Assembly: GCA_965221695.1 (NCBI GenBank) | Contig: OZ244905.1 | Coordinates: 3,475,061-3,539,060 of the forward strand | DNA: 64,000 nt | Source of the DNA: Gammaproteobacteria bacterium | GTDB taxonomy: Bacteria; Pseudomonadota; Gammaproteobacteria; Eutrophobiales; Eutrophobiaceae | Reading direction: 5' to 3' | Shown: piece after piece, positions 1 through 64,000 of the stretch | How positions within the stretch are numbered: the stretch's first letter is position 1 | Layout: every line of letters starts with the position of its first letter | Program-made: the position numbers and the translations under genes | The notes under the pieces: model-generated | What the model was told of the DNA's origin: nothing | Database searches by the model: none | The model's input: only the letters and a program-made list of their open reading frames with translations

Positions 1-1
1 A

Positions 2-1027
2 ATGGCCTTACTCAGCGCCAGTTTATGGCATTTTTATGCTCTGTACTTTCTCATCCCATTCCTGGGCGCGGGGACTCTGCCGCAGAGTTACTCAAGGACG
101 CTAATTGCCTGGTTCGAACGGCGCCGGGGTATCGCCCTGGGTATCTCACTGTCGGGTTTCGGCGTCGGGGCAATGCTGGTGCCGGTGGTGGCGCAACTGA
201 TGATCGATAGTTACGGCTGGCGCATGGCATATGCGGGGTTTGGCGCGGCCGTGTTGCTCCTGTCGTTGCCTATGGTGGTATTCGTACTCAGGGAGAACCC
301 GGCTGAGATGGGATTGAAGCCGGATGGCGGCCCGGCGCAAACCTCAGAGTCCGGCGCCGCCGTGTTGCCCGGTTCTTCAGCGCCCGGTGGAGCCGGCAAG
401 AATGGGATGGCGCCCCAGGCCGTCGGCTTGTCTTGTCGGGAGGCCGCGCGCACGCGCAGTTTCTGGCTGATACTGATCTCGTTCATGTTGGTGGGCATCG
501 GCATTACCAGTATCATTGCTCACCTCGTGCCTTTGCTGACAGATCGCGGTGTGGCGCCGACCGACGCCGCGTTATACATGAGTTCTCTTGCCCTGGGCCT
601 GATCGCCGGACGACTGCTGGCCGGTTTCTTAATGGATTATTTCTTTGCGCCGTATGTGGCGGCCTGCTTCCTGCTGGGTCTGATAGCCGGCATCGTCATC
701 CTGGCGAGCGGCACAGCCGGTATTCTCGTGCTGGTCGCCGCCTTGCTGGTAGGTATGGCGACGGGGTCTGAGATCAGCGAGATCGCATATATCTGCAGCC
801 GCTATTTCGGGCCGCGCGCGTTTGGGCTCATCTACGGATTCATGTTCTCAGCATTCCAACTGGGATCGATGGCCGGATCGCCGTTGCTGGGCTTATATCA
901 CGACCGTGCCGGCGATTATGTGGGGGCGTTATGGATTGTGGCCGCGCTGGTCGCAATCGGCGCCGTGCTGATAGCGCTGTTGGGTCCTTATCCGGATAAA
1001 TTCCCGAATAAAGGTCCTGACATTTAG
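2..1027 (+). CDS. MFS transporter (OFA/MCT-like), probably 5'-truncated by the window edge
   Basis: Many hydrophobic TM segments; WFERRRGIALG and GRLLAGFLMD MFS loop motifs. Confidence 0.85.
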   Translation: MALLSASLWHFYALYFLIPFLGAGTLPQSYSRTLIAWFERRRGIALGISLSGFGVGAMLVPVVAQLMIDSYGWRMAYAGFGAAVLLLSLPMVVFVLRENPAEMGLKPDGGPAQTSESGAAVLPGSSAPGGAGKNGMAPQAVGLSCREAARTRSFWLILISFMLVGIGITSIIAHLVPLLTDRGVAPTDAALYMSSLALGLIAGRLLAGFLMDYFFAPYVAACFLLGLIAGIVILASGTAGILVLVAALLVGMATGSEISEIAYICSRYFGPRAFGLIYGFMFSAFQLGSMAGSPLLGLYHDRAGDYVGALWIVAALVAIGAVLIALLGPYPDKFPNKGPDI

Positions 1028-1066
1028 CCCGAACATCTCACCAATCGATGCAATGATCGCTTTAGG

Positions 1067-1082
1067 GTCAGAGCTTCCTTAA
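1067..1082. repeat. Right-half fragment of the dispersed miniature inverted-repeat element
   Basis: GTCAGAGCTTCC+TTAA matches the right end of the copy at 37872-37898. Confidence 0.5.
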
Positions 1083-1101
1083 CACACACAGGAGCATTAT
1101 C

Positions 1102-1404
1102 ATGTTGTTTATCTGTTATTTCGAGATCATGCCGGAAGCAATTGCCGAGGCAGCAAAGTCCACCTTGAGACATTCCGAACGACGAGGGGAAGGGTCTAGC
1201 GACGTTAAGGTAATTTTCGAGGCTCAGGCTGCGTCCCATTGGGGCATTGCCGCATTCGAGGCTAAGAGTTCAGAGGCGGTATTTCGCTATATCCGTCCCT
1301 GGTGTCCGGTCAATGGCAAGATACTGGTAGAGCCGGCGCTGCGCGTGGACAACGGCGAGTTTGCACAAAGCTTTCCCCGGGAAATTCTCGAAAGAAACCT
1401 CTGA
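1102..1404 (+). CDS. Small hypothetical protein, DUF3303-like
   Basis: 100 aa with RBS AGGAG upstream; MLF..., G-x-A-x-F-E-A and PW patterns resemble DUF3303 proteins. Confidence 0.55.
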   Translation: MLFICYFEIMPEAIAEAAKSTLRHSERRGEGSSDVKVIFEAQAASHWGIAAFEAKSSEAVFRYIRPWCPVNGKILVEPALRVDNGEFAQSFPREILERNL

Positions 1405-1411
1405 GATTAAG
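1394..1411. repeat. Left-half fragment of the dispersed element, overlapping the stop codon of 1102-1404
   Basis: GAAACCTCTGAGATTAAG is a 17/18 match to the reverse complement of 63603-63620. Confidence 0.55.
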
Positions 1412-1540
1412 ATGAAAGAGCACTAGTAATTAGTGTTTGCGGCGCTGCTGGCATTGAATGACCCGGGCGGGATGCCAACCCGCTTTCAGCGCGTTTCCAG
1501 GGGGGACAACGGTGCGGAAATGATATAAAATCCGGAAGTT

Positions 1541-2176
1541 ATGAGTAGTCGGGACTACACGGCCCTGGATCATCTGATCATGGGCTTTGAAAATATCATT
1601 TCCGTAATCGATGCTAAGGACCATAGCCCAAGCCCGGGCAAAAACGCGCCGGATTTACCGGATAAAGAATTGGAACGGCAACGTAGCGCGGCCCTGATGC
1701 GGGTGAACCATGCCGGGGAGGTGGCAGCCCAGGCGCTTTATGCCGGTCACGCGGTTATGACAAGGGACCAGCAAACGCGCGACTCCATGCTCCAAGCCGC
1801 CAAGGAGGAGCGCGACCACCTGGCCTGGTGCGAGGCGCGGGTCAGAGAGTTGGATAGTCATATCAGCTACCTCACTCCGGTCTGGTATTTCGGTTCATTT
1901 GTGATTGGCGCAGTAGCAGCCAGCGCGGGTGATAAATGGAGCCTGGGTTTTGTCATGGAAACAGAACGCCAGGTTGTCGAACACTTGGATGAGCACCTGC
2001 AACGACTGCCGGAACAGGATCGGAAGAGCCGTTTCATATTGGAGCAGATGCGGCGCGACGAACTGAGGCATGGAGCCGTCGCGCGGGATTCCGGCGGGGT
2101 TGAGTTGCCCTTGCCGGCGCGAGTATTGATGCGTTGTTGCGCAAAAGTGATGACCGGCGTCGCTTACTGGTTGTAA
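1541..2176 (+). CDS. coq7: Demethoxyubiquinone hydroxylase (di-iron)
   Basis: MRVNHAGEVAAQALY, EERDHLAWC, ETERQVVEHL and DELRH di-iron motifs. Confidence 0.95.
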   Translation: MSSRDYTALDHLIMGFENIISVIDAKDHSPSPGKNAPDLPDKELERQRSAALMRVNHAGEVAAQALYAGHAVMTRDQQTRDSMLQAAKEERDHLAWCEARVRELDSHISYLTPVWYFGSFVIGAVAASAGDKWSLGFVMETERQVVEHLDEHLQRLPEQDRKSRFILEQMRRDELRHGAVARDSGGVELPLPARVLMRCCAKVMTGVAYWL

Positions 2177-2223
2177 CTCCCAAGACAAGACGCTGCCTGA
2201 TCAACTCAAAGCTAATGAGACAG

Positions 2224-2250
2224 GGAACTTTTGGCTTGGGCGCTATCTAA
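2224..2250 (+). promoter_or_regulatory. Putative sigmaE (RpoE/AlgU) promoter of degQ
   Basis: GGAACTT-N15-TCTAA upstream of an HtrA protease; spacer is one base shorter than typical. Confidence 0.5.
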
Positions 2251-2328
2251 TAAAATACAGCAACCTCTAAAATGCCATCCTTGGTAATTTTAGAGGCGCC
2301 TTTACCACTGATAACTATGGAAGACACA

Positions 2329-3696
2329 ATGCGCCACATTAAATATTCTTGCCTGACCCTGTTCGCGATGCTGTTGTGCTTCGGTCACGCGCAGGCAGCC
2401 CTACCCGGATCAGCAGACGGCCAGGAATTGCCGAGTCTTGCGCCGATGCTGGAAGAGGTGACGCCGACCGTGGTCAACATCGCGACCGAAGGACGGGTGC
2501 AAGTGAGGCAGAACCCGTTGTTTGCCGATCCTTTCTTCAGGCGTTTTTTCAACATGCCGGATCAGCCGCTTGAAAGAAAGACCCAGAGCCTCGGTTCGGG
2601 CGTCATTGTCGATGCCGAACGCGGCTTGGTGCTGACTAACAACCACGTTATCGCCAATGCCGTGCAGATCACTGTAACCTTGCGCGATGGTCGCCAGATG
2701 GACGCCGAAATTGTCGGTTCCGATCCGGCAACGGATGTGGCTGTTATCAAAGTGCCGGTGGAAAACCTCACCGATATCGGGCTTGCAGACTCGGATGAAT
2801 TGCGGGTGGGCGATTTCGTGGTGGCGATAGGCAATCCGTTCGGCCTGGGACAGACGGTCACTTCCGGGATTGTCAGCGCGTTAAGCCGCAGTGGTCTCGG
2901 CATTGAGGGCTATGAGGATTTTATCCAGACAGACGCATCCATCAATCCGGGAAATTCCGGGGGGGCGCTGGTCAATCTCAAGGGAGAACTGGTAGGCATC
3001 AACACGGCCATCTTTTCCCGCAGCGGGGGGAATATCGGCATTGGGTTTGCGATACCCATTAATCTTGCCTTGCAGATCATGGAGCAACTGCTTGACAAGG
3101 GAATGGTGGAACGGGGCTTTATCGGTGTGCAACTGCAAGATCTCAACCCCGACCTGGCACAGGCATTCGGGCTCAAGAACAAGAATGGCGCGATAGTGAA
3201 CAGCGTGATGCCTGATTCCCCCGCGCAAGAAGCCGGCTTGCAACCCGGAGACATTATTGTTTCGATTAATTCAAAGAAAGTAAAGGCGGCAGCCGACGTC
3301 AGGAATCAGATCGGTTTGCTGGCTGTTGGCGAACAGGTCGAGTTCGAAATCCTACGCGCCGGGGACAAAAAGATTCTCACAGCCCGGGTCGCTGCTTCCA
3401 AGGAATTGGAACTGTCCCAGGGCGCGCGTAATCCACGCTTGCAGGGAGTGACACTGGGCGATATAGAGGAGGATCATCCCTATTTCAATCGTATCAAGGG
3501 CGTGCTGATCATGGCTATCGAGCGCGGTTCACGGGCGTGGTCAGCGGGCCTGAGAAAAGGGGACATCATTACCTCAGTGAACCACGAGCCGTTTGCAGAC
3601 CTTCAGGAGTTTTTGCGGTTAGTCGACGGTCTCGATAATGCCTTGTTGTTCCGGGTAATCAGGGGGGATGCCGCCGCTTTCCTGGTGATAAAATGA
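2329..3696 (+). CDS. degQ: Periplasmic HtrA-family serine endoprotease with two PDZ domains
   Basis: Signal peptide, TNNHV, DVAV and QTDASINPGNSGGAL catalytic triad motifs; start moved to MRHIKY. Confidence 0.92.
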   Translation: MRHIKYSCLTLFAMLLCFGHAQAALPGSADGQELPSLAPMLEEVTPTVVNIATEGRVQVRQNPLFADPFFRRFFNMPDQPLERKTQSLGSGVIVDAERGLVLTNNHVIANAVQITVTLRDGRQMDAEIVGSDPATDVAVIKVPVENLTDIGLADSDELRVGDFVVAIGNPFGLGQTVTSGIVSALSRSGLGIEGYEDFIQTDASINPGNSGGALVNLKGELVGINTAIFSRSGGNIGIGFAIPINLALQIMEQLLDKGMVERGFIGVQLQDLNPDLAQAFGLKNKNGAIVNSVMPDSPAQEAGLQPGDIIVSINSKKVKAAADVRNQIGLLAVGEQVEFEILRAGDKKILTARVAASKELELSQGARNPRLQGVTLGDIEEDHPYFNRIKGVLIMAIERGSRAWSAGLRKGDIITSVNHEPFADLQEFLRLVDGLDNALLFRVIRGDAAAFLVIK

Positions 3697-3710
3697 TTGT
3701 TTAAGGAACG

Positions 3711-4643
3711 TCAGACCAACCCGGATTCCTGTTTGCCCGGTATATCACATTGCCGGATGAGGCGCATGACAAGTTGCGTCAGTTGTTTTTTCGGATAGGT
3801 ATTGCGCCAGGCCAGCGCGATGTCGCGTTCCGGCGCAGGTTTAGCAAACGGGCGGTACGCAACCAACTGCTTTAGTCCGTCCTGCTCCTGGATCGCGGTG
3901 GAAGGCAAAATGGTCACGCCTGAGCCGGTTGCCACCATCTGTTTGATGGTTTCGATAGAACTGCCTTCCAGGGTCTTTTGAATTTTATCCTTGGAAAAAG
4001 TATCACTTTTGCAAGCGGGACACACATCCATGACCTGGTCTCTAAAACAATTGCCCGATTTCAGCAGCAGCAGGGTGTCTTCGATCAGGTCATCCGCCTT
4101 GATCTGTTTTTTGTGGGACAAGCGGTGGCGCTTCGGCAACATGACCGTGAACGGTTCCTTGTACAGGATTTCCAGGGTGGCGCCCGGCTGTTCAAACGGC
4201 GTAGAGATGATGATCATATCCAGTTCGCCACGTTTCAACCGTTGCGCGAGGTTCATGGTGAAGTCCTCTTCAATGATCAGAGTCAACCCGGGCGCCTCGC
4301 GATTGAGCAGAGGGATAAGATGGGGTAGCAGAAAAGGTCCGATGGTGTAGATGACGCCCAGTTTCAGGGAGCCTTTTAACTGGTCCTGGTCCGAACCGGC
4401 GATGGTCTTGATGGCGTTTACCTGCTCCAGCACGGTCATCGCCTGTTCCACGATGCGCCGGCCTATGGGCGTGATGGTGACATCATGAGGGCGCCTTTCG
4501 AAGATTGTCACATCCAGTTCGTCTTCCAATTTCTTTATGGCGACGCTGAGCGTGGGCTGGCTGACGAAACAGGCAGCCGCGGCCCTGCCGAAATGAAGTT
4601 CACGGGACACAGCGACAATATAACGTAGTTCTGTCAGGGTCAT
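3711..4643 (-). CDS. oxyR: Hydrogen-peroxide-sensing LysR regulator
   Basis: MTLTELRYIVAV...HFGRAAAACFVSQPTLS N-terminus; GNCFRDQVMDVCP redox Cys pair; GSSIETI. Confidence 0.9.
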   Translation of the reverse strand: MTLTELRYIVAVSRELHFGRAAAACFVSQPTLSVAIKKLEDELDVTIFERRPHDVTITPIGRRIVEQAMTVLEQVNAIKTIAGSDQDQLKGSLKLGVIYTIGPFLLPHLIPLLNREAPGLTLIIEEDFTMNLAQRLKRGELDMIIISTPFEQPGATLEILYKEPFTVMLPKRHRLSHKKQIKADDLIEDTLLLLKSGNCFRDQVMDVCPACKSDTFSKDKIQKTLEGSSIETIKQMVATGSGVTILPSTAIQEQDGLKQLVAYRPFAKPAPERDIALAWRNTYPKKQLTQLVMRLIRQCDIPGKQESGLV

Positions 4644-4650
4644 AACAGCG

Positions 4651-5445
4651 TTATCCTACGGCCTGCGCCCGGCGCGAATTTTGTTTGTCAGCGCGCGCGC
4701 CAGAGTGGATCATTCTTAACAGGTCGAGATCGACGAAACAGCGTCCATATGCCGCGCCTGCCGTAACAGTGAAAGGTTGGTCTGGCTCTCCCAGGTGGTT
4801 CAATACCAACGATGCGCCGGAAAAGTCATTGTCTGTAGTCAGAGGATGGGTGGTGATAATCGTATTGAGGCCAGCCGCCAGCGCTGCGAGATTGCCATTC
4901 GACGTGTCTTCAATGGCGATACAGGCTTCAGCTTTCAGTTCCAGTTCCGACAAGGCGCGCTGGTAGACCGCAGGCGATGGCTTCTTGTCTTGCACCTGGT
5001 CAGAGCTGATCACGACCGAAAACAGCCTGGCGCCGGCGCTGCCGAAAGTTCGGTTCAACAGTGCATTGACGTTGTCGCTTGAGGAGCTGGTTGCGATAGC
5101 GAGCTCCAGGCCGGCTGCGCGGCATTCCAACGTCAGACGGCGAATGCCAGGGCGCAGTTTAATGACATCGGAGACCAGGATCTGCCGGTACAAGGCGGAT
5201 TTTCTTTGATGCACAATATCCACCATCCCGGGCAGTTCATTATCGGCCACACCGGCTTGTTGCAGGCAATGGCGAATTCTTTCCCTGCCGCCGGAAATGG
5301 AGAGCAGGCGCTTGTACTCAAGGCGGGACCAGTTGAGCGGGCAGGCACATTCCTTGAAGGCAAGATTGAAGGCCTGGCGGTGCAGCTCCTCCGTGTCGGC
5401 AAGGGTACCATCCATGTCAAAGATAATTGCCTTCAGATCGCTCAT
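4651..5445 (-). CDS. HAD-IA phosphatase, CbbY-like
   Basis: FDMDGTLADTEELHRQAFN, GGRERI, KKPSPAVY and IEDT motifs. Confidence 0.85.
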   Translation of the reverse strand: MSDLKAIIFDMDGTLADTEELHRQAFNLAFKECACPLNWSRLEYKRLLSISGGRERIRHCLQQAGVADNELPGMVDIVHQRKSALYRQILVSDVIKLRPGIRRLTLECRAAGLELAIATSSSSDNVNALLNRTFGSAGARLFSVVISSDQVQDKKPSPAVYQRALSELELKAEACIAIEDTSNGNLAALAAGLNTIITTHPLTTDNDFSGASLVLNHLGEPDQPFTVTAGAAYGRCFVDLDLLRMIHSGARADKQNSRRAQAVG

Positions 5446-5455
5446 ACCACAGGGA

Positions 5456-6997
5456 TTATGGCTTAGCCTGGCGCATCGCCTCAGTCTTGTTGTTGAAGAT
5501 AATCTTTTGCCATTGCGTCGGGCCCGTCTGATGAATGGAATTGCCGTTGCTGTCCACCGCCACGGTTACCGGCATGTCGCGCACTTCAAATTCATGGATG
5601 GCTTCCATGCCGAGGTCGGCAAAGGCTACTACCCTGGACGCGGTAATCGCCCGGGAAACCAGGTAGGCTGCGCCGCCGACGGCCGTCAGGTACACCGCGC
5701 TATGTTTCTTTATGGCCGCCAGCGCTGCCGGGCCGCGTTCCGCCTTACCGATCATGCCGATCAACCCGGTTTTCTCCAACAACAGGTCGGTGAACCTGTC
5801 CATTCTGGTGGCTGTGGTTGGGCCTGCGGGACCGACGGTCTCATCCCTTACCGCGTCGACCGGCCCCACGTAATAGATAAAACGATTGGTAAAATCGACG
5901 CCCTCCGGCAGCGCTTGTCCCTGTTTCAGCAAGCTGTCGATGCGCTTATGCGCGGCATCCCTACCGGTGAGCAGCTTGCCGCTCAGTAGTAGAGTTTCGC
6001 CGGGGCGCCAATCGGCCACATCGGCGCGGGTGAGCGTGTCAAGATTGACGCGGCGTGAACCGGGTCCTGCCTCCCAACTGATATCCGGCCAGTCATCCAG
6101 GCTCGGCGGCGCTTGCCGAGCGGGACCATTGCCGTCCAGGGTGAAATGTGTATGGCGGGTGGCGGCGCAGTTGGGGATCAAGGCCACTGGCAGGGACGCG
6201 GCATGGGTCGGAAAGTCGATGATCTTCACATCCAGCGCGGTGGTCAGGCCTCCAAGACCCTGGGCGCCAATACCCAGGTCGTTCACCCGCTGATAGATTT
6301 CCAGGCGCAACTGCTCCAATCTGGTCTTTGCGCTCCGTTGGATGAGTTCCTGTATGTTAATCGGTTCCAGCAACGCCTGTTTTGCCAGCACAACCGCCTT
6401 CTCCGCAGTGCCGCCGATACCGATGCCAAGTATACCCGGTGGGCACCAGCCCGCGCCCAAGGTCGGCAGCACATCCACAACCCAGTCTGCAATGCTGTCG
6501 CTGGGGTTCAACATCGCCATTTTTGCCTTGTTTTCAGAACCACCGCCTTTTGCCGCAAGCTGGACCTCGAGCGTGTCGCCGGGAACCACTTCCATATGAA
6601 TCACCGCCGGTGTGTTGTCGCCGGTATTTTTCCGGGCTCCGGCCGGATCGTCCAGGATAGAAGGACGCAACACGTTGTCCGGGTGGGTATAGGCGCGCCT
6701 GACACCCTCATTGATCATATCAGCCACACTTGTGCTGGCCTGGTCCCAACGCACATCCATACCGATGCGGATAAACACCGTGACGATCCCGGTATCCTGG
6801 CAGATCGGCCGATGGCCTTCGGCGCACATCCTGGAATTGACCAGGATCTGCGCCAGCGCATCTTTTGCTGCCGGGGACTCTTCTCGCCGGTAAGCATTAT
6901 GCACCGCGTCGACGAAATCAAGCGGATGATAATAGGAGATGAATTGCAAGGCATCTGCCACGCTGGTTATTAGGTCATCCGGTTTTATTAGGGTCAT
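5456..6997 (-). CDS. fumA: Class I Fe-S fumarate hydratase
   Basis: RPICQDTG, KGGGSEN, GWCPPG, GRDAAH and GPTTATRMD motifs; start moved to MTLIK. Confidence 0.93.
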   Translation of the reverse strand: MTLIKPDDLITSVADALQFISYYHPLDFVDAVHNAYRREESPAAKDALAQILVNSRMCAEGHRPICQDTGIVTVFIRIGMDVRWDQASTSVADMINEGVRRAYTHPDNVLRPSILDDPAGARKNTGDNTPAVIHMEVVPGDTLEVQLAAKGGGSENKAKMAMLNPSDSIADWVVDVLPTLGAGWCPPGILGIGIGGTAEKAVVLAKQALLEPINIQELIQRSAKTRLEQLRLEIYQRVNDLGIGAQGLGGLTTALDVKIIDFPTHAASLPVALIPNCAATRHTHFTLDGNGPARQAPPSLDDWPDISWEAGPGSRRVNLDTLTRADVADWRPGETLLLSGKLLTGRDAAHKRIDSLLKQGQALPEGVDFTNRFIYYVGPVDAVRDETVGPAGPTTATRMDRFTDLLLEKTGLIGMIGKAERGPAALAAIKKHSAVYLTAVGGAAYLVSRAITASRVVAFADLGMEAIHEFEVRDMPVTVAVDSNGNSIHQTGPTQWQKIIFNNKTEAMRQAKP

Positions 6998-7062
6998 GGT
7001 TTTGTCGCTCTGGTTACGATGGTAGTATAACCCAGGCCATCCCACAAAATATGCGCAATTCA

Positions 7063-8376
7063 ATGCTTCCCCAGGAAATCATCAGGAAAAAAAGAAATGG
7101 CATAGCGCTGGCCGCGGATGAAATACAGTATTTTGTAGACGGTCTTTGCGATGGTTCGATTGCGGCGGAGCAGGTTTCTGCGCTGGCGATGGCTGTTTAT
7201 TTTCGCTCCATGGACAGCGCGGAGACGGCTGAGTTGACCCGGGCCATGGCGCGTTCGGGGAGCGTGATAGACTGGGCTGACGAGCGGATTGAGGGGTTGC
7301 TCGTCGATAAACACTCGACCGGTGGCGTGGGAGACAAGGTGAGCCTGATATTGGCGCCGCTGGTCGCCGCTTGCGGCGCTTACGTGCCGATGATTTCAGG
7401 GCGCGGGCTGGGACATACCGGCGGCACGCTGGACAAGCTGGACAGTATCCCCGGCTATAACACCGCGCCGGAACTGGCAGAGTTCAAACGGGTAGTCAGG
7501 TCAGCCGGTTGTGCGATCATCGGCCAGACGCCGGAACTGGCGCCGGCGGACCGGCGTTTATATGCGATCCGGGACGTGACTGCGACCATCGAGTCCGTGC
7601 CGCTGATCAGCGCCTCCATCCTGTCCAAGAAGATTGCCGCCGGCCTCGACGGGCTGGTCATGGATATCAAGACCGGTTCGGGGGCGTTCATGGCAACCGA
7701 GGCTGAGGCGCTGGAACTCGCTAGTTCCCTGGTGAATTCGGCCACCGAAGCAGGCTTGCCGATCAAGGCGGTAATCACGGATATGTCGGAAGTACTGGGA
7801 CACAACGCCGGCAATGCGCTGGAGGTACGCGAGACGATTGATTTTCTGACCGGGACGCGGCGCGACGACCGCCTGCATGAAGTCGTCTTCACCCTGGCGG
7901 CGGAGATGCTGGCGCTGGCCGGTCTGGAGCAGGACCGGCAGGCAGCGCATTCATTGTTGCAAACAGCGCTGGACCGGGGCCGGGCGACCGAGGTTTTCGC
8001 CGCCATGGTAAGCGCTCTCGGCGGGCCTGCGGACTTCATTGAGCGGCTCGATGACTACCTGCCGCCGGCGCCGGTTGTGAGGCCGGTTTTCCCCGACGGC
8101 GAAGGGTATGTTACCGCCATTGATGTGCGCCAGGTAGGTAATGCCGTGGTCGCGCTGGGCGGCGGCAGACGGCGGGTTGAAGACAGCATCGACCACAGCG
8201 TCGGCCTGACTGAGATCGCGGGCCTCGGCGCCCGTCTCGGCCCCGATACCCCGGTAGCAATTGTTCATGCCCGGGATGAAGCCGGGGCGCACGCGGCTGC
8301 CAAGTCGCTGCGCGGGGCGTTTGTGGCTGGCGCTGAGCCACCGCCGGCAAGACCGGTGGTGCAGAAATTAATTTGA
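7063..8376 (+). CDS. deoA: Thymidine phosphorylase
   Basis: MLPQEIIRKKR, DKHSTGGVGD, SGRGLGHTGGTLDKL and SILSKK motifs. Confidence 0.95.
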   Translation: MLPQEIIRKKRNGIALAADEIQYFVDGLCDGSIAAEQVSALAMAVYFRSMDSAETAELTRAMARSGSVIDWADERIEGLLVDKHSTGGVGDKVSLILAPLVAACGAYVPMISGRGLGHTGGTLDKLDSIPGYNTAPELAEFKRVVRSAGCAIIGQTPELAPADRRLYAIRDVTATIESVPLISASILSKKIAAGLDGLVMDIKTGSGAFMATEAEALELASSLVNSATEAGLPIKAVITDMSEVLGHNAGNALEVRETIDFLTGTRRDDRLHEVVFTLAAEMLALAGLEQDRQAAHSLLQTALDRGRATEVFAAMVSALGGPADFIERLDDYLPPAPVVRPVFPDGEGYVTAIDVRQVGNAVVALGGGRRRVEDSIDHSVGLTEIAGLGARLGPDTPVAIVHARDEAGAHAAAKSLRGAFVAGAEPPPARPVVQKLI

Positions 8377-8407
8377 TTTACCTTCTATTCAGTTCATCAC
8401 TGACCGG

Positions 8408-10642
8408 TCAGAAATTCAGGCGCGCCTTCACGCCGATTTCACGCCGGTCGGTATTCCAGAGAGCGAAGCCGATAAAGAACGGGAAGTAATTTTTTACCCT
8501 GGCGTATTCCTCGTCGGCAAGGTTGATGCCGTAAATGGCCAGCCTCCAGCGGTCATTTGGGGATCGATACTGAATTTGCGCATTGAGTAAGCCATAACCG
8601 TCCTGTCTTTCCTCCGGGTGATTTGATATCTGGCCATAATAACCGCTACGATAAGAGTAATCGGCGCGAAATTGCAGGTCTCCACCACCCAGTGGAATAT
8701 CGAGTTGCGGAGACACGCTCCATGTGTGTTTGCTGACGTAAGGCAACCTGTTCCCATCACTGAAATTGGCGTTCAGGGACGGGTCGATATCAACATCGCT
8801 GATCTCGGCATCCGTATACGCGTAACTTGCGTCTATCCTGAACATGGTTGACAGCAACGCCGCGAGTTCCACTTCAACGCCGCTGATATCGGCTTCGGCA
8901 GCATTCAAGGTGCGCGTAGTAAAGGCATCCTGGATCTGGTTAACCTGCGCCTGGTAGTCCTGGTAATCACTGGTATAAAGAGCCAGGTTGAAACGCAGGC
9001 GATTGTCCAACAACTCCGATTTCAGACCCAATTCATAGACGTTTACGTATTCCGGATCATAGATATTGACGGAATTCGGGTTTCCGGGGCGTGCGTTAAA
9101 TCCACCGCTACGAAAACCGCGCGAATACATTGCGTACAGCATGATATCTTCGTTGACTTGCAAATCAACGCTGGCGGTGCCGGATACCGCGTCCCATGAT
9201 TCGCTCAATTCGGTCGGTGGGATCCGGTAAATCAGTTCGCCGCCATCCAGCATCGCTTGCTGCGCCGGATCGCCCGCCCGCAACCTCTGGTAATACAGGT
9301 CGTAGTCTTTTTCCTCGTCTGTATAGCGAATGCCCCCGGTTACGCTGAGCATTTCATTGAAATCCAGGGTGCCTTGCGCGAACAACGCATAACTGTCCGT
9401 TTCAACCGCGCTACGGCGCTGGTCAAGACTGAAAAACACGTCATCATCCTGGAGGTTCTCGCCTTCTTCCGTGAAGTAGTATAGCCCGGCGATCCACCTG
9501 TAGGTGTCACCTTCGCCCAGAAATTGAATTTCCTGTGAAAACTGGTCAGCGTCTCCTGTTTCGTGGTAGTAGACCAGTGTAATCGGCGCGCCGTCAAACT
9601 CAAGGTTGCCCTCATATTCCATCTCCCGGTAGGCGCTAATCGATTTTACGGTAATGTTCTCGCTGACATTCCACTCCCATGTAGCCGCAATGCCATATGA
9701 TTCTTGCTTGGTCCCCAAGTCATCCAACGAATAGTTCTTGTAACGGCTGATTTCCGTTCCCGCCGGGCAGGCGCTGTATATTCCCGGCGAAGTTTCTTCA
9801 TAGCAGGGCGCTGTTCCTATCCCGGAATTGTAAAGGGTGTGCGGCACAGCGCCCTGGTTGGCGTCAAATACGTCGGCAACCAGGGAAAACTTGACAGACT
9901 CACCCTCCCAGTAGAGTTGCGCGCGGGCGCTCAGGCTGTCTTCATCACCGAGGTCGTCTCCCGTAAACACCTGTTCACCCACTCCGTCACGGTTTTTATA
10001 TTGAATACTGGCCTTGATCGCCAGGTTATCACTGGCCGCGACTTCCCCGGACACTTCCACGTTAATTCGTTCATCCTCGCCGGCGGTCACGGCGATATGA
10101 CCTCCGTTTTCAAATTTTGGCTTTCTGCTGACCACATTAACCGCGCCGCCTATAGTATTCTTGCCGAACAACGTGCCCTGAGGCCCTCGCAACACCTCTA
10201 CCCGTTCGAGGTCGAGGATATCCAGGGCCGCGCCCATGTTACGACCAACGTAAACTCCGTCAACGTACAGCCCGACTCCCGGGTCGGTCGTGATCATGTG
10301 GTCGGATTGCCCGATACCGCGTACAAATATGGCGCCGGCTTCTGCGCTGCCCATGCCGTAAGACGTGAACGACATACCGGGCGTGTACCTGCCTATATCC
10401 CGGAGATCCAGCATGTTTGCTTCCTCCATCGTCTCCTGGGAAAAAGTGGTGATGGAAATAGGCGTATCCTGCTGCGTTTCTTCACGTTTGCGCGCGGTTA
10501 CTACGATCTCTTCGAGCTGCGCGGTTTGTGACCTGGCCTGAGCCGGCAATAGCGGGGGGGCGAGCGCTAAGGTAAAGAGGATAAATGTAAACGTAAACCG
10601 GTATATAAGGCGCAGGTTATTCAACTTGCCAAGCATGTTCAT
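8408..10642 (-). CDS. TonB-dependent receptor
   Basis: TonB box LEEIVVTARKRE, plug motif ERVEVLRGPQGTLFGKN, C-terminal Phe; RBS GGAGGAG before MNMLG. Confidence 0.95.
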   Translation of the reverse strand: MNMLGKLNNLRLIYRFTFTFILFTLALAPPLLPAQARSQTAQLEEIVVTARKREETQQDTPISITTFSQETMEEANMLDLRDIGRYTPGMSFTSYGMGSAEAGAIFVRGIGQSDHMITTDPGVGLYVDGVYVGRNMGAALDILDLERVEVLRGPQGTLFGKNTIGGAVNVVSRKPKFENGGHIAVTAGEDERINVEVSGEVAASDNLAIKASIQYKNRDGVGEQVFTGDDLGDEDSLSARAQLYWEGESVKFSLVADVFDANQGAVPHTLYNSGIGTAPCYEETSPGIYSACPAGTEISRYKNYSLDDLGTKQESYGIAATWEWNVSENITVKSISAYREMEYEGNLEFDGAPITLVYYHETGDADQFSQEIQFLGEGDTYRWIAGLYYFTEEGENLQDDDVFFSLDQRRSAVETDSYALFAQGTLDFNEMLSVTGGIRYTDEEKDYDLYYQRLRAGDPAQQAMLDGGELIYRIPPTELSESWDAVSGTASVDLQVNEDIMLYAMYSRGFRSGGFNARPGNPNSVNIYDPEYVNVYELGLKSELLDNRLRFNLALYTSDYQDYQAQVNQIQDAFTTRTLNAAEADISGVEVELAALLSTMFRIDASYAYTDAEISDVDIDPSLNANFSDGNRLPYVSKHTWSVSPQLDIPLGGGDLQFRADYSYRSGYYGQISNHPEERQDGYGLLNAQIQYRSPNDRWRLAIYGINLADEEYARVKNYFPFFIGFALWNTDRREIGVKARLNF

Positions 10643-10726
10643 ACTATCTCCTCCCACATCTCGGTAAAATTTCACTTACCATTGCCGCAGTCTGCGCATC
10701 GCATCATTGCGGCATCTACCGGCTGG

Positions 10727-10754
10727 ATTGTATAATATTATACACTATTGTCAA
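10727..10754 (-). promoter_or_regulatory. Sigma70-type promoter of the TonB-dependent receptor
   Basis: Minus strand TTGACA-N16-TACAAT; overlaps palindrome TGTATAATATTATACA (10729-10744) and a TGTCAA half-site repeated at 10762-10767. Confidence 0.55.
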
Positions 10755-10839
10755 ACTATTTTGTCAATTATTTTACCTGAGAACATGTTTCGCAAGATAG
10801 GTTTCGGCGCCGTAAACCATAGGTACGATACTTCGCATT

Positions 10840-12459
10840 CTATTCATCAAGGATAAGTGCGCTGGCTTTTTCTGCGATCATTATGGCCGGCGCATTTGTG
10901 TTGCCACGGGTAATTACAGGCATAATTGATGCATCCGCGACCCGCAAGCCTTGTACCCCATGCACCCGCAATTGTGCGTCCACTACCGCCTGATCATCAA
11001 TGCCCATCTTGCAGGACCCGACCGGGTGCAAGGTAGTCATAGCGGCATCTCTCAACCACACCCTCAATTCTTCATCTGTCCTGTAGCGCGGACCCGGCGC
11101 CAGTTCTCTCCCCCTGATCCCGTGGAATGCCTTGCGCGCAATAACCTCACGCATCAGTTGCACTCCGGCAATCGTGTTCTCGATATCTTGCTGAGCTTCC
11201 AGATAATTGGCGTAAATCAGAGGGGCGTCTGCGGCATCATTGGAACGCAAAGCGATCCGTCCCCGGCTGCACGGGGTCACCGGGCCAATTCTGATCGTCA
11301 GACCATGACAGGCAGGGACATCCTCGCTACGGAAAAATGGCAATGACCAGTGCAGGTTCGCGCTGTCTTCGGTGGCAGGCATGAAATGGGTCTGGATATC
11401 CGGCGCTTCCAGGTCGGCGGAAGACTTGATGAATGACCCTGCTTCGTAGGGAAACGTCGTGACAAAGCCGGATCCAAACAGGGTGGCTTGAATTATCCCA
11501 AGAGTAACCTTGTCGATACGCAGGTCATTTCGCAACGACAGCGGCTGGTTTAATTCGTATACCAGGCAACAATCCACATGGTCTTGCATGTTTTTTCCCA
11601 CACCTGGCAGGTGATGGATTACCGGAACGCCGTGTTGCTCCAATTCACCGGCGTCACCGATTCCCGACAACATCAGCAATTGCGGAGAATTAATCACACC
11701 GGCGGCCAGTACGATCTCTTTTTTTGCCCTGGCGAATACCACCTTATTACCCAACCGGTATTCAACCCCGTTGGCGCGCTCCCCCGAAAATACGATGCGT
11801 TGTGTCAATGCGCCGGTTTCTACTTCCAGGTTCGCGCGCCGCGCTGCCGGCCGGAGGAACGCGGTTGCCGCGCTACAGCGTCTGCCACGTCTGATCGTGA
11901 AATCATAACGGCCAAATCCCTCCTGAGTTTCCCCGTTGAAATCATCGGTATAGGAATAACCGGCCTGTTGGCCTGCCTCGATAAATGTGTCGAACAAAGC
12001 ATTATCACCGCGAGCGCGACATACCGTCAGTTCCCCGTCGCGGCCATGGTAACTGTCATGCCTATCAATATGTCCCTCCGAGCGCTTGAAAAAGGGTAGT
12101 ACGCTGTCATAAGACCAGCCCGGCAACCCCAGCCGCTCCCAACCGTCGTAATCCGCGGGATTGCCGCGGACATAAATCATGCCGTTTATCGTTGAACTGC
12201 CGCCTAATACTTTACCCCGCGGCCAGTATATTTTACGCCCGTTGAGGTGGGGTTCTTCTTCGGTGTGGTAGCGCCAGTTATAGATGCCCGAATGCATCAG
12301 CTTGCCCATCAGCATAGGCAAGCGAAACAGGTAATTGGTATCCCGCCCACCCGCTTCAAGCAACAGCGTCCGGTGTTTCGGGTTTGCCGAAAGTCGGTTT
12401 GCCAGCACGCAACCTGCGGAACCGGCGCCGACGACTATATAATCAAACTCTCTGGACAT
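10840..12459 (-). CDS. GMC-family FAD oxidoreductase (choline dehydrogenase-like; substrate uncertain)
   Basis: GAGSAG, RGKVLGGSSTINGMIYVRG, HPVGSC and GNTNAP motifs. Confidence 0.9.
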   Translation of the reverse strand: MSREFDYIVVGAGSAGCVLANRLSANPKHRTLLLEAGGRDTNYLFRLPMLMGKLMHSGIYNWRYHTEEEPHLNGRKIYWPRGKVLGGSSTINGMIYVRGNPADYDGWERLGLPGWSYDSVLPFFKRSEGHIDRHDSYHGRDGELTVCRARGDNALFDTFIEAGQQAGYSYTDDFNGETQEGFGRYDFTIRRGRRCSAATAFLRPAARRANLEVETGALTQRIVFSGERANGVEYRLGNKVVFARAKKEIVLAAGVINSPQLLMLSGIGDAGELEQHGVPVIHHLPGVGKNMQDHVDCCLVYELNQPLSLRNDLRIDKVTLGIIQATLFGSGFVTTFPYEAGSFIKSSADLEAPDIQTHFMPATEDSANLHWSLPFFRSEDVPACHGLTIRIGPVTPCSRGRIALRSNDAADAPLIYANYLEAQQDIENTIAGVQLMREVIARKAFHGIRGRELAPGPRYRTDEELRVWLRDAAMTTLHPVGSCKMGIDDQAVVDAQLRVHGVQGLRVADASIMPVITRGNTNAPAIMIAEKASALILDE

Positions 12460-12471
12460 CACTGTTTTTTC

Positions 12472-13332
12472 TTACCATTCGATTGGTTGTGCGTTCATTG
12501 CGGCCAGCTTGTCATTACAAAGCTGAAACGGGTTAGGGTGACGTAAAAATGCATCCCCCTCTGCCGGGTGGGGTAAAGCCACAATTCCCGGGTGATTGTG
12601 GAGTTCGGCCTCTGACACAATACCGCCGGTTAGCGCGACCTCTCGCGCCGCGTCGCCGAACAGGAGCACAACGACCGGCTGCGACGGTCGATTGGAAAAG
12701 TAGGTGAGCAAGCGCGTGATTAACGGCCGCCAAAGTGGCAGGTGGCCACGCAGTTGATGGGGGTCGCCTGATACAGAAAACCGGGTCAGGGTGAGACTCG
12801 CGTTCAGCATCAGGACTCCCTGTTTCACCCAGCCCTGTACCAGCCGATCGGGCGCCGGAAAGTCAGAGTCCGGACCACCAATGGCGCGCAGCACATCCGG
12901 CCAGCGCTCGGTCCCTTCGGCGTAACGCGGTTCCCCCGTGCGAAAAGCATACACGAACTGCATCAGGCTTCTGACACTACATGAAAACATTTTCTCCAAT
13001 TCGTTCCAGTAACGGCAGTCGCCCGCTTCAAATGCCCGGCCAGTGGAGAAACTGATGCTGGGATAAGGGTCTTGTCCCACCACCACACATCGCACCCGGT
13101 CCGGCGACAATCCGTCAAACGCCCGGAACATATGCGCGTTGGGCGGTTCTCCGGGTAATACAAATCCCTTGCGTGTCGGAAAAATCGGTTCCCAGGAATG
13201 TAATTCCAGCCGCTCATCCACCTGGTCAAAGGCGAGTTCAGCGCCATCCAGCGCCTGTTGCCATTCAGGTGAAAGATCGGCGCGCCAGTCGCGCAACAAC
13301 TCGCACAAAGCCACCTTGAGAGGTATCGCCAT
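12472..13332 (-). CDS. Uracil-DNA glycosylase family-1-fold protein, atypical
   Basis: VVVGQDPYP, W-x-x-QGVLMLNASLT, LFG and a C-terminal HP motif; HPSPLS loop replaced by HPAEGD. Confidence 0.8.
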   Translation of the reverse strand: MAIPLKVALCELLRDWRADLSPEWQQALDGAELAFDQVDERLELHSWEPIFPTRKGFVLPGEPPNAHMFRAFDGLSPDRVRCVVVGQDPYPSISFSTGRAFEAGDCRYWNELEKMFSCSVRSLMQFVYAFRTGEPRYAEGTERWPDVLRAIGGPDSDFPAPDRLVQGWVKQGVLMLNASLTLTRFSVSGDPHQLRGHLPLWRPLITRLLTYFSNRPSQPVVVLLFGDAAREVALTGGIVSEAELHNHPGIVALPHPAEGDAFLRHPNPFQLCNDKLAAMNAQPIEW

Positions 13333-13367
13333 CGTTAATCTCCATTTGCAAAGCCAGAACGCTGTTA

Positions 13368-13396
13368 ACTATATGTAGACTTGACATCTTTGTCAA
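13368..13396 (-). promoter_or_regulatory. Sigma70 promoter with overlapping RutR-type operator
   Basis: Minus strand TTGACA-N17-TATAGT; TTGACATCTTTGTCAA (13381-13396) fits TTGAC-N6-GTCAA. Confidence 0.7.
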
Positions 13397-13467
13397 AATA
13401 TAGTTTTGCGCTTAGAAGGTTCGCTATCAGTCGGTCCGGAACCGGTGTGGCGATATGACGCTGGAAT

Positions 13468-14085
13468 TTACTCGAATCCGCAACCCTTGAGGATGATGTG
13501 GGTAATGGTATCCACACCCAGGGCGAAGTGCACGCGCGTCAGGCGCTTTACCCCGAGTATGTTTTTAATCTGTTGCTCGAAATCTGCGTAATACTGCGTT
13601 GATCCCCAGATAAGAAAAAAGAAATGGCGCGGGTCCAAGTGGTCCATCCTGCCCTCGTTCATCCAACGTTCCAGCACTTCACATTTTTCATCCGTTAGTT
13701 TCCTGATTTCCTCGTTTTCCTCCTCTGTCAATATGCCTGAACCCCTGATCACCTCATCGGCAAAAATCTTTGAAGCGGCCGGGTGCTTCATGGAATATTC
13801 TATCTTGGCGCGAATATATTTCCTGATGACCTCTTTGGGTTCTCCATCCGCCGTAATCTGTCCTAACGCATTAATCCATTCAGTGCGCAAGTCATTGATG
13901 ATGCGGCGGTAGATGTGATTTCTTGAAGGGAAATAGTAGTACAGGTTTGGCCGGGGAATATCGACAGCCTTGGCAATATCCTCCATTCGGGTGCCCTGAA
14001 ACCCATGGGTCACCACGAGTTTTGCTGTTGCGCGCAAGATTCTAGCTTCCTTGTATTGGCGTAGTTTCGATGATTTTGGTTTCAT
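13468..14085 (-). CDS. TetR-family regulator, RutR/PydR-like
   Basis: HTH with PNLYYYFPS; C-terminal YIRAKIEYS, SKIFADE and IWGSTQYYADF. Confidence 0.88.
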   Translation of the reverse strand: MKPKSSKLRQYKEARILRATAKLVVTHGFQGTRMEDIAKAVDIPRPNLYYYFPSRNHIYRRIINDLRTEWINALGQITADGEPKEVIRKYIRAKIEYSMKHPAASKIFADEVIRGSGILTEEENEEIRKLTDEKCEVLERWMNEGRMDHLDPRHFFFLIWGSTQYYADFEQQIKNILGVKRLTRVHFALGVDTITHIILKGCGFE

Positions 14086-14240
14086 CTTTTGTTGATGCCC
14101 GCCGTTGAAATCAGGGGACCTCCTGGTTCATCTCTGTGCAAGGTCTTCAGCGTCGCTATTCTATTTCGTATTGTGTGTCATTTCAATAGCCATATTTTCA
14201 TAACTTTTTGATTTGGATAGAATAATAATGCCGAATAGTT

Positions 14241-14293
14241 TTTACCATAAGATAAAAATATGATTGACTGAGAAAGAAATATCTGTCTACAAT
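14241..14293 (+). promoter_or_regulatory. RutR-like box and sigma70 promoter of the NIPSNAP-LLM unit
   Basis: TTTACCATAAGATAAA (14241-14256) followed by TTGACT-N18-TACAAT (14264-14293). Confidence 0.55.
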
Positions 14294-14363
14294 GGCGACT
14301 GTCCGAAAGCGCGGCTGCATATCGTAATATCGTAGAAACAGGACACTTGCGGAGAAAACGTCA

Positions 14364-14684
14364 ATGGTTATTGATCATCGCACCTATACGTTCCGTCCCG
14401 GCACATTGAAACAGTGGCTGGAGAAGTACGAAACTGAAGGCTTGCCGATTCAAAAAAAACACTTGGGGGAATTTCTGGGTTTGTTTACCACAGAAGTGGG
14501 CAACCTGCACCAGGTCGTTTTTATGTGGGGATATGAAAGTATGGGAGACCGGGAACGACGCCGCGCCGAAATGGAGACCGATCCGGAATGGCAAAATTTT
14601 ATCGAAGAAGTCTGGTCCCTGGGAATCATCCAGGCGCAGGAAATAAAATTTCTCAAACCAGCTTCATTTTCTCCCATCAAGTAA
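14364..14684 (+). CDS. NIPSNAP family protein
   Basis: DHRTYT, FTTEVGNLHQVVFMWGYES, RERRR, DPEW and terminal FSP motifs. Confidence 0.9.
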   Translation: MVIDHRTYTFRPGTLKQWLEKYETEGLPIQKKHLGEFLGLFTTEVGNLHQVVFMWGYESMGDRERRRAEMETDPEWQNFIEEVWSLGIIQAQEIKFLKPASFSPIK

Positions 14685-14797
14685 ATTGAGATGACGTTGT
14701 TCCAGGCTTGTACCACGCGTATGCAGTCGGCCGTTAAGCGTTTTCGCCGCTTCGACCACAGTCATCATCAGCGTATGACAGGGCAATTTACGATTAA

Positions 14798-14888
14798 GAA
14801 ACCTCTGATTAAGTCAGAGAGCAAAACAAAATCGCATTTTTATTTTGCGTGCTCTGACAAGTCCAGGATGGACTTGTTCAGAGATTCT
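14798..14888. mobile_element. Internally deleted copy of the IS5-like miniature element
   Basis: GAAACCTCTGATTAAGTCAGAG...GACAAGTCCAGGATGGACTTGTTCAGAGATTCT; flanked by TTAA; colinear with 30479-30629. Confidence 0.8.
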
Positions 14889-14909
14889 TTAAAATAAGAG
14901 GCGCACCAG

Positions 14910-15920
14910 GTGGATTTCGGCATTTGTTTTAAAGGCAACGTCAGCCCTGAAAGAGCGCGTTACCTGGTTCGCCAGGCGGAAACGGGCGGATTTTCCTATT
15001 GCTGGTTTTATGACTCACATATTCTGTGGCGCGATTGTTATGCTGCTATCGCCTTGTGTATGGAGCATACGAAAACCATGCGTTTCGGCCCATGCGTCAC
15101 TAATCCGGACGTCAGAGATTGGTCCGTCGCAGCCAGCATGTTTGCCGGCCTGGCTCTTCAAAGTAACGGGCGTTTCGATATTGGTGTGGGGCGAGGCGAC
15201 AGTTCCCTGCGGGTAATGGGTAAGAAACCCGCCAGCCTTGCGCGCGTTGCCGAATTCACGGAAAAAGTCAAAGCCATGGTCCGGGGTGAACAGGTGACTT
15301 ATGCGGCATGCGCGGAACCTGTCCGGTTCACCTGGTCCGCAGGTCATGATCTGCCCGTATGGATCGCCGCCTACGGCCCCAAGGCGCTGGCCACAGCAGG
15401 CAGACACGGCGACGGCGTCATCCTGCAGATTGCAGAGCCGACCCTGGTCGCCTGGTTTGTCGAGCAGTGCCGTCGTGCCGGTAAGGCTGCCGGACGGGAC
15501 ATGTCGGATTTCAGGGTAATGTCTGCAGCGCCGGCGTATTTTGGCTCATCCGACGAATGTATTGCAGCGACGAGATGGTTCCCGGCAATGGTCGGCAACC
15601 ACATCGCCGACATCGTTGAGAAATATGGCGCCGATACGACAGAAGTACCGAAAAGTCTCACTGCCTATATTGAGAAACGGCGCGGTTATGACTATAAAAA
15701 ACACGGTCGGAGCGACAACCCATACCTGGATTTTATTACCCCTGAGATTGTCACAAGTTTCAGTGTGTTAGGCAGTCCGGCCGACCATATCGCCAAATTG
15801 AAAGCGCTGGAAAAGACGGGGGTAACGCAATTCAATATCTACCTGGACAACGGCAAAGAAGAGCAAATCATTGCCAACTACGCAGAAGCCGTAATTCCGG
15901 CGTTTATCAGCCAGGGTTGA
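14910..15920 (+). CDS. LLM-class (luciferase-like) oxidoreductase resembling the putatively F420-dependent CPS_4043/TIGR03842 family
   Basis: MDFGI, WFYDSHILW, GPCVTNP, GVGRGDSS, AAYGPKAL and GVTQFNIYL motifs. Confidence 0.82.
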   Translation: MDFGICFKGNVSPERARYLVRQAETGGFSYCWFYDSHILWRDCYAAIALCMEHTKTMRFGPCVTNPDVRDWSVAASMFAGLALQSNGRFDIGVGRGDSSLRVMGKKPASLARVAEFTEKVKAMVRGEQVTYAACAEPVRFTWSAGHDLPVWIAAYGPKALATAGRHGDGVILQIAEPTLVAWFVEQCRRAGKAAGRDMSDFRVMSAAPAYFGSSDECIAATRWFPAMVGNHIADIVEKYGADTTEVPKSLTAYIEKRRGYDYKKHGRSDNPYLDFITPEIVTSFSVLGSPADHIAKLKALEKTGVTQFNIYLDNGKEEQIIANYAEAVIPAFISQG

Positions 15921-15956
15921 GCTATCTCTCCCGGCAATGATCACACTATTGTGTTG

Positions 15957-17498
15957 TTATCGAGTACTCGGAAAAGAAAACTGTGTTTCCTCGACAAGAT
16001 CTGTTGGCCAGCGTTGGCTGATAGTCTTGCGGCGCGTATAAAACCGGACTGAATCAGGGCCGTAGGCGCTTAGGTCGCCGAACAGGGAGCGTTTCCAGCC
16101 GCCGAAGCTGTGACTGGCTACCGGCACCGGCAGCGGTACGTTAACGCCGACCATGCCAACCTTGATATTGTCGGTGAAGCGTCGGGCGCTGCCACCGTCA
16201 CGGGTAAATATACATGTGCCGTTGCCGTATTCGTGTTCATCGATGAGTCGCATTGCTTCCTGCAGGCTTGACACACGCAACACGCATAACACGGGACCGA
16301 AGATTTCCTCGCGGTAAATGCGCATGGCCGGCGTGACCCGGTCAAACAGGCAGCCGCCCAGGAAGAAGCCGTCCGGCTGGCGCTGAACAGTCATTTCACG
16401 CCCGTCCACGACCAACTGCGCGCCTTCGGCCACGCCCGCGTCAACATAGCTGCGTACTTTTTCATAGTGCGGTTTACTGATCAGAGGCCCCATCTCATTA
16501 TCGCTTTCTGTGCCGGGGCCTACTTTCAGAGCAGAGACCTTTGAGGCCAGCTTGTTGACCACTTCATCGGCAACGGCGTCGCCCACACACAATACTGCTG
16601 AGATAGCCATGCAACGTTCGCCACAGGAACCATAGGCGGCGCCCATCAGCGCATTCACGGCATTGTCCAAATCCGCATCCGGCATGATCACGGCATGATT
16701 TTTCGCTCCCCCCAGCGCTTGCACCCGTTTGCCGTTTGCTGTGCCGGTCCGGTAAACGTATTCAGCGATGGGCGTAGAGCCGACAAAACTGACCGCTTGT
16801 ATCCTGGGGTCTGCCAGTAGGATATCCACGGCTTCTTTGTCCCCGTGCACCACGTTGAAGACACCGTCCGGCGCCCCGGCTTCCTGGAGCAGTTCGGCGA
16901 TACGGGTCGGCGCGCTGGGGTCTTTTTCCGATGGTTTCAATACAAAGGTATTGCCGCAAATAAGCGCCATGGGATACATCCATAAAGGCACCATGGCGGG
17001 GAAATTGAAAGGGGTGATCCCGGCGACCACCCCCAGCGGTTGAAATTCCGACCAACTGTCAATGCCGGGCCCAACATCTTTGCTATGTTCTCCTTTTAAC
17101 AGTTCAGGCGCGCCGCATGCGTATTCAACCACCTCTATGCCCCGGGTCAACTCGCCGCGGGCGTCATCCAGGACTTTGCCATGTTCTTCAGTCAACAGTC
17201 CGACAATTTCATCAGTATGCTGTTCCAACAGGTTCTTGAAACGAAACATGATGCGCGCGCGTTTCACTGGAGGAGTCCGGCGCCAGCCGGGATACGCGGC
17301 AGCCGCAGCGGCAATGGCTTTTTCCACCGTTGCTTTGCCGGCCAACGCCACTTGGCGTGTAATTTGACCAGTCGCGGGATTATAGACCGGCAAGGCGCGC
17401 TCATCAGTACCGCTGACTAACCTGCCGTTGATGTAGTGGCACACAAGGTCGTCGCGGTCATGCCGGCTTTGAAGGGCTTGTACTGAACTCATTGTCAT
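15957..17498 (-). CDS. mmsA: CoA-acylating (methyl)malonate-semialdehyde dehydrogenase
   Basis: ITPFNFPAMVPLW, KPSEKDP, FVGSTPIA, GERCMAIS and EEIFGPVL motifs. Confidence 0.93.
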   Translation of the reverse strand: MTMSSVQALQSRHDRDDLVCHYINGRLVSGTDERALPVYNPATGQITRQVALAGKATVEKAIAAAAAAYPGWRRTPPVKRARIMFRFKNLLEQHTDEIVGLLTEEHGKVLDDARGELTRGIEVVEYACGAPELLKGEHSKDVGPGIDSWSEFQPLGVVAGITPFNFPAMVPLWMYPMALICGNTFVLKPSEKDPSAPTRIAELLQEAGAPDGVFNVVHGDKEAVDILLADPRIQAVSFVGSTPIAEYVYRTGTANGKRVQALGGAKNHAVIMPDADLDNAVNALMGAAYGSCGERCMAISAVLCVGDAVADEVVNKLASKVSALKVGPGTESDNEMGPLISKPHYEKVRSYVDAGVAEGAQLVVDGREMTVQRQPDGFFLGGCLFDRVTPAMRIYREEIFGPVLCVLRVSSLQEAMRLIDEHEYGNGTCIFTRDGGSARRFTDNIKVGMVGVNVPLPVPVASHSFGGWKRSLFGDLSAYGPDSVRFYTRRKTISQRWPTDLVEETQFSFPSTR

Positions 17499-17508
17499 TC
17501 TCTTTACT

Positions 17509-19858
<2,350 letters not shown>

Positions 19859-19932
19859 GGATCGCTTACTTCCACTTATATTAAAGCGTCTGATAAATTA
19901 TAATAATAAATCTTATTCCAGGCAATAAATAT

Positions 19933-19948
19933 TTTATCTTTTGGTCAA
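19933..19948. promoter_or_regulatory. Putative RutR-like operator between the divergent ureidopropionase and regulator genes
   Basis: TTTATCTTTTGGTCAA resembles TTKACC-N4-GGTMAA. Confidence 0.5.
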
Positions 19949-20024
19949 ATAAAGTCAAGGGAACCGATTGAGTCAGAGCTTTCATAACATCATCAACCAT
20001 AAAATCATCACAAGAACATCCATT

Positions 20025-20693
20025 ATGCTGAATGAGAACCCGCCTCTACTTAATGCTCTTGAAAATGAACAGAAGGCGCGCAACAGGAAGGACAGCAGGA
20101 TACAGGCCCGCAACAGGGAGAAGATCCTGAGCGCAGCCACTGAAGTCTTTTCCCTATATGGCTATCGGGGCGCTACCATTGACCAGATTGCCGATAAGGC
20201 CGAGATGTCGAAACCGAACCTGCTGTATTATTTTGCTTCCAAGGAAGACCTGTATTTCACAGTATTGCGAAATATCCTGGAAATCTGGTTGCAGCCCTTG
20301 AAGGAACTGGATGAAAACGAATCGTCGGAACACGAGATCGGCGCCTATATTGACCAGAAGATAGAATTTTCCAGGTTGTACCCGATGGCATCCCGTGTGT
20401 TTGCAAATGAGATTGCCGCCGGCGCGCCGATCCTGAAACCGGTATTGGATACTTACTTACGCGATATCGTGAAGAAAAAAGCCCGCGTCATAAGAAAATG
20501 GGTTAAACGAGGGGAGATGGCAGATGTGGACCCATACCATTTAATTATGATGATCTGGGCTGTCACCCAACATTACTCCGACTTTGCCGTACAAGTTGAC
20601 GCGCTGCTGGGCAAGTCACTGGATGAGCCCCGGTTTTATAATCAGACCAGAAAAAATATCAAAAAGATCATTATGACGGGCATATTGAAATAG
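20025..20693 (+). CDS. rutR: TetR-family pyrimidine-utilisation regulator (RutR/PydR-like)
   Basis: SRIQARNREKIL, GATIDQIA, SKPNLLYYF, SRVFANEI and IWAVTQHYSDF motifs. Confidence 0.88.
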   Translation: MLNENPPLLNALENEQKARNRKDSRIQARNREKILSAATEVFSLYGYRGATIDQIADKAEMSKPNLLYYFASKEDLYFTVLRNILEIWLQPLKELDENESSEHEIGAYIDQKIEFSRLYPMASRVFANEIAAGAPILKPVLDTYLRDIVKKKARVIRKWVKRGEMADVDPYHLIMMIWAVTQHYSDFAVQVDALLGKSLDEPRFYNQTRKNIKKIIMTGILK

Positions 20694-20713
20694 TTTACAA
20701 ATGGTTGTAGCTG

Positions 20714-21943
20714 ATGAATCCGCCATTTCATTTTGATCCCTACTCGGCGGAGTTTGCACAGGACCCGTACCCTGTGTATGCGCGCCTGCGCCGGGAATGT
20801 CCGATGTATTACCATAGGAATTGGGACGCATGGCTGTTTTCCAGGTATGAGGACATAAAGACGCTGGTAATGGATGATCGCCTGGGCAGGACCATGGATC
20901 ATGTGATGTCCCGTGACGAGATTGACGCGGACCGGGCGAGCCGGGATTGGGATGCGGCGCCCAATCACAGCCGTTATGTGAAGGTCTCGATCATTGACAG
21001 CGAGGGTGCGTTGCACGACCGCCTGAGAAAAGCGGTGTTCAGGATGTTCACGCCGGCGCGGGTGAACCGCTTGCGCGGGTTTATCCAGGAATTGGCAGAC
21101 CGGCAGATTGATGCCCTGGAGGGAGTTCGGGAGTTCGATTTCATCGAAGACCTGGTTGCCCCGGCGCCCGGATTTATCATTGGAGAGATGCTGGGCGTGC
21201 CGGAGCGGGACCGCCCGCAACTGCGCGCCTGGTCGGAAGATATCGTGCAGTTTTTTGAGCCGGAACGGACGGTTGCGCACAGGGAGCTGGCGGAACGGGC
21301 GACAACGGAATTTGTCGCTTACCTGGGCGATTTGACCGCAACACGCCGGAAGCAACCGGGAGACGATTTGATCTCGGCGATGATCGCGTGGCGCGACGGG
21401 GACAGTCGTCTGGACCAGGTCGAATTGATTTCCACCGCGATGACGGTGCTGATGGCAGGGCATGGTTCGACCATCGACGCATTGGGTAACGGCATGTTGG
21501 CGTTGCTGCGGCATCCGCAACAGATGGCCGCGTTGCAAACAGATCCCGGGTTGATCCAGACAGCGGTCCAGGAGATGTTCCGTTTTGACGCGCCGTTGCC
21601 GTATTTTCACCGCTATGTGCTGGAAGATATGACGTATCGGGGCCATTCATTCTCAAAAGGCGCGAAGTTCGGCTTTCTTTACGCCGCGGCCAACCGCGAT
21701 GAGGCCGGGTTTCCAGCGCCGGACAGGTTTGATATTCGCCGGGAACCGAACCGGCACCTGACATTCGGCGGTGGCGCCCATCACTGCCTGGGCAGTCACC
21801 TGGCGCGTTTGAATATGGCGGTCATCTTCAAAACCGTTTTGCGGCGCTTGCCCGGGTTGAAACTGGCCGCGGAGATGGATGCGTTGCAATGGAGGCCGGG
21901 CATCCAGAGTCGCGGCCTGACGCGGTTGCCGGTGAGGCTTTGA
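20714..21943 (+). CDS. Cytochrome P450
   Basis: EMFR (ExxR), AANRD and FGGGAHHCLG heme motif; I-helix reads AGHGST. Confidence 0.93.
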   Translation: MNPPFHFDPYSAEFAQDPYPVYARLRRECPMYYHRNWDAWLFSRYEDIKTLVMDDRLGRTMDHVMSRDEIDADRASRDWDAAPNHSRYVKVSIIDSEGALHDRLRKAVFRMFTPARVNRLRGFIQELADRQIDALEGVREFDFIEDLVAPAPGFIIGEMLGVPERDRPQLRAWSEDIVQFFEPERTVAHRELAERATTEFVAYLGDLTATRRKQPGDDLISAMIAWRDGDSRLDQVELISTAMTVLMAGHGSTIDALGNGMLALLRHPQQMAALQTDPGLIQTAVQEMFRFDAPLPYFHRYVLEDMTYRGHSFSKGAKFGFLYAAANRDEAGFPAPDRFDIRREPNRHLTFGGGAHHCLGSHLARLNMAVIFKTVLRRLPGLKLAAEMDALQWRPGIQSRGLTRLPVRL

Positions 21944-22043
21944 TGCATGCAGAATGACCACTATCCAAGATGTACCCCGCCCAGAACCACTCCTGCACAA
22001 GCGGGAGTCCAATCATATAATGTGTGGACTAAAAGGCGATTCT

Positions 22044-23537
22044 TTACTGAAACTGGGCCTGGAGCATGTGCGGTTTCACCAGCAAACGCTCCAGTAGCTC
22101 AAAGAACAGTTCTACCAGGATAGCCAGGCAAGCGGCGGGTAGCGCCCCTTGGAGAATCAGGCCGGTATCATTCAGCGCGAGCCCGGTGACGATTGGCTCG
22201 CCCAAGCCGCCTGCGCCGATGAAAGCAGCCAGTGTCGCTGTGCCGATACTGATGACCGCGGCGGTGCGGATACCGGCAAGAATATTCGGCAAGGCCATCG
22301 GCGCCAATACGTGACGTAATTGCTCCCAGCGGGTCAAGCCTATGGCCGCGGCGACCTGCTTCAGCAATGGGTCAATGGTTGTCAGCGCGGTGACGGTATT
22401 GCGCAGTATCGGCAGCAGAGAATAGAGAAATAGCGCAACAATCGCGGGTTTCTCGCCAATCCCAAGCAACGGTATCATCAGCGCCAGCAGCGCGATGGAA
22501 GGTATCGTCTGCAGAAGTCCTGCGAGATAGACCGTGACATTTGCCAGCGAGCGTATGCGGAATACCGCGATACCCAAGGGCAGACCAACCAGGCAGCCTA
22601 ATCCCAAGGCGATAGCCGTGAGTTTGAGATGAGTAATGGTATTGGCCAGGATGGTTGAGCGCAGCGCATCCTCAACCTTGGTCACGCCTAATCCCTGTTC
22701 CCGGATGAACCCGCTTGCAACCTCTGCGAAACTACGACCTTCGATAGTTGTCATCCCGTTCAACTGCTGCATTCGGTCGTTATCAAGCGCGCCGGCAAGC
22801 CGGCCGATTGCCTGCTTGGCCCGTTCCGGGAGGTCCGAGCGCGCGAGCGGCACCGCCAGATAGCGCGGAAAAAACCCGCGATCATCATCCAGAACGGCCA
22901 GATTGTAGCGGACCAGCTCCCCGTCGGTGGAATAAGCGTCGGTAATGTCGATGGAACCGTCGACCAGGGCCTGATAGGCCAGTCCGTGTTCAATGCCGGT
23001 CGGCTTTACCACCAGGTTATAGGTATCAGCCAGACCGGGCCAACCATCCTTCCGATTCAGAAATTCCAGGGAAAAGGCCAGCGCCAGTTCCGGGTGGCTC
23101 GCCAGCTCCGATATGCGTGTTATCCCTTTTGCCGCGGCCGCGCTTTGCCTCATCACCAGGGCATAGGTATTGTTGAACCCGAGGGCATCAAGCGCCCGCA
23201 AACCCTGTCCTGCGACTGCCGTGTTCAACTGCTCCAGGCTTGCATCCGGTTCGTCCAGCTTCAGGATGGCTTCCGCCAGGGTGCCGGTATATTCCACGTA
23301 GATGTCAATGGCCCCGTTCACCAGCGCCTGGTAACAGACCAGGGTTCCGCCCAGGCCGAATTTCCGTTCGACGGCAAAGCCTTCCAACTCCAGCAACTGC
23401 GCGACGATTTCTCCCAGCAGATAACCTTCATTGAAATTCTTGCTACCTACGACAATCCGCTCCTGTGCCTGAACCGGCGCCGCGCAGCTCAGATACAGGA
23501 GCAGGACAACGACGAGGTGGCGCCGGTCAGACATCAT
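22044..23537 (-). CDS. Osmoprotectant-type ABC transporter, fused substrate-binding and permease protein
   Basis: VGSKNFNE, YVEYTGT and GFNNTY binding domain; QTIPSIALL and IGAGGLG permease motifs. Confidence 0.9.
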   Translation of the reverse strand: MMSDRRHLVVVLLLYLSCAAPVQAQERIVVGSKNFNEGYLLGEIVAQLLELEGFAVERKFGLGGTLVCYQALVNGAIDIYVEYTGTLAEAILKLDEPDASLEQLNTAVAGQGLRALDALGFNNTYALVMRQSAAAAKGITRISELASHPELALAFSLEFLNRKDGWPGLADTYNLVVKPTGIEHGLAYQALVDGSIDITDAYSTDGELVRYNLAVLDDDRGFFPRYLAVPLARSDLPERAKQAIGRLAGALDNDRMQQLNGMTTIEGRSFAEVASGFIREQGLGVTKVEDALRSTILANTITHLKLTAIALGLGCLVGLPLGIAVFRIRSLANVTVYLAGLLQTIPSIALLALMIPLLGIGEKPAIVALFLYSLLPILRNTVTALTTIDPLLKQVAAAIGLTRWEQLRHVLAPMALPNILAGIRTAAVISIGTATLAAFIGAGGLGEPIVTGLALNDTGLILQGALPAACLAILVELFFELLERLLVKPHMLQAQFQ

Positions 23538-24303
23538 GCCTGCCCATGTCAGATAACAAGTGACTGACATAGTCATCTACCGGGTTGTTTCTGATCTGTT
23601 GCGGGCTACCCTGTTGGATAATCCGGCCCTGTTTGAGTATTACCATCCGCTCGGAAAGTCTTGCCGCCTCGCTGATATCATGGGTGACCAGTAGCACGGC
23701 ACAGCCGCCGGCTTGCTTTAGTTGCAGCATTTCCTCGTATATGGCTTCGCGGGTAATGGCGTCCAACGCCGAGAAGGGTTCGTCCAGCAACAGCAGCGGC
23801 GGGTCCAACATCAGCGCCCGGCACAGTCCCACCCGTTGCGCCTGTCCTCCCGATAGGCTGTATGGGTAGCGCCCGGACAATTCGTCGCCCAACTTGAACA
23901 GCGCCAGCAGTTCGTTATAGCGTCGCGTTATCCGTTCTGCTGACCATCCTTCCAGTCTGGCGACCAGCGTAACGTTTTCCTGGACAGTGAGGTGAGGAAA
24001 CAGGCCCGCCCCTTGCACCACATAACCCATCGCGCGGCGGATGCCAGGGAGGCGGTCATAATCAAGCGGTTGGCCGAGAATGCGCACTACGCCGGTATCC
24101 GGCCGGATCAACCCGTTGATGAGCTGTAACAACGTCGACTTGCCGCTCCCGCTCTCGCCGACAATTGCCGTCGTGCTGTTTGCCCTCAACGCCAGTGTCA
24201 GGTCGCGGATAACCGGTTTGTCAGCGTAGGACTTGACGACATCCTCAAATTCGACGGCAGGCAACAGCAGGGGAACGAGATCGCCTTCGACCAGGCTTTT
24301 CAT
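23527..24303 (-). CDS. ABC transporter ATP-binding subunit (OpuA/ProV-like)
   Basis: GESGSGKS, LSGGQAQRV and LLDEPF motifs. Confidence 0.92.
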   Translation of the reverse strand: MKSLVEGDLVPLLLPAVEFEDVVKSYADKPVIRDLTLALRANSTTAIVGESGSGKSTLLQLINGLIRPDTGVVRILGQPLDYDRLPGIRRAMGYVVQGAGLFPHLTVQENVTLVARLEGWSAERITRRYNELLALFKLGDELSGRYPYSLSGGQAQRVGLCRALMLDPPLLLLDEPFSALDAITREAIYEEMLQLKQAGGCAVLLVTHDISEAARLSERMVILKQGRIIQQGSPQQIRNNPVDDYVSHLLSDMGRHDV

Positions 24304-24587
24304 GAGCTTGTTTCATTGGGAGTTGAAGCGCGCACCGGTCTTGTTCAGAAGCCGAGTTTTACGGCAATTCGATGAGCAGTATAATGCAGGCAGGTAGTTT
24401 ATGCAGGAAAATTTTGTTCAGAATGCAGGTTTTCTCATATTCCGGCGCACATTAGTTGTATTGCCCTGCCGGCCACTACGGGCGAGTTGAGGGCGCCTGA
24501 GTCTTGAATATAAGCGTTAAGCTATGTACGCTATCGCAAGACGATAATCGGCGCTTCTGATTGTGTTATTCGATGGGGGAAATCAAG

Positions 24588-25763
24588 ATGAGAACAATAC
24601 CCGGGGAGTTTATTGCGGCATTACTGGCGAGCGCGCTACTGACAATATTCGGGTGCTCGAATGGCAACGAGCCTATTCACGAGAATGCGGTAGGCGAAGG
24701 TGAAGGCCAACTCGATATCGTAGCCTGGGCGGGCTATATCGAAAGAGGGGAAACCGATCCGAAATTCGACTGGGTGACAGCATTCGAGGAACAGACCGGT
24801 TGCATGGTCAAAGTCAAGACCGCCAATACCTCCGATGAAATGGTGGCTTTGATGAACGAGGGTGGTTTTGACCTGGTGACAGCCTCAGGCGACGCGTCCG
24901 TTCGTCTCATCGTCGGTGGTCGTGTCAGAGAGATAGATCCGGCGCTTATCCCGAGCTGGGACACAATCGATGACAGGCTGAAAAATGCTCCCTGGCATAC
25001 AATCAACGGCAAGCATTATGGCGTTCCCTACATGTGGGGGCCAAATGTCCTGATGTATAACACCGAGGTTTTTTCGGAGCCACCCACCAGTTGGAACGTG
25101 GTATTCGAGGAGATGATACTTCCCGACGGAAAATCTAACAAAGGTCGTGTCCAGGCTTACGATGGCCCGATTCATATTGCCGATGCCGCCAATTACCTGA
25201 TGTACCACAATCCGGAATTAGGTATTGAAAACCCTTACGAACTTAACCAGGATCAATACCAGGCGGCGCTTGACCTGCTCAGGCAACAGCGGAAACTGGT
25301 AGGGCGCTACTGGCATGACGCCTTTATCCAAATGGATGATTTTACTAATGAAGGCATAGTCGCGTCAGGCTCCTGGCCGTTTATGGTCAACATTCTGCAA
25401 TCCAAAGGCTTTCCGGTTGCATCGACGATTCCGCAAGAATTATCAACCGGCTGGGCCGATACGACAATGATGCATGTGGAAGCGAAACATCCAAATTGCG
25501 CATATATGTGGATGGAACACTCCCTCACGTCAAACCTGATGAGTGACTTATCAGTCTGGTTCGGCGCCAACCCCAGCGTTCCCGAAGCCTGCGCGGATGG
25601 CCGCGGTATGCAGACGGCAGCAGGCTGTAAGAAGAACGGCATGGATAATTTTGACAAAATCAAATTCTGGACGACGCCAGTGACGGATTGCGCAACTCAG
25701 AATGAGTGTGTTCCGTATTACCGCTGGGTAAGCGATTATATCGGCGTTATCGGTGGTCGCTGA
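24588..25763 (+). CDS. Polyamine-family ABC substrate-binding lipoprotein (YdcS-like)
   Basis: Lipobox IFGC; AWAGYIERG, TSDEMV, VTASGDAS and TGWADT motifs. Confidence 0.88.
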   Translation: MRTIPGEFIAALLASALLTIFGCSNGNEPIHENAVGEGEGQLDIVAWAGYIERGETDPKFDWVTAFEEQTGCMVKVKTANTSDEMVALMNEGGFDLVTASGDASVRLIVGGRVREIDPALIPSWDTIDDRLKNAPWHTINGKHYGVPYMWGPNVLMYNTEVFSEPPTSWNVVFEEMILPDGKSNKGRVQAYDGPIHIADAANYLMYHNPELGIENPYELNQDQYQAALDLLRQQRKLVGRYWHDAFIQMDDFTNEGIVASGSWPFMVNILQSKGFPVASTIPQELSTGWADTTMMHVEAKHPNCAYMWMEHSLTSNLMSDLSVWFGANPSVPEACADGRGMQTAAGCKKNGMDNFDKIKFWTTPVTDCATQNECVPYYRWVSDYIGVIGGR

Positions 25764-25774
25764 TTGTGAGCTCA

Positions 25775-25801
25775 GGAATCGCTGATTAAGTCAGAGGTTC
25801 C
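25775..25801. repeat. 27-bp minimal palindromic copy of the miniature element
   Basis: GGAATCGCTGATTAAGTCAGAGGTTCC. Confidence 0.75.
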
Positions 25802-25822
25802 TGCTTCGTTAACCGGATAGTA

Positions 25823-26869
25823 ATGCAGCGCCATTCAAAGCCGATTGCTGAGGCACAGGCCGTTCTTGAAGCGCCAAACCAGGCGGTTCACCTAAATAAA
25901 ATCTCTAAGTATTTTGGCGAGACGCGTGCGCTCGACGGCGTCGAGCTCGTCATCTATGAGGGCGAGTTTTTTGCGATGCTCGGTCCGTCAGGTTCTGGAA
26001 AAACCACTTGTCTACGGGTGATTGCGGGATTTGAGCAGCCTTCAGCCGGAGAAATCAGCATTTTTGAAGAAGAAGCTTCTGCGATACCGCCTTACAGGCG
26101 CAAAGTTAACACGGTGTTCCAGGACTATGCGCTTTTTCCCCACCTCAACGTTGAGGATAACGTGTCCTATGGCCTGAAGATCAAGGGCGTGAGCAAGGAG
26201 CAACAGCGCCAAGCTGCCGAACAAGCTTTAGCCCTGGTGCGCCTGCCAGGCTATGGTCATCGAAAACCGGGCCAGTTGTCAGGCGGGCAACGCCAGCGGG
26301 TTGCGCTTGCGCGCGCCCTGGTCAACAAACCAAAAGTGCTATTGCTCGACGAGCCGCTGGGCGCGCTCGATCTGAAACTGCGCGAGGAAATGCAGGAAGA
26401 GTTGAAGGAACTGCAGAGAAAACTCGGCATCACTTTTGTCTTTGTCACCCACGACCAGGGCGAAGCGCTTTCCATGGCCGATCGAATTGCTGTCTTCAAT
26501 AAAGGAAAAATTGTCCAGGTCGGCGCTCCGCAAGAACTCTATCACCGGCCTGACAATGAATTTATCGCCAACTTTGTCGGTTCTTCAAATATCCTCCCCG
26601 CTGAGCTGGTAGCAAAGCTGGTGGGTCAACATTGTCCCGCAAGTCTGCGCCCGGAGGCGGTCAGATTGGTGAATGCCGGCGGCCACGCGGCAACTGTCAC
26701 GGGCGCGAGTTTTCTCGGCGCGTCTGTTAAAGTATCGTTGCAGATGGGTGACTTGCGGTTGAATGCGCTGCTTGAAAATAGCGCCAGCCTGCCTCAAGTC
26801 GGCCAGCGCGTGCATATTGATTGGAAACGCAGCGATTTGCATCTGATGGAAAAGAGCAAGGATGAATAA
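25823..26869 (+). CDS. Polyamine-family ABC ATP-binding subunit (YdcT/PotA-like)
   Basis: GPSGSGKT, VFQDYALFPH and LSGGQRQR motifs; C-terminal TOBE-like domain. Confidence 0.92.
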   Translation: MQRHSKPIAEAQAVLEAPNQAVHLNKISKYFGETRALDGVELVIYEGEFFAMLGPSGSGKTTCLRVIAGFEQPSAGEISIFEEEASAIPPYRRKVNTVFQDYALFPHLNVEDNVSYGLKIKGVSKEQQRQAAEQALALVRLPGYGHRKPGQLSGGQRQRVALARALVNKPKVLLLDEPLGALDLKLREEMQEELKELQRKLGITFVFVTHDQGEALSMADRIAVFNKGKIVQVGAPQELYHRPDNEFIANFVGSSNILPAELVAKLVGQHCPASLRPEAVRLVNAGGHAATVTGASFLGASVKVSLQMGDLRLNALLENSASLPQVGQRVHIDWKRSDLHLMEKSKDE

Positions 26870-27806
26870 ATCATTTTCAGTTTATCGCGCCGGTGGAGGC
26901 TGGTTGAACCGGCTGGCCGATTTGCTCTGGCGTCGGCCAAAACTACTGTTGTCGCTGATGTTGTTGCCACCGCTGTTATGGTTGGGTGTGGTGTATATCG
27001 GTTCCATGTTCGCGTTGCTGGCGCAAAGTTTCTTTTCCATTGATGAGTTTTCCGGGCTGATCAGGCGCGAGTTCACGTTAAAGACCTACAGGGAACTCCT
27101 GGTTATTTCCAATCTGGATATTATCTTCCGCACGATTGCAATGGCGGCCTCAGTGACGTTTGCTGCGGTTATAGTTTCCTTTCCCATCGCATATTTCGCG
27201 GCACGATACGCGCGCGGCAAATGGAAAGCAGTATTTTACTTAGGTGTGATGCTGCCGTTTTGGTCAAGCTATCTCGTTAAAGTCTATGCCTGGAAGCTCA
27301 TTCTGGCCAAAGAAGGCATTTTGACCTGGTTGTTTGAAAACCTGCGCCTGCTATGGTTGCTTGACGGCATGTTAGGCATTCCGGTTATCGGCGGCAACTC
27401 GCTGTCCGTCAGCTATATCGGCGCCTTTCTCGTTTTTCTGTATGTCTGGCTGCCTTACATGATCTTGCCTATGCAAGCGGCCATAGAGCGTGTGCCAGTG
27501 AGTTATCTGGAGGCATCGGCAGACCTGGGAGCGCCGCCCTGGCAAACCTTTAAGACAGTGCTTTTGCCGCTGGCCTTGCCTGGCGTGATTGCCGGGTCTA
27601 TTTTCACCTTCTCGCTGACTCTTGGCGACTACATCATACCGCAGATCATCGGCTCATCCCGGCTGTTCATCGGCCAGGCTGTGTATGCGCACCAGGGCAC
27701 CGCGGGGAATATCCCACTGGCTGCCGCGTTCACTGTCGTGCCGATTGTTGTGATGGGATTTTATCTCTGGATGGCGAAACGCAAGGGGGCGTTCGATGCG
27801 CTCTGA
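26862..27806 (+). CDS. ABC permease (YdcU/PotB-like)
   Basis: TM helices; EASADLGA loop; TLGDY. Confidence 0.9.
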
Positions 27807-28629
27807 TACGCACAAGAGAGCGCCGCTGATGTTAAAAGTCGCCGCCTGCTTGGGCATGCTGTTTTTGCACCTGCCCATACTGCTGATTTTTGCGTACGCG
27901 TTTACCACGGAAGACAAGACCTTTCAGTGGCCCTTGCCGGGTTTGACTCTCAAATGGTTCGCAGTAACCTGGAATCGGCCTGACGTTTGGGAAGCCTTGT
28001 ATCTTTCGGTGCGGGTTGCGGCGGTGTCGACATTTCTGGCATTAATCCTGGGAACCTTGTGCGCTGCGGCGGTTGCGCGCGCCAGGTTCTTCGGCCGAGA
28101 AACCATTTCACTCCTGGTCATTTTGCCTATTGCGCTTCCCGGGATTATCACCGGCATTGCCTTACGCTCCGCGTTTAACATTGCAGATATACCATTTTCG
28201 TTTTGGACGATTATCCTTGGTCATGCCACTTTCTGTATAGTGATCGTTTACAACAACGCTGTCGCCAGGTTCAGACGCCTTTCAGGGTCATTGATAGAAG
28301 CCTCCATGGATCTTGGCGCGAACGGCTTTCAAACCTTTCTGTATGTAATTTTACCGAATATCTCAACCGCCTTGTTGGCGGGTGGCTTGCTGGCCTTTGC
28401 CCTGTCATTCGATGAGGTGATCGTCACTACGTTTACCGCGGGTCAGCAGGCGACATTGCCAATCTGGATGCTAGAAGAGCTGGTGCGTCCCCGGCAGCGC
28501 CCGGTAACCAATGTGGTCGCCATGGTTGTAGCGCTGGTTACCTTCTTCCCGATACTCGCCGCTTACTACCTGACGCGGGACCGCGATAAGGTCAACAGCG
28601 CGGGGAACCGGTATTTGCCAAAAGGATAG
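27796..28629 (+). CDS. ABC permease (YdcV/PotC-like)
   Basis: EASMDLGA loop; [11 protein letters not shown]. Confidence 0.9.
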
Positions 28630-28806
28630 CCCGGATATGGCGGCAGTAGATGCTATGGACGCATCCAGCGCAGTTTGTAATAATGCGTAGTTGGGAGTAA
28701 CTTTTACCATCTGATATTGATCATGTCCCCAACAACGTCAGGCAAGCTGTTGAAAATCCGGGTTAGCGTTTACCGGTTATTGGAAGCCGCATATTTATAG
28801 CCGAAC

Positions 28807-30444
28807 ATGAAAAACTATTCTTTCGATACCTTCCGTGGTGACCTTTTCGGAGGCATCACGTCCGCAGTGGTGGCGTTGCCGGTTGCGCTTGCATTTGGCG
28901 TTGCAACCGGGCTGGGCGCGGCAGCCGGGTTATATGGCGCAATAGGCGTGGGCTTTTTCGCCGCGGTGTTCGGCGGCACGCGCTCGCAGATTTCCGGCCC
29001 GACCGGTCCCATGACGATCGCGATGGCAGTGGTAATCACGACTCATGCATCGACTGTTAGCGAAGCCTTTGCCGTCGTCATATTGGGCGGGCTGTTGCAA
29101 ATGCTGTTGGGCGTCCTCAGAATGGGTCGGTTCGTGGTCTATACGCCCTACGTGGTGATCTCAGGGTTTATGTCCGGGGTCGGGATCATCATCATGCTGA
29201 TTCAGATCATGCCCTTCCTCGGAGCGCCCCCTGTGAGTGGCGGCCCGGTTGCGGTGCTGCGCGCGCTGCCTGATGGATTGGCGAATATGAATCCAAGCGC
29301 AGCAGCCCTTGGGACGCTTGCACTCGCCGTCGCGGTCTTGTGGCCCCGACGCCTGGCCAGGTACGTGCCGGGTTTGCTGATGGCGCTTGTCGCGGGAACG
29401 CTGCTCAGTGTGCTGTGGCTGCCTGATGTTTCCGTAATCGGTGAGGTGCCCACCGGATTGCCCTCGATACAAGCGCAATGGCCCGGCTTCGCGTTTCTGT
29501 TGGGCGCGCTCCAGCCGGCTCTGATACTTGCTTTGCTTGGTTCGGTGGACAGCCTGCTGACTTCACTGGTTGCAGATTCGCTGAGTGGAACCCGGCATAA
29601 ACCGAATCGCGAACTCGTGGGGCAGGGCATTGGCAACATGGTTGCGGGACTGATCGGCGGTCTGCCCGGAGCCGGGGCTACCATGGGCACCGTCACCAAC
29701 ATTCGATCTGGCGGGTCGACACCGGTATCCGGAGCGATATACGCATTACTGGCGCTCATCCTGATGTTGGGGATGGGCGATCTCGTCCAACCGGTGCCAC
29801 ATGCTGTTCTCGCCGGGATCGTGATTAAAGTCGGCTGGGATATTATCGACTGGCCTCTTATCACCCGCATCCATCGTATTCCCAAGGCGAATCTTATCAT
29901 CATGGCGCTGACCCTGGGCCTCACGGTCTTTGTCGACCTGGTAACGGCCGTGGCATTCGGATTGATTGCCGCAGGGATGGTGCATGCCCGGCAGTTGGAG
30001 AAGCTGGAACTGGATAGCGTGATCTCCGTTCCTATCCTGGATAAGGTGTTTTTCGCTAGTCACCCGGAGTCAGACGCAATGGACTTGTACTCCGCCCGGG
30101 TCGGGTACGTCCGTCTTAATGGCCACTTCACCGTTGCGTCTTCGCAGAATCTCTACAGCGTTATCGGGGAAGATCTGAAAGACCATGAAGTCGTGGTCTT
30201 CGACTTCAGCGAAGCCATGCACATCGACGACAGCGCCGCAATGACGATCAACCGCCTGATCATCAGCGCCGGAAAACAGGACACCCAATGCATCGTGATG
30301 GGTCTTTCCGGCTCGACAGCCAAAACACTGGAAGCGCTCGACATACTGCGCGATCTCCCGGAAACCCATGTAGTAAAGACAATGGACGAAGCGCGCAACC
30401 AGGCCTTGCGGCTATTGACGGAACGGGATAAACAAAAGACTTGA
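28807..30444 (+). CDS. SulP-family anion transporter with STAS domain
   Basis: GDLFGGIT, ALPVALAFG, SGPTGPM, NRELVGQG and STAS HIDDSA motifs. Confidence 0.93.
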   Translation: MKNYSFDTFRGDLFGGITSAVVALPVALAFGVATGLGAAAGLYGAIGVGFFAAVFGGTRSQISGPTGPMTIAMAVVITTHASTVSEAFAVVILGGLLQMLLGVLRMGRFVVYTPYVVISGFMSGVGIIIMLIQIMPFLGAPPVSGGPVAVLRALPDGLANMNPSAAALGTLALAVAVLWPRRLARYVPGLLMALVAGTLLSVLWLPDVSVIGEVPTGLPSIQAQWPGFAFLLGALQPALILALLGSVDSLLTSLVADSLSGTRHKPNRELVGQGIGNMVAGLIGGLPGAGATMGTVTNIRSGGSTPVSGAIYALLALILMLGMGDLVQPVPHAVLAGIVIKVGWDIIDWPLITRIHRIPKANLIIMALTLGLTVFVDLVTAVAFGLIAAGMVHARQLEKLELDSVISVPILDKVFFASHPESDAMDLYSARVGYVRLNGHFTVASSQNLYSVIGEDLKDHEVVVFDFSEAMHIDDSAAMTINRLIISAGKQDTQCIVMGLSGSTAKTLEALDILRDLPETHVVKTMDEARNQALRLLTERDKQKT

Positions 30445-30478
30445 TTGACAGCTTATAGCTCGCTCGCAATTGATCTAA

Positions 30479-30629
30479 GGAACCTCTGATTAAGTCAGAG
30501 GTTTCTACGATACAAGGATGTATCGTCAATATCAATGACTGTAAGGCATTGATATTGTGAGGAAAACAAAAATCGCATTTTTGTTTTCCGTACTCTGACA
30601 AGTCCAGGATGGACTTGTTCAGAGTTTCC
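30479..30629. mobile_element. Most complete copy of the IS5-like miniature inverted-repeat element (MITE)
   Basis: Ends GGAACCTCTGATTAAGTC and GACTTGTTCAGAGTTTCC are imperfect inverted repeats; CTAA direct repeat at 30475-30478 and 30630-30633; no ORF. Confidence 0.85.
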
Positions 30630-30689
30630 CTAATTTTCAATTCCCGCCCGGAGGGCGACCTGTTTTACTGCTGGCTTCCCGTCCGCTGC

Positions 30690-31511
30690 TTACAGCATTG
30701 GAAATAGTCTTACTTCCTGCGTCTCTACTGGCGCCTGCTCCAATTCTTTTCGCATATCCTTGCTCTCTGGAATGGGTGAAAGATACTGTCCATTAAATGT
30801 CAGTTCTATTCCCTCCGGGTCGTCGAAGGGGTACGGGGTCAGGGCATAAGTTCCGGGTTCTAAGGGAGTAATGGTAACTTCCGCGTCCTGCTCGGCATCC
30901 ATTGGCACATGGGTGAAGCGGGTTTCTTTGCGGAGGGCTTCGTGAGTGCAGTTGAAGTAGAGCGCCAGAGTGTCAAAGAATTGGAGTTGTTTATAATTCT
31001 GGAACAGGTGGCTTTCTTCGGTTAACTCTGCGGTATCGGGGTCCATTTTGAGTTGTTTCTTGAGACGTTCCTGGCGCTCAAGTTCGCCCTCCAGCATGGT
31101 ATCAGCCAGAGCCCGGTTGTCGTCAGCCAGACTGTCCAGGAGTACTTTGTCGGACATGCCGTAACGGCCGTTGTACAGGCCCCAACTGTGCATGCTGGAG
31201 ATGAGTTCGCAATAGGGGTGATGCGCGCCGTTCAAGTCCGGGGAGGCGCTGCTGGTCTTGACTATGAGGGGGAAAGGAGTTTGTACCAGATTGTAGGGCA
31301 GACCGGTTGAAGGGTCGTGTAACGCCTGGGCGTCAAGTTCCTGCCAACCCGCGTCGTGGTGTCTGATGACGCGCAGCATCAGCGCGCGGGGCTCTACCGG
31401 TTCGAACTGTTCATTGCCAAAATGTTCTGCAAAGCGAGCGGCAAACTCGGTGTGTTGATCCATAGTGATTATGAAGTGTTTTGCTCCTTCATGCGCGCTT
31501 TGTACTATCAT
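30690..31511 (-). CDS. DUF3891-like protein
   Basis: HHDAGW, ISSMH and LQFFDTLALYF patterns typical of this HD-like family. Confidence 0.7.
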   Translation of the reverse strand: MIVQSAHEGAKHFIITMDQHTEFAARFAEHFGNEQFEPVEPRALMLRVIRHHDAGWQELDAQALHDPSTGLPYNLVQTPFPLIVKTSSASPDLNGAHHPYCELISSMHSWGLYNGRYGMSDKVLLDSLADDNRALADTMLEGELERQERLKKQLKMDPDTAELTEESHLFQNYKQLQFFDTLALYFNCTHEALRKETRFTHVPMDAEQDAEVTITPLEPGTYALTPYPFDDPEGIELTFNGQYLSPIPESKDMRKELEQAPVETQEVRLFPML

Positions 31512-31668
31512 GCAGGTTCTCCGGTTGGGCGTGTCGGGTTTGCGTGGCGGATGGCGGTGGTTTCGAGAGAGAGGTCGTGTTTCTCACAGGCAGACGAGAC
31601 GGCTACGATCCCAGGTTGGCAGAGAGGAGTGAGGGCTAGCTTGGATTTTCCATCAATTCGGAGTGTTT

Positions 31669-32430
31669 TCACTGGGCAACAAAACCTCCGTCAACTGACA
31701 GCGCTGCGCCGACTACAAAACTTGCCTGGGAGGAGCAAAGCCAGACCACTGCATCTGCAATTTCTTCCGGGTCTCCCATCCTGCCGACCGGTTCGCGTGA
31801 GATGATTGTGTCGATAATGTCAGGCTGACCTGCAAGGATTTTATCCACCAGCGGAGTTTGCACCGGGCCAGGGCAGACGGCGTTGACGCGTACACCTGTT
31901 TGTGCATATTCCAGCGCGGCGGTTTTTGTCAGACCGATGACACCGTGCTTGCTGGCTGAGTAAGCAGGCATGCCGCCGGATCCTACCAGTCCGAAATTTG
32001 AGGCGTTATTGACGATAGCGCCGCCGCCTTGTTTCAGCATCTGCGTTATTTGATATTTCATACATAACCAGACGCCTTTGAGGTTTATCCCGATGATTCG
32101 ATCCCAGTTTTCTTCGCTGCAATCCGCGGTTTGGCTGAGTTCGCCCTGGATGCCTGCATTATTGAATGCGCAATCGAGACTGCCGTAGGCGTTGACAGTA
32201 GCTGTTACCATGTTTTCTACTGCTTCGGGCTGTGATACGTTCGCGACAACGAACAGGGCTGTTCCCGCTTCCGCCTCAATCTGCGCAATGGTTTCGGCGC
32301 CAGCATTCGGATCGATGTCAGCGACGACGACATTGGCGCCGGCACGCGCGAAAGCGAGGGCAGCGGCGCGGCCTATTCCGGAGCCTGCGCCGGTGATAAG
32401 CGCGGTTTTGTCAGCGAATGTGCCGTTCAT
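31669..32430 (-). CDS. Short-chain dehydrogenase/reductase
   Basis: TGAGSGIG, NNAG and YSASK motifs. Confidence 0.95.
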   Translation of the reverse strand: MNGTFADKTALITGAGSGIGRAAALAFARAGANVVVADIDPNAGAETIAQIEAEAGTALFVVANVSQPEAVENMVTATVNAYGSLDCAFNNAGIQGELSQTADCSEENWDRIIGINLKGVWLCMKYQITQMLKQGGGAIVNNASNFGLVGSGGMPAYSASKHGVIGLTKTAALEYAQTGVRVNAVCPGPVQTPLVDKILAGQPDIIDTIISREPVGRMGDPEEIADAVVWLCSSQASFVVGAALSVDGGFVAQ

Positions 32431-32437
32431 GGTACGC

Positions 32438-32755
32438 TTACTGATAGGTGATGAATCTGTCCGCTTCAACCATATTCAGCACGGCCGGATTCTTATACAT
32501 TTCAACCAGGTTGCAGATCTCCACCAGCGACAAGGCCAGATTGCATAAACGCTGAGCCTCCTCGGGCATTTCGTCATAGTGGTATTGGTTGAGGTAGATG
32601 ATAATTTCTTCCAGTCGCTTTGAGATGGCAGTATGGAACTCAGTGATCTCCTCCATTGAGGACTCCACGCGCTTAGCGATGCGTTCGCGTTCGGTTGGCA
32701 GCGACCAGTCCATGTAAGTCTCTAGCTCGTTGAACGGTTGGGGTAGCATGGCCAT
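32438..32755 (-). CDS. Small hypothetical protein coupled to the Rieske oxygenase gene
   Basis: About 105 aa, helical; starts within 3 nt of the Rieske stop; LP..F.ELE...DWSL.TE.ER...R..SSM pattern. Confidence 0.75.
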   Translation of the reverse strand: MAMLPQPFNELETYMDWSLPTERERIAKRVESSMEEITEFHTAISKRLEEIIIYLNQYHYDEMPEEAQRLCNLALSLVEICNLVEMYKNPAVLNMVEADRFITYQ

Positions 32756-32757
32756 GG

Positions 32758-33939
32758 TCAAACCCCCGCCATTTCACGCTCGACAACGTTATGGAAATGC
32801 CGGATTGTAATCTCCTCATCCTGCATGATCATATGGGAACGAGCGCGGGAGGCCAACCCTTTCTGGATTTGTTCGTGCTGGAATGCGTCTTCCATCAATG
32901 TGTCACGCAAACGACCGATAGTCCATTCCTGGGCCAGCCGTTGGCCAACGTTTTCAGCCGGTGGGAAGTAATAGCGCATCTCCCAGATGCTGCGATCTAC
33001 CGCGAGCGGCCAGAAATTATAGGTCATGAAAAAATCGCCGGACACTCCTTCAAACAGAAGGATGGCGGAATTGGGAAACAGCAGGTACCAGTCGAAATTG
33101 CTTATCCGGTTGTTCATGCGCACATTACTGGCTGCGCTATCCAACCGGTTGAGCAGCGCCTCCGTCGGCAGCGGCTTGTGGTTGGGATTGTACTCGCATG
33201 ACCAGACGCTGTGGTAGTTGTACAGGTTCACATTCGAGAAACGGCAGAATCTGTCATTTTTCATTACAAACGCATCGCCAATGGTAAAGCGGTGCTGGAA
33301 GGGGAGGTGATACAGTTCATTCTGTGCGTCCAGCCCAGTCTTCCAGTTGGCGGCTTCTTCAACTTTATAGGTCTTGAGCAGGCGCATGTTCCCGAAACCG
33401 GCGCCATCGAGTTGGGTTCCCAGGCCGCCAAGGAACTCCCGCAATGTCTCAGCGGGTTCAGGCGCGAGATTGATAAAGATAAAACCTTCCCAGATGTCAC
33501 AGTGAATCGATGTGAGGCCATACCGGCTTTTGTCGAGATTGAAAAAGTTGTCCTCATCTGGCACGAACGCCAGGTTTCCTTCCGGTGTGAACGCCCAACC
33601 GTGAAAGTTGCAGCCAAAACGCCCCGGACATTTGCCGCGATCGTTTGTAACGAGAGTATTGCCTCGGTGCGGACAGACATTGTGTAGCGCGCGAATCTTG
33701 TCGTCATTGCCGCGCACGACGAGGACGGATACGCTACAGACGGCCAGTTCACGCACAAAATAATCACCGGCTTCGGGGATTTCTTCCACGCGGCCGGCCA
33801 TGATCCAGTGACGTCTGAAAATCAGCTCGCGCTCACGCTCGAAATACGCCGGGTTGATGCAGGGTTCTGTAGACACCGGTCCGGCGCCTTCATCGGGATA
33901 TTTCTCCGACCATTGTTTGTCTATCATTCGGGTTTGCAT
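32758..33939 (-). CDS. Rieske non-heme iron oxygenase alpha subunit
   Basis: CPHRG...CNFHGW Rieske ligands; NWK...ELYHLPFQH and C-terminal ED mononuclear Fe ligands. Confidence 0.93.
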   Translation of the reverse strand: MQTRMIDKQWSEKYPDEGAGPVSTEPCINPAYFERERELIFRRHWIMAGRVEEIPEAGDYFVRELAVCSVSVLVVRGNDDKIRALHNVCPHRGNTLVTNDRGKCPGRFGCNFHGWAFTPEGNLAFVPDEDNFFNLDKSRYGLTSIHCDIWEGFIFINLAPEPAETLREFLGGLGTQLDGAGFGNMRLLKTYKVEEAANWKTGLDAQNELYHLPFQHRFTIGDAFVMKNDRFCRFSNVNLYNYHSVWSCEYNPNHKPLPTEALLNRLDSAASNVRMNNRISNFDWYLLFPNSAILLFEGVSGDFFMTYNFWPLAVDRSIWEMRYYFPPAENVGQRLAQEWTIGRLRDTLMEDAFQHEQIQKGLASRARSHMIMQDEEITIRHFHNVVEREMAGV

Positions 33940-34005
33940 ACTATCTTCTCCTGGTTGATAAGCTGATACGGCAAAGATTTGCTCAGCCCGGATTTGCCGG
34001 CGCGT

Positions 34006-36387
34006 TCAAGCTGCTTGTGGCTGATTAATGTTGTTGATTAAGTCCATCACTTGTTGTGGTCCTATTGGCGTTATCTTCGGTACCAGGATGCCGTCGTAGT
34101 CTGACAAGGCATCCGCCAGCGCATTCGATAACGCAATGTGTATCGATAGCATTGCGGCTTCGCCGGCGCCTTTAAAACCACCTTCGGTATACGGCGATGG
34201 AGTCACCACATGCGCGCATTCAATGTCAGGCAGATTTCTTGCATTCGGGATCAGAAAATCCATGAACGATGAGTTTTTCAATTGTCCGTTTTCATCGTAA
34301 TCCAACGATTCCAGCAGGCCCATGCCAATGCCTTGCGCCGCGCCGCCTCGCATCTGTCCGTCAACAATTTTCGGGTTGATCATGTTTCCGCAATCTTCGA
34401 CCGCTACAATGCGTTTGATATCGATAATCCCGGTTTGCGGATCCAGCTCAATCTCTACCGCATGGGAACCGTTCGCATAGGCGGCCGGTGGGTCGTAGTG
34501 GCGTGTGGAACTCAGTGTCGGTTCCACCTCGTCTTCATCCGGTCGGGCGCTGCGGTCGAAATAGGTGATAAAGGCAATCTCAGCTACTGATCTACTGATG
34601 TCTCGGGAGCCTTTAACGAAAATTTCGCCGTCTTCGATGCTCAGGTCGGCCTCATTTGCTTCCATCACATGCGCGGCAATTTTCAATAACTTGTTGCGCA
34701 CGTCTGTCGCCGCTCGAATTACTGACCCGCCACCGATCACTGCGCTGCGGCTGGCAAATGTGCCCATACCGTAGGATGATGTGGCGGTATCGCCGTCCAG
34801 CACGATGACATCTTCAAAAGGCACGCCCAGAGTATCCGCAGCGACTTGGGCAAGTGTCGTTTTCAGCCCCTGTCCGTGGCTGAACTGCCCGCTTTTTACT
34901 GTTACCTTTCCGCTTGGGTCCATTTCCACCGTCGCGGTGTCGTGCAAGGTCGCAGGAAAGCCGCTTTCCGCTGCAGAGCGGCTGCCCCAGTTGGTTTGCT
35001 CGACGAAAAACGACACGCCAATACCCTTGAGTTTTCCTGCCGCGGTCAGCCTGGGTTGTGTTTTTCTCTGCTCGTAATCGGATATCTCCAAACACTTATC
35101 CAGCACTTTGTGGTAGTCGCCGCTATCGTAGGTCTGGTTTGTCACCGTGGTATAGGGGAACTGGTCGACGGGGATGAAGTTTTTACGGTAAAGGTCGATG
35201 ATATCCAGATTCAGCAGACGGGCCGCTTTGGTCATCACCATTTCACGCGCGTAGCTCCCTGAAGACCAGCCGACGCCGCGGTAGGCGCCGGTGTTCATTT
35301 TATTCGTCAGGCACACTACCGATTCAAATTTGATATTCGGCAGCGTGAACGCGCCGGGTGCGCTGGTGTTTGCAGGGACCGATTCAATCAAGCCCGACCA
35401 GGGGTATTGTGAGTACGCGCCCGAGTCGCCGATATTTTTGACCTTCATGCCAAGCATGGCGCCATCGCGCTTGAACGCAATGGACATATGAATCACGCAT
35501 TGCTTCGCATGGGACGCGGCAAGCAGGTGTTCGCGGCGGTCTTCCACCCATTTTACCGGCTGTTTTATCTGTTGCGCGATCCAGGGCACAATGAATTCTT
35601 CCGGAAAGAAATGCGCTTTCTGTCCAAAGCCGCCGCCTACCGTCGGCGCAATCACCCGGATGATTTGTTCCGGGATGTCGAGATGCAGCGCAATAGATGT
35701 GCGCAAGAAATAAGGCATCTGTGTCGATGACCATACCGTCAGGGTATCATCCCAGTTCCAGGTGGCCACCACGCCTCGCGTTTCCATCGGCGCGGCGGTG
35801 GTGCGTCCGGTCATGATTTTTTCACTGACAATGAGGTCGGCATCCGTAAAAGCCTGATCCACATCGCCGTGGCTGTAATGGTCCGAGTAGTAGATGTTGC
35901 TGCCGAGATCCTCATGAAGCAACTGTGCGTCCGGTTGCATTGCCTCTTCAACGTTGGCGCAGACCGGCAGAGGTTCGTATTCGACTTCTATCAATTCGGC
36001 AATATCTTCGGCAATATAACGGCTGGGAGCGACCACTGCAGCGATGATCTCGCCTACGAAACGCGCTTTGCCGGTCGCGAAGAACGGTTGGCGCACTGGT
36101 TTGAGTTCGCCCCGTGTGCCTGGGATGAAAGTGTTAAAACCAGCGCTGAGTTGCTCAGCGGTGAATATCTGCAGGCAATGTGGGTGTTGTTGCGCCGATT
36201 CGAGCTTGATGTGTTTGATACGCGCGTGCGCATGAGTACTTCTGAGAAAGGCCACTTCCTGCATTCCCGGTATCCTGATATCGTCGACGTACTTTGCCTG
36301 TCCCATCAGGATCTGCGGGTCTTCGCTGCGTTTTCGGGAAACGCCGATGTGTTTTGTCACGCCGCTCAGAACGATTGGTTCTTTCAT
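34006..36387 (-). CDS. Xanthine-oxidase-family molybdenum hydroxylase, large subunit
   Basis: GGGFGQK, AYRGVG, HGQG, TFASRS and KGAGE motifs. Confidence 0.93.
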   Translation of the reverse strand: MKEPIVLSGVTKHIGVSRKRSEDPQILMGQAKYVDDIRIPGMQEVAFLRSTHAHARIKHIKLESAQQHPHCLQIFTAEQLSAGFNTFIPGTRGELKPVRQPFFATGKARFVGEIIAAVVAPSRYIAEDIAELIEVEYEPLPVCANVEEAMQPDAQLLHEDLGSNIYYSDHYSHGDVDQAFTDADLIVSEKIMTGRTTAAPMETRGVVATWNWDDTLTVWSSTQMPYFLRTSIALHLDIPEQIIRVIAPTVGGGFGQKAHFFPEEFIVPWIAQQIKQPVKWVEDRREHLLAASHAKQCVIHMSIAFKRDGAMLGMKVKNIGDSGAYSQYPWSGLIESVPANTSAPGAFTLPNIKFESVVCLTNKMNTGAYRGVGWSSGSYAREMVMTKAARLLNLDIIDLYRKNFIPVDQFPYTTVTNQTYDSGDYHKVLDKCLEISDYEQRKTQPRLTAAGKLKGIGVSFFVEQTNWGSRSAAESGFPATLHDTATVEMDPSGKVTVKSGQFSHGQGLKTTLAQVAADTLGVPFEDVIVLDGDTATSSYGMGTFASRSAVIGGGSVIRAATDVRNKLLKIAAHVMEANEADLSIEDGEIFVKGSRDISRSVAEIAFITYFDRSARPDEDEVEPTLSSTRHYDPPAAYANGSHAVEIELDPQTGIIDIKRIVAVEDCGNMINPKIVDGQMRGGAAQGIGMGLLESLDYDENGQLKNSSFMDFLIPNARNLPDIECAHVVTPSPYTEGGFKGAGEAAMLSIHIALSNALADALSDYDGILVPKITPIGPQQVMDLINNINQPQAA

Positions 36388-36402
36388 GTTCAGTCTCCTC
36401 GA

Positions 36403-36891
36403 TTAAGACGGGTCGGTAGACAATGTTGTCGTGGCTGCCGCTACGACCGAATCCACGATCTCATGGTAGCCGGTGCAACGACACAAATTGCCCGACAGCG
36501 CTTCCCGAATTTCGGCGCGTGTAGGCGTCGGGTTTTCTTCCAAAAACGCTTTCATGGTCATCAATATCCCCGGCGTGCAGAACCCGCATTGCAAGCCATG
36601 GTTTTCCCAAAAGGCCTGTTGTAAGGCGTTCAGTTTGCCGTTCTCCGCCAAGGATTCCACTGTCTCAATGGCCTTGCCTTCGGCCTGTAGAGCGAACGTC
36701 AGACAGGAGCGCACCGGTAACCCGTCCATCAATATGGTGCATGAGCCACAGATTCCGTGTTCACATGCGACATGCGTGCCGCTGAGGGCAAGCTCATGTC
36801 GAATGAAGTCAGATAACAGGAGGCGTGGTTCTATTTCCCTGCTGTAAGAGACGCTGTTTACATTAAGCGTGATCGGTTTTTTCTGAATCAT
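36403..36891 (-). CDS. Molybdenum hydroxylase 2Fe-2S small subunit
   Basis: CEHGICGSC, QCGFCTPG and NLCRCTGY motifs. Confidence 0.95.
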   Translation of the reverse strand: MIQKKPITLNVNSVSYSREIEPRLLLSDFIRHELALSGTHVACEHGICGSCTILMDGLPVRSCLTFALQAEGKAIETVESLAENGKLNALQQAFWENHGLQCGFCTPGILMTMKAFLEENPTPTRAEIREALSGNLCRCTGYHEIVDSVVAAATTTLSTDPS

Positions 36892-36934
36892 ATTTTAATG
36901 CCCCAAGAGGTTTGCGCTGTGTTGGTGTGCAAGT

Positions 36935-37810
36935 TCAAGCATCGCGCCCAGCTCGGTTGAATGCGTCTTCAAGGGCGCGCGCAGTCAGCGCTTGCGCGGC
37001 ATTGCGGCGGTATTCTTCAGTAACGTGCACATCGCTTTCCGGATCAATTGCCTCGCCTACATTTAGCGCCGCTTCTTGTAATAGTTCATGCGAGTGCGAG
37101 TTGCCTAATAAGATATTTTCTACTTCCTGGGCGCGCACCGGGGTTGCGGCAACGCCAAACAAGACAACTCTGGAATAACTGCACTTGTTATTGGCATCCA
37201 GGTTGATAATAGCGGCGCTACCGGCCAGCGCAAAATCTCCGGAACGGCGAGCGATTTCATGGAATCCCCATCCGCTGGTTGGCGGTGGCGCCTTGAACAG
37301 AATGGATGACAATATCTCATCAGCCTGCAACGATGTGGTCATATAAGTGATGAAAAAGTTTTCTGCCGGAGTTACCGTTTTATTCGCAGCGCTTTCAATG
37401 GTGAACTCTGCATCCAGTAACAACGACATCGCCGGCAATTCGGAAGCCGGGTCAGCATTGGCGATGCTGCCACCCACAGTGCCTTTGTTGCGAACCTGGA
37501 TATGGGCAATATGCTTTAGTGCATGGGCCAGAACCGGTATTCGTCGGTGTAGCGCCGTATCTATTTCCGCAAATCGATGGGTCGTGGTCGCCTTCACTCT
37601 GATGCCGTCCGGCTCATCACTGATACGATTAGGCTCAGTTATGTTGCTGATATCGATCAATACCCGAGGTCTGGCCAACCTGAAATTCATCGCGGCGATG
37701 AGGCTTTGTCCACCGGCCAGAATCTTTGCGTCATCTCCACATCCCTTTAACAGCGCGCACGCGTGTTGTATATTTTCAGCTCTGTGATAATCAAATTCTG
37801 CTGGTTTCAT
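36935..37810 (-). CDS. Molybdenum hydroxylase FAD medium subunit
   Basis: MKPAEFDY, LAGGQSL and RNKGTVGGSIANADPASE motifs. Confidence 0.95.
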   Translation of the reverse strand: MKPAEFDYHRAENIQHACALLKGCGDDAKILAGGQSLIAAMNFRLARPRVLIDISNITEPNRISDEPDGIRVKATTTHRFAEIDTALHRRIPVLAHALKHIAHIQVRNKGTVGGSIANADPASELPAMSLLLDAEFTIESAANKTVTPAENFFITYMTTSLQADEILSSILFKAPPPTSGWGFHEIARRSGDFALAGSAAIINLDANNKCSYSRVVLFGVAATPVRAQEVENILLGNSHSHELLQEAALNVGEAIDPESDVHVTEEYRRNAAQALTARALEDAFNRAGRDA

Positions 37811-37871
37811 ATCACACTTCTCCCGCAGGTTGAATTTGCATTGTCTCGAAATTATGTCCCATCAAATTTAA

Positions 37872-37898
37872 GGAAACTCCGATTAAGTCAGAGCTTCC
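37872..37898. repeat. 27-bp minimal palindromic copy of the miniature element
   Basis: TTAA-GGAAACTCCGATTAAGTCAGAGCTTCC-TGAA. Confidence 0.75.
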
Positions 37899-37957
37899 TG
37901 AACAGGCGCGCGCGTGTTTTTTCGGCTTTGTAACAGGCAAATTCTGCTGGTTTTATA

Positions 37958-38434
37958 TCACGTTCCTGTCATCGTTTGCGGTGATGTCGGCACATAATGG
38001 TTTCCCATTTCATCGACCAGATCCTTGAAAAAAGTCTTGGCCATATGCTTTGATATTCCGGTTATCACTCTCCCGCCAATGCCGGCGATGGTCCCGCCCA
38101 CATCCGCGTTGCAAGACCAGCGCATCAGGGCGCCGCTGGTGTTCGGTTCAAATCGGCAATCCACTTTCATATTCACATAGCCCGGTCTGCCAGAACCCTC
38201 ACAATCCAGAATGTAATGGTACGGGTACTCGACTTCGGTCGAGCGAATCGTTCCTTCGTAGTCGCCTTTTATTGCCGCCACGCCGAGTGATAACGTTACC
38301 CGGTAGCTGCCGTCTTCCCCAGACGCGATGGCTTTGCAGCCGGGTATGACTTTGGCCAGGATTTCCAGATCATGTAACGCGTGCCATACTTGCGTGGCGT
38401 CATACGGGAAGTCCGTCTCACCTTCAAGTTTCAA
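37958..38434 (-). CDS. CoxG/SRPBCC family protein
   Basis: VWHALHDLEILAKVIPGC and VGGTIAGIGGRVI motifs; TTG start with RBS. Confidence 0.88.
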   Translation of the reverse strand: MKLEGETDFPYDATQVWHALHDLEILAKVIPGCKAIASGEDGSYRVTLSLGVAAIKGDYEGTIRSTEVEYPYHYILDCEGSGRPGYVNMKVDCRFEPNTSGALMRWSCNADVGGTIAGIGGRVITGISKHMAKTFFKDLVDEMGNHYVPTSPQTMTGT

Positions 38435-38446
38435 GCTGTTTTTTCC

Positions 38447-40150
38447 TCAAAAGGTAAACTTCAACTCGGTGAACACCGAATCATTTCTTTGGAACTCGCC
38501 AAAGAATGAATCCAGGTTTCCGGAAATTACATTGATGCCCACACGCGCGCTTAAGCTGTGGTTGAAGTTGTAACCAATGAGGCCGCGCACCCAGGAAGCC
38601 CGCTGACGATGTCCGAATTCATGCAGGCCGAAGAGTTCCACGTGCAGCGTTTTACCTGGTAGGAAGTCATTAAACATAAACAAGGTAGCGACATAGCGCG
38701 TGCGGTCGCGCAATCCGTTAAAGCCATCCGATGCGCCGCCGATGATGTAACCGGTGTCGCCACAATAACGTTGCGCGGCACAGGCGATGGAGTCCAGGTG
38801 CGTAAATTGACCGGGTCCCGGATCGCGCAGTATCTCATCGCGCCAAAGTTGCGCGGAGACAAACCAGGGCGTCTTGAAGAAGCTGGTGGGGCCGATATAC
38901 AGGTATTGGTCCAAACCAACCAGGGCAGTCACGCTATCTGCGGTGACTGTTTCCAGATCCGGCTCGTAAAAACGTTGCCCGAAATTATAAACGAGTTCGC
39001 CACGCAACACCGTGCCTTTGAACTGGCCGGGCAGAAATTCCAGGGCCTTGTCAAATGAGGCGCCCAGCAGTTCGTAGCGGTGGCGAGCAAAATCGATACC
39101 GCCGCCAATGGCGCGGGGGCCAGCAATGTCGAAGGCAAATCCGGCATTGATGCGATTGCCAAGGATATAAAATGGAATGTCTTCATTCAGGTAGCCGAAG
39201 TGGAAGGAATAAGTCATATCTGAGAACGGCCCCAAGCCATCGCCGGTGCGCGCCCGCCAGCGAACGAAGACTTCCGATTTATCGATGGCATCGCCTTCGT
39301 CCCAGGCATAGTTGTCGAAGAAATCCGGCTCGCCGAAAAGGTTCGCAGAGACGTTGATTACCTGGTCAGCAAAGTCCACCACAGCCAGGGTGTAGGGATG
39401 TTGCCCCTCTTCTTCCGCGCGAAAACCGGGGAAACGCGCCGGTGTGTAATCCCAGTTCCAGACTACTTGCAGTTCCTTGGAAATACCGCCCGGAAGCCAG
39501 TCCACCCTGGATAAATCGTACTTGATATTCAACATGTCCTGCGGAATCATGAAACGTTCCTGCTCGAATGTCAGCGGATTGCGGAAGTTGCGCGGGGTGA
39601 TGACATCCAGCACAGTCACCCCATCAGAACGTCCCCAGGTCACTATCTGCCGCCCGGCCCGAATATGTAGCGGGTGATAGTTGATATCCAGGTAGGCTTC
39701 GCGCACCAGCGGGTCCCACTTGTCATGCAAGCCATCTTTGAAATTGGTCTCCCAGTTCTTGGCGATTGAGCCGTTTTTGTCTTCGATTTCAAACATGGCG
39801 TCATAGTACGCGCGCAGCTTTAACACCGGCGTGATGTTTCTGATGCCTTTATATACCATCTCCATGCTGAGCTCGGTGCGCAGCGCATTTACCGTATCGT
39901 AATTTGAGCGGTTGCTCGGTGTGCCGAGTTCAGATGGTCCGAGGAAAACGCCTGGGGCGACCGCGAGAGCGAACTCTCTGCCCTGGTCAGGTTTGCCGCC
40001 GATGCGAAAATCCCCCAACACGAACACCTCGCCGCTCACTTCGAGGTCGCCAAATTCATAGCGGGCGAAACTATCTCCCGACCAGCCCGACAGCGTGATG
40101 ACAACAACCGTTAACAACGCGGTGAAATGATGTTGATTAGAATTAATCAT
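38447..40150 (-). CDS. Putative outer-membrane beta-barrel protein, DUF1302-like
   Basis: Signal peptide; LRAYYDA, REAYLD and RAGRQIVTWG motifs; C-terminal ELKFTF. Confidence 0.75.
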   Translation of the reverse strand: MINSNQHHFTALLTVVVITLSGWSGDSFARYEFGDLEVSGEVFVLGDFRIGGKPDQGREFALAVAPGVFLGPSELGTPSNRSNYDTVNALRTELSMEMVYKGIRNITPVLKLRAYYDAMFEIEDKNGSIAKNWETNFKDGLHDKWDPLVREAYLDINYHPLHIRAGRQIVTWGRSDGVTVLDVITPRNFRNPLTFEQERFMIPQDMLNIKYDLSRVDWLPGGISKELQVVWNWDYTPARFPGFRAEEEGQHPYTLAVVDFADQVINVSANLFGEPDFFDNYAWDEGDAIDKSEVFVRWRARTGDGLGPFSDMTYSFHFGYLNEDIPFYILGNRINAGFAFDIAGPRAIGGGIDFARHRYELLGASFDKALEFLPGQFKGTVLRGELVYNFGQRFYEPDLETVTADSVTALVGLDQYLYIGPTSFFKTPWFVSAQLWRDEILRDPGPGQFTHLDSIACAAQRYCGDTGYIIGGASDGFNGLRDRTRYVATLFMFNDFLPGKTLHVELFGLHEFGHRQRASWVRGLIGYNFNHSLSARVGINVISGNLDSFFGEFQRNDSVFTELKFTF

Positions 40151-40219
40151 GGTTGTTTCCTCCGATATAAGACTACAATTACCCATCACATTCAGATTAT
40201 TTTCAGCAATCCGGGTTCA

Positions 40220-42745
40220 TCATGCGCACTCCGCGCCAACAGGTTTGGATACGATCGCCTGCGCGCGATCGTTTTCCAGATGAAGCCCACGGGTCAGGAA
40301 ACCGGGACGAAACAGGCTCCATACCACAGGGGCTGCAAAGAAACTGAGCAGGAACGTGGTAAGCAGTATCAGCGCCATGCTGAAACCGACATAACCGACA
40401 TAAAGCGGAACGATGGATACCGCCAGACACCCGGTAAACAACGCGCTAAATGAAAAAATCAAAGGCTCTCGAACCAGTGTAAAACCATCAAACAGAGCCC
40501 GTTTGAAATTTCCGTCTTTCACGAATTCTTCACGAAAGCGATACAGGAGATACACTTCGGCATCAATGCCAACACCGCTTGCGATAGCCAACGCGGCGGT
40601 CACATTGGAATTGAATTCGATACCGATCAGGTGGATCAAAAACATCCATATTAGGATGCCAATCGCGAGTGGGAACATCAGCAGCAAGGGCGCGACGACA
40701 GAGCGCAGCATCAGCGCTGCAGCGATAAATGAAGCCAGAGCGCTCAACAATGTAGCCAGTACCATCCATTTTTTGATTGAGCGATTAAACGCGTCGGCAA
40801 TGCCGACATTGCCGGCTGCCAGTTTCAATTCGACATTCAGTTCATCGGTGTCCCAGTTGGCCGCGACATACTCATTTGCCCGGTCCAGCAGTAAGGCCAC
40901 AGTTTCCGGGCTGGTATCCCGCACAAACGCGATGATTGCCGTGTTCTGGTAGTCCGGGTCGACCACGAAATCAAACGCGCCCGGCAATCCTCCGGTGAGG
41001 AAGTAGATGGCTTCGTTAACTGCCATCTGCGCTCGCCCTTCGGTCGGAACCCTGAATGCCTCGTCACGATCTTCATTCAGGAAACGGTTCATGATCTTGA
41101 TATAAAACGGCAGTCCGATCACTGCCGACACCTGTTCTGTCTGCCCCAGATAGCGGGAGAACTCATCCATTGCCACCAGCGCCTTCGGTGTTTTGACATC
41201 CCCGGGGTTTTTACCTTGGGCAAGAATTGCAAGGGTGTAAACGCCGCCGAACAAGCGGGTGATCTCCTGTTCCATCTCGTAAAGCTGATTCCCTTCCCAG
41301 GATCTGGTCAGATAGTTGTGCACAGCGTAGGTGTTGTTCTGGCCCGTGCTGATCTCTGATGCGAGAAAACGGCCGACTGCAGTGTCCTTGGCCACAGGTA
41401 TCGACATCCAGACGCTGAGCGAGATAAGCAGCAACAACCCTGAGCCGCAGAGCACGGCCCATTGCGCGGAACGGTTGTAGATCAAGGGTCGCACTATCAC
41501 CGCTGTGGTGCGATAGATAAAGCCGCGCTGTGTTCTGCGACCGGTTTGGGCGTAAATCATTGCTTCGCGCAGACTCGACGCAGGCATATAGGAAAGCAGC
41601 GCCACGAGAAATGTCGGCACGATGACAATGATCGCCAACAGCCCGAAGGCAGTGACCTGTCCCAGTACTCGGACATTGTCAAAAGGCACAAACGATAATA
41701 CGACAAATGCCATCAGGTCGGTGCACAGCACAACGATCAGGGGACGGGTCATGTGGATCAGTGTTCGTTCCAACGCCGCCGACACCGGACGATCTTCGCT
41801 CAATTCATCGGTTAAAAGGCGCTTGATAAACAATACACTGTGCGATGCAGCAACTGCCAGTATGATGAAAGGCGCAATCAGCGCCGCCGATGAGGTCAGC
41901 ACATCGCCTTCAAACAGACGCTGAAATGCAAACGCCCAGATTGAGGCCATCACACCTACTAAAAGTGGCGGAACAACGCCAACGACTGACCTGAAAGCAA
42001 AGATCAATACGATTGCAATGACAGCCACTACCAGCACGAACGCGCCCAGGATATAGGGCAGGCCATCACTGTTGACCCAGCCGATGAGAATGGGCGAACC
42101 GGCTGCGGTAACGACATGTGTCTCATCGTTTTCGGCGCCGATGATGTCCTGCACCGCCTTGTAAATGGCAATCGGGTCGGTAACCGGCAGGCTGAGACCC
42201 GCGCGCACATCCTGCAGCCCGGTTCTGAAGTCTGCTTGAATGATGACTGCAGACCAGTCTTTCGAGACTAAAGTTCCCTTCAGGGCAGCGTTATTCTCAA
42301 TCCCGAAGCGCACTCGAGCAAGTTCTTGCGCGGTCTCCGGCGCGCGATTCGGGTTTTCAAAAAGAATGCTTGCGTCAAGCAGATCCGCAGTGCCTTTCAG
42401 GTAGCGCGAATTAATGGTGGAAAGCGAGCGCACCGCATAAGGAATGACGCCATGCACTTCCTGGAGCCGGTCGGTAATTCTCTTTACCTTCGCTAGTGTT
42501 TCTGCTTGCACAATGCTTGCGCCGTCTTTGCGCGAAATCATGATGGTTACCATGTTCGCGCCGCCAAACTTGCGTTGCAGGGTATCGTTGAGCGCGACAG
42601 AGGGGTCGTCTTCGGGTGGCCAGCGGTTCGGATCATCGTAAATCTTCAGGCCCAATGCAAAATACGCGGCGCCGGCTGTGACAACCAGTGTCGCGGCAAA
42701 TAGCATGGCCCGATAGCGAACCAGGAAGGCAGACAGACGCTCCAT
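40220..42745 (-). CDS. RND/MMPL-family transporter
   Basis: Two repeats of large periplasmic loop plus TM bundle; GVGIDAEVYLLYRFREE. Confidence 0.88.
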   Translation of the reverse strand: MERLSAFLVRYRAMLFAATLVVTAGAAYFALGLKIYDDPNRWPPEDDPSVALNDTLQRKFGGANMVTIMISRKDGASIVQAETLAKVKRITDRLQEVHGVIPYAVRSLSTINSRYLKGTADLLDASILFENPNRAPETAQELARVRFGIENNAALKGTLVSKDWSAVIIQADFRTGLQDVRAGLSLPVTDPIAIYKAVQDIIGAENDETHVVTAAGSPILIGWVNSDGLPYILGAFVLVVAVIAIVLIFAFRSVVGVVPPLLVGVMASIWAFAFQRLFEGDVLTSSAALIAPFIILAVAASHSVLFIKRLLTDELSEDRPVSAALERTLIHMTRPLIVVLCTDLMAFVVLSFVPFDNVRVLGQVTAFGLLAIIVIVPTFLVALLSYMPASSLREAMIYAQTGRRTQRGFIYRTTAVIVRPLIYNRSAQWAVLCGSGLLLLISLSVWMSIPVAKDTAVGRFLASEISTGQNNTYAVHNYLTRSWEGNQLYEMEQEITRLFGGVYTLAILAQGKNPGDVKTPKALVAMDEFSRYLGQTEQVSAVIGLPFYIKIMNRFLNEDRDEAFRVPTEGRAQMAVNEAIYFLTGGLPGAFDFVVDPDYQNTAIIAFVRDTSPETVALLLDRANEYVAANWDTDELNVELKLAAGNVGIADAFNRSIKKWMVLATLLSALASFIAAALMLRSVVAPLLLMFPLAIGILIWMFLIHLIGIEFNSNVTAALAIASGVGIDAEVYLLYRFREEFVKDGNFKRALFDGFTLVREPLIFSFSALFTGCLAVSIVPLYVGYVGFSMALILLTTFLLSFFAAPVVWSLFRPGFLTRGLHLENDRAQAIVSKPVGAECA

Positions 42746-42779
42746 ATTATCCCCTCAGTCTCGGACGATAATCTATCGG

Positions 42780-43973
42780 CTATTCCCAGAACAGTATTTT
42801 ACGAACCGGTTCCTTGCTGAGGTTGTCGAGACTCACGATGTCTCGAGGCATTCTGTCGTAGTTGATCCAGAACGTGTTCATGTACCAGTCCATACGAAAG
42901 CCGCTTTTCGGCTCATAAAAGTACTCCCCCGCCCAGATCATCTGCCAATCTTCGAGCTGGTCATTGGCATTTTGCAGACGCGGGTCAGAGGTTGCTACCG
43001 CGCGCCGATTAACCCGCTGGCGTATCAGTTCCCCCTTTGAATCGAATACCTCTTCATACCAACTGCTACCGGTCTTTATGCCGATGATACGACGCTGTTT
43101 GGCGTACCAGTACGACTCTGAGTGCGGGGTTATTTCCAAAATGTATGAGGGTTCGCAGACACCATCCAGTCCTACATTTATCTGTTCGCCCTTGGTCTCT
43201 GTGGTAAAGCCCATGGTTCCCTCAGCTTGACCGGCATACAGTGTATGGCCGACCACCTTGTAATCGATGTCGGGAAAGGGTTTCACCTGGGGAAAGTCTT
43301 CCCAACGTACGATAGTGCCGGGAATCACGTCTTGGCGCGCAGCCTGCGGCAGACGGCGCACGCGCCGTGCGGCCGGCGTGTAGAGGAATTCATCGTTGAA
43401 CTTTTCGCCGTAGTAGATTGTTGTCGAAATGCCCAGCCCGCGAAAATCATTGGGCGCTACAAAGGTAAACATGTATTGCGCGCGCACCTTGTCGATCAGG
43501 CTTTTAGGCAGGCCATCCTGGTTTTGCCGGTAAGCTATCATCCATTCGAACAGGCGTTTGTCGCGCAAGGTGCCGTTCGGAGAAATGAGGTCAATAGTCC
43601 ACTCGGTGATGTAATTATCGCCAAACTCATTAAAATAAAGCGCGGTATAGGAACGGTCATGGACTTCGCGTCCATCATGTTTGACGCGTTCGGCAACCGG
43701 TTTTTCCCAGGGGTAGGGCAGTCCCGGTTGGACCCAGCGGTCGTAAATTGCGGGGCCGATCGCCTTGTAGTCAACATTATGCCAAGGCTGTGGCTTCCAG
43801 TTGACAGTCTCATCGCCCCATTTGCAGGTGTAGGTTCCGGGTTCGGCGCCTGGCGCAATGGAATATTCCTTGTCCAGGATCATTTCTGCGCCGACCGACC
43901 CTGAGGAAATGAAAAATGACAGAGGCAACAGGATGGTTAAGAAGGTGGATACAACGCGGTTCATTGATTTCAT
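42780..43973 (-). CDS. Periplasmic DUF1329/LolA-like protein
   Basis: Signal peptide; APNDFRG and YTPAARRVRRL motifs. Confidence 0.72.
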   Translation of the reverse strand: MKSMNRVVSTFLTILLPLSFFISSGSVGAEMILDKEYSIAPGAEPGTYTCKWGDETVNWKPQPWHNVDYKAIGPAIYDRWVQPGLPYPWEKPVAERVKHDGREVHDRSYTALYFNEFGDNYITEWTIDLISPNGTLRDKRLFEWMIAYRQNQDGLPKSLIDKVRAQYMFTFVAPNDFRGLGISTTIYYGEKFNDEFLYTPAARRVRRLPQAARQDVIPGTIVRWEDFPQVKPFPDIDYKVVGHTLYAGQAEGTMGFTTETKGEQINVGLDGVCEPSYILEITPHSESYWYAKQRRIIGIKTGSSWYEEVFDSKGELIRQRVNRRAVATSDPRLQNANDQLEDWQMIWAGEYFYEPKSGFRMDWYMNTFWINYDRMPRDIVSLDNLSKEPVRKILFWE

Positions 43974-44099
43974 GAGATAGCCTCCAGGATTAAAACAAAA
44001 AACTTCACCGGAATACCGGTTTGTTCACACGCCAGTCAACTATTGGGCCAGGCCCAACCGAATACTTCGCTGAGCATAGCCTATGGTTTGATTTACTCA

Positions 44100-44113
44100 T
44101 AGAATCGTTTCTA
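44100..44113. promoter_or_regulatory. LacI-type operator 1
   Basis: TAGAATCGTTTCTA, 13/14 match to palindrome TAGAAACGTTTCTA. Confidence 0.75.
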
Positions 44114-44124
44114 TTTTCTGTTCA

Positions 44125-44138
44125 TTGTAACGTTTCTA
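44125..44138. promoter_or_regulatory. LacI-type operator 2
   Basis: TTGTAACGTTTCTA (reverse complement TAGAAACGTTACAA). Confidence 0.7.
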
Positions 44139-44168
44139 TTTATTATATGTTTCGATTTTGATTATAGC

Positions 44169-45203
44169 TTACATTCGAGAACAGTTTGGCGCGGCGCTGG
44201 ATTCCCGCAGCACCAGTTCAACGGGATGAGGGCGTAGCAGTTCCGGCTTTTGCTGGCACTGGGTCATGGCAATAAGCAGTTTCGCTGCGCTCATACCCAT
44301 TTCGTAAGCTGGCTGACGCACTGTGGTTAATCGGGGAGTCAGCAATTGCGCCGTGGGGATATCGTCAAAGCCGACTATACTCACCTCACCCGGCACGTGG
44401 ATGCTATTCGACCTGCAGTACTCCAGCGCGCCGATGGCCATCAGATCATTAGCGCACAACAACGCGCTTGGACGCTGGTTTTTCGGCGAATTAAGGAACG
44501 ATTCTGCCAACTGGTAGCCTGAATCCATCTGGTAATCGCCCTCCCGAATACCCATTTCATCGGGATTAATGCCACCCATCGCCAGCCCTTCACGGTAACC
44601 GGCAAGACGCTGTTCCGAGGTCCAGTGCGAGCCAGGTCCTGCGACACAGGCAAATCGTTTATGGCCCAGTTCCACCAGGTGGGAAGCTATCTCCCTCGCG
44701 CCGCGACGGCCGTCAGCAACTACGGTCGGCAGGTCCAGGCCGGGAAACCGCTCATCTACCAGGACCACCGGTCCGATTGACTGTAACTTGAGCAGAGACA
44801 GGGGCGATTCCTGGAAACCACTTTCATATATGACGCCATTCACCCGTTTGCTGCGCAGCAGTCGTTCATTTCCGAATTCCGCTTCTTCGGTGTTCTCAGC
44901 GCTACAGAGCACGACGAGCACATCATGCATTGCCGCGGCTTTTACGACCCCGCGGGCAAGCAGGCTGAAAAACTGGTTCACCAGGTCGGGGACGACCAGG
45001 CCGATTGTTGATGCCTGTTGCCGTTTCAGGTTACGGGCGGATTCGTTGGGAATATAATCCAAGGCCCGGATAGCATTCAAAACCCGTCTTCTGCGCGCCT
45101 CGCTTACCTGCCCTCTGTTGTTCAGCACGTAACTGACAGTGCTGACTGAGACTTGCGCTTGTTCAGCCACATCCTTCATCGTCGGGTTATGGTTTTGCTT
45201 CAT
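44169..45203 (-). CDS. LacI-family transcriptional regulator
   Basis: TMKDVAEQAQVSVSTVSYVLN HTH; YIPNESARNL hinge; NDLMAIG and GFDD motifs. Confidence 0.95.
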   Translation of the reverse strand: MKQNHNPTMKDVAEQAQVSVSTVSYVLNNRGQVSEARRRRVLNAIRALDYIPNESARNLKRQQASTIGLVVPDLVNQFFSLLARGVVKAAAMHDVLVVLCSAENTEEAEFGNERLLRSKRVNGVIYESGFQESPLSLLKLQSIGPVVLVDERFPGLDLPTVVADGRRGAREIASHLVELGHKRFACVAGPGSHWTSEQRLAGYREGLAMGGINPDEMGIREGDYQMDSGYQLAESFLNSPKNQRPSALLCANDLMAIGALEYCRSNSIHVPGEVSIVGFDDIPTAQLLTPRLTTVRQPAYEMGMSAAKLLIAMTQCQQKPELLRPHPVELVLRESSAAPNCSRM

Positions 45204-45982
45204 ATGTGGTCGGCGCTCCCGCCAGCGGCCCAGGACACGATGGAAGCCCAGAGCTCTGCATAATGGGGCCAGTTCATGAACTCATTTGGAGCCCAGTGCG
45301 GCGCCACATCGGATGCGAAGGCCACGCTTCGGCCACGGCCTGCCTTGCCTGCCACAAGCAGTGGGTCGTCACCGTATGCGGCAATCACGGTGGCGCCAGG
45401 TTTTGCCTTCAGCTTGTTATAGCCGAGCAGGATTGGCCAATCGGCAGGCGTTTTTCCCAACGCAGGATGATCCGGAGTTGGAAATGTCGCTTGCAATCCC
45501 TCAGGGACTTCCACTCTGTCGTCGTGGTTCAGCATGGTAACGGGAAGGACCGAAGCCAGGGGGCTGGACTGGTAACGCGCGCGACCATCTATACCCGAGA
45601 AAGACATGTAACCCCCGACCATAAGCAGACCGCCGCCCTCCCTGACATAATCTGCCAGCAAAACCAGGCGATTTGTAGTGCGTTCTGAGCGCAGGAAGGT
45701 TTCATCGCAGAGCAGGAAGGAATTGGAACCTATATCGCTCAAGATGACCACATCGAAGCTTGCGATATCCTGTTTTGCAACAGGAAAGCGTCCGGAGACT
45801 TCGTGCGCCCTAATGTAGGTGACACTAAAACCGGCATTTTCCAGAGCCGAAAGAAAAACACCGGCGCCTTCCTCGTATTCGGTTGTATGAAACTGGTCGA
45901 ATCCTTTCATATGCACAGTATGTTTAACCCAGGATTCGCCAACTACCAATACACTGAGCGAAGAACTGGTCACTGAGTTCAT
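45200..45982 (-). CDS. Class I glutamine amidotransferase-like protein (DUF1355-like)
   Basis: VGESW, KGFDQF, LSDIGSNSFL, MVGGYMSFSG and SDVAPHW motifs. Confidence 0.85.
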   Translation of the reverse strand: MNSVTSSSLSVLVVGESWVKHTVHMKGFDQFHTTEYEEGAGVFLSALENAGFSVTYIRAHEVSGRFPVAKQDIASFDVVILSDIGSNSFLLCDETFLRSERTTNRLVLLADYVREGGGLLMVGGYMSFSGIDGRARYQSSPLASVLPVTMLNHDDRVEVPEGLQATFPTPDHPALGKTPADWPILLGYNKLKAKPGATVIAAYGDDPLLVAGKAGRGRSVAFASDVAPHWAPNEFMNWPHYAELWASIVSWAAGGSADHI

Positions 45983-46040
45983 GTCGAATAGGCCTCTACT
46001 GGTAATTCAATCTGATATTGTTTGCTGGCTTAAGTATTAA

Positions 46041-46562
46041 TCAAAGCAGCCGGTCGGTTACGGATTCGGGCAGTTCCCGGGCTTCCGGGACCTGTGGGAG
46101 AGCGATCTCGCGCATATCCCAGCCTATCATCTTATCTGCAATTAATTCAAAGACCCGTTTGCCGGTAGCAGCGCGATATTTGAAATAGCTCTCGGCGTAG
46201 GGATGACCGACATAAAAGTATTTTTCAAATATCAGCGCATCGACCTGTTGCAACAGGTCGGGGTCGGTAACCTGCTTTATGGAGCCATGTATGCGCACGC
46301 CGTGAACGGTGGCATACTCGTCACCGGAATCGACCAGCGCCGTCAGAGCGCTACCTGCCTCGACATTGTCGGCGTGTCGTCCAGCCGCATCGACGGGCAG
46401 AAAAATCCGTTTTTCATGCACCACATAGTACAGTGGCGACATATGGATTGAACCGTCACTGTTTGTTGTGGCGATGCGTATATTTTGTTGCCGGGCAAGA
46501 TAGGCCCAGCGTTTATCTCCGCGCAGGGGCAGGAATGTGCTGGCTGTAGGTTCCTGGCTCAT
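46041..46562 (-). CDS. Pyridoxamine-5'-phosphate-oxidase-like split-barrel flavin/F420-binding protein
   Basis: IATTNSDGSIHMSPLYY, LVDSGDEY..VHGVRIHG and GWD motifs; start MSQEP with RBS GGAGG. Confidence 0.8.
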   Translation of the reverse strand: MSQEPTASTFLPLRGDKRWAYLARQQNIRIATTNSDGSIHMSPLYYVVHEKRIFLPVDAAGRHADNVEAGSALTALVDSGDEYATVHGVRIHGSIKQVTDPDLLQQVDALIFEKYFYVGHPYAESYFKYRAATGKRVFELIADKMIGWDMREIALPQVPEARELPESVTDRLL

Positions 46563-46563
46563 T

Positions 46564-47028
46564 TTACTTTCCTCCGTTGCGCAGGGATTTGAGTTGTTCG
46601 CTGAATTCCGGCGCTTCAACAAGACCGTAGCGAGGCGATGGGCCGCTGGTCCAGAAAAACACGGTTTTCACGCCGGTTGCTTCTAACGTGTATTTATATC
46701 CTCCAGGCAAATAGATGTGCTCGCCGACACCCGCTTCAAGGTATATCACACGACCTGCAGCGTCTTCGACCTTCAGCCGGATTTTTCCCTCCAGACAATA
46801 GTGGGTTTCATCAAAATTGGTCTGGTCCCAGTGATAATCGTCATGGTCGGGTTCCTGGTAGCAATACCCGTGGCGAAAATGGCGCGCGTCGTCACGTTCC
46901 TGGGAGATAAAAATATTGGTGCCGATACCTTTCGCAAAAGGCAACCTGGGCATGGCATGGATTTCTTCCGGGTTGATGACGCGGGGGTATCTCATTGAGC
47001 CATCGTCATAGAGGCTGTAGTCAGTCAT
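46564..47028 (-). CDS. Cupin-fold protein (EutQ/DUF861-like)
   Basis: DETHYCLEGKIRL and GEHIYLPGG cupin motifs; RBS GGGAGG. Confidence 0.7.
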   Translation of the reverse strand: MTDYSLYDDGSMRYPRVINPEEIHAMPRLPFAKGIGTNIFISQERDDARHFRHGYCYQEPDHDDYHWDQTNFDETHYCLEGKIRLKVEDAAGRVIYLEAGVGEHIYLPGGYKYTLEATGVKTVFFWTSGPSPRYGLVEAPEFSEQLKSLRNGGK

Positions 47029-47054
47029 AATGGATTTCCTCCCTTTGCGGGTAA

Positions 47055-47068
47055 AAGAATCGTTTCTT
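47055..47068. promoter_or_regulatory. LacI-type operator 3 upstream of the cupin operon
   Basis: AAGAATCGTTTCTT. Confidence 0.7.
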
Positions 47069-47223
47069 GTCGTTTATATCCTAATCGGACGCAGTATTTC
47101 ATCAAAGCAGAAATGTTGTTGCGGATAGCAACCGGATCCAATATATACACTAGACCAGGGAGGTATTTCCGTCAAGCGGAAATTTCTAATATTGAATTTG
47201 TGTCACAGTGAACAGCGGTATGG

Positions 47224-47252
47224 TTGACCAGCAAAATTAGAAACGTTACTAT
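47224..47252 (+). promoter_or_regulatory. Sigma70 promoter overlapped by LacI-type operator 4
   Basis: TTGACC-N17-TACTAT with TAGAAACGTTACTA at 47238-47251. Confidence 0.78.
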
Positions 47253-47290
47253 TTCCAAAAAAGCTTACCTAACATTGCAAGGGGATAGAA

Positions 47291-48733
47291 ATGGGCTTTC
47301 ATCACAACATTATCATTGACGTTGACAACTATAAACATTGTCATTATTCGCTCTATCCGCCCGGCACGGAATATGTATCGAGCTATATTGAATCCCGGGG
47401 GGGACTGCTTCCATCAACGATGTTTGTCGGCTTGCAGGCGTATTTGCGCGAATATCTTATGCGCCCTATCACCTTGGAAGATATCGACGAAGCAGAGTTT
47501 GTAGAACGTGAACAGGGCATGCATTTCAATCGTGATAACTGGCTGGGGATACTTAACGACCACGGCGGTTTTCTGCCGGTCGAGATTGAAGCAGTGCCTG
47601 AGGGCACGGTGTTGCCGCCGAAAAATGTGCTGGTACAGTTAATCAATACCGATCCGAAATATTACTGGGCAACCAGCTTTTTCGAAACGTCACTATTGCG
47701 TGCGGTCTGGTATCCCACCACAATCGGCAGTATCAGTTGGCTTAGCAAACAAATTATCCGGGATTCTCTGGAACATACTTCGGATAACCCGGGAGTTTTG
47801 CGCCATATGCTGCACGATTACGGCGCGCGCGGAGTGAGTTCGCAGCAGTCCGCCGCTCTGGGCGGTCTGGCCCATCTGGTCAATTTCAGCCAGAGTGATA
47901 CCTTGCCCGGGATTATCGCCGCGAAACGCTACTACAACGCCGGCCATGTCTCAAATTCAGGTCCGAATTCCGAACATGCCGGCTTCTGCGCTTGGGGTAG
48001 GGAGCACGAAGCCGCGGCGCTCAGCAATATGCTGGATATGTATGCGGATAATGGAGTCGCGTTGCTGCTTACCGATACCTATGACCATGAGAACTGTGTT
48101 AAGAATATCATCGGCAAGGAGTTGAAAGAGAAAATTCAGAATTTTCCAGGATTGGTCGGCGTGCGACCCGACTCCGGCGATGTGGTGCAGGTCACTTCCG
48201 ATACTACGGAGTGGCTCATGGAGGCGTTTGGCTACGAAGTCAATTCCAAAGGTTACAAGGTATTGCCTCCTTACCTCCGGGTGGTTCAGGGTGATGGGGT
48301 GAATTTCCCGGTTTTGCCGAAGATATTTATCGAACTGGAACGGCGCGGGTTTTCAGCCGAGAATGCAATCTATGGCATGGGTGGCGGATTGTTGCAACAC
48401 TTTCATCGAGATACTATGAATTTCGGGCAGAAGGCCAGCGCGGTCTGTGTCAATGGAGAATGGCGGGATATTTACAAGGCTCCGACCGGTTCTGATTTTA
48501 AGGTGTCCAAGAAAGGTCGGTTGGCGCTCAAATTTGAAAACGGCACGTACACTACCGTGCCGCGGGATTCCATTCCTCCGGAAGAAAACGTGTTGATTCC
48601 GGTCTTCAGAAATGGAAAGTTGTTGAAGAAATGGGATTTCACTGAGTTGATTGAGCGTAGCGAACGCGAATACCCAGAGTCATACTATCAGGATATTGTC
48701 AGGCCACTGCGTGAAGCTCGCAAAGCCGATTAA
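47291..48733 (+). CDS. Nicotinamide phosphoribosyltransferase (NAMPT/NadV)-like protein, divergent
   Basis: DNYK, VSSYIESRGG, WYPTT, HDYGARGVSS, SEH, VRPDSGD, QGDG, GMGGGLLQ and SKKGRL motifs. Confidence 0.88.
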   Translation: MGFHHNIIIDVDNYKHCHYSLYPPGTEYVSSYIESRGGLLPSTMFVGLQAYLREYLMRPITLEDIDEAEFVEREQGMHFNRDNWLGILNDHGGFLPVEIEAVPEGTVLPPKNVLVQLINTDPKYYWATSFFETSLLRAVWYPTTIGSISWLSKQIIRDSLEHTSDNPGVLRHMLHDYGARGVSSQQSAALGGLAHLVNFSQSDTLPGIIAAKRYYNAGHVSNSGPNSEHAGFCAWGREHEAAALSNMLDMYADNGVALLLTDTYDHENCVKNIIGKELKEKIQNFPGLVGVRPDSGDVVQVTSDTTEWLMEAFGYEVNSKGYKVLPPYLRVVQGDGVNFPVLPKIFIELERRGFSAENAIYGMGGGLLQHFHRDTMNFGQKASAVCVNGEWRDIYKAPTGSDFKVSKKGRLALKFENGTYTTVPRDSIPPEENVLIPVFRNGKLLKKWDFTELIERSEREYPESYYQDIVRPLREARKAD

Positions 48734-48801
48734 CCCGGCAATGATCTCCCGGGCTTGCCGGACTTAGCCCAAATACTCCTTGAGATCAGGGTATCAACCT
48801 G

Positions 48802-49452
48802 ATGACCTGTTTGCATGTTTTTGATATGGATGGCACTTTGCTCAAGGGTTCTGCCTGTTGGGAAATCTCACGTTGCGTTGGTGTTTTGGATGAAACCCTG
48901 GCCATTGAAGAGGTTTGGGCAAAAGGCGAGATTAGCGACAATGACTTCTGGATAAGATGTCTTCCATTGTGGGACGGCTTGACCGATAAGGTTATAGACC
49001 ATGCTTTTGCCAACAGCCCCTGGCTTGATGGTGTGGAGGCTGTTTTTGCTGATATTTGTGCGCGCAAAGAAAAAAGTGTCGTGATCTCACAGTCACCGTT
49101 GTTTTTTGTGGAGAGGCTGCAGCGGTGGGGGGTGGATTTTACCTACGGCGCGCGGGTGACCCCGGGAAATTCAGCGGGCGCAGACCAATTGGTGACCAGC
49201 AGAGATAAATTAGACATCGCGCGTCAATTACTGTCGGAGCTTCGTCTGAGTAGTGACAGTTGTATCGCCTATGGCGACTCCATGTCAGACTTTGACCTGT
49301 TCAGGTCTCTTCCCAATACCGTGGCAATTAACGCGAGAGAGAAAATTCGTGATCTGGCTCAAGTCTGTTATGACGGGTCGAACTTATGGAGTGGCTATTC
49401 CCTTGGACGAAAATTGCTTGAAAACCAGGCATCTGAAAATATTTCAATATGA
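48802..49452 (+). CDS. HAD-IB phosphatase (phosphoserine-phosphatase-like)
   Basis: FDMDGTL, ISQS and YGDSMSD motifs. Confidence 0.85.
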   Translation: MTCLHVFDMDGTLLKGSACWEISRCVGVLDETLAIEEVWAKGEISDNDFWIRCLPLWDGLTDKVIDHAFANSPWLDGVEAVFADICARKEKSVVISQSPLFFVERLQRWGVDFTYGARVTPGNSAGADQLVTSRDKLDIARQLLSELRLSSDSCIAYGDSMSDFDLFRSLPNTVAINAREKIRDLAQVCYDGSNLWSGYSLGRKLLENQASENISI

Positions 49453-49496
49453 ATGACGCAGTGGCGACGACAATGGGCGCCGCGACTTCAGGCTGA

Positions 49497-51812
49497 CTAA
49501 ACGCCGGGCTGAATAGCAGTGTCGGTACGGCGGCATTGGGTGTTTGCCAGCAGTGTTTCATAAGTCGTTTTTTTGCTTTCGGGCAGATGAGCGGCCCTTA
49601 GTTCCAATACTTCCAATAATGAGCAGGCCTGCTCCGGTCTCGTTGAATTTGAACGGATGCGAGTTCTTTGCAGCATGCCTTCCCACCACATCTCCATAGA
49701 TGGCGTCAACTTTTCGGTAATTACGCGCCAGGCCCTGTCTGCGGCAAAATGGTTTCCGCTCAGCTCGGCGCTGCGCGCCAGCAAACGCCAGGCATCGCCG
49801 GAATTCGGATGTTCACGGCTGAATGCCAACGCCTTGTTCAGGGCTGTTCTATGATCGCGTAGAGCAAGCAGGCTTTCAATGATGAGGCGATAAAGGCGAC
49901 GATCCATATCGGGCAGCGTTGCGGCGGCAGGGTGAACAGTCAGCGCCAGACTCAATCGTTCTGATACGTCTGCACGCGTTGCGATCCATGGATATATCAA
50001 CTCCCATGGGAGGGCGTGAGTATTCTTTCCTGCGAGCGTATTTAACCATTCCGTCAATCCTGACCAGTTACCCGAGCGGTCATATAATTGAAGCCGCGAC
50101 CATGATACGGCTTGATGAACCATTATATCGGGATGTTGGTCGGCGTTGACAAGCGCTGAGCTCAGCAACCTGATCAGTTCGTCGGGATGCTCCGCAATCA
50201 ACGCTTCTTGTTCTTCCGGTTCGAAATTTTTCAGATTCTCCAGGAATTCCAGAGAGTTGAGCAATTCTATAGGGTTTATGTCGATGAGCGCGCGCATCTG
50301 CAGTAGCGCCGCGATATTAAGCGGATTCTCCTGTTCTGTCTTGGGTAGCGCCTGGTATGCGTGCTTGCCTTGATGCGCCAACTCAAACGCGGTCTTCGTT
50401 TTGCCGGATGCGATCCTGGTGTTGAATTCACGGGCTATGATCTGAAATGTGGCGCGTTCCACTGCTCCATCGAACGCCTCTTTCGAACGGATTCGTCTGA
50501 GTATTTTCAGGGACGTATCCATATCTGTTGCGCTATGGGCCAGGTATAATCGGGCTTGCTCGGCTTCGGGATCATCAGGATTCTTGTCAATAAACTGCCG
50601 CGCGGCCTGCTGTAGAGTCTTGGAGTTGTTTTTTGTATCGTCTGTGTGCGCGCGCGCAACGTGAACAGTATAGAGTAACTTTACGGCCGCCTTGTCTACC
50701 TCAGCCGTCAATCCGTTCCTGCGCGTCAGACTTTCAAGGATACGCACAGCCGCCTGATAGTTCCCGGTCTTATAGGCCGCAAAAGCCCAATTATAGTAAG
50801 ACCTGTCAAGATTGACCTCTTGCGGTGGAATGACCTCCTTAAAAAAGGCTTCATATTTCTGCAATGCCTTCTGGTAATCTTCATGGCGGAGTCTGAATTC
50901 AGCGGCAGCCAGGTTGTTCCAGGGCGCGATCTTCAGCGCAGCAATTTCAGGGGCATAGGCCATCATGTCATCAAGCAATTGCTGGTCCAAGTAGCCGGCT
51001 TGTATGAGAGCTTGAAGACGCTGAGCAATTCCATTTAAGGTTCTTCCTTCGTCGCGGCTCTGCTCAAGCATGGCAAACATTTCCATGCGCAGCATTTCGG
51101 CCTGCTTTGCATCGATATTCCTGCCGGAGACGCCGAGAGCCCCTAGACGCGCTTCCTGTAAGCGTATTTCCAGTGAAATCGCCCTGCTTATTGTCTCATC
51201 AGGTAACGCCAATAACGCCTCATCCAGTTTGGCGAATATCTGTTGCGCGCGCGCGGTATGGCCCTGCTCCATCTCGACACAACCGATACCCAGCCATCCT
51301 CCGTAAAATATACCTGGCCGGAACAACTGCAATGAAGCTGTCTGAAAACCGCCACGCGCGCGGGCAAGGAGAATATCCTTTTCCGACCGGGCGCTTCGGG
51401 CCATTTCCAGGTCTATCCATGCAGCCCAATAGATAAACGACGCTTCAGCAAAGCTCAGATCATCCCAGGCCTGAGAACGGTACAAACGTTCCAATGCGGC
51501 TTCGTTTTGTCCGGTCTGTTGCTCAGCGTCAGCCAGAAGCTGTTCGACGCGTGACTGCATCGCGCCAAGCAGGCCTCGGGTTAACTCGAGTTTTTCCGGT
51601 CCCGTACTTTGTTTGCGGGCCCGGTCAACCACTCGACCTGTCTCTTCAGCGATGCCGGCAACGCGAGAGGCATCTGACACCGTGTTCAGTTCACTGGATA
51701 AGACTTGCAGTCGCTCGAGCACATCTCTACTTTCCACGGTGATTGCGGGCGCGCTCGGCAGTAGCAGGACCAGGGCCATTCCCAGCGTTGCTGTAAGCAT
51801 GATTTTGTTCAT
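49497..51812 (-). CDS. Large exported alpha-helical (TPR-like) protein
   Basis: 771 aa with signal peptide; TPR-like segments such as YNWAFAAYKTGNYQAAVRILE and HPNSGDAWRLLA. Confidence 0.65.
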   Translation of the reverse strand: MNKIMLTATLGMALVLLLPSAPAITVESRDVLERLQVLSSELNTVSDASRVAGIAEETGRVVDRARKQSTGPEKLELTRGLLGAMQSRVEQLLADAEQQTGQNEAALERLYRSQAWDDLSFAEASFIYWAAWIDLEMARSARSEKDILLARARGGFQTASLQLFRPGIFYGGWLGIGCVEMEQGHTARAQQIFAKLDEALLALPDETISRAISLEIRLQEARLGALGVSGRNIDAKQAEMLRMEMFAMLEQSRDEGRTLNGIAQRLQALIQAGYLDQQLLDDMMAYAPEIAALKIAPWNNLAAAEFRLRHEDYQKALQKYEAFFKEVIPPQEVNLDRSYYNWAFAAYKTGNYQAAVRILESLTRRNGLTAEVDKAAVKLLYTVHVARAHTDDTKNNSKTLQQAARQFIDKNPDDPEAEQARLYLAHSATDMDTSLKILRRIRSKEAFDGAVERATFQIIAREFNTRIASGKTKTAFELAHQGKHAYQALPKTEQENPLNIAALLQMRALIDINPIELLNSLEFLENLKNFEPEEQEALIAEHPDELIRLLSSALVNADQHPDIMVHQAVSWSRLQLYDRSGNWSGLTEWLNTLAGKNTHALPWELIYPWIATRADVSERLSLALTVHPAAATLPDMDRRLYRLIIESLLALRDHRTALNKALAFSREHPNSGDAWRLLARSAELSGNHFAADRAWRVITEKLTPSMEMWWEGMLQRTRIRSNSTRPEQACSLLEVLELRAAHLPESKKTTYETLLANTQCRRTDTAIQPGV

Positions 51813-51830
51813 GGAATCATTACCAAAACG

Positions 51831-52940
51831 TCATATCAGGTCCAGCAATGCTTGCATCTCGGAGGCAAATTGATCCCCCATGATCAGCTTTATCAGGCGT
51901 TTGGTCAGTCTGATTTCTCCGTCCAGCGTTGCAGCATCGCCATGTCCAGCTTCGCTGATCATCAGGAATTCAGGCATCGGCGCATTACGATACAAGTGTC
52001 GCGGGACTGAGCGGCCTATCCTTGCTTCCAACAGTTGCGGGTTGGCCTGTTCGCTGACATCAAGGGTAGAAACGGTACCGCCTGAATGACTGAACTGCTC
52101 TACCATTTGCACAACTTGATCCAGCTTTTCCTGCCGGACAGGCGCATCGCCCACCAGTATAATCAGCCTGCGCGCGCCAATACGCCAACCTGAGAGACTG
52201 ATAGCATCGGCCAAACCGCTATCGATTGCCTCAAACCAGTCGCCGCCACCCTCTGCGCTGAGTTCAGACAGGAAAAGCCGGAGTTTTACCGAGCTATAGG
52301 TCAGCGTTTGCGTGCGAGAGATAAACTCAGGGTCATCGAGGTCACGATAAGCGACGAAGCCGAAGCGAGCTATTGGCACCAGCGAGCGCACGAGCCGGAT
52401 TATATCTTCAATGCGTTGCTTTACTTCATCGATTACCCAGTCCATAGAGCCTGTGGCGTCGACGCAGAAAACCACATCCAGGCCGGCCTCGCGTAGGCCG
52501 GCAATGAAGGGGACGAAACGAGCCTTTCCGTCTCCCAGACCGTGACCCATGCCGATTTTGTAACCGCCCCGGCCGCTGCTGTTTCCGATTGAAACCAACG
52601 CGATATCTTGGGGGATATCGATACCTTGAAAACCTTGCCCCTGCGCTCTGAGTGAAATAAGAGAAGCAGGCGGGGGAGGCAGCGCGGCCTTAGGCGTAAT
52701 CAATATCTCAGGCGGATCGAAATCCAGTTCCTGTTCAAATTCAAGTTGTTGTTCCGTGATAGCCGGTTGTTCAAGCTCCAGTTCAGGTTCCTGTTGAATC
52801 AGGATCTCCACTTGTTCAGGCGCGATCCGCAAGGGTTGTGCGAGCCTGCCGCCTGCATGCCATAGCGCTAATGTGTGTACAAGCAATGAGAACAGCAGCA
52901 GGGACAGCCAGATAACAGAGCGCTTGACAGAAGCAGGCAT
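51831..52940 (-). CDS. Membrane-anchored protein with TonB-like N-terminus and C-terminal vWA domain
   Basis: TM with SLLVH, E/Q/P-rich linker, MIDAS DATGSM, GFVAYRD, GGGDWFEA and LVGDAP motifs. Confidence 0.82.
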   Translation of the reverse strand: MPASVKRSVIWLSLLLFSLLVHTLALWHAGGRLAQPLRIAPEQVEILIQQEPELELEQPAITEQQLEFEQELDFDPPEILITPKAALPPPPASLISLRAQGQGFQGIDIPQDIALVSIGNSSGRGGYKIGMGHGLGDGKARFVPFIAGLREAGLDVVFCVDATGSMDWVIDEVKQRIEDIIRLVRSLVPIARFGFVAYRDLDDPEFISRTQTLTYSSVKLRLFLSELSAEGGGDWFEAIDSGLADAISLSGWRIGARRLIILVGDAPVRQEKLDQVVQMVEQFSHSGGTVSTLDVSEQANPQLLEARIGRSVPRHLYRNAPMPEFLMISEAGHGDAATLDGEIRLTKRLIKLIMGDQFASEMQALLDLI

Positions 52941-52943
52941 TCA

Positions 52944-53020
52944 GCAACCTCTGATTAAGTCAGGTAGTCTTACGGTACATGGATGCGCGCGCCCTGACAA
53001 GCCAGCGCTTGTCAGGGCGC
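52944..53020. repeat. Degenerate copy of the miniature element
   Basis: GCAACCTCTGATTAAGTCAGG, then TACGGTACATGGATG and hairpin GCCCTGACAAG...CTTGTCAGGGC. Confidence 0.6.
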
Positions 53021-53443
53021 GCTAACTCCGGGCCGGGTAACCAGAACAAACCTGTATATACCTGCTTTTGACGCCGCGTTCATCAAGTCAGAAATGATCA
53101 GCGCATTCGCCTTGGCATCTGCATGAATCCTGAGTTTTTCATATCTCAGTTCCCGGGCAAGCGTCGTTGTTAATTCGGCGAGGTCGATAGAGCGAGCCTG
53201 AAACCATAGCTTGCCGTCATGGGCCACGTATACCACAGGGACATTCAGATTTGTTTCAGAATTCCGGGTCGATACCGGGAGGCTGATGTCAAAGTCGGGT
53301 TCCAGACTTCCCGCAACCATGAAATAGAGCAACAAAAGGAATATGACATTTATCATGGGAACCACATTTTCTTCCCGGTTTCTGTTGTCTTTTGGTTTGT
53401 GACGATACAGAATTCGGGACGGTCTGTGTCTTTTTTGCGCCAA
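53012..53443 (-). CDS. exbD: ExbD/TolR family protein
   Basis: VVPMINVIFLLLLYFMV TM (Asn at the usual Asp position); IHADAKA. Confidence 0.85.
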   Translation of the reverse strand: MAQKRHRPSRILYRHKPKDNRNREENVVPMINVIFLLLLYFMVAGSLEPDFDISLPVSTRNSETNLNVPVVYVAHDGKLWFQARSIDLAELTTTLARELRYEKLRIHADAKANALIISDLMNAASKAGIYRFVLVTRPGVSAP

Positions 53444-53458
53444 AGGGAAGGCTCTATA

Positions 53459-53875
53459 TCAGTCGAAATTTCGGGCAGTGGTCATTGAAATATTGGAAAT
53501 GCCGTGCCGGTTGAACAAGTCCATCACATCTACTGCGCGCTGCAACGTTACCGCCGGATCGAGACCGAGGTTAACGCGTGCATCGCCGGGAGCAGCGAGA
53601 CCTGCCGCATAATGCGACAAACTGTCGATATCAGTAGCGGATCCGTTTAGCCAGATCGCGCCGTTATCGTGTAATTCAATGAAAATCAGGTTCATATCGT
53701 TAGCGGCGCCGGCAACGCCGGCTGCTTTGCTGAATTCCATTGTGTGTGGGCGGAGAAAGTTGGTTTGCAGCATGAAAAATACCAATAGAATGAAAACACA
53801 GTCTATCAGCGGAGTCAGCGACAAACGTCTGTTGCGCCGCCTGGGTTTTATTTCATGGAAGGTTCTGGCTGCCAT
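53459..53875 (-). CDS. exbD: ExbD/TolR family protein
   Basis: LTPLIDCVFILLVFFML TM with the conserved Asp. Confidence 0.9.
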   Translation of the reverse strand: MAARTFHEIKPRRRNRRLSLTPLIDCVFILLVFFMLQTNFLRPHTMEFSKAAGVAGAANDMNLIFIELHDNGAIWLNGSATDIDSLSHYAAGLAAPGDARVNLGLDPAVTLQRAVDVMDLFNRHGISNISMTTARNFD

Positions 53876-53904
53876 GTTTATGATTTTCTTTTGAGAAATC
53901 CGGT

Positions 53905-54537
53905 TCAGGAAAGAGCCGGTAGTGTCAGAGCCCGGCTGAATACATCATTGACCAGATTGGTAAGCGCTTCCAACTTTGCCTCAAGCAACGCGTGCAGAAT
54001 GGCAAAACATATCGCCACGGACAGCCCCACCGCCGTTGTCAATAATGCCTCCCAGATGCCGCCGGCTAAAGCGGTCGACTCCGCGACGGAACCGGCGTTG
54101 GAGGCCAGGCCCTGGAAGGCATCGATCATGCCGAGGACAGTGCCCAGCAGTCCAAGCACAGGCGCAAGCGTGTAGATCAACTCGAGTAGCCGGAGGTTTT
54201 TTGCATACTCACGCAGAAATTCAGAGCAGCGGCGCAGGCTTTCATCGTACAGGTAATCGCTGTCTGTCGTGGTATGCTGTTCCAGAACAAATTTCAGATC
54301 GCCGGCAATGGTCAGCGGCGACTTGTCAAAAATATCCAGCGCGCGTTCTGTTTTGCCTTTGTGCCACTGTTCTACTGCCTGGTAGAGACGCTGTAATGTG
54401 GATTCGCTGGCCTTTGAAAACTGCAGAAATTTATGTAGGGCCAACGCCAGTCCAAGCGCCGAGGTTACGAGTAAAATGACAACAATCGGTCCCCCAAGCG
54501 TCAATAGTGTCAGGATGTCTTCAATAATTTCCGACAA
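53905..54537 (-). CDS. exbB: ExbB/TolQ/MotA proton-channel protein
   Basis: APVLGLLGTVLGMI and GIWEALLTTAVGL motifs. Confidence 0.9.
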   Translation of the reverse strand: MSEIIEDILTLLTLGGPIVVILLVTSALGLALALHKFLQFSKASESTLQRLYQAVEQWHKGKTERALDIFDKSPLTIAGDLKFVLEQHTTTDSDYLYDESLRRCSEFLREYAKNLRLLELIYTLAPVLGLLGTVLGMIDAFQGLASNAGSVAESTALAGGIWEALLTTAVGLSVAICFAILHALLEAKLEALTNLVNDVFSRALTLPALS

Positions 54538-54601
54538 TGGCTTGTGCTCGCTGATGGTCTAAAATCTGTTGCTGACACAGCGTAGTCAAGAACGATTCAA
54601 T

Positions 54602-55645
54602 CTAACGCAGTGGTTTTCCCACTCGTTCTATGAACATGCTGATGAAGCGCGGCCAATCGAGATCATACTGGACTTCCATCTGCTTTGCGCCCTCTGCGCC
54701 AGGCCATAACCTGCGTCCGCCTACCGAGACTCCGTAGTTGATGCCATGCCGGATGTCAACGTCAACGAACAAGCGTTCTCTGCTCACGAGCGTTGGGTCG
54801 ATAACACTAGCCATCGCGATTTGATCATACATGAAATCAATACGGTTCGGTTGTTCTGAAAAATGTTTCCCCAGGGTGTCTTTTAAAAGCCGGGTCAGCG
54901 GGGTGTCAGTTGCCACCAGTTTGTCATACCAGACCTTGGTTAACTTACTCTTCCTGGAAACATTCAGCGGTGACAGTTCAATCGGGATGCCTGAGCGGAG
55001 AGTGATATACGCAGCTTCGGGATCCACCCAGAAATTAAATTCCGCATTAGGAGTCAAATTCCCGCCTCCATCAGGGAGTATCGCAACCGCGCCACCCATG
55101 ATGACCATGCGTTTTACGTTTTTTGCAACGTCAGAGTGTGCCCGAATAGCCTGTGCGACATTGGTCAGCGGCCCGATCGCTACGAGTGTTATCTCTCCGG
55201 GGTTTGCCAGTATCGTATTAACAATAAAAGAGACCGCGCTGTCCGTTTCTGCTGTTTTCACTGCGTAACCGCCAGGTGGGACGGGTGGGGTCTCGTTTGA
55301 ATACCAGTTGCCGTATTCATGCACTGCAAAATCACTCTTTTCGTGTACAAGCGGCATGTCAGCGCCCCGATAGACCGGAATATTGGTTTGTTCCGCAATT
55401 TCGAGCATGCGCAATACGTCGGATGTGGCGCGTTCCACGCTATCATTGCCGGCCACTGTGGTTATGCCCAGTATTTCAATTTCCGGAGACTGTAATGCCA
55501 GCATCAACGCCATGCTGTCATCCTGGGGCGGCATCACAAAATCCGTGTCAAAAATAATCCTGGTTCGTTCAGCGCCCAGCAGATTGCCCGCGGACGCCAA
55601 TACAAGCGCTACAGCAGTGAAAAGATACAATAACATTTTACCCAT
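54602..55645 (-). CDS. Inosine/uridine-preferring nucleoside hydrolase with signal peptide
   Basis: DTD...DD, TTVAGN, IGPLTN, MGG and AEFNFWVDPEAA motifs; hydrophobic N-terminal leader. Confidence 0.9.
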   Translation of the reverse strand: MGKMLLYLFTAVALVLASAGNLLGAERTRIIFDTDFVMPPQDDSMALMLALQSPEIEILGITTVAGNDSVERATSDVLRMLEIAEQTNIPVYRGADMPLVHEKSDFAVHEYGNWYSNETPPVPPGGYAVKTAETDSAVSFIVNTILANPGEITLVAIGPLTNVAQAIRAHSDVAKNVKRMVIMGGAVAILPDGGGNLTPNAEFNFWVDPEAAYITLRSGIPIELSPLNVSRKSKLTKVWYDKLVATDTPLTRLLKDTLGKHFSEQPNRIDFMYDQIAMASVIDPTLVSRERLFVDVDIRHGINYGVSVGGRRLWPGAEGAKQMEVQYDLDWPRFISMFIERVGKPLR

Positions 55646-55690
55646 CAGACGAACCTCATATCCGCACAGCAAACCAGACAACAGGCTTAA

Positions 55691-55762
55691 TGAACCTCTG
55701 AACAAGTCCAGAGCCTGTCCTCTGCCTGATGCAGGAACAGAATGGACTTATTGCAAGCTTCC
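55691..55762. repeat. Degenerate copy of the miniature element
   Basis: TTAA-TGAACCTCTGAACAAGTCC...GGACTTATTGCAAGCTTCC. Confidence 0.6.
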
Positions 55763-55823
55763 ATAATATAATTCCTTGAAAGAGTACTAGTTGCATACCG
55801 GTTATTCAACCACCATATCTTAT

Positions 55824-56795
55824 ATGCGCGACATCCTGAAATCTTCGACAGTTCTTCTATGCCTGTCGGTCGCAATATCCTGCGGCAAATCAGAACAGAC
55901 CGATCAGGTCTCTGCCCGTGGGGAAGCAGGAGTTCAGCGCCCGCTGGTTGCCCTGATCATGAAATCTCTCGCCAATGAATTTTTCGTGACCATGGCGGAT
56001 GGCGCCCGGGAACACCAGGAATTGAATGCGGAGCGATACGACCTGATCATCAATGGGATAAAGAATGAAGTGGATCTCGCGCAGCAGGTTGCCCTGATCG
56101 ATCAGATGATAGCCTCCGAGGTCGACGCAATTGTCATTTCCCCGGCAGACTCCAAGGCCGTTGTTCCCGCGCTGGCGCGCGCCCATGCCGCCGGCATTAC
56201 GATTATCAACATAGACAACAGGCTGGAGCAGGCAATACTCGATGAATTTGAACTGCGCATTCCATTTGTGGGCCCGGATAACTTTAAGGGCGCGCAAATG
56301 GTGGGTGAACACCTGGCGTCTACGCTCTCTCCAGGGTCTCAAGTCGCGATACTCGAAGGCGTGCCGACGGCGTTTAATTCGCAGCAGCGCAGCGCGGGGT
56401 TTCGCAAGGCCATGGTAGACTCGGGTATGAATATCGTTGCTCAACAAAGCGCGCAATGGGACCAGACTTTGGCAGTGACTGTCAGCGCTGCCATCCTGGT
56501 GCAGTTCCCGGAATTGGCGGCGATTTTATGTTCCAACGATAACATGGCCCTGGGCGCGGCCGCGGCTGTTGCCCAGGTTGGCAAGGACAAGCAGGTGAAG
56601 ATCGTCGGTTTTGATAATATTTCCGCGCTGCATAGCCTCATCAGGGAAGGGCGCGTGCTTGCAACCATCGATCAGCATGCGGACTTGTTGGCTGTGTATG
56701 GCATCGAATACGCGCTGGACGCGCTCTCTTCGGATTTGCCGTTGCAGGACAAACAAACCCCGATAGACCTGATTACCCGAACTTCCATCGAGTAA
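55824..56795 (+). CDS. rbsB: Ribose-type sugar ABC substrate-binding lipoprotein
   Basis: Lipobox AISC; KSLANEFF, VGPDN, NDNMALGA and VGFD motifs. Confidence 0.8.
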   Translation: MRDILKSSTVLLCLSVAISCGKSEQTDQVSARGEAGVQRPLVALIMKSLANEFFVTMADGAREHQELNAERYDLIINGIKNEVDLAQQVALIDQMIASEVDAIVISPADSKAVVPALARAHAAGITIINIDNRLEQAILDEFELRIPFVGPDNFKGAQMVGEHLASTLSPGSQVAILEGVPTAFNSQQRSAGFRKAMVDSGMNIVAQQSAQWDQTLAVTVSAAILVQFPELAAILCSNDNMALGAAAAVAQVGKDKQVKIVGFDNISALHSLIREGRVLATIDQHADLLAVYGIEYALDALSSDLPLQDKQTPIDLITRTSIE

Positions 56796-56802
56796 CCGGC
56801 AG

Positions 56803-58335
56803 ATGGCGACGGCTCGTTTAAGTATACAAAACCTTAACAAGTCGTATTCAGCGCCGGTCCTGACAGATGTCAGCCTGACCGTGGAGCGCGGTGAGATACA
56901 TGCAATTGTCGGCGAGAACGGCGCCGGCAAAACCACGCTCGGCGGCATTCTGGCCGGTTTTACCGCCAGGGACAGCGGCAGGATAATGCTCGATGGCGCT
57001 GACTACCGGCCAGCCAATCCAAAACAGGCTTATTTTGCCGGGATTTCCTGCGCGACTCAGGAATTGAGTTTGATTGATTCACTCAGTGTTGCTGAGAATA
57101 TTGCGATACGAAACCTGCCCCGCAGCTACTCCTTCATAACAAAGCGGGAACTGCAACGCCGCGCCGAATCATTGCTTGCTACTGTCGGGCTTGCCTGGCT
57201 GGACGCGGACGCGCAGCTTGCGACCCTGAGTCTTGCTGAACGCCAACTGGTTGAATTGGCAAAGTCTCTTGCCATGGATTGCAAGGCGCTGATCCTGGAT
57301 GAGCCGACCGCGGCGCTGACCTCCGAGCAAGCTGCCCATGTGCATGAAATCATTACACAACTGGCACAATCCGGCGTCTCGGTAATATATATCAGCCACC
57401 GGCTGAAAGATGTGCTTGAAGTATCTGATACCGTCACCATCCTCAGGGATGGCCGGGTTGTGACCAGCGCGCCGGCAGCCACCTTGAGCGTGGCGCGCCT
57501 GGTGCAGTACATGAGTGGGAACGTGCGCTCCGAACATCAACACAGACTGCCCGTTGCCGGCCGGACGGCAATACCAGCGCTGGATGCGCATCAGATTACC
57601 ACTGAAGAACTTCCCGATGAGATAAGCTTCAGATGTGATATGGGAGAAATCATCGGCATTGCGGGTTTGTCCGGTTCGGGACGCAGTGAATTACTGAATG
57701 CATTATTCGGTTTGAGTCCGTTAACAGGCGGACGTATCAGTCGGTATGCCGACACAGAAGCAATCAATATCGATAACCCGGGGACAGCAAAAAGAGCAGG
57801 GATGGCATACCTGGGAGAGGATCGGCAGTCCATGGGCTTGTATTCGGGCCATTCAATTCTAATGAATATGATGATTCCCGGCAAGTCGAGTGGATTTACC
57901 CCGCTGAAGAAGAAAAGCGAAGCCGGCGCCGGCGCGGAACTGGTGAAAACGCTTGGCATAAAATGCAATGGCCTGGACCAGGATATAGACCAGCTTAGCG
58001 GGGGCAATCAGCAGAAAATCCTGCTCGCCAGGTGGTTGCATTGCAAGGCAGACGTTTTTCTGTTGGATGAGCCTACGCGAGGGATCGATGTAGGCGCCCG
58101 GAACATGATCTATAATCTGCTGTCATCCCTGCGCAATGCGCGCAAGACCATTTTGATCGCCTCAAGTGAAATAGAGGAGTTGATGGCGTTGTGTGATCGC
58201 ATCCTGGTCATGTCTAACAGGAAGCTGGCGCATGAATTTGTCGCAGGCGACTGGTCGGAAGCGGGCATTTTGGCTGCCTGCTTCAGCGAGTACGTGACGC
58301 AGACTAACGGGGGCATGCACCAGGCGACCATCTGA
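56803..58335 (+). CDS. rbsA: Sugar ABC ATP-binding protein (two ATPase domains)
   Basis: GENGAGKT, LDEPT, LSGGNQQK and DEPTRGIDVGA motifs. Confidence 0.85.
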   Translation: MATARLSIQNLNKSYSAPVLTDVSLTVERGEIHAIVGENGAGKTTLGGILAGFTARDSGRIMLDGADYRPANPKQAYFAGISCATQELSLIDSLSVAENIAIRNLPRSYSFITKRELQRRAESLLATVGLAWLDADAQLATLSLAERQLVELAKSLAMDCKALILDEPTAALTSEQAAHVHEIITQLAQSGVSVIYISHRLKDVLEVSDTVTILRDGRVVTSAPAATLSVARLVQYMSGNVRSEHQHRLPVAGRTAIPALDAHQITTEELPDEISFRCDMGEIIGIAGLSGSGRSELLNALFGLSPLTGGRISRYADTEAINIDNPGTAKRAGMAYLGEDRQSMGLYSGHSILMNMMIPGKSSGFTPLKKKSEAGAGAELVKTLGIKCNGLDQDIDQLSGGNQQKILLARWLHCKADVFLLDEPTRGIDVGARNMIYNLLSSLRNARKTILIASSEIEELMALCDRILVMSNRKLAHEFVAGDWSEAGILAACFSEYVTQTNGGMHQATI

Positions 58336-58371
58336 AGCCGCTGGCTGATACAACAAAATCTCGGGCCGGCA

Positions 58372-58421
58372 TGGGACCGCGGGCATCCCGCCTGCCTACG
58401 GGCGGCACGCTCGCGGTCCCA
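58372..58421. repeat. GC-rich REP-like inverted repeat
   Basis: TGGGACCGCGGGCATCCCGCC...GGGCGGCACGCTCGCGGTCCCA. Confidence 0.6.
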
Positions 58422-58468
58422 GAGTGGGCTTGCCGCCATCCCTTTCCGGTACAGCGATTGCGAGTTAA

Positions 58469-58496
58469 GAACCTCTGATTAGGTCTCACAGCTTCC
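58469..58496. repeat. Degenerate minimal copy of the miniature element
   Basis: TTAA-GAACCTCTGATTAGGTCTCACAGCTTCC-TTAA. Confidence 0.65.
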
Positions 58497-58504
58497 TTAA
58501 CTTT

Positions 58505-59488
58505 ATGAACATGAAAACAACATTGTCTTTCCTCAAGCGAACTGGCGCTACATCAGGGTTAGCCAGGGAGCGCTTTATTTTTGCTTCCCTGCTGTTGTTA
58601 ATTGTCTTTTTTAGTCTGGCTGCGGATAATTTCTTTAGCTTAGTCACACTCAGGACCATTCTGAACCAGTTGCCGGCGTTGACGATTGTGACAGTTGGCA
58701 TGACGCTTGTTCTAATCGTGGGCGGCATTGACTTGTCCGTCGGGTCGGTGCTTGGACTCAGCGCCACAGTTGTCGGTATGGCGATGATCGGCTGGGGCCT
58801 TCCGGTCTCAAGCGCGTGCCTGTTGGGGATAGGCGCCGGGATACTGTGTGGGGTAATGAACGGTTTCCTGGTGTCGTACCTGGCATTGCCCGCTTTTATC
58901 GTGACCTTGGGGATGCTGGAAATGGCCCGCGGCCTGGCTTACATGACGACCAACTCTCAGACAATGTATATCGGCGCTGCGATTCAGGAACTGGCGCTGC
59001 CCGCGTCAGGGAGCGCTGTTTCCCTGGCATTGATTGTCGCTTTATTGACAGTTGTGCTTGCCCATCTGATGTTGACTAAAACAGCGCCGGGACGGTATGT
59101 AATTGCTGTGGGCGCCAACGCCCGCGCGGCGCGGATGTCGGGCATCGATACCAGGTTGTATCGTTTCCTTATGCTTGTTCTGTCGGGCGCCTTGGCAGGT
59201 CTTGCAGGCGTGTTCAATGTTGCTTATCTGGGCGCGGCTGACCCGAATGCAGGTTCCGGCATGGAGTTAGCGGCAATTGCCGCGGCCGTCATTGGCGGCA
59301 CGAGTTTAATGGGAGGTAGGGGCACGATCCTGGGCGCATTTGCAGGAGTCCTGATCATTGCGATCCTGCAAAACGGACTGGCTCAACTGGGCGTTTCCGA
59401 GCCGGCAAAGCGCCTGATAACAGGGAGTGTGATTATTATTGCCGTCTTTCTCGACAGTTGGCGTAACCGCAAGGGCGCGGCGCCATAA
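58505..59488 (+). CDS. rbsC: Sugar ABC permease
   Basis: GGIDLSVGS, PAFIVTLG and ELAAIAAAVIGGTSLMGG motifs. Confidence 0.85.
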   Translation: MNMKTTLSFLKRTGATSGLARERFIFASLLLLIVFFSLAADNFFSLVTLRTILNQLPALTIVTVGMTLVLIVGGIDLSVGSVLGLSATVVGMAMIGWGLPVSSACLLGIGAGILCGVMNGFLVSYLALPAFIVTLGMLEMARGLAYMTTNSQTMYIGAAIQELALPASGSAVSLALIVALLTVVLAHLMLTKTAPGRYVIAVGANARAARMSGIDTRLYRFLMLVLSGALAGLAGVFNVAYLGAADPNAGSGMELAAIAAAVIGGTSLMGGRGTILGAFAGVLIIAILQNGLAQLGVSEPAKRLITGSVIIIAVFLDSWRNRKGAAP

Positions 59489-59516
59489 AAAGACTCAATT
59501 CAGGCCGGGTTAGTCA

Positions 59517-60752
59517 TTACACACTGTCCGTTTCGCGTCTTTGCGGAGGTTTCATTCGGGCAACAATTACGATCAGCGCCAGCAGCAGCGCCGCGTTCAG
59601 TTGGAATACGATGGAGAAGCCACTCGCCTTGCCGGCTATATAACCGGCGAGGACGGGGCCGATCATGGCCACGGTGGTGAGGAAATTCATCGTGCCGAGC
59701 AATTCAGGATTGTCCTTCTCTCCGAAATAATTCAGCAGTAACAACGCGGTGGCGAGGAAACACATGCCGAAGCCGAAACCTTCGCCGACGGCAAATATCG
59801 CCAGCACGATCGGGTTGTCCGCGACAGAGAGGGCCAGCATGCCGATCAGCTCTCCGATCAGCGCGGCTACCAGCAGCCATTTCGGGTCTATCCGGGTTGC
59901 GAGCATGCCACCTAAGGCGCGGGACAACGCGTTGACTGCCCCGGCCGCGCTCAATGCCAGTGTGGCCAGCGCAGTGGATACGCCAAGCATCCCCAGGTGC
60001 GTAAACGCCCAGCTATTCATGGTCAAGGTGCAGAACAGGGTCAGGGTCAACGCGGCAACGATAATGTAATACTGGGGCGTGCGCAGCGCGTCCCGGTAGC
60101 GCCAGTCAGCCTTTGTTTTGAATACTTTATCCGAGCTTGCCTCTTCATCGGCGGCGTCTGCACTGTGATCTTCCTGGGTACGCCGGGTGAGAAACGCGCC
60201 GGCGAGCAGCATCAGTATCAGCATGGCCGCAGTCATCGACCACCAGTGCATCCGCCAGGAATCCGTGAGGCCGATAATTGAGGTGACCAGTGGCGGTCCT
60301 GCGACCGCGCCCAGTCCGCCCAAGGTCATGTACAGGCCAATAGCGAATGAGCGCCGATCAGGTAGCCAGTCATTGATCAAATGGATGCCGGGCACCGTCG
60401 CACACAGCGCAAACCCCACTCCCAGCAGACCGGCTCCGGTCCAGTATCGGTACAGGCCGGTCCCTGCGGCAATCAGGACAAATCCGCATACCATGACCAG
60501 CGATCCGATAACATAAGTCGCCTTGATCCCGATGCGCCGGATGGTCCAGGCAGGCAGGGCGCCGGCCAGGCCCACCATCAGTGCCAGCAGAGAAAAACCC
60601 GTGCCTGCCTCGGACCAGGACCAGGAATACTCTTCGATCATGTAAGGCAGCGCCACACCCAGGGAACTGAAGGTGGCTGCGGTGATGAAGAAGAAGTACA
60701 GGCTGGCGATGGCGAACAGCCACCAGCGTTTGAACCCTGATATTCCTGTCAT
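59517..60752 (-). CDS. MFS transporter
   Basis: About 12 hydrophobic segments; WLPDRRSFAIG loop. Confidence 0.85.
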   Translation of the reverse strand: MTGISGFKRWWLFAIASLYFFFITAATFSSLGVALPYMIEEYSWSWSEAGTGFSLLALMVGLAGALPAWTIRRIGIKATYVIGSLVMVCGFVLIAAGTGLYRYWTGAGLLGVGFALCATVPGIHLINDWLPDRRSFAIGLYMTLGGLGAVAGPPLVTSIIGLTDSWRMHWWSMTAAMLILMLLAGAFLTRRTQEDHSADAADEEASSDKVFKTKADWRYRDALRTPQYYIIVAALTLTLFCTLTMNSWAFTHLGMLGVSTALATLALSAAGAVNALSRALGGMLATRIDPKWLLVAALIGELIGMLALSVADNPIVLAIFAVGEGFGFGMCFLATALLLLNYFGEKDNPELLGTMNFLTTVAMIGPVLAGYIAGKASGFSIVFQLNAALLLALIVIVARMKPPQRRETDSV

Positions 60753-60853
60753 GCGTCAAGAAACCTCATTGGTTCCCACGCAGGGTTGCGCGCGCTCACA
60801 AATCCAGTACTCTTTAACCTTGACTTAAGCGGGATTTATCTAGAAAGCTCAGT

Positions 60854-63124
60854 TTAAGTCACACGTTCAACTGTTTCTTCTTCCTCAATCTCGATAGTCA
60901 GTTCGTCGTCCGCTGCGGAAACGCTGACCTCGCCACCGTGCAGCAGTTTACCGAACAGCAGCTCTTCCGCCAGTGGTTTCTTGATCTTTTCCTGGATGAG
61001 ACGCGCCATGGGCCGCGCGCCCATCACTTTGTCGTAGCCATGTTTGCCGAGCCACGAGCGAGCGGCTTCATCCACATCGATGATGACTTTCTTGTCATCG
61101 AGTTGAGCCTGTAGCTCCACCAGAAATTTATCTACTACGTTCAGAATAGTCTTGTGGTCCAACGCGTTGAATTCAATGATGGCGCTCAGGCGATTCCGGA
61201 ATTCCGGACTGAATATCCTGTTGATGACTTCCATAGCATCTGAAGCGTGATCCTGTTGGGTAAAACCGACCGATGACCGGCTGATACGGTCGGCCCCGGC
61301 GTTAGTGGTCATGATGATGATCACGTTGCGAAAATCGGCATGGCGGCCATTGGTGTCGGTAAGAGTTCCATGATCCATCACCTGTAACATGAGGTTGAAA
61401 ACATCGGGATGGGCCTTCTCCATCTCGTCCAGTAACAGCACGCAATGAGGGTGTTTGTTGACTTCATCGGTCAGCAAGCCGCCCTGATCGAAACCCACAT
61501 AGCCCGGCGGCGCGCCGATCAACCGGGACACTGTATGTCGCTCCATGTATTCGGACATATCGAAGCGGATCAGGTTAATGCCCATGGCATTGGCCAACTG
61601 TTTGCTGATTTCCGTCTTTCCGACACCGGTAGGCCCCGCCAGCAAGAACGCGCCGATAGGCTGTTCAGGGTTACCCAGGCCGGAACGCGCCATCTTGATG
61701 GCCGTGGCAAGACTTTCTACCGCCTTGTCCTGGCCGAATACAACCATCTTCAGGTTGCGCTCAAGGTTCTGCATAATATCCCGGTGTGATGTGGTGACCG
61801 TTTTCGGCGGGATGCGGGCGATCTTGGCCACAATGTTTTCTATATCCTGAACCCCGATGGTCTTTTTGCGCCGTGAAGGCGGCAAAAGGCGTTGCGATGC
61901 GCCGGCCTCGTCGATGACATCAATAGCCTTGTCCGGAAGATGTCGGTCGGTGATATAGCGCGCCGAGAGTTCCGTAGCGCAACGCAAAGACTGGTTGGTG
62001 TAGCGTAGCTGGTGGTGTTCTTCAAAACGGGACTTCAGGCCCTGCAATATTTTCACTGTTTCGTCGACGGAAGGTTCGCTTACATCGATTTTCTGGAACC
62101 GCCGGGCCAGGGCGCGATCTTTCTCGAAGATGCCGCGAAATTCCTGGTAGGTAGTGGAGCCGATGCATTTTATATCGCCTGAGGCCAGAACCGGCTTGAT
62201 GATGTTGGAAGCGTCCATGACACCTCCCGAGGCGGCGCCGGCGCCGATAATGGTGTGGATCTCGTCGATAAACAGGATCGCTCCCGGCTGATTCATAAGT
62301 TCCGTAATGACTCCCTTGAGCCGCTTTTCGAAATCTCCGCGATATTTTGTTCCCGCCAGCAAAGCGCCCATGTCCAGGGAATAAATTGCGCAGTCCTGCA
62401 ATACTTCCGGAACCAGTTTGTCAACTATCTGTTTGGCGATGCCTTCGGTGATGGCGGTTTTACCGACCCCGGCCTCGCCGACGAAAATCGGATTATTCTT
62501 GCGACGCCGGCAAAGGATCTGTATGGTTCGCTGCACTTCGTGCTCGCGTCCGATGAGCGGGTCTATCTTGCCGAGTTGCGCCTGTTGATTAAGGTTGATC
62601 GTGTAATTTTCCAGCGGGCTATTGCTGCTTTCATCCGGGCTTGCCGCGTCATCTTCGGTCGAAGCGTCCGGCGCGCCGATCTCATTTTCCGGGGTTTTTG
62701 TGATTCCGTGGGCTATGTAGTTGACCACATCAAGACGAGCGACGTTTTGCCCGTTCAGGAAAAAAGCGGCATGGGATTCACGCTCACCGAAGATTGCCAC
62801 CAGAATATTGGCGCCGGTGACTTCCTTTCTTCCGGAGGATTGCACATGCTGAACCGCGCGCTGAAAGACCCGTTGAAAGCCCAGGGTGGGTTGGGTTTCA
62901 CGCTCGTCTTCATCAGTCAGGCGCGGGGAATTATCCTCTATAAAACGCTCGAGTTCATTGTGCAATGCATCCATATCGGCGCCGCAGGCGCGCAACACCT
63001 TGATGGCGGCAGGGTTGTCCAATAAAGCCAGTAGCAAATGCTCGACGGTTACGAATTCGCAGCGTTTGTCACGGGCGTTGCGAAACGCGTCATTCAGTGT
63101 TTGTTCCAGGTCTTTATCGAGCAT
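60854..63124 (-). CDS. clpA: ATP-dependent Clp protease ATP-binding subunit
   Basis: [26 protein letters not shown] and [11 protein letters not shown] motifs; follows clpS. Confidence 0.97.
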
Positions 63125-63143
63125 AACGGTTTGTCCTTTGTGA

Positions 63144-63464
63144 TTAGGCTTTTTCCATTGTACATTTTAAAGGATGTTCGTGATCCTGCGAGTAATGTGT
63201 GACCTGGGCGACCTTGGTTTGGGCGATATCACGAGTAAAGATGCCACAAACTCCAATCCCGCGTGTATGCACTTCCAGCATAATTCTCGTTGCCGTCTCC
63301 CGATCCATGGAAAAGAAGATTTCCAGGATATGCACGACAAATTCCATAGGCGTGTAATCATCATTGAGCAGAATGACCTTGTACAGAGGCGGGCGTTTTA
63401 ACCTGGGTTTTGCTTCGAGTACCGCCAGGTCCTCATTATAACGTTCGTGTGGTTTCTCAGACAT
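63144..63464 (-). CDS. clpS: Clp protease adaptor
   Basis: [17 protein letters not shown] and HPLKC motifs. Confidence 0.97.
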
Positions 63465-63488
63465 TACGCTGACATATCATATATTTTG

Positions 63489-63620
63489 GGAAACTCTGAA
63501 CAAGTCCATTGTTAATAATAGCCTAACAGGTTACGAGCGCCAATAACATAACTTGCTGTCATTGAATTTGGCGATACATTTCTGTATCGCAAAAACCGCT
63601 GACTTAATCTCAGAGGTTCC
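63489..63620. mobile_element. Long copy of the miniature element in opposite orientation
   Basis: GGAAACTCTGAACAAGTCC...GCGATACATTTCTGTATCGC...GACTTAATCTCAGAGGTTCC. Confidence 0.75.
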
Positions 63621-63621
63621 T

Positions 63622-64000
63622 TTACTTCAGTTCCAGAAAGATATTGTTGAGACGGCGCACAAACCCGGCGGGATCTTCCAGTTGTCCGCCTTCGCTTAAC
63701 AGCGCCTGCTCGAACAGGATGTTGGCCCAGTCTCCGAAACGGTTGTCGTCTTCCTCGTTCTGCAGTTTCCCGATGATAGGATGGATCGGGTTGATCTCCA
63801 GGATGGGTTTTGTCATCGGCGCCTGCTGGCCCGAGGCCTTGAGTATCTGCTCCATATGGCGGCCCATTCCATATTCATCGGCCACCAGGCAAGCGGGCGA
63901 TTCGGTCAGGCGCTGTGTTATGCGCACTTCTTTCACTCGCTCATCCAGCGCTTTTTCAATGCGTTTGGTGAGTTCCTCCAGTTTCTCATCACTGGCTTGT
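63622..64000 (-). CDS. htpG: Hsp90 chaperone, C-terminal part (runs off the window)
   Basis: VKEVR...RLTESPACLV, ILEINPIHP and QALLSEGGQLEDPAGFVRRLN motifs. Confidence 0.95.
   Translation of the reverse strand, partial: QASDEKLEELTKRIEKALDERVKEVRITQRLTESPACLVADEYGMGRHMEQILKASGQQAPMTKPILEINPIHPIIGKLQNEEDDNRFGDWANILFEQALLSEGGQLEDPAGFVRRLNNIFLELK

What the first reader, a model, noticed from the sequence alone, without database searches (positions are those of the whole stretch)
30690..49452. Candidate undescribed LacI-controlled pathway joining N-heterocycle oxidation, a lipophile-type envelope module and a NAMPT-like phosphoribosyltransferase
Seen: three transcription units share one operator motif. 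Unit A is DUF1329-like, RND/MMPL, DUF1302-like, CoxG, Mo-hydroxylase M/S/L, Rieske oxygenase, small protein, SDR (and perhaps DUF3891). Unit B is cupin, PPOX-fold protein, DUF1355, LacI. Unit C, divergent, is a NAMPT-like enzyme plus HAD phosphatase. Known: Mo hydroxylase followed by a Rieske oxygenase is the opening logic of quinoline and picolinate degradation, LacI proteins usually sense sugars or nucleosides, and NAMPT couples a base to PRPP. I know of no characterised pathway combining these parts. Inference: uptake and conversion of a modified pyridine or purine-like base, possibly through a ribosylated intermediate that also acts as inducer.
Basis: partly seen in the sequence, partly recalled or inferred. 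Interest (0 to 1): 0.85.

Follow-up and report, generated by a model that had tools for sequence, protein, structure and literature searches.

The report
Ribose-primed, F420-driven pyridine breakdown cluster
This bacterium carries an unstudied gene set, shared with soil actinobacteria, that probably breaks down the very stable pyridine ring by first hanging a ribose sugar on it, then reducing it with cofactor F420 and recycling the sugar, which could explain an old pyridine-degradation route whose first step was never found.

Summary
All listed genes and the shared LacI operator are real. The conserved heart is not unit A but six genes (cupin, F420-type PPOX protein, DUF1355, LacI, NAMPT-like, HAD), together in 45 of 56 near-full loci across Actinobacteria and Proteobacteria. 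Among 78 loci their neighbours are ribokinase (56), PRPP synthase (49), nucleoside hydrolase (43), aldehyde dehydrogenases (49), F420-dependent G6P dehydrogenase (28), glutarate CoA-transferase-like (24), glutaryl-CoA dehydrogenase (17) and ammonium transporter (14); many carry the same operator. F420 synthesis is in 48 of 49 carrier genomes tested versus about 10 of 200 class members. Best reading (0.55): pyridine is N-phosphoribosylated, dephosphorylated, reduced by F420H2, opened to glutaraldehyde plus ammonia and fed to glutaryl-CoA, with ribose recycled to PRPP. This matches the Nocardia Z1 'glutaric dialdehyde' route. Unit A (lipophile importer, quinoline-oxidoreductase-like Mo enzyme, Rieske, SDR, DUF3891) is a gammaproteobacterial add-on that in relatives continues into NicX/maleamate genes: probably a parallel oxidative route for related pyridines. 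No substrate or reaction was tested; nothing in ten open-access literature searches describes it. Cultured Rhodococcus and Pseudonocardia carry it.

The parts
47291..48733 (+). NAMPT-like phosphoribosyltransferase (core); proposed pyridine N-phosphoribosyltransferase
   Evidence: PF04095+PF18127; NF006629 above cut-off; catalytic residues kept, pocket remodelled; in 66 of 78 loci
48802..49452 (+). HAD-IB phosphatase (core); proposed ribotide to riboside
   Evidence: PF12710, TIGR01488 above cut-off; 58 of 78 loci
46564..47028 (-). Cupin of a small new family (core); proposed hydration/ring-opening step; lacks the His metal motif
   Evidence: no Pfam hit; 177 relatives; cupin fold
46041..46562 (-). 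PPOX-fold (split-barrel) protein (core); proposed F420H2-dependent pyridinium reductase
   Evidence: PF01243; TIGR03618 34.5 bits, below cut-off 79; only PDB hit Rv2991/1RFE; next to the cupin in 77 of 78 loci
45200..45982 (-). DUF1355 / GATase1-like protein (core); proposed release of ribose or ammonia
   Evidence: PF07090; PDB 3SOZ, 2GK3, uncharacterised; 69 of 78 loci
44169..45203 (-). LacI-family repressor (core)
   Evidence: PF00356+PF13377; only close LacI of this kind in the genome; 69 of 78 loci
47237..47252 (.). Operator before NAMPT-like gene
   Evidence: rank 2 in genome
47054..47069 (.). Operator before cupin
   Evidence: rank 10
44099..44139 (.). Two operators before unit A (44099-44114, 44124-44139)
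   Evidence: ranks 1 and 3; conserved in relatives
42780..43973 (-). DUF1329/LolA-like periplasmic protein (unit A importer)
40220..42745 (-). RND/MMPL membrane protein (unit A importer)
38447..40150 (-). DUF1302-like outer-membrane protein (unit A importer)
   Evidence: start
37958..38434 (-). CoxG-like accessory protein
36935..37810 (-). Mo-hydroxylase FAD subunit
36403..36891 (-). Mo-hydroxylase 2Fe-2S subunit
34006..36387 (-). Mo-hydroxylase large subunit, closest solved relative quinoline 2-oxidoreductase
   Evidence: 1T3Q 632 bits, next 474
32758..33939 (-). Rieske oxygenase alpha subunit, no assigned family
   Evidence: PF00355+PF00848; all NCBIfam hits far below cut-off
32438..32755 (-). 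Small Rieske-associated protein, unknown function
   Evidence: no Pfam; beside a Rieske gene at 4 of 4 places in G000; unnamed Atlas clusters
31669..32469 (-). SDR dehydrogenase
   Evidence: NF004818 above cut-off
30690..31511 (-). DUF3891, HD-domain-like metalloprotein (lead)
   Evidence: PF13030; H20, H52-D53, H108, D180 invariant and H98 nearly so in 54 rows; best Z 6.7, nearly all rows HD domains

Best explanation
The core is a catabolic pathway that activates pyridine (or a small, simple pyridine) by a recyclable ribosyl group. (1) The NAMPT-like enzyme joins the ring nitrogen to PRPP, giving an NMN-like pyridinium ribotide. (2) The HAD removes the phosphate. (3) The PPOX protein transfers one hydride from F420H2 to the now electron-poor ring, giving a dihydropyridine riboside. 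(4) Cupin, DUF1355, often a SnoaL-like protein and a nucleoside hydrolase hydrolyse this bis-enamine to glutaraldehyde, ammonia and ribose (C5H5N + 2[H] + 2 H2O = C5H8O2 + NH3; my arithmetic). (5) Aldehyde dehydrogenases (or a tungsten-type AOR) give glutarate, then glutaryl-CoA. (6) Ribokinase and PRPP synthase regenerate PRPP; Fgd or Fno regenerates F420H2. LacI senses a riboside. In this lineage an importer for lipophilic compounds and an oxidative cassette (unit A) for related pyridine-ring compounds has been put under the same repressor. Shown here: gene content, synteny, operator conservation, residue conservation, F420 co-occurrence. Inferred: the substrate, every reaction, and the order of steps 2-4.
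For: Six core genes together in 45 of 56 near-full loci; neighbours in 78 loci: ribokinase 56, PRPP synthase 49, nucleoside hydrolase 43, any ALDH 49, Fgd 28, CaiB 24, GcdH 17, Amt 14, fbiC 11 (gene orders). Fgd passes TIGR03554; PRS, fbiC, cofE and LOG pass their models; CaiB's best model is succinate-glutarate CoA-transferase but below cut-off. GcdH: top PDB hits are glutaryl-CoA dehydrogenases, 612 bits. A second ALDH type is closest to alpha-ketoglutaric semialdehyde dehydrogenase, below cut-off. The operator lies before ALDH (about 30 loci), CaiB (7) and Amt (5) (hand count); 118 intergenic sites versus 2.4 in shuffles. cofD in 48 of 49 carrier genomes, including all 25 non-actinobacterial ones (50 of 78 loci given), versus 10 of 200 other class members at comparable strength; alphaproteobacterial loci carry cof genes inside the cluster. 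G000 has fbiC, cofC/D/E, Fno, ribokinase, de novo nadC, and a non-decarboxylating GcdH-like gene next to glutaconyl-CoA decarboxylase. NAMPT is known to phosphoribosylate N-heterocyclic inhibitors (PMC4186856, PMC11056997, passages). Nocardia Z1 cleaves pyridine between N and C2 via glutaric dialdehyde (PMC3637104, passage). Relatives link the island to 2,5-dihydroxypyridine dioxygenase-like genes.
Against: No substrate test, growth phenotype or expression data. The residue equal to human Asp219, named as a ligand contact in PMC11056997, is kept in 67 of 67, which fits an amide or other polar substituent; V242G and I309G enlarge while G217Q and A244N fill the pocket, so the net shape is unclear. 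CaiB and GcdH are next to the core in only 24 and 17 of 78 loci, all actinobacterial. G000 and its 8 carrier congeners have no GcdH ortholog (present at 46% or more in 34 of the other 39); their alternative decarboxylase is genus-wide (23 of 23), so it is not specific support. G000's locus has no ALDH, AOR, ribokinase or PRS with an operator. Four gammaproteobacterial carrier genomes (G061-G064) show neither Fno nor Fgd (completeness not given). The PPOX protein is below the TIGR03618 cut-off and FDOR-B proteins also use FMN, FAD or haem (bioRxiv 10.1101/2020.08.24.261826, passages). A nucleoside hydrolase acting on the pyridinium riboside would make a futile cycle. One R. jostii strain tested in PMC10005059 did not grow on pyridine (its genome was not examined).
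Confidence: 0.55

Rival explanations
1. Same chemistry, but the substrate is nicotinamide or nicotinamide riboside: NMN, NR, reduced NR, ring opening, deamidation by DUF1355 and loss of C1 to reach glutarate.
For: Asp219, His247 and the aromatic clamp are kept; the protein passes NF006629; a glutamine-amidotransferase-fold protein could remove an amide; 3-carboxy-pyridines can end at glutarate in Azorhizobium (recalled, no call).
Against: Five pocket positions differ from human, Xanthomonas and G039 NAMPT and are fixed across the family; no decarboxylase or amidase family is conserved in the loci; simpler nicotinamidase routes exist (recalled).
Confidence: 0.15
2. The substrate is a hydroxypyridine/pyridone (possibly made by unit A's Mo enzyme); reduction of N-ribosyl-2-pyridone and amide hydrolysis by DUF1355 gives glutarate semialdehyde directly.
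For: Also balances to C5 (my arithmetic); gives Asp219 a partner and DUF1355 an amide; would tie unit A to the core; CoxL ortholog tracks the core in the genus (9 of 22: the 8 carriers plus fragmented G006).
Against: Most carriers have no linked Mo enzyme (CoxM in 13 of 78 loci); many have two ALDH types, which suits a dialdehyde; a neutral pyridone is a poorer nucleophile and hydride acceptor (chemical inference).
Confidence: 0.12
3. In this lineage ribosylation primes oxidation: the Mo enzyme hydroxylates the pyridinium riboside to a pyridone riboside, which after loss of ribose goes by Rieske hydroxylation and NicX to maleamate and fumarate.
For: Unit A shares the operator; congeners continue with a second Rieske, NicX-like, alpha/beta hydrolase and maleate-isomerase-like genes, others with an isochorismatase; the genus lacks classical GcdH; a Mo aldehyde oxidase acting on NR has been proposed (PMC10880730, passage).
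Against: The oxidative cassette occurs with TetR and no adjacent core (L131, L108/L109); cupin (93-95%) and PPOX (77-87%) stay conserved in congeners; G000 lacks the second Rieske ortholog and maleate isomerase.
Confidence: 0.12
4. Ordinary NAD salvage gene, or an inducer-making/detoxifying side branch, next to unrelated catabolic genes.
For: It is the only PF04095 gene in G000; databases name it nicotinamide or nicotinate phosphoribosyltransferase.
Against: Absent from 14 of 22 congeners and all 14 other family members searched; tied to cupin/PPOX, ribose recycling, F420 and glutarate genes across phyla; paralogous NAMPT-cupin-PPOX sets duplicate together.
Confidence: 0.05

Closest known systems
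Nocardia sp. Z1 pyridine pathway (N-C2 cleavage via glutaric dialdehyde; cited in PMC3637104, passage only)
   Same: Predicted intermediates glutaraldehyde, glutarate semialdehyde, glutarate; actinobacterial host range; reductive logic.
   Different: That route is physiological; I found no genes for it in the searches run, and ribosylation or F420 is not mentioned in the passage seen. Whether Z1 carries this cluster was not testable.
Nicotinamide phosphoribosyltransferase (human NAMPT; Xanthomonas 7YQO)
   Same: Fold, phospho-His247, Tyr18/aromatic193/Arg311 clamp, Asp219, PRPP-binding motifs.
   Different: G217Q, V242G, A244N, S275L/I, I309G, F193Y fixed in the family; catabolic gene context with HAD and ribose recycling.
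FDOR-B / Rv2991-like F420-dependent split-barrel oxidoreductases
   Same: PPOX fold; nearest solved relative Rv2991; strict co-occurrence with F420 synthesis.
   Different: Below TIGR03618 cut-off; always paired with a cupin; no pyridinium-reducing member known to me.
Quinoline 2-oxidoreductase QorMSL and maleamate (nic/pic) pathways
   Same: Unit A Mo enzyme is closest to QorL; relatives carry NicX-like and downstream maleamate-type genes.
   Different: Rieske proteins fit no named family; small protein, DUF3891 and a DUF1329/RND/DUF1302 importer are added; LacI control; NicX block missing at G000's locus.
Arthrobacter sp. 68b pyr pathway (recalled; paper not held)
   Same: Degrades unsubstituted pyridine without prior hydroxylation.
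   Different: O2-dependent flavin monooxygenase cleavage to succinate semialdehyde; no PRPP, F420 or glutarate.

Membership tests
NAMPT (EC 2.4.2.12) | NAMPT_N plus NAPRTase domains; family model score | tested here: met
   (NF006629 506 vs 405)
NAMPT (EC 2.4.2.12) | His247, Tyr18/Phe193/Arg311 clamp, Asp219 | tested here: met
   H229, R292, D203 in 67 of 67; Y14 and Y177 aromatic in 67 of 67
NAMPT (EC 2.4.2.12) | Nicotinamide pocket/tunnel residues G217, V242, A244, S275, I309 | tested here: not met
   Q201 67/67, G224 63/67, N226 66/67, L/I258 63/67, G290 67/67
NAMPT (EC 2.4.2.12) | Converts nicotinamide to NMN | not testable with these tools
   needs assay
F420-dependent PPOX class (TIGR03618 / FDOR-B) | Score over family cut-off | tested here: not met
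   34.5 vs 79.05 bits
F420-dependent PPOX class (TIGR03618 / FDOR-B) | Restricted to F420-producing genomes | tested here: met
   48 of 49 carrier genomes have cofD; the miss is a 1.5-Mb MAG
F420-dependent PPOX class (TIGR03618 / FDOR-B) | Binds and turns over F420 | not testable with these tools
   needs assay
Metal-binding cupin enzymes | His-His-Glu-His metal site | tested here: not met
   only the Glu (E74) aligns; Tyr113 replaces the last His
Quinoline 2-oxidoreductase-type Mo hydroxylase | M/S/L subunits, AYRGVG loop and catalytic Glu as in QorL | tested here: met
   (role of these residues recalled)
Quinoline 2-oxidoreductase-type Mo hydroxylase | Hydroxylates quinoline | not testable with these tools
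   needs assay
Aerobic CO dehydrogenase | TIGR02416 cut-off and Cys-containing active-site loop | tested here: not met
   528 vs 991 bits; loop is AYRGVG
Maleamate (nic) pathway | 2,5-dihydroxypyridine dioxygenase plus deformylase, amidase, isomerase in the cluster | tested here: inconclusive
   NicX-like (7CN3, E 2e-70) and look-alikes in relatives; absent at G000's locus, NicX-like 56% elsewhere
Nocardia Z1 reductive pyridine route | Genes to take a C5 dialdehyde to glutaryl-CoA in the same regulon | tested here: inconclusive
   met in many actinobacterial loci; unlinked in G000
Nocardia Z1 reductive pyridine route | Growth on pyridine with glutaric dialdehyde as intermediate | not testable with these tools
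   needs cultures
Arthrobacter pyr pathway | PyrA-type flavin monooxygenase | not tested
   no reference sequence in hand
HD-domain metalloenzymes (DUF3891) | HD fold and H..HD..H..H..D ligands | tested here: inconclusive
   ligand-like residues conserved; Foldseek E above 0.1; Z 6.7, rmsd 4.0, 132 aligned

The most novel reading that the evidence does not exclude
A new principle of aromatic catabolism: a NAMPT-derived enzyme turns unsubstituted pyridine into an NAD-like pyridinium riboside so that F420H2 can dearomatise it without oxygen, with ribose recycled as a catalytic handle. This is the missing genetic basis of the Nocardia Z1 glutarate route, with duplicated NAMPT-cupin-PPOX sets for methylpyridines, and in this gammaproteobacterial lineage the same riboside may also feed a Mo-hydroxylase branch.
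Probability: 0.5. Interest if true: 0.93.

Novelty: categorically new. Interest (0 to 1): 0.86.

Why it matters
If right, it supplies the unknown first steps of reductive pyridine degradation, a new way to break an aromatic ring (covalent activation by a recyclable ribose, oxygen-independent hydride transfer from F420H2), first functions for DUF1355 and a new cupin family, and a re-annotation of hundreds of 'nicotinate phosphoribosyltransferases' (334 close proteins). It is directly testable: R. opacus DSM 43205, R. jostii NBRC 16295 and several Pseudonocardia type strains carry the cluster. It would matter for treatment of coking and oil wastewaters and for making pyridine nucleoside analogues.

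Tried and rejected
Literature: ten searches of the open-access library found no description of the cluster, of DUF1355, or of pyridine ribosylation as catabolism; subscription journals are not covered. Watson and Cain 1975, Casaite 2020, Kaiser 1996, Houghton and Cain 1972 and Lee 2001 were not held, so statements on them are recall or second-hand. No supplements were read; proteomic or transcriptomic supplements on Rhodococcus grown on pyridines could bear on the claim. Complex prediction for PPOX plus cupin: no verdict. Promoter/terminator scans were at chance level for promoters. NAMPT tree was the quick version with a poorly placed outgroup; no donor or direction of transfer is claimed. 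Foldseek of DUF3891 gave no match at E 0.001. CsiD/GlaH route for glutarate not found in G000. First ORF clustering picked shadow frames and was discarded; counts come. CO dehydrogenase rejected for unit A. Purine-type substrate rejected for lack of any purine-linked gene in the loci. Earlier-findings look-ups by sequence and words were empty.

Full report
Observation. Four LacI-type palindromes lie in the two intergenic gaps, before DUF1329 (44099, 44124), the cupin (47054) and the NAMPT-like gene (47237). The exact pattern occurs 3 times against 0.03 expected, though it was drawn from these sites. A matrix trained only on 123 sites from non-gammaproteobacterial loci ranks them 1, 3, 10 and 2 in the 3.54-Mb genome; no other site stands above shuffled background. 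The regulon in G000 is therefore local. Binding by this LacI is inferred.

Distribution. Of 22 congeners, 8 carry the NAMPT-like gene and all 8 have the whole cluster in the same order; the Mo-hydroxylase ortholog is in those 8 plus one fragmented genome. A scan of species-representative genomes with a cupin alignment gave 83 matches, of which 80 were kept as 78 loci, from Gamma- and Alphaproteobacteria, bins labelled delta, and many Actinobacteria, including cultured Rhodococcus opacus DSM 43205, R. jostii NBRC 16295, Pseudonocardia, Planosporangium, Nocardioides, Frankia and Methyloligella. Within 10 kb of the cupin: PPOX 77, DUF1355 69, LacI 69, NAMPT-like 66, HAD 58 of 78; all six in 45 of 56 near-full loci. 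The NAMPT-like proteins are 63-97% identical to the window's. Unit A's importer genes are in only 11-12 of 78 loci, 8 of them the congeners. So B+C is the system and A is an add-on. Many loci are kin (about 20 Pseudonocardia), so the counts are not independent events.

What the neighbours say. In the 78 loci: ribokinase 56, PRPP synthase 49, nucleoside hydrolase 43 (hydrolase, LOG or PsuG-like 51), any aldehyde dehydrogenase 49, Fgd 28, SnoaL-like 25-28, CaiB 24, GcdH 17, Amt 14, fbiC 11, cofD 8 (identities). Three themes follow. (a) Ribose is released and returned to PRPP, so ribosylation is transient. (b) F420H2 is needed: cofD is in 48 of 49 carrier genomes (50 of 78 loci given), all 25 non-actinobacterial ones included, against 9 over cut-off plus one split gene in 200 other members of the class; alphaproteobacterial loci carry Fgd and cof genes inside the cluster; the PPOX protein's only PDB relative is Rv2991, classed as F420-dependent in bioRxiv 10.1101/2020.08.24.261826 (passages). 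(c) The carbon leaves as a C5 aldehyde to glutaryl-CoA and nitrogen as ammonia: GcdH is firmly assigned, CaiB and the second ALDH are best-hit assignments below cut-off. The operator precedes ALDH in about 30 loci, CaiB in 7 and Amt in 5 (hand count); 118 intergenic sites versus 2.4 in shuffles. Four Acetobacteraceae loci and several others show no site at two mismatches.

The phosphoribosyltransferase. Against human NAMPT the catalytic His, Arg311, Asp313, Asp219 and the aromatic clamp are kept, while G217Q, I309G (67 of 67), A244N (66), V242G (63) and S275L/I (63) are fixed changes. G217, H191 and D219 form the tunnel wall and NAMPT phosphoribosylates N-heterocyclic inhibitors (PMC4186856, PMC11056997; passages). 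The chemistry is therefore precedented; the substrate is not fixed by these residues, and the kept Asp219 is the best argument for a polar substituent.

Mechanism (inferred). Pyridine plus PRPP gives a pyridinium ribotide; HAD gives the riboside; PPOX adds a hydride from F420H2; hydrolysis of the dihydropyridine gives glutaraldehyde, ammonia and ribose; ALDHs, CoA-transferase and GcdH finish; ribokinase and PRS close the cycle. One hydride and two waters balance exactly. Nocardia Z1 is reported to cleave pyridine between N and C2 via glutaric dialdehyde (PMC3637104, passage); from recall, cell extracts never showed the first step, which a need for PRPP, ATP and F420H2 would explain. The jobs of cupin (no His metal site), DUF1355, SnoaL-like protein and hydrolase are guesses; the swap of DUF1355 plus ribokinase for a PsuG-like gene in 4 loci suggests DUF1355 releases the sugar.

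Does G000 close the pathway? It has fbiC and cofC/D/E, Fno (10 of 10 genus genomes tested), ribokinase, one PRS and unlinked ALDH and AOR genes. It and its 8 congeners lack a classical GcdH (34 of the other 39 genomes have one at 46% or more) and G000 lacks CsiD, but it has a non-decarboxylating GcdH-like gene (430 versus cut-off 470) beside glutaconyl-CoA decarboxylase. That removes the objection but is genus-wide and so not support. In four other gammaproteobacterial carriers I found neither Fno nor Fgd; this is unexplained.

Unit A. The Mo enzyme is closest to quinoline 2-oxidoreductase. In congeners and in G061/G062 the block continues with a second Rieske protein, a NicX-like dioxygenase, an alpha/beta hydrolase, and maleate-isomerase-like or isochorismatase-like genes: an oxidative pyridine-ring route to fumarate. 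An earlier agent note on another genome (e1-3066136, seen after my own) reads that block the same way; it is an unchecked AI note, not support. The cassette also occurs with a TetR and no core within the DNA fetched (L131, L108/L109). I read it as a separately evolved route for related, probably more lipophilic or substituted pyridines, co-induced here (about 0.6), rather than a step on the riboside (about 0.2). G000 lacks the second Rieske and isomerase orthologs, though a NicX-like gene lies elsewhere. DUF3891 is probably an HD-domain metalloprotein (a lead).

Novelty. Ten searches of the open-access library found no account of this cluster or of ribosylation-primed ring reduction; subscription papers and five older or key papers were out of reach. 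Papers seen: passages of PMC3637104 (plus its reference list), PMC10005059, PMC4186856, PMC11056997, PMC10880730, PMC6525221, PMC8562490 and bioRxiv 2020.08.24.261826; others as listings only. The parts belong to known folds, but I know no catabolic pathway with this logic.

Verdict. Real, conserved across phyla, apparently undescribed. Confidence that the core is a PRPP- and F420-dependent catabolic module ending at glutaryl-CoA about 0.8; that the substrate is pyridine or a simple pyridine by the route given 0.55. Interest 0.86.

Noticed in passing
G000:C1:327700-332100 (L116:7710-12109): Non-decarboxylating glutaryl-CoA dehydrogenase-like gene next to glutaconyl-CoA decarboxylase alpha (PDB 1PIX, E 1.7e-222) and a Na+-pump beta subunit; the alpha subunit is in 23 of 23 genomes of the genus. 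This energy-conserving route is known to me from anaerobes; unexpected in a gammaproteobacterial genus rich in oxygenases.
   Followed up: partly
G000 genome: Complete F420 synthesis (fbiC, cofC, cofD, cofE) and Fno in a gammaproteobacterium; 12 Mo-hydroxylase large-subunit and 18 Rieske-like hits.
   Followed up: partly
L101, L103, L104, L105: Variant of the core without DUF1355 and ribokinase but with a pseudouridine-5'-phosphate glycosidase-like gene (PF04227) and, in three, a nitrilase; suggests DUF1355 and PsuG-like proteins do the same ribose-release job.
   Followed up: partly
L122 (Rhodococcus sp. DK17 plasmid pDK1) 14065-40459; L054, L059, L060, L066, L081, L102: Paralogous sets with two or three cupin-PPOX pairs and NAMPT-like copies with other pocket residues; on pDK1 with cof genes, pgl, PRS, two ALDHs, two CoA-transferases and two acyl-CoA dehydrogenases, possibly for methylpyridines.
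   Followed up: partly
window 30479-30510 and about 37870-37902: Palindromic intergenic repeat, 56 places in the genome at up to 3 mismatches; REP-like.
   Followed up: partly
window 49497-59488: ExbB-ExbD-ExbD-VWA-TPR operon, nucleoside hydrolase and ribose-type ABC transporter beside the cluster; four relatives have the operator before ExbB, G000 does not.
   Followed up: partly
L028, L030, L032-L034, L039 between TPR and HAD: Tungsten-type aldehyde oxidoreductase and SnoaL-like gene present in relatives but missing at G000's locus; a 67% AOR homolog lies elsewhere in G000.
   Followed up: partly
G000:C1:2604000-2635000 (L113, L114): Second pyridine-ring region: NicX-like gene, isochorismatase-like gene and several Mo hydroxylases.
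   Followed up: no
L085, L100: Record titles (Bifidobacterium breve, Klebsiella) look inconsistent with gene content and tree position; probably mislabelled bins.
   Followed up: no
window 30690-31511: DUF3891 looks like an HD-domain di-metal protein and is often near N-heterocycle genes in 80 metagenome loci.
   Followed up: partly

Follow-up and report, generated by a model that had tools for sequence, protein, structure and literature searches.

We analysed a 64,000-nucleotide stretch of a gammaproteobacterial genome (contig OZ244905.1; hereafter the window), in which a gene for a nicotinamide phosphoribosyltransferase (NAMPT)-like enzyme is followed on the same strand by a phosphatase gene. 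The genes and sites of the locus are listed below, with the basis for each assignment in brackets.

30690-31511, minus strand: DUF3891 protein (Pfam)
31669-32469, minus strand: SDR (Pfam)
32758-33939, minus strand: Rieske oxygenase (Pfam)
36935-37810, 36403-36891 and 34006-36387, minus strand: M, S and L subunits of a Qor-like molybdenum hydroxylase (Pfam)
37958-38434, minus strand: CoxG (Pfam)
38447-40189, minus strand: DUF1302 protein (Pfam)
40220-42745, minus strand: RND/MMPL transporter (Pfam)
42780-43973, minus strand: DUF1329/LolA-like protein (Pfam)
44100-44113 and 44125-44138, unstranded: two operator-like sites (upstream of the DUF1329-RND-DUF1302 operon)
44169-45203, minus strand: LacI-family repressor, CytR/RbsR-like (Pfam, NCBIfam)
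45200-45982, minus strand: GATase1_like protein of the STM1381 family, 260 aa (PF07090, 330.7 bits)
46041-46622, minus strand: PNPOx-fold flavin/deazaflavin oxidoreductase, Rv2991-like FDOR (Pfam PNPOx_N)
46564-47028, minus strand: small cupin, EutQ/cupin_3-like, 154 aa, first gene of the divergent operon (weak cupin matches)
47238-47251, unstranded: operator-like palindrome TAGAAACGTTACTA (40 nt 5' of the start codon of the NAMPT-like gene)
47291-48733, plus strand: NAMPT-clade phosphoribosyltransferase P0001, 480 aa, 'Q201' clade (Pfam, NCBIfam, AF2 model, clade columns)
48802-49452, plus strand: HAD-IB phosphatase P0002, 216 aa (TIGR01488, conserved residues, fold)

P0001 contains the Pfam domains NAMPT_N (PF18127, 76.4 bits) and NAPRTase (PF04095, 124.8 bits). 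It scored above the NCBIfam equivalog cut-off of NF006629 (506.5 versus 405 bits) and far below the PncB equivalog cut-offs (NF009131, 34.2 versus 330 bits; TIGR01513, 28.2 versus 297.4 bits). Its AF2 model (pLDDT 95.4) matched Xcc NAMPT (7yqo) and human NAMPT (2gvg) with TM scores of 0.91-0.95 and, for the best chains, an rmsd of 1.5-1.7 Å, at 39-42% identity on the structure-based alignment. Members of the Q201 clade are 74-97% identical and span Gammaproteobacteria, Actinomycetota and others. The best 120 matches listed for the enzyme were all 76-96% identical; in a library of representatives at 50% identity, one representative stood at 76% and all others listed at 49% or below. In a tree of 72 sequences (22 clade, 50 canonical), a branch with an SH-aLRT of 100 separated the clade from the canonical sequences. 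The stem measured 0.73 changes per site, and the mean path within the clade was 0.33, versus 1.46 among canonical sequences. The initial annotation had called the enzyme a divergent NAMPT-family member; fold and family bear this out, and P0001 belongs to a sharply distinct, horizontally spread branch of that family. Our literature search found no description of the Q201 clade. We also considered fused forms with partner domains among four long relatives (P0124-P0127), which turned out to be tandem NAMPT duplications. Paralogues at 57-62% identity, with other pocket residues, are present in the same loci, and those of loci L032 and L034 come with their own cupin and reductase.

The motif changes listed in the initial annotation are all present in the translation and alignments: DNYK at residue 12, HDYG at 175, FSQSDT at 199, PNSEHA at 225 and LTDTYD at 260, for which the counterparts in Xanthomonas and human NAMPT are DSYK, HDFG, F-x-GTDT, PAAEHS and VSDSYD. 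The motifs said to be retained are likewise there, namely RPDSG (292), QGDG (333) and His229. We compared alignment columns between 121 clade members and 127 canonical representatives of 430-530 aa, after dropping 22 of the 149 representatives (P0124-P0272) whose length fell outside this range. Residue 13 is Asn in 121/121 clade members versus Ser in 100/127 canonical sequences; residue 177, Tyr in 120/121 versus Phe in 127/127; residue 201, Gln in 121/121 versus Gly in 116/127; residue 224, Gly in 117/121 versus Ile/Val in 125/127; residue 226, Asn in 121/121 versus Ala in 126/127; residue 230, Ala in 120/121 versus Ser in 115/127; and residue 290, Gly in 121/121 versus Val in 116/127. The canonical lining of pocket and tunnel (Ala226, Gly201, Ile/Val224, Val290) is replaced in the clade, and a check for the same substitutions in ordinary NadV proteins found the replaced positions near-invariantly canonical in the 127 representatives. 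Both groups share invariant D12, Y14, K15, D176, R180, H229, R292, D294, G362, G364, R373, D374 and K381; H175 is kept in 120/121 clade members, G365 in 121/121, and D203 in 121/121 (125/127 canonical). The residues for catalysis, the phospho-His and the PRPP ligands are all retained. In the sandwich that holds nicotinamide between Tyr14' and Phe177 and reads its carboxamide through Asp203, Tyr14 and Asp203 are kept and Phe177 becomes Tyr. The change from Phe to Tyr at 177 is a conservative one.

The replaced positions coincide with published pocket and tunnel residues, as the annotation's claim of clustering around the base pocket had it. Xcc F177, I224, A259 and V291 are NAM site or tunnel residues in structures, according to an excerpt of PMC10907753, and Ala242 of the phage enzyme Namat is a nicotinamide pocket residue, according to an excerpt of PMC12774641. 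The clade-invariant substitutions are more than chance and map to the NAM pocket and the lateral tunnel.

The phosphatase that had been noted behind the NAMPT-like gene is present, and the pairing is conserved: among 80 related loci searched by tblastn, a HAD gene lies directly 3' of the NAMPT-like gene in 61 and anywhere in the locus in 66. P0002 matched TIGR01488 (51.4 bits, cut-off 45) and remained below the SerB equivalog cut-off (TIGR00338, 47.1 versus 144.15 bits). Across 43 orthologues, D8, D10, G11, T12, S98, K136, G158, D159 and D163 are invariant, so that the HAD motifs I-IV (DxDGT, S98, K136 and GDxxxD) are all kept. The model (pLDDT 94) has a phosphoserine-phosphatase-type fold (TM 0.72-0.74), and the phosphoserine phosphatase chains that rank highest by fold are 19-22% identical to P0002; the C1 helical cap is also of this type, which in solved relatives encloses small substrates. 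The gap between the two genes is 68 nt, we found no terminator-like site within it, and the phosphatase is probably co-transcribed with the NAMPT-like gene.

The palindrome ahead of the NAMPT-like gene overlaps the spacer and -10 element of a promoter-like site (47224-47252). Three operator matches were found in the window versus 0.07 expected, and three of the six operator-like sites in the genome (up to two mismatches) are in the module. Allowing the same number of mismatches, TAGAAACGTTTCTA occurs in 58 of 81 loci across phyla, and shuffling those loci gave 0; the sites lie upstream of the NAMPT-like gene in 42 site-gene pairs and upstream of the cupin gene in 24. Locus L095 has two sites versus 0.01 expected. 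The LacI gene is present in 64/80 loci, its orthologues are 52-87% identical in 17 of 21 sampled loci (the remaining four had no called orthologue), and its product is presumably the regulator of the module. The module operons share one palindromic operator, conserved along with the regulator, in a putative local LacI-family regulon.

The divergent operon begins with the 154-aa cupin, which has no Pfam or NCBIfam match, weak cupin matches in the PDB and EutQ/cupin types as its nearest Atlas clusters; an orthologue is found in 55/80 loci. The FDOR (50/80 loci) has weak F420-PPOX matches under the cut-off and Rv2991 as its best PDB match. As listed, its open reading frame overlaps the cupin gene by 59 nt, and its orthologues are mostly 171-197 aa, so its true start may lie further downstream. 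The GATase1_like protein is a core partner in all module types (61/80 loci and the plasmid variants). It matches PDB entries 3soz and 2gk3, which have no assigned function, at about 250 bits, and its orthologues showed no conserved Cys nucleophile in the conservation profile.

Beyond the repressor gene, the DUF1329, RND/MMPL and DUF1302 genes (38447-43973) may constitute the regulon's envelope transport system in Proteobacteria, and the same trio recurs in a second gammaproteobacterial lineage, in an operon headed by the operator. The island's oxidative section spans 30690-38434. The best solved relative of the hydroxylase L subunit is quinoline 2-oxidoreductase (632 bits, versus 473 for CoxL), and the Rieske protein resembles carnitine/glycine-betaine monooxygenases more than it does ring dioxygenases (105 bits). 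The initial annotation had linked the pair to oxidative enzymes, and the link was upheld: the Qor-like hydroxylase co-occurs with the NAMPT-like gene in 9/9 carriers of the genus, with an 84-86% identical orthologue about 11 kb from that gene in all eight other carriers. In genome G005, a 75% identical orthologue adjoins the module; its operon is headed by the operator and also includes Prs and the transporter.

The annotation's two-gene module stood in part: both genes are real and paired, but the pair sits within a much larger mobile, co-regulated module. Its core comprises the LacI regulator, the STM1381-type protein, a ribokinase-like PfkB (49/80 loci by tblastn), Prs (43/80) and a nucleoside hydrolase (32/80); the 80 loci are kin, and these linkage counts overstate independence. 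The module Prs passes the ordinary Prs subfamily cut-offs (359 versus 297). Around the core are variable ring-processing sets: cupin with F420-type reductase; Qor-like molybdenum hydroxylase; or LLM monooxygenase, amidohydrolase and aldehyde dehydrogenases. The window's own copy lacks PfkB, Prs and SnoaL, and the window's nucleoside hydrolase shares just 26-38% identity with its counterparts at the loci where one occurs. In G005, the nucleoside hydrolase gene lies between two operator sites, beside the module operons.

The module is accessory and horizontally mobile. Any NAMPT-family match was found in 10 of 126 genomes of the order and in 9 of 23 in the genus, and 12 plasmid records carry a copy at 60-80% identity. 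The module is also on Rhodococcus and Arthrobacter plasmids; in those of Arthrobacter crystallopoietes and Rhodococcus pyridinivorans, the same core is surrounded by LLM, flavin reductase, amidohydrolase, tautomerase, aldehyde/succinate-semialdehyde dehydrogenases and FdhF. We searched flank DNA against five module-free genomes of the genus for island borders and found almost no synteny, since species of the genus are too divergent at the DNA level, and no insertion site was definable. An Fgd equivalog (429 in L071, cut-off 420) was found in 17/80 loci, F420 biosynthesis genes adjoin a sister module on pDK1, and FbiC is present in the window's own genome. We rejected F420 as a module marker, as CofH scored above its cut-off in 21/23 genomes of the genus, with the module or without. 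A defence or anti-defence role was likewise set aside: the enzymes had no PADLOC match, and the only match, of 17 bits, was to the HTH of the regulator. The Mycobacterium massiliense island listed in PMC4263727 contains a different trio, Prs-NAMPT-Nudix. No Rfam match reached the gathering score in the window or in L032.

We propose, at a probability of roughly 0.45, that this gene pair forms the ribosylating core of an accessory, mobile island under LacI repression that serves to metabolise, most likely to break down, an N-heteroaromatic compound. We infer the reaction direction, the riboside product, the logic of activation and the kind of substrate as follows. The NAMPT-clade enzyme would open the catabolic pathway by N-ribosylating a nicotinamide-like heterocycle with PRPP. 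Asp203 would still read a carboxamide or lactam-type group, with the ring stacked between Tyr14' and Tyr177, and the substituent side would be read by the more polar remodelled pocket and tunnel (Gln201, Asn226, Asn13, Gly224, Gly290, Leu258). The HAD-IB phosphatase would then strip the 5'-phosphate to give an N-riboside and thereby draw the reaction forward. With its nitrogen quaternised or activated in some other way by ribosylation, the ring could be attacked by (i) the Qor-like molybdenum hydroxylase, (ii) the F420-type PNPOx-fold reductase with the cupin, or (iii) the two-component LLM monooxygenase of the plasmid variants, together with their amidohydrolase, tautomerases and aldehyde dehydrogenases. 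In more complete modules, the nucleoside hydrolase would recover ribose, which the ribokinase-like kinase and the dedicated Prs would return to PRPP. Candidate substrates that we considered are 6-hydroxynicotinamide and other pyridone carboxamides, aminoimidazole carboxamide, quinoline- or isoquinoline-type bases and 3-substituted pyridines. One common substrate across lineages is not assured under this catabolic-island reading, because the ring-processing enzymes differ between lineages.

A broader form of the proposal is more tentative. A neofunctionalised NAMPT and its phosphatase would use PRPP-dependent N-ribosylation as a removable activating handle for N-heteroaromatic breakdown, in a catalytic 'ribosyl cycle' spread across phyla as one LacI-controlled module with interchangeable ring-processing cassettes. 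Its intermediate would be a cationic or lactam N-riboside, then dearomatised and opened by F420-dependent reductases, molybdenum hydroxylases or flavin monooxygenases, after which nucleoside hydrolase, ribokinase and a dedicated Prs would recover the ribose.

We weighed these proposals against ordinary nicotinamide salvage, which we consider unlikely, with P0001 acting as NadV and its NMN either passing to NAD via PncC, NadD and NadE or being dephosphorylated by the HAD enzyme to nicotinamide riboside, to be stored, exported or cross-fed. On this view the pocket changes would do no more than tune kinetics or abolish the allosteric tunnel site. Salvage would account for the score above the NF006629 cut-off and for the nicotinamide-contact and catalytic residues that are kept (D12, Y14, D203, R292, H229). 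Human NAMPT has been crystallised as G217R or G217V, judging by entry titles, and this position, equivalent to Gln201, tolerates large residues. In contrast, the clade has replaced the canonical Phe177, Ala226 and Gly201, and the replacements are themselves invariant. As the annotation had stated, the ORFs scanned around the two genes yielded neither an NMN adenylyltransferase nor a Nudix domain; its check for a canonical nadV or pncB elsewhere in the genome also came back empty, with a single PF04095 match genome-wide. P0001 is therefore the sole family member here, and the NAMPT-like gene is the only strong NAMPT/PncB-family gene in five other carriers. A PncC-type domain protein and a 214-aa cytidylyltransferase-like open frame of NadD size occur in the genome, and NMN from P0001 could feed NAD. 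Of the four CTP_transf_like matches in the genome, three are open frames whose sizes (174, 490 and 214 aa) suggest CoaD-, HldE- and NadD-like proteins, respectively, and the fourth is a RibF-like frame that adjoins ileS and murJ; no NMN adenylyltransferase partner was found in window or genome. Canonical nadV clusters also contain prs, as salvage would have it, but the nadV of our one canonical control locus is preceded by a 345-aa ADP-ribose pyrophosphatase gene. Salvage also fits poorly with a gene that is patchy in the genus, shares its operator with transport, hydroxylase, reductase and cupin genes, and travels on plasmids amid annotated catabolic-type genes.

The riboside might instead be the end product, with a toxic or signalling heterocycle converted to an N-riboside for storage or for export (through the RND system in Proteobacteria), in detoxification or biosynthesis. 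We regard this as quite unlikely. PfkB, Prs, the phosphoribosyltransferase and the phosphatase do make up a complete route from ribose to riboside, and the RND/DUF1302/DUF1329 system is under the same operator. However, the nucleoside hydrolase, found in 32 of the loci and beside the module operons in G005, would undo the product, actinobacterial loci lack the exporter, and the dehydrogenases, amidohydrolase, tautomerases and FdhF of the plasmid variants suggest that carbon flows into central metabolism.

The initial annotation had also offered a reverse reaction that frees a base for the oxidative enzymes; in the form weighed here, PfkB would phosphorylate a nucleoside and the phosphoribosyltransferase would then release the base together with PRPP. 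Phosphoribosyltransferases are reversible in vitro, and PfkB kinases include nucleoside kinases (weak matches). This direction is disfavoured and very improbable, because the co-encoded ribokinase-like kinase (49/80) and PRPP synthetase (43/80) would supply PRPP to the forward reaction, and a dedicated Prs would be pointless were PRPP the product. Moreover, the phosphatase would compete for the nucleotide, and the nucleoside hydrolase already gives a direct route to the base. The phospho-His, His229, is retained, and its phosphorylation drives the forward reaction in NAMPT, according to an excerpt of PMC10907753.

A Namat/NARP1-like scheme, in which the Prs-like gene makes ADP-ribose pyrophosphate and the NAMPT-like enzyme joins nicotinamide to it, is hardly credible: the pairing of NAMPT and Prs homologues is the NARP1 layout in the excerpted text of PMC12774641, but the module Prs is an ordinary one by its cut-offs, the window module has none, the enzymes had no PADLOC match, the 2014 matching phage records all stay under 60% identity, and the clade has GGGLLQH[WHFCV][NH]RD instead of the Namat clamp motif given there.

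Among known systems, NAMPT/NadV (7yqo, human) shares with the clade the two-domain fold, phospho-His, ribose and phosphate ligands, carboxamide Asp and stacking Tyr. The clade differs in Phe to Tyr, pocket Ala to Asn, tunnel Gly to Gln, tunnel Ile/Val/Val to Gly/Gly/Ala and Ala to Leu, all clade-invariant, and in having no NMN adenylyltransferase partner, a phosphatase gene downstream and a place within a LacI regulon with catabolic-type genes. Namat of phage NARP1 is, like the clade, NAMPT-derived and paired in many loci with a Prs-family gene, and its substrate has changed, as is proposed for the clade. Its base pocket is conserved (Phe189, Asp215, Ala242) and its entrance has gained an adenine clamp, in the excerpt of PMC12774641, whereas in the clade the pocket and tunnel have changed instead. 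In N-methyl-pyridinium catabolism (tgn; homarine homABCDER), the quaternised ring is opened with its N-substituent attached, as we propose here; the TgnAB statement and homarine results excerpted from PMC13236597 provide a precedent in which the ring of N-alkyl pyridinium compounds is opened. The plasmid variants, compared by description only, resemble the tgn/hom set in having flavin reductase and monooxygenase, a hydrolase/peptidase-type enzyme and an aldehyde dehydrogenase. In the N-methyl pathways the methyl group arrives with the substrate, whereas in the proposed module the cell itself would add the ribosyl group, which fuller modules would recycle. Finally, the island L subunit is closest among solved structures to Qor of P. 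putida 86 (PDB 1t3q), with M, S, CoxG and Rieske genes nearby, but the island hydroxylase is a relative only, and its Rieske protein has other affinities. We know of no Qor cluster with a phosphoribosyltransferase.

NAMPT is a heavily studied enzyme of NAD metabolism and a drug target, and to our knowledge the only natural change of substrate in its family is that of Namat, on the PRPP side. The Q201 clade alters the base side, at residues of interest to medicinal chemistry (the Gly217 position, the tunnel and the Ala244 position). The name 'nicotinate phosphoribosyltransferase' and the GO term 'NAD biosynthetic process' have been propagated to clade genes on catabolic plasmids and may be wrong. 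If the substrate is not nicotinamide, the clade would represent a new activity in the NAMPT family, would assign a function to uncharacterised STM1381/PF07090 proteins and to one set of F420-type reductases, and might uncover a new degradation strategy for compounds of the pyridine or quinoline type.

Two adjacent genes on the forward strand encode the phosphoribosyltransferase and phosphatase considered here:

47291-48733, + strand: P0001, NAMPT-like phosphoribosyltransferase, 480 aa, with NAMPT_N and NAPRTase domains
48802-49452, + strand: P0002, HAD-IB phosphatase, 216 aa

P0001 scored 506.5 bits on NCBIfam NF006629 (cut-off 405), and PncB models in the NCBIfam profile search gave it only 22-34 bits. 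Its nearest solved structures are Xanthomonas campestris (Xcc) NAMPT (394 bits) and human NAMPT (about 316 bits). An AlphaFold2 model with a 95-sequence alignment as input (mean pLDDT 95.4) superposed on both with TM-scores of 0.91-0.95 and an rmsd of 1.5-1.7 Å for the best chains. P0002 scored 51.4 bits on TIGR01488 versus a cut-off of 45; the SerB model gave it 47 bits, far under its cut-off of 144. Its catalytic motifs are complete and invariant across 43 orthologues. The P0002 model (pLDDT 94) has a phosphoserine-phosphatase-type fold (TM-score 0.72-0.74), with 19-22% identity to the top-ranked phosphoserine phosphatase chains of the fold search.

The initial annotation had listed seven motifs in P0001, with departures from the NAMPT/NadV consensus around the base pocket. 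All seven were found, at residues 12, 175, 199, 225, 260, 292 and 333, and the claimed replacements of DSYK, HDFG, F-x-GTDT, PAAEHS and VSDSYD were seen in alignments with Xcc and human NAMPT. We then compared alignment columns between 121 members of the clade formed by P0001 and its close relatives and 127 canonical NadV/NAMPT representatives, 22 of 149 having been dropped because they fell outside 430-530 aa.

Columns that differ between the clade and canonical NadV/NAMPT
Position 13: clade Asn 121/121; canonical Ser 100/127
Position 177: clade Tyr 120/121; canonical Phe 127/127
Position 201: clade Gln 121/121; canonical Gly 116/127
Position 224: clade Gly 117/121; canonical Ile/Val 125/127
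Position 226: clade Asn 121/121; canonical Ala 126/127
Position 230: clade Ala 120/121; canonical Ser 115/127
Position 258: clade Leu 109/121; canonical Ala/Ser 127/127
Position 290: clade Gly 121/121; canonical Val 116/127
Position 359: clade Ala 121/121; canonical Ile/Val/Leu 114/127
Position 379: clade Gly 119/121; canonical Ala 121/127

Both groups share D12, Y14, K15, D176, R180, H229, R292, D294, G362, G364, R373, D374 and K381. H175 is present in 120/121 and G365 in 121/121 clade members, and D203 in 121/121 clade and 125/127 canonical sequences. By alignment, Xcc numbering equals that of P0001 through residue 254; P0001 then runs one lower until 326, where the registers become equal again. 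In the available portion of the Xcc NAMPT study (PMC10907753), nicotinamide is sandwiched by Phe177 and Tyr14 and hydrogen-bonded to Asp203, a lateral tunnel holding a second nicotinamide is lined by His175, Ile224, Ala259, Val291, Ile332 and Ala360, and the phospho-histidine is His229. The accessible text on Namat (PMC12774641) counts the Ala equivalent to Ala226 among its nicotinamide-pocket residues. Gln201 aligns with the human NAMPT position in structure entries titled 'mutant G217R' and 'G217V', and a further entry title at the equivalent position is 'Structural Basis for Resistance to Diverse Classes of NAMPT Inhibitors'. Judged from the column comparison and these published residue roles, the clade has retained the chemistry and the PRPP site and appears to have rebuilt the base pocket and tunnel, which confirms and extends the earlier observation.

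The best 120 protein matches to P0001 in a large protein search were all 76-96% identical, with hosts including Gammaproteobacteria MAGs, Pseudonocardia, Williamsia, Planosporangium, Blastococcus and Solirubrobacterales. An exhaustive search of 50%-identity representatives returned one at 76% (P0123); the other representatives listed were at or below 49%, and P0124-P0127 (35-44% identity) are tandem NAMPT duplications. This gap among the representatives listed therefore marks the clade as discrete. In a phylogeny of 72 rows (22 clade and 50 canonical sequences, the latter the first 20 plus 30 random ones out of 127 length-filtered), the clade is set apart as one side of a single branch (SH-aLRT 100; stem length 0.73 changes per site). 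Tree paths averaged 0.33 within the clade and 1.46 among canonical sequences.

In the window, the NAMPT-like and HAD genes are divergent from four module genes:

46564-47028, - strand: small cupin
46041-46622, - strand: PNPOx-fold protein, 193 aa as listed, overlapping the cupin ORF by 59 nt
45200-45982, - strand: GAT-like protein (GATase1_like, PF07090, STM1381 type)
44169-45203, - strand: LacI-type regulator

PNPOx-fold orthologues are mostly 171-197 aa, and the real start of the window gene is probably further downstream. A locus scan with one genome per species gave 156 loci with relatives, and we used the best 80 (74-97% identity). Because ORFs in related loci were called heuristically (as the longest ORF, with GC3 filtering where G+C exceeded 60%), linkage was counted by tblastn with the window proteins and three proteins of the related locus L071, at a query coverage of at least 50%.

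Genes linked to the NAMPT-like gene among the best 80 loci; counts are lower bounds because contig ends cut several loci, the loci are kin so that counts are not independent, and the control, canonical nadV gene context, is n=1
HAD, same strand, within 500 nt downstream: 61/80
HAD, anywhere in locus: 66/80
LacI regulator: 64/80
GATase1_like (PF07090): 61/80
Small cupin: 55/80
PNPOx-fold protein: 50/80
Ribokinase-like PfkB: 49/80
Prs: 43/80
IU-type nucleoside hydrolase: 32/80
SnoaL-like: 26/80
F420-dependent glucose-6-phosphate dehydrogenase (Fgd): 17/80

The genes are typically arranged as cupin, PNPOx-fold, GAT-like, LacI, PfkB, (SnoaL), NAMPT-like, HAD, Prs, (Fgd), and the nucleoside hydrolase gene is transcribed divergently. 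Across 21 sampled loci from Proteobacteria and Actinomycetota, the six window proteins were 35-97% identical to their called orthologues, and no orthologue was called in 13 of the 126 protein-locus cells (six proteins by 21 loci). This spread of orthologous sequences indicates that the module genes were transferred together. The window carries a reduced version of the module, in which no PfkB, Prs or SnoaL gene was found; its genome has a single Prs gene, whose product shares 46% identity with the module type, and a PfkB gene located some 100 kb upstream of the one for the NAMPT-like enzyme. The SnoaL-like gene follows HAD in the eight closest relatives (L014-L021).

A convergent TPR gene ends 45 nt past the HAD stop (49452-49497). 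The segment directly after the module (49497-54537, - strand) encodes TPR (771 aa), VWA, two ExbD and one ExbB proteins, and the TPR and VWA genes are syntenic in close relatives. At 54602-59488, an IU-type nucleoside hydrolase with a ~49-residue N-terminal extension (domain from residue 50) is divergent from a ribose-type ABC transporter (binding protein 55791-56795, ATPase 56803-58335, permease 58505-59488). This hydrolase shares just 26-38% identity with the hydrolases linked to the module in other loci that have one, so it probably belongs to a separate nucleoside/ribose uptake unit.

A NAMPT-like copy at 60-80% identity occurs in 12 of the 197 plasmid records with a match, and the annotated contexts of three were examined. 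Carriers available in culture include A. crystallopoietes DSM 20117, R. opacus DSM 43205 and Pseudonocardia thermophila DSM 43832. The conjugative plasmid pLDW-10 of Arthrobacter crystallopoietes carries a nucleoside hydrolase, LLM oxidoreductase, NIPSNAP, aldehyde dehydrogenase, HAD-IB, 'glutamine amidotransferase' and LacI, together with ribokinase, Prs, amidohydrolase, two tautomerases, NAMPT-like and flavin reductase genes. Plasmid pA of Rhodococcus pyridinivorans has the same core plus succinate-semialdehyde dehydrogenase, an aldolase/citrate-lyase-family protein, an FdhF/YdeP oxidoreductase with FdhD, and thiC. On pDK1 of Rhodococcus sp. DK17, a 62% identical sister gene lies with HAD-IB, cupin, PNPOx-family, Prs and nucleoside hydrolase genes, and with CoA-transferases, acyl-CoA dehydrogenases and aldehyde dehydrogenases. 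The module thus has a constant core (NAMPT-like, HAD-IB, GAT-like, LacI, PfkB, Prs and nucleoside hydrolase), and the ring-processing enzymes differ between module versions. Pocket residues vary with context: in the plasmid copies, Y177, Q201, G224 and N226 are retained and positions 13, 290 and 359/360 are changed, and Ala175, Phe177, Glu203 and His226 are found in the DK17 copy.

A 14-bp palindrome with the consensus TAGAAACGTTTCTA (at most 2 mismatches) was found in 58 of 81 loci and in none after mononucleotide shuffling of the same loci. Within 450 nt upstream, it gave 42 site-gene pairs for the NAMPT-like gene and 24 for the cupin gene. It is also present in Actinomycetota of ~70% G+C, where an AT-rich word is unexpected. 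The window has exactly three sites against 0.07 expected, and they make up half of the six found genome-wide at the same stringency:

47238-47251: operator-like site, 40 nt before the NAMPT-like start codon, overlapping the spacer and -10 of a promoter-like site
44100-44138: two operator-like sites, upstream of the DUF1329/RND/DUF1302 operon

The LacI protein is the presumptive binder of this shared operator.

Second NAMPT-like copies at related loci (L032/L034 and L064) are 57-62% identical, keep Q201 and are otherwise intermediate. The L032 copy has its own operator-headed string of thiC, cupin, PNPOx-fold, NAMPT-like and nucleoside hydrolase genes. Paralogues with differing pockets, each with its own cupin and reductase, would be expected if the family reads related bases. 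The thiC gene heading this string (L032:4064-5677, - strand) scores above the ThiC equivalog cut-offs and has a LacI-type operator 8 nt upstream; no TPP riboswitch was found there at gathering score. A ThiC-equivalog thiC also accompanies the module in L091 and L097 (L097:1236-2993), and that of the R. pyridinivorans plasmid lies ~11 kb from it. A link with aminoimidazole ribotide chemistry is conceivable.

The operon behind the paired operator-like sites is followed by oxidative genes:

42780-43973: DUF1329 protein, in the operator-headed operon
40220-42745: RND protein, DUF1329/RND/DUF1302 operon
38447-40189: DUF1302 protein, same operon
37958-38434: CoxG, downstream of DUF1302, same strand
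36935-37810, 36403-36891, 34006-36387: molybdenum hydroxylase M, S and L subunits, same strand as CoxG
32758-33939: Rieske oxygenase, same strand as CoxG
Past the Rieske oxygenase, same strand: SDR and DUF3891 proteins

Among solved structures, the L subunit matched quinoline 2-oxidoreductase at 632 bits and CO dehydrogenase at 473, and this Qor-like enzyme hints at a quinoline- or pyridine-type ring as substrate. The DUF1302/DUF1329/RND system, which we take to be associated with hydrophobic substrates, hints at a hydrophobic one. Ten genomes of the genus have an L-subunit orthologue at 84-86% identity. Nine are the nine carriers of the NAMPT-like gene; in eight of these, the window's genome aside, the two genes share a contig and are ~11 kb apart. 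The tenth genome is fragmented (88% complete, 760 contigs) and gave no NAMPT-like match, and the remaining genus genomes have only L-subunit paralogues at or below 38% identity. In G005, the genome of an independent gammaproteobacterial lineage, the NAMPT-like protein is 85% and the L-subunit orthologue 75% identical. There, an operator 23 nt before Prs heads a minus-strand string (Prs, DUF1329, RND, DUF1302, CoxG, M, S, L, CoxD-like, CoxE-like). Running divergently from this string are the cupin, PNPOx-fold, GAT-like, LacI, PfkB, NAMPT-like, HAD and SnoaL genes; a nucleoside hydrolase gene and a second operator lie between the two. No close L-subunit orthologue was found near the module in the three actinobacterial genomes tested; Pseudonocardia thermophila has a 35% identical relative 14 kb away from it.

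The Rieske protein is nearest, weakly, to carnitine/glycine-betaine monooxygenases (105-124 bits over the N-terminal half) and less like aromatic ring dioxygenases. Carnitine and glycine-betaine monooxygenases act on quaternary ammonium compounds. A ~160-bp repeat lies at 30475-30648, between a sulfate-permease gene and DUF3891, and has dozens of matches (81-93% identity) in two other genus genomes. With a partial copy at ~52939-52990, between the VWA gene and ExbD, it flanks the island and the TPR/VWA genes. Upstream, 7051-21943 encodes a further catabolic-type set of pyrimidine-nucleoside phosphorylase, TonB-dependent receptor, GMC oxidoreductase, LLM oxidoreductase, aldehyde dehydrogenase, amidohydrolase and P450.

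The PNPOx-fold protein resembles Rv2991, and its matches to F420-dependent PPOX models are sub-threshold. Contextual support for its use of F420 comes from an Fgd equivalog above cut-off in L071 and a CofG/H-type two-radical-SAM gene adjoining the module in L069 and L078. On the linear catabolic plasmid pDK1, cofE, cofC, cofH/fbiC and pgl lie directly beside the sister module, and the window's genome encodes a fused FbiC-type F0 synthase outside the window (C1:829500-831767). F420/F0 synthesis is unusual for Gammaproteobacteria. We rejected F420 as a module marker: CofH exceeds its cut-off in 21 of 23 genus genomes (completeness of the other two: 83% and 88%). F420 is thus a background trait of the genus, and its synthesis seems genus-wide.

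P0001 is the sole match to PF04095 and PF18127 in the window's genome, a single contig of 3.54 Mb; a second, canonical nadV or a pncB, a point raised by the initial annotation, is therefore absent. The genome has nadC and four cytidylyltransferase-like matches: open frames of 174, 490 and 214 aa, which by size we take as CoaD-, HldE- and NadD-like, and a RibF-like frame beside ileS and murJ. None of these four genome-wide matches is NadM- or NadR-sized. A PncC/CinA-domain protein is encoded, which makes conversion of NMN to NAD by way of NaMN conceivable. Five other carrier genomes likewise have no strong PF04095 match besides the clade protein; three of them show an additional match, at 22 bits in two (frames of 429 and 486 aa, which could be PncB) and at 34 bits in one (a 202-aa frame). 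At E <= 1e-30, NAMPT-family matches occur in 10 of 126 genomes of the order and 9 of 23 of the genus, the window's included, and several complete single-contig genus genomes have none. The NAMPT-like gene is accessory, not housekeeping.

Ordinary nicotinamide salvage would suit the retained nicotinamide-reading residues, the status of the gene as the only family member in its genomes, and the presence of PncC and a NadD-sized frame. We nevertheless consider it unlikely, as it poorly explains the coordinated replacement of invariant residues, the missing adenylyltransferase, and the patchy distribution and regulon. Family and fold, the clade-specific pocket, gene linkage, the shared operator and the mobile, accessory distribution are results of this analysis, from which all that concerns the substrate is inferred. 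The reading we prefer, with a probability of roughly 45%, is that the pair turns a nicotinamide-like heterocycle into its N-riboside, so that the compound enters, or is activated for, a catabolic route. A ribokinase-like kinase and Prs encoded alongside, together with the phospho-His that is retained, would favour the forward direction; the phosphatase step would render ribosylation irreversible, and ribose could be recycled through the nucleoside hydrolase, kinase and Prs. An N-ribosylated pyridine-type nitrogen would be a cation, and thus a ready acceptor of hydride from an F420H2-dependent reductase or of nucleophiles at the molybdenum hydroxylase. The proposed cation would resemble N-methyl-pyridinium substrates, whose rings, in the part of PMC13236597 available, are opened while the N-substituent stays on.

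Riboside formation for export or detoxification would accommodate the RND system but not the hydrolase or the aldehyde and semialdehyde dehydrogenases, and we regard it as somewhat more doubtful than salvage. The reverse, base-releasing reaction that the initial annotation had offered as an alternative is at odds with a dedicated Prs and seems very improbable. We give almost no credence to a Namat-like role, since the clade fails the Namat motif test as published in the accessible text of PMC12774641 and has no phage relatives above 60% identity.

The full-text literature searched, which leaves most subscription journals outside its coverage, held no description of the clade, the module or PF07090/STM1381 function. 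P0001 and its relatives represent a branch of the NAMPT family with a predicted change on the base side, set in an undescribed module.
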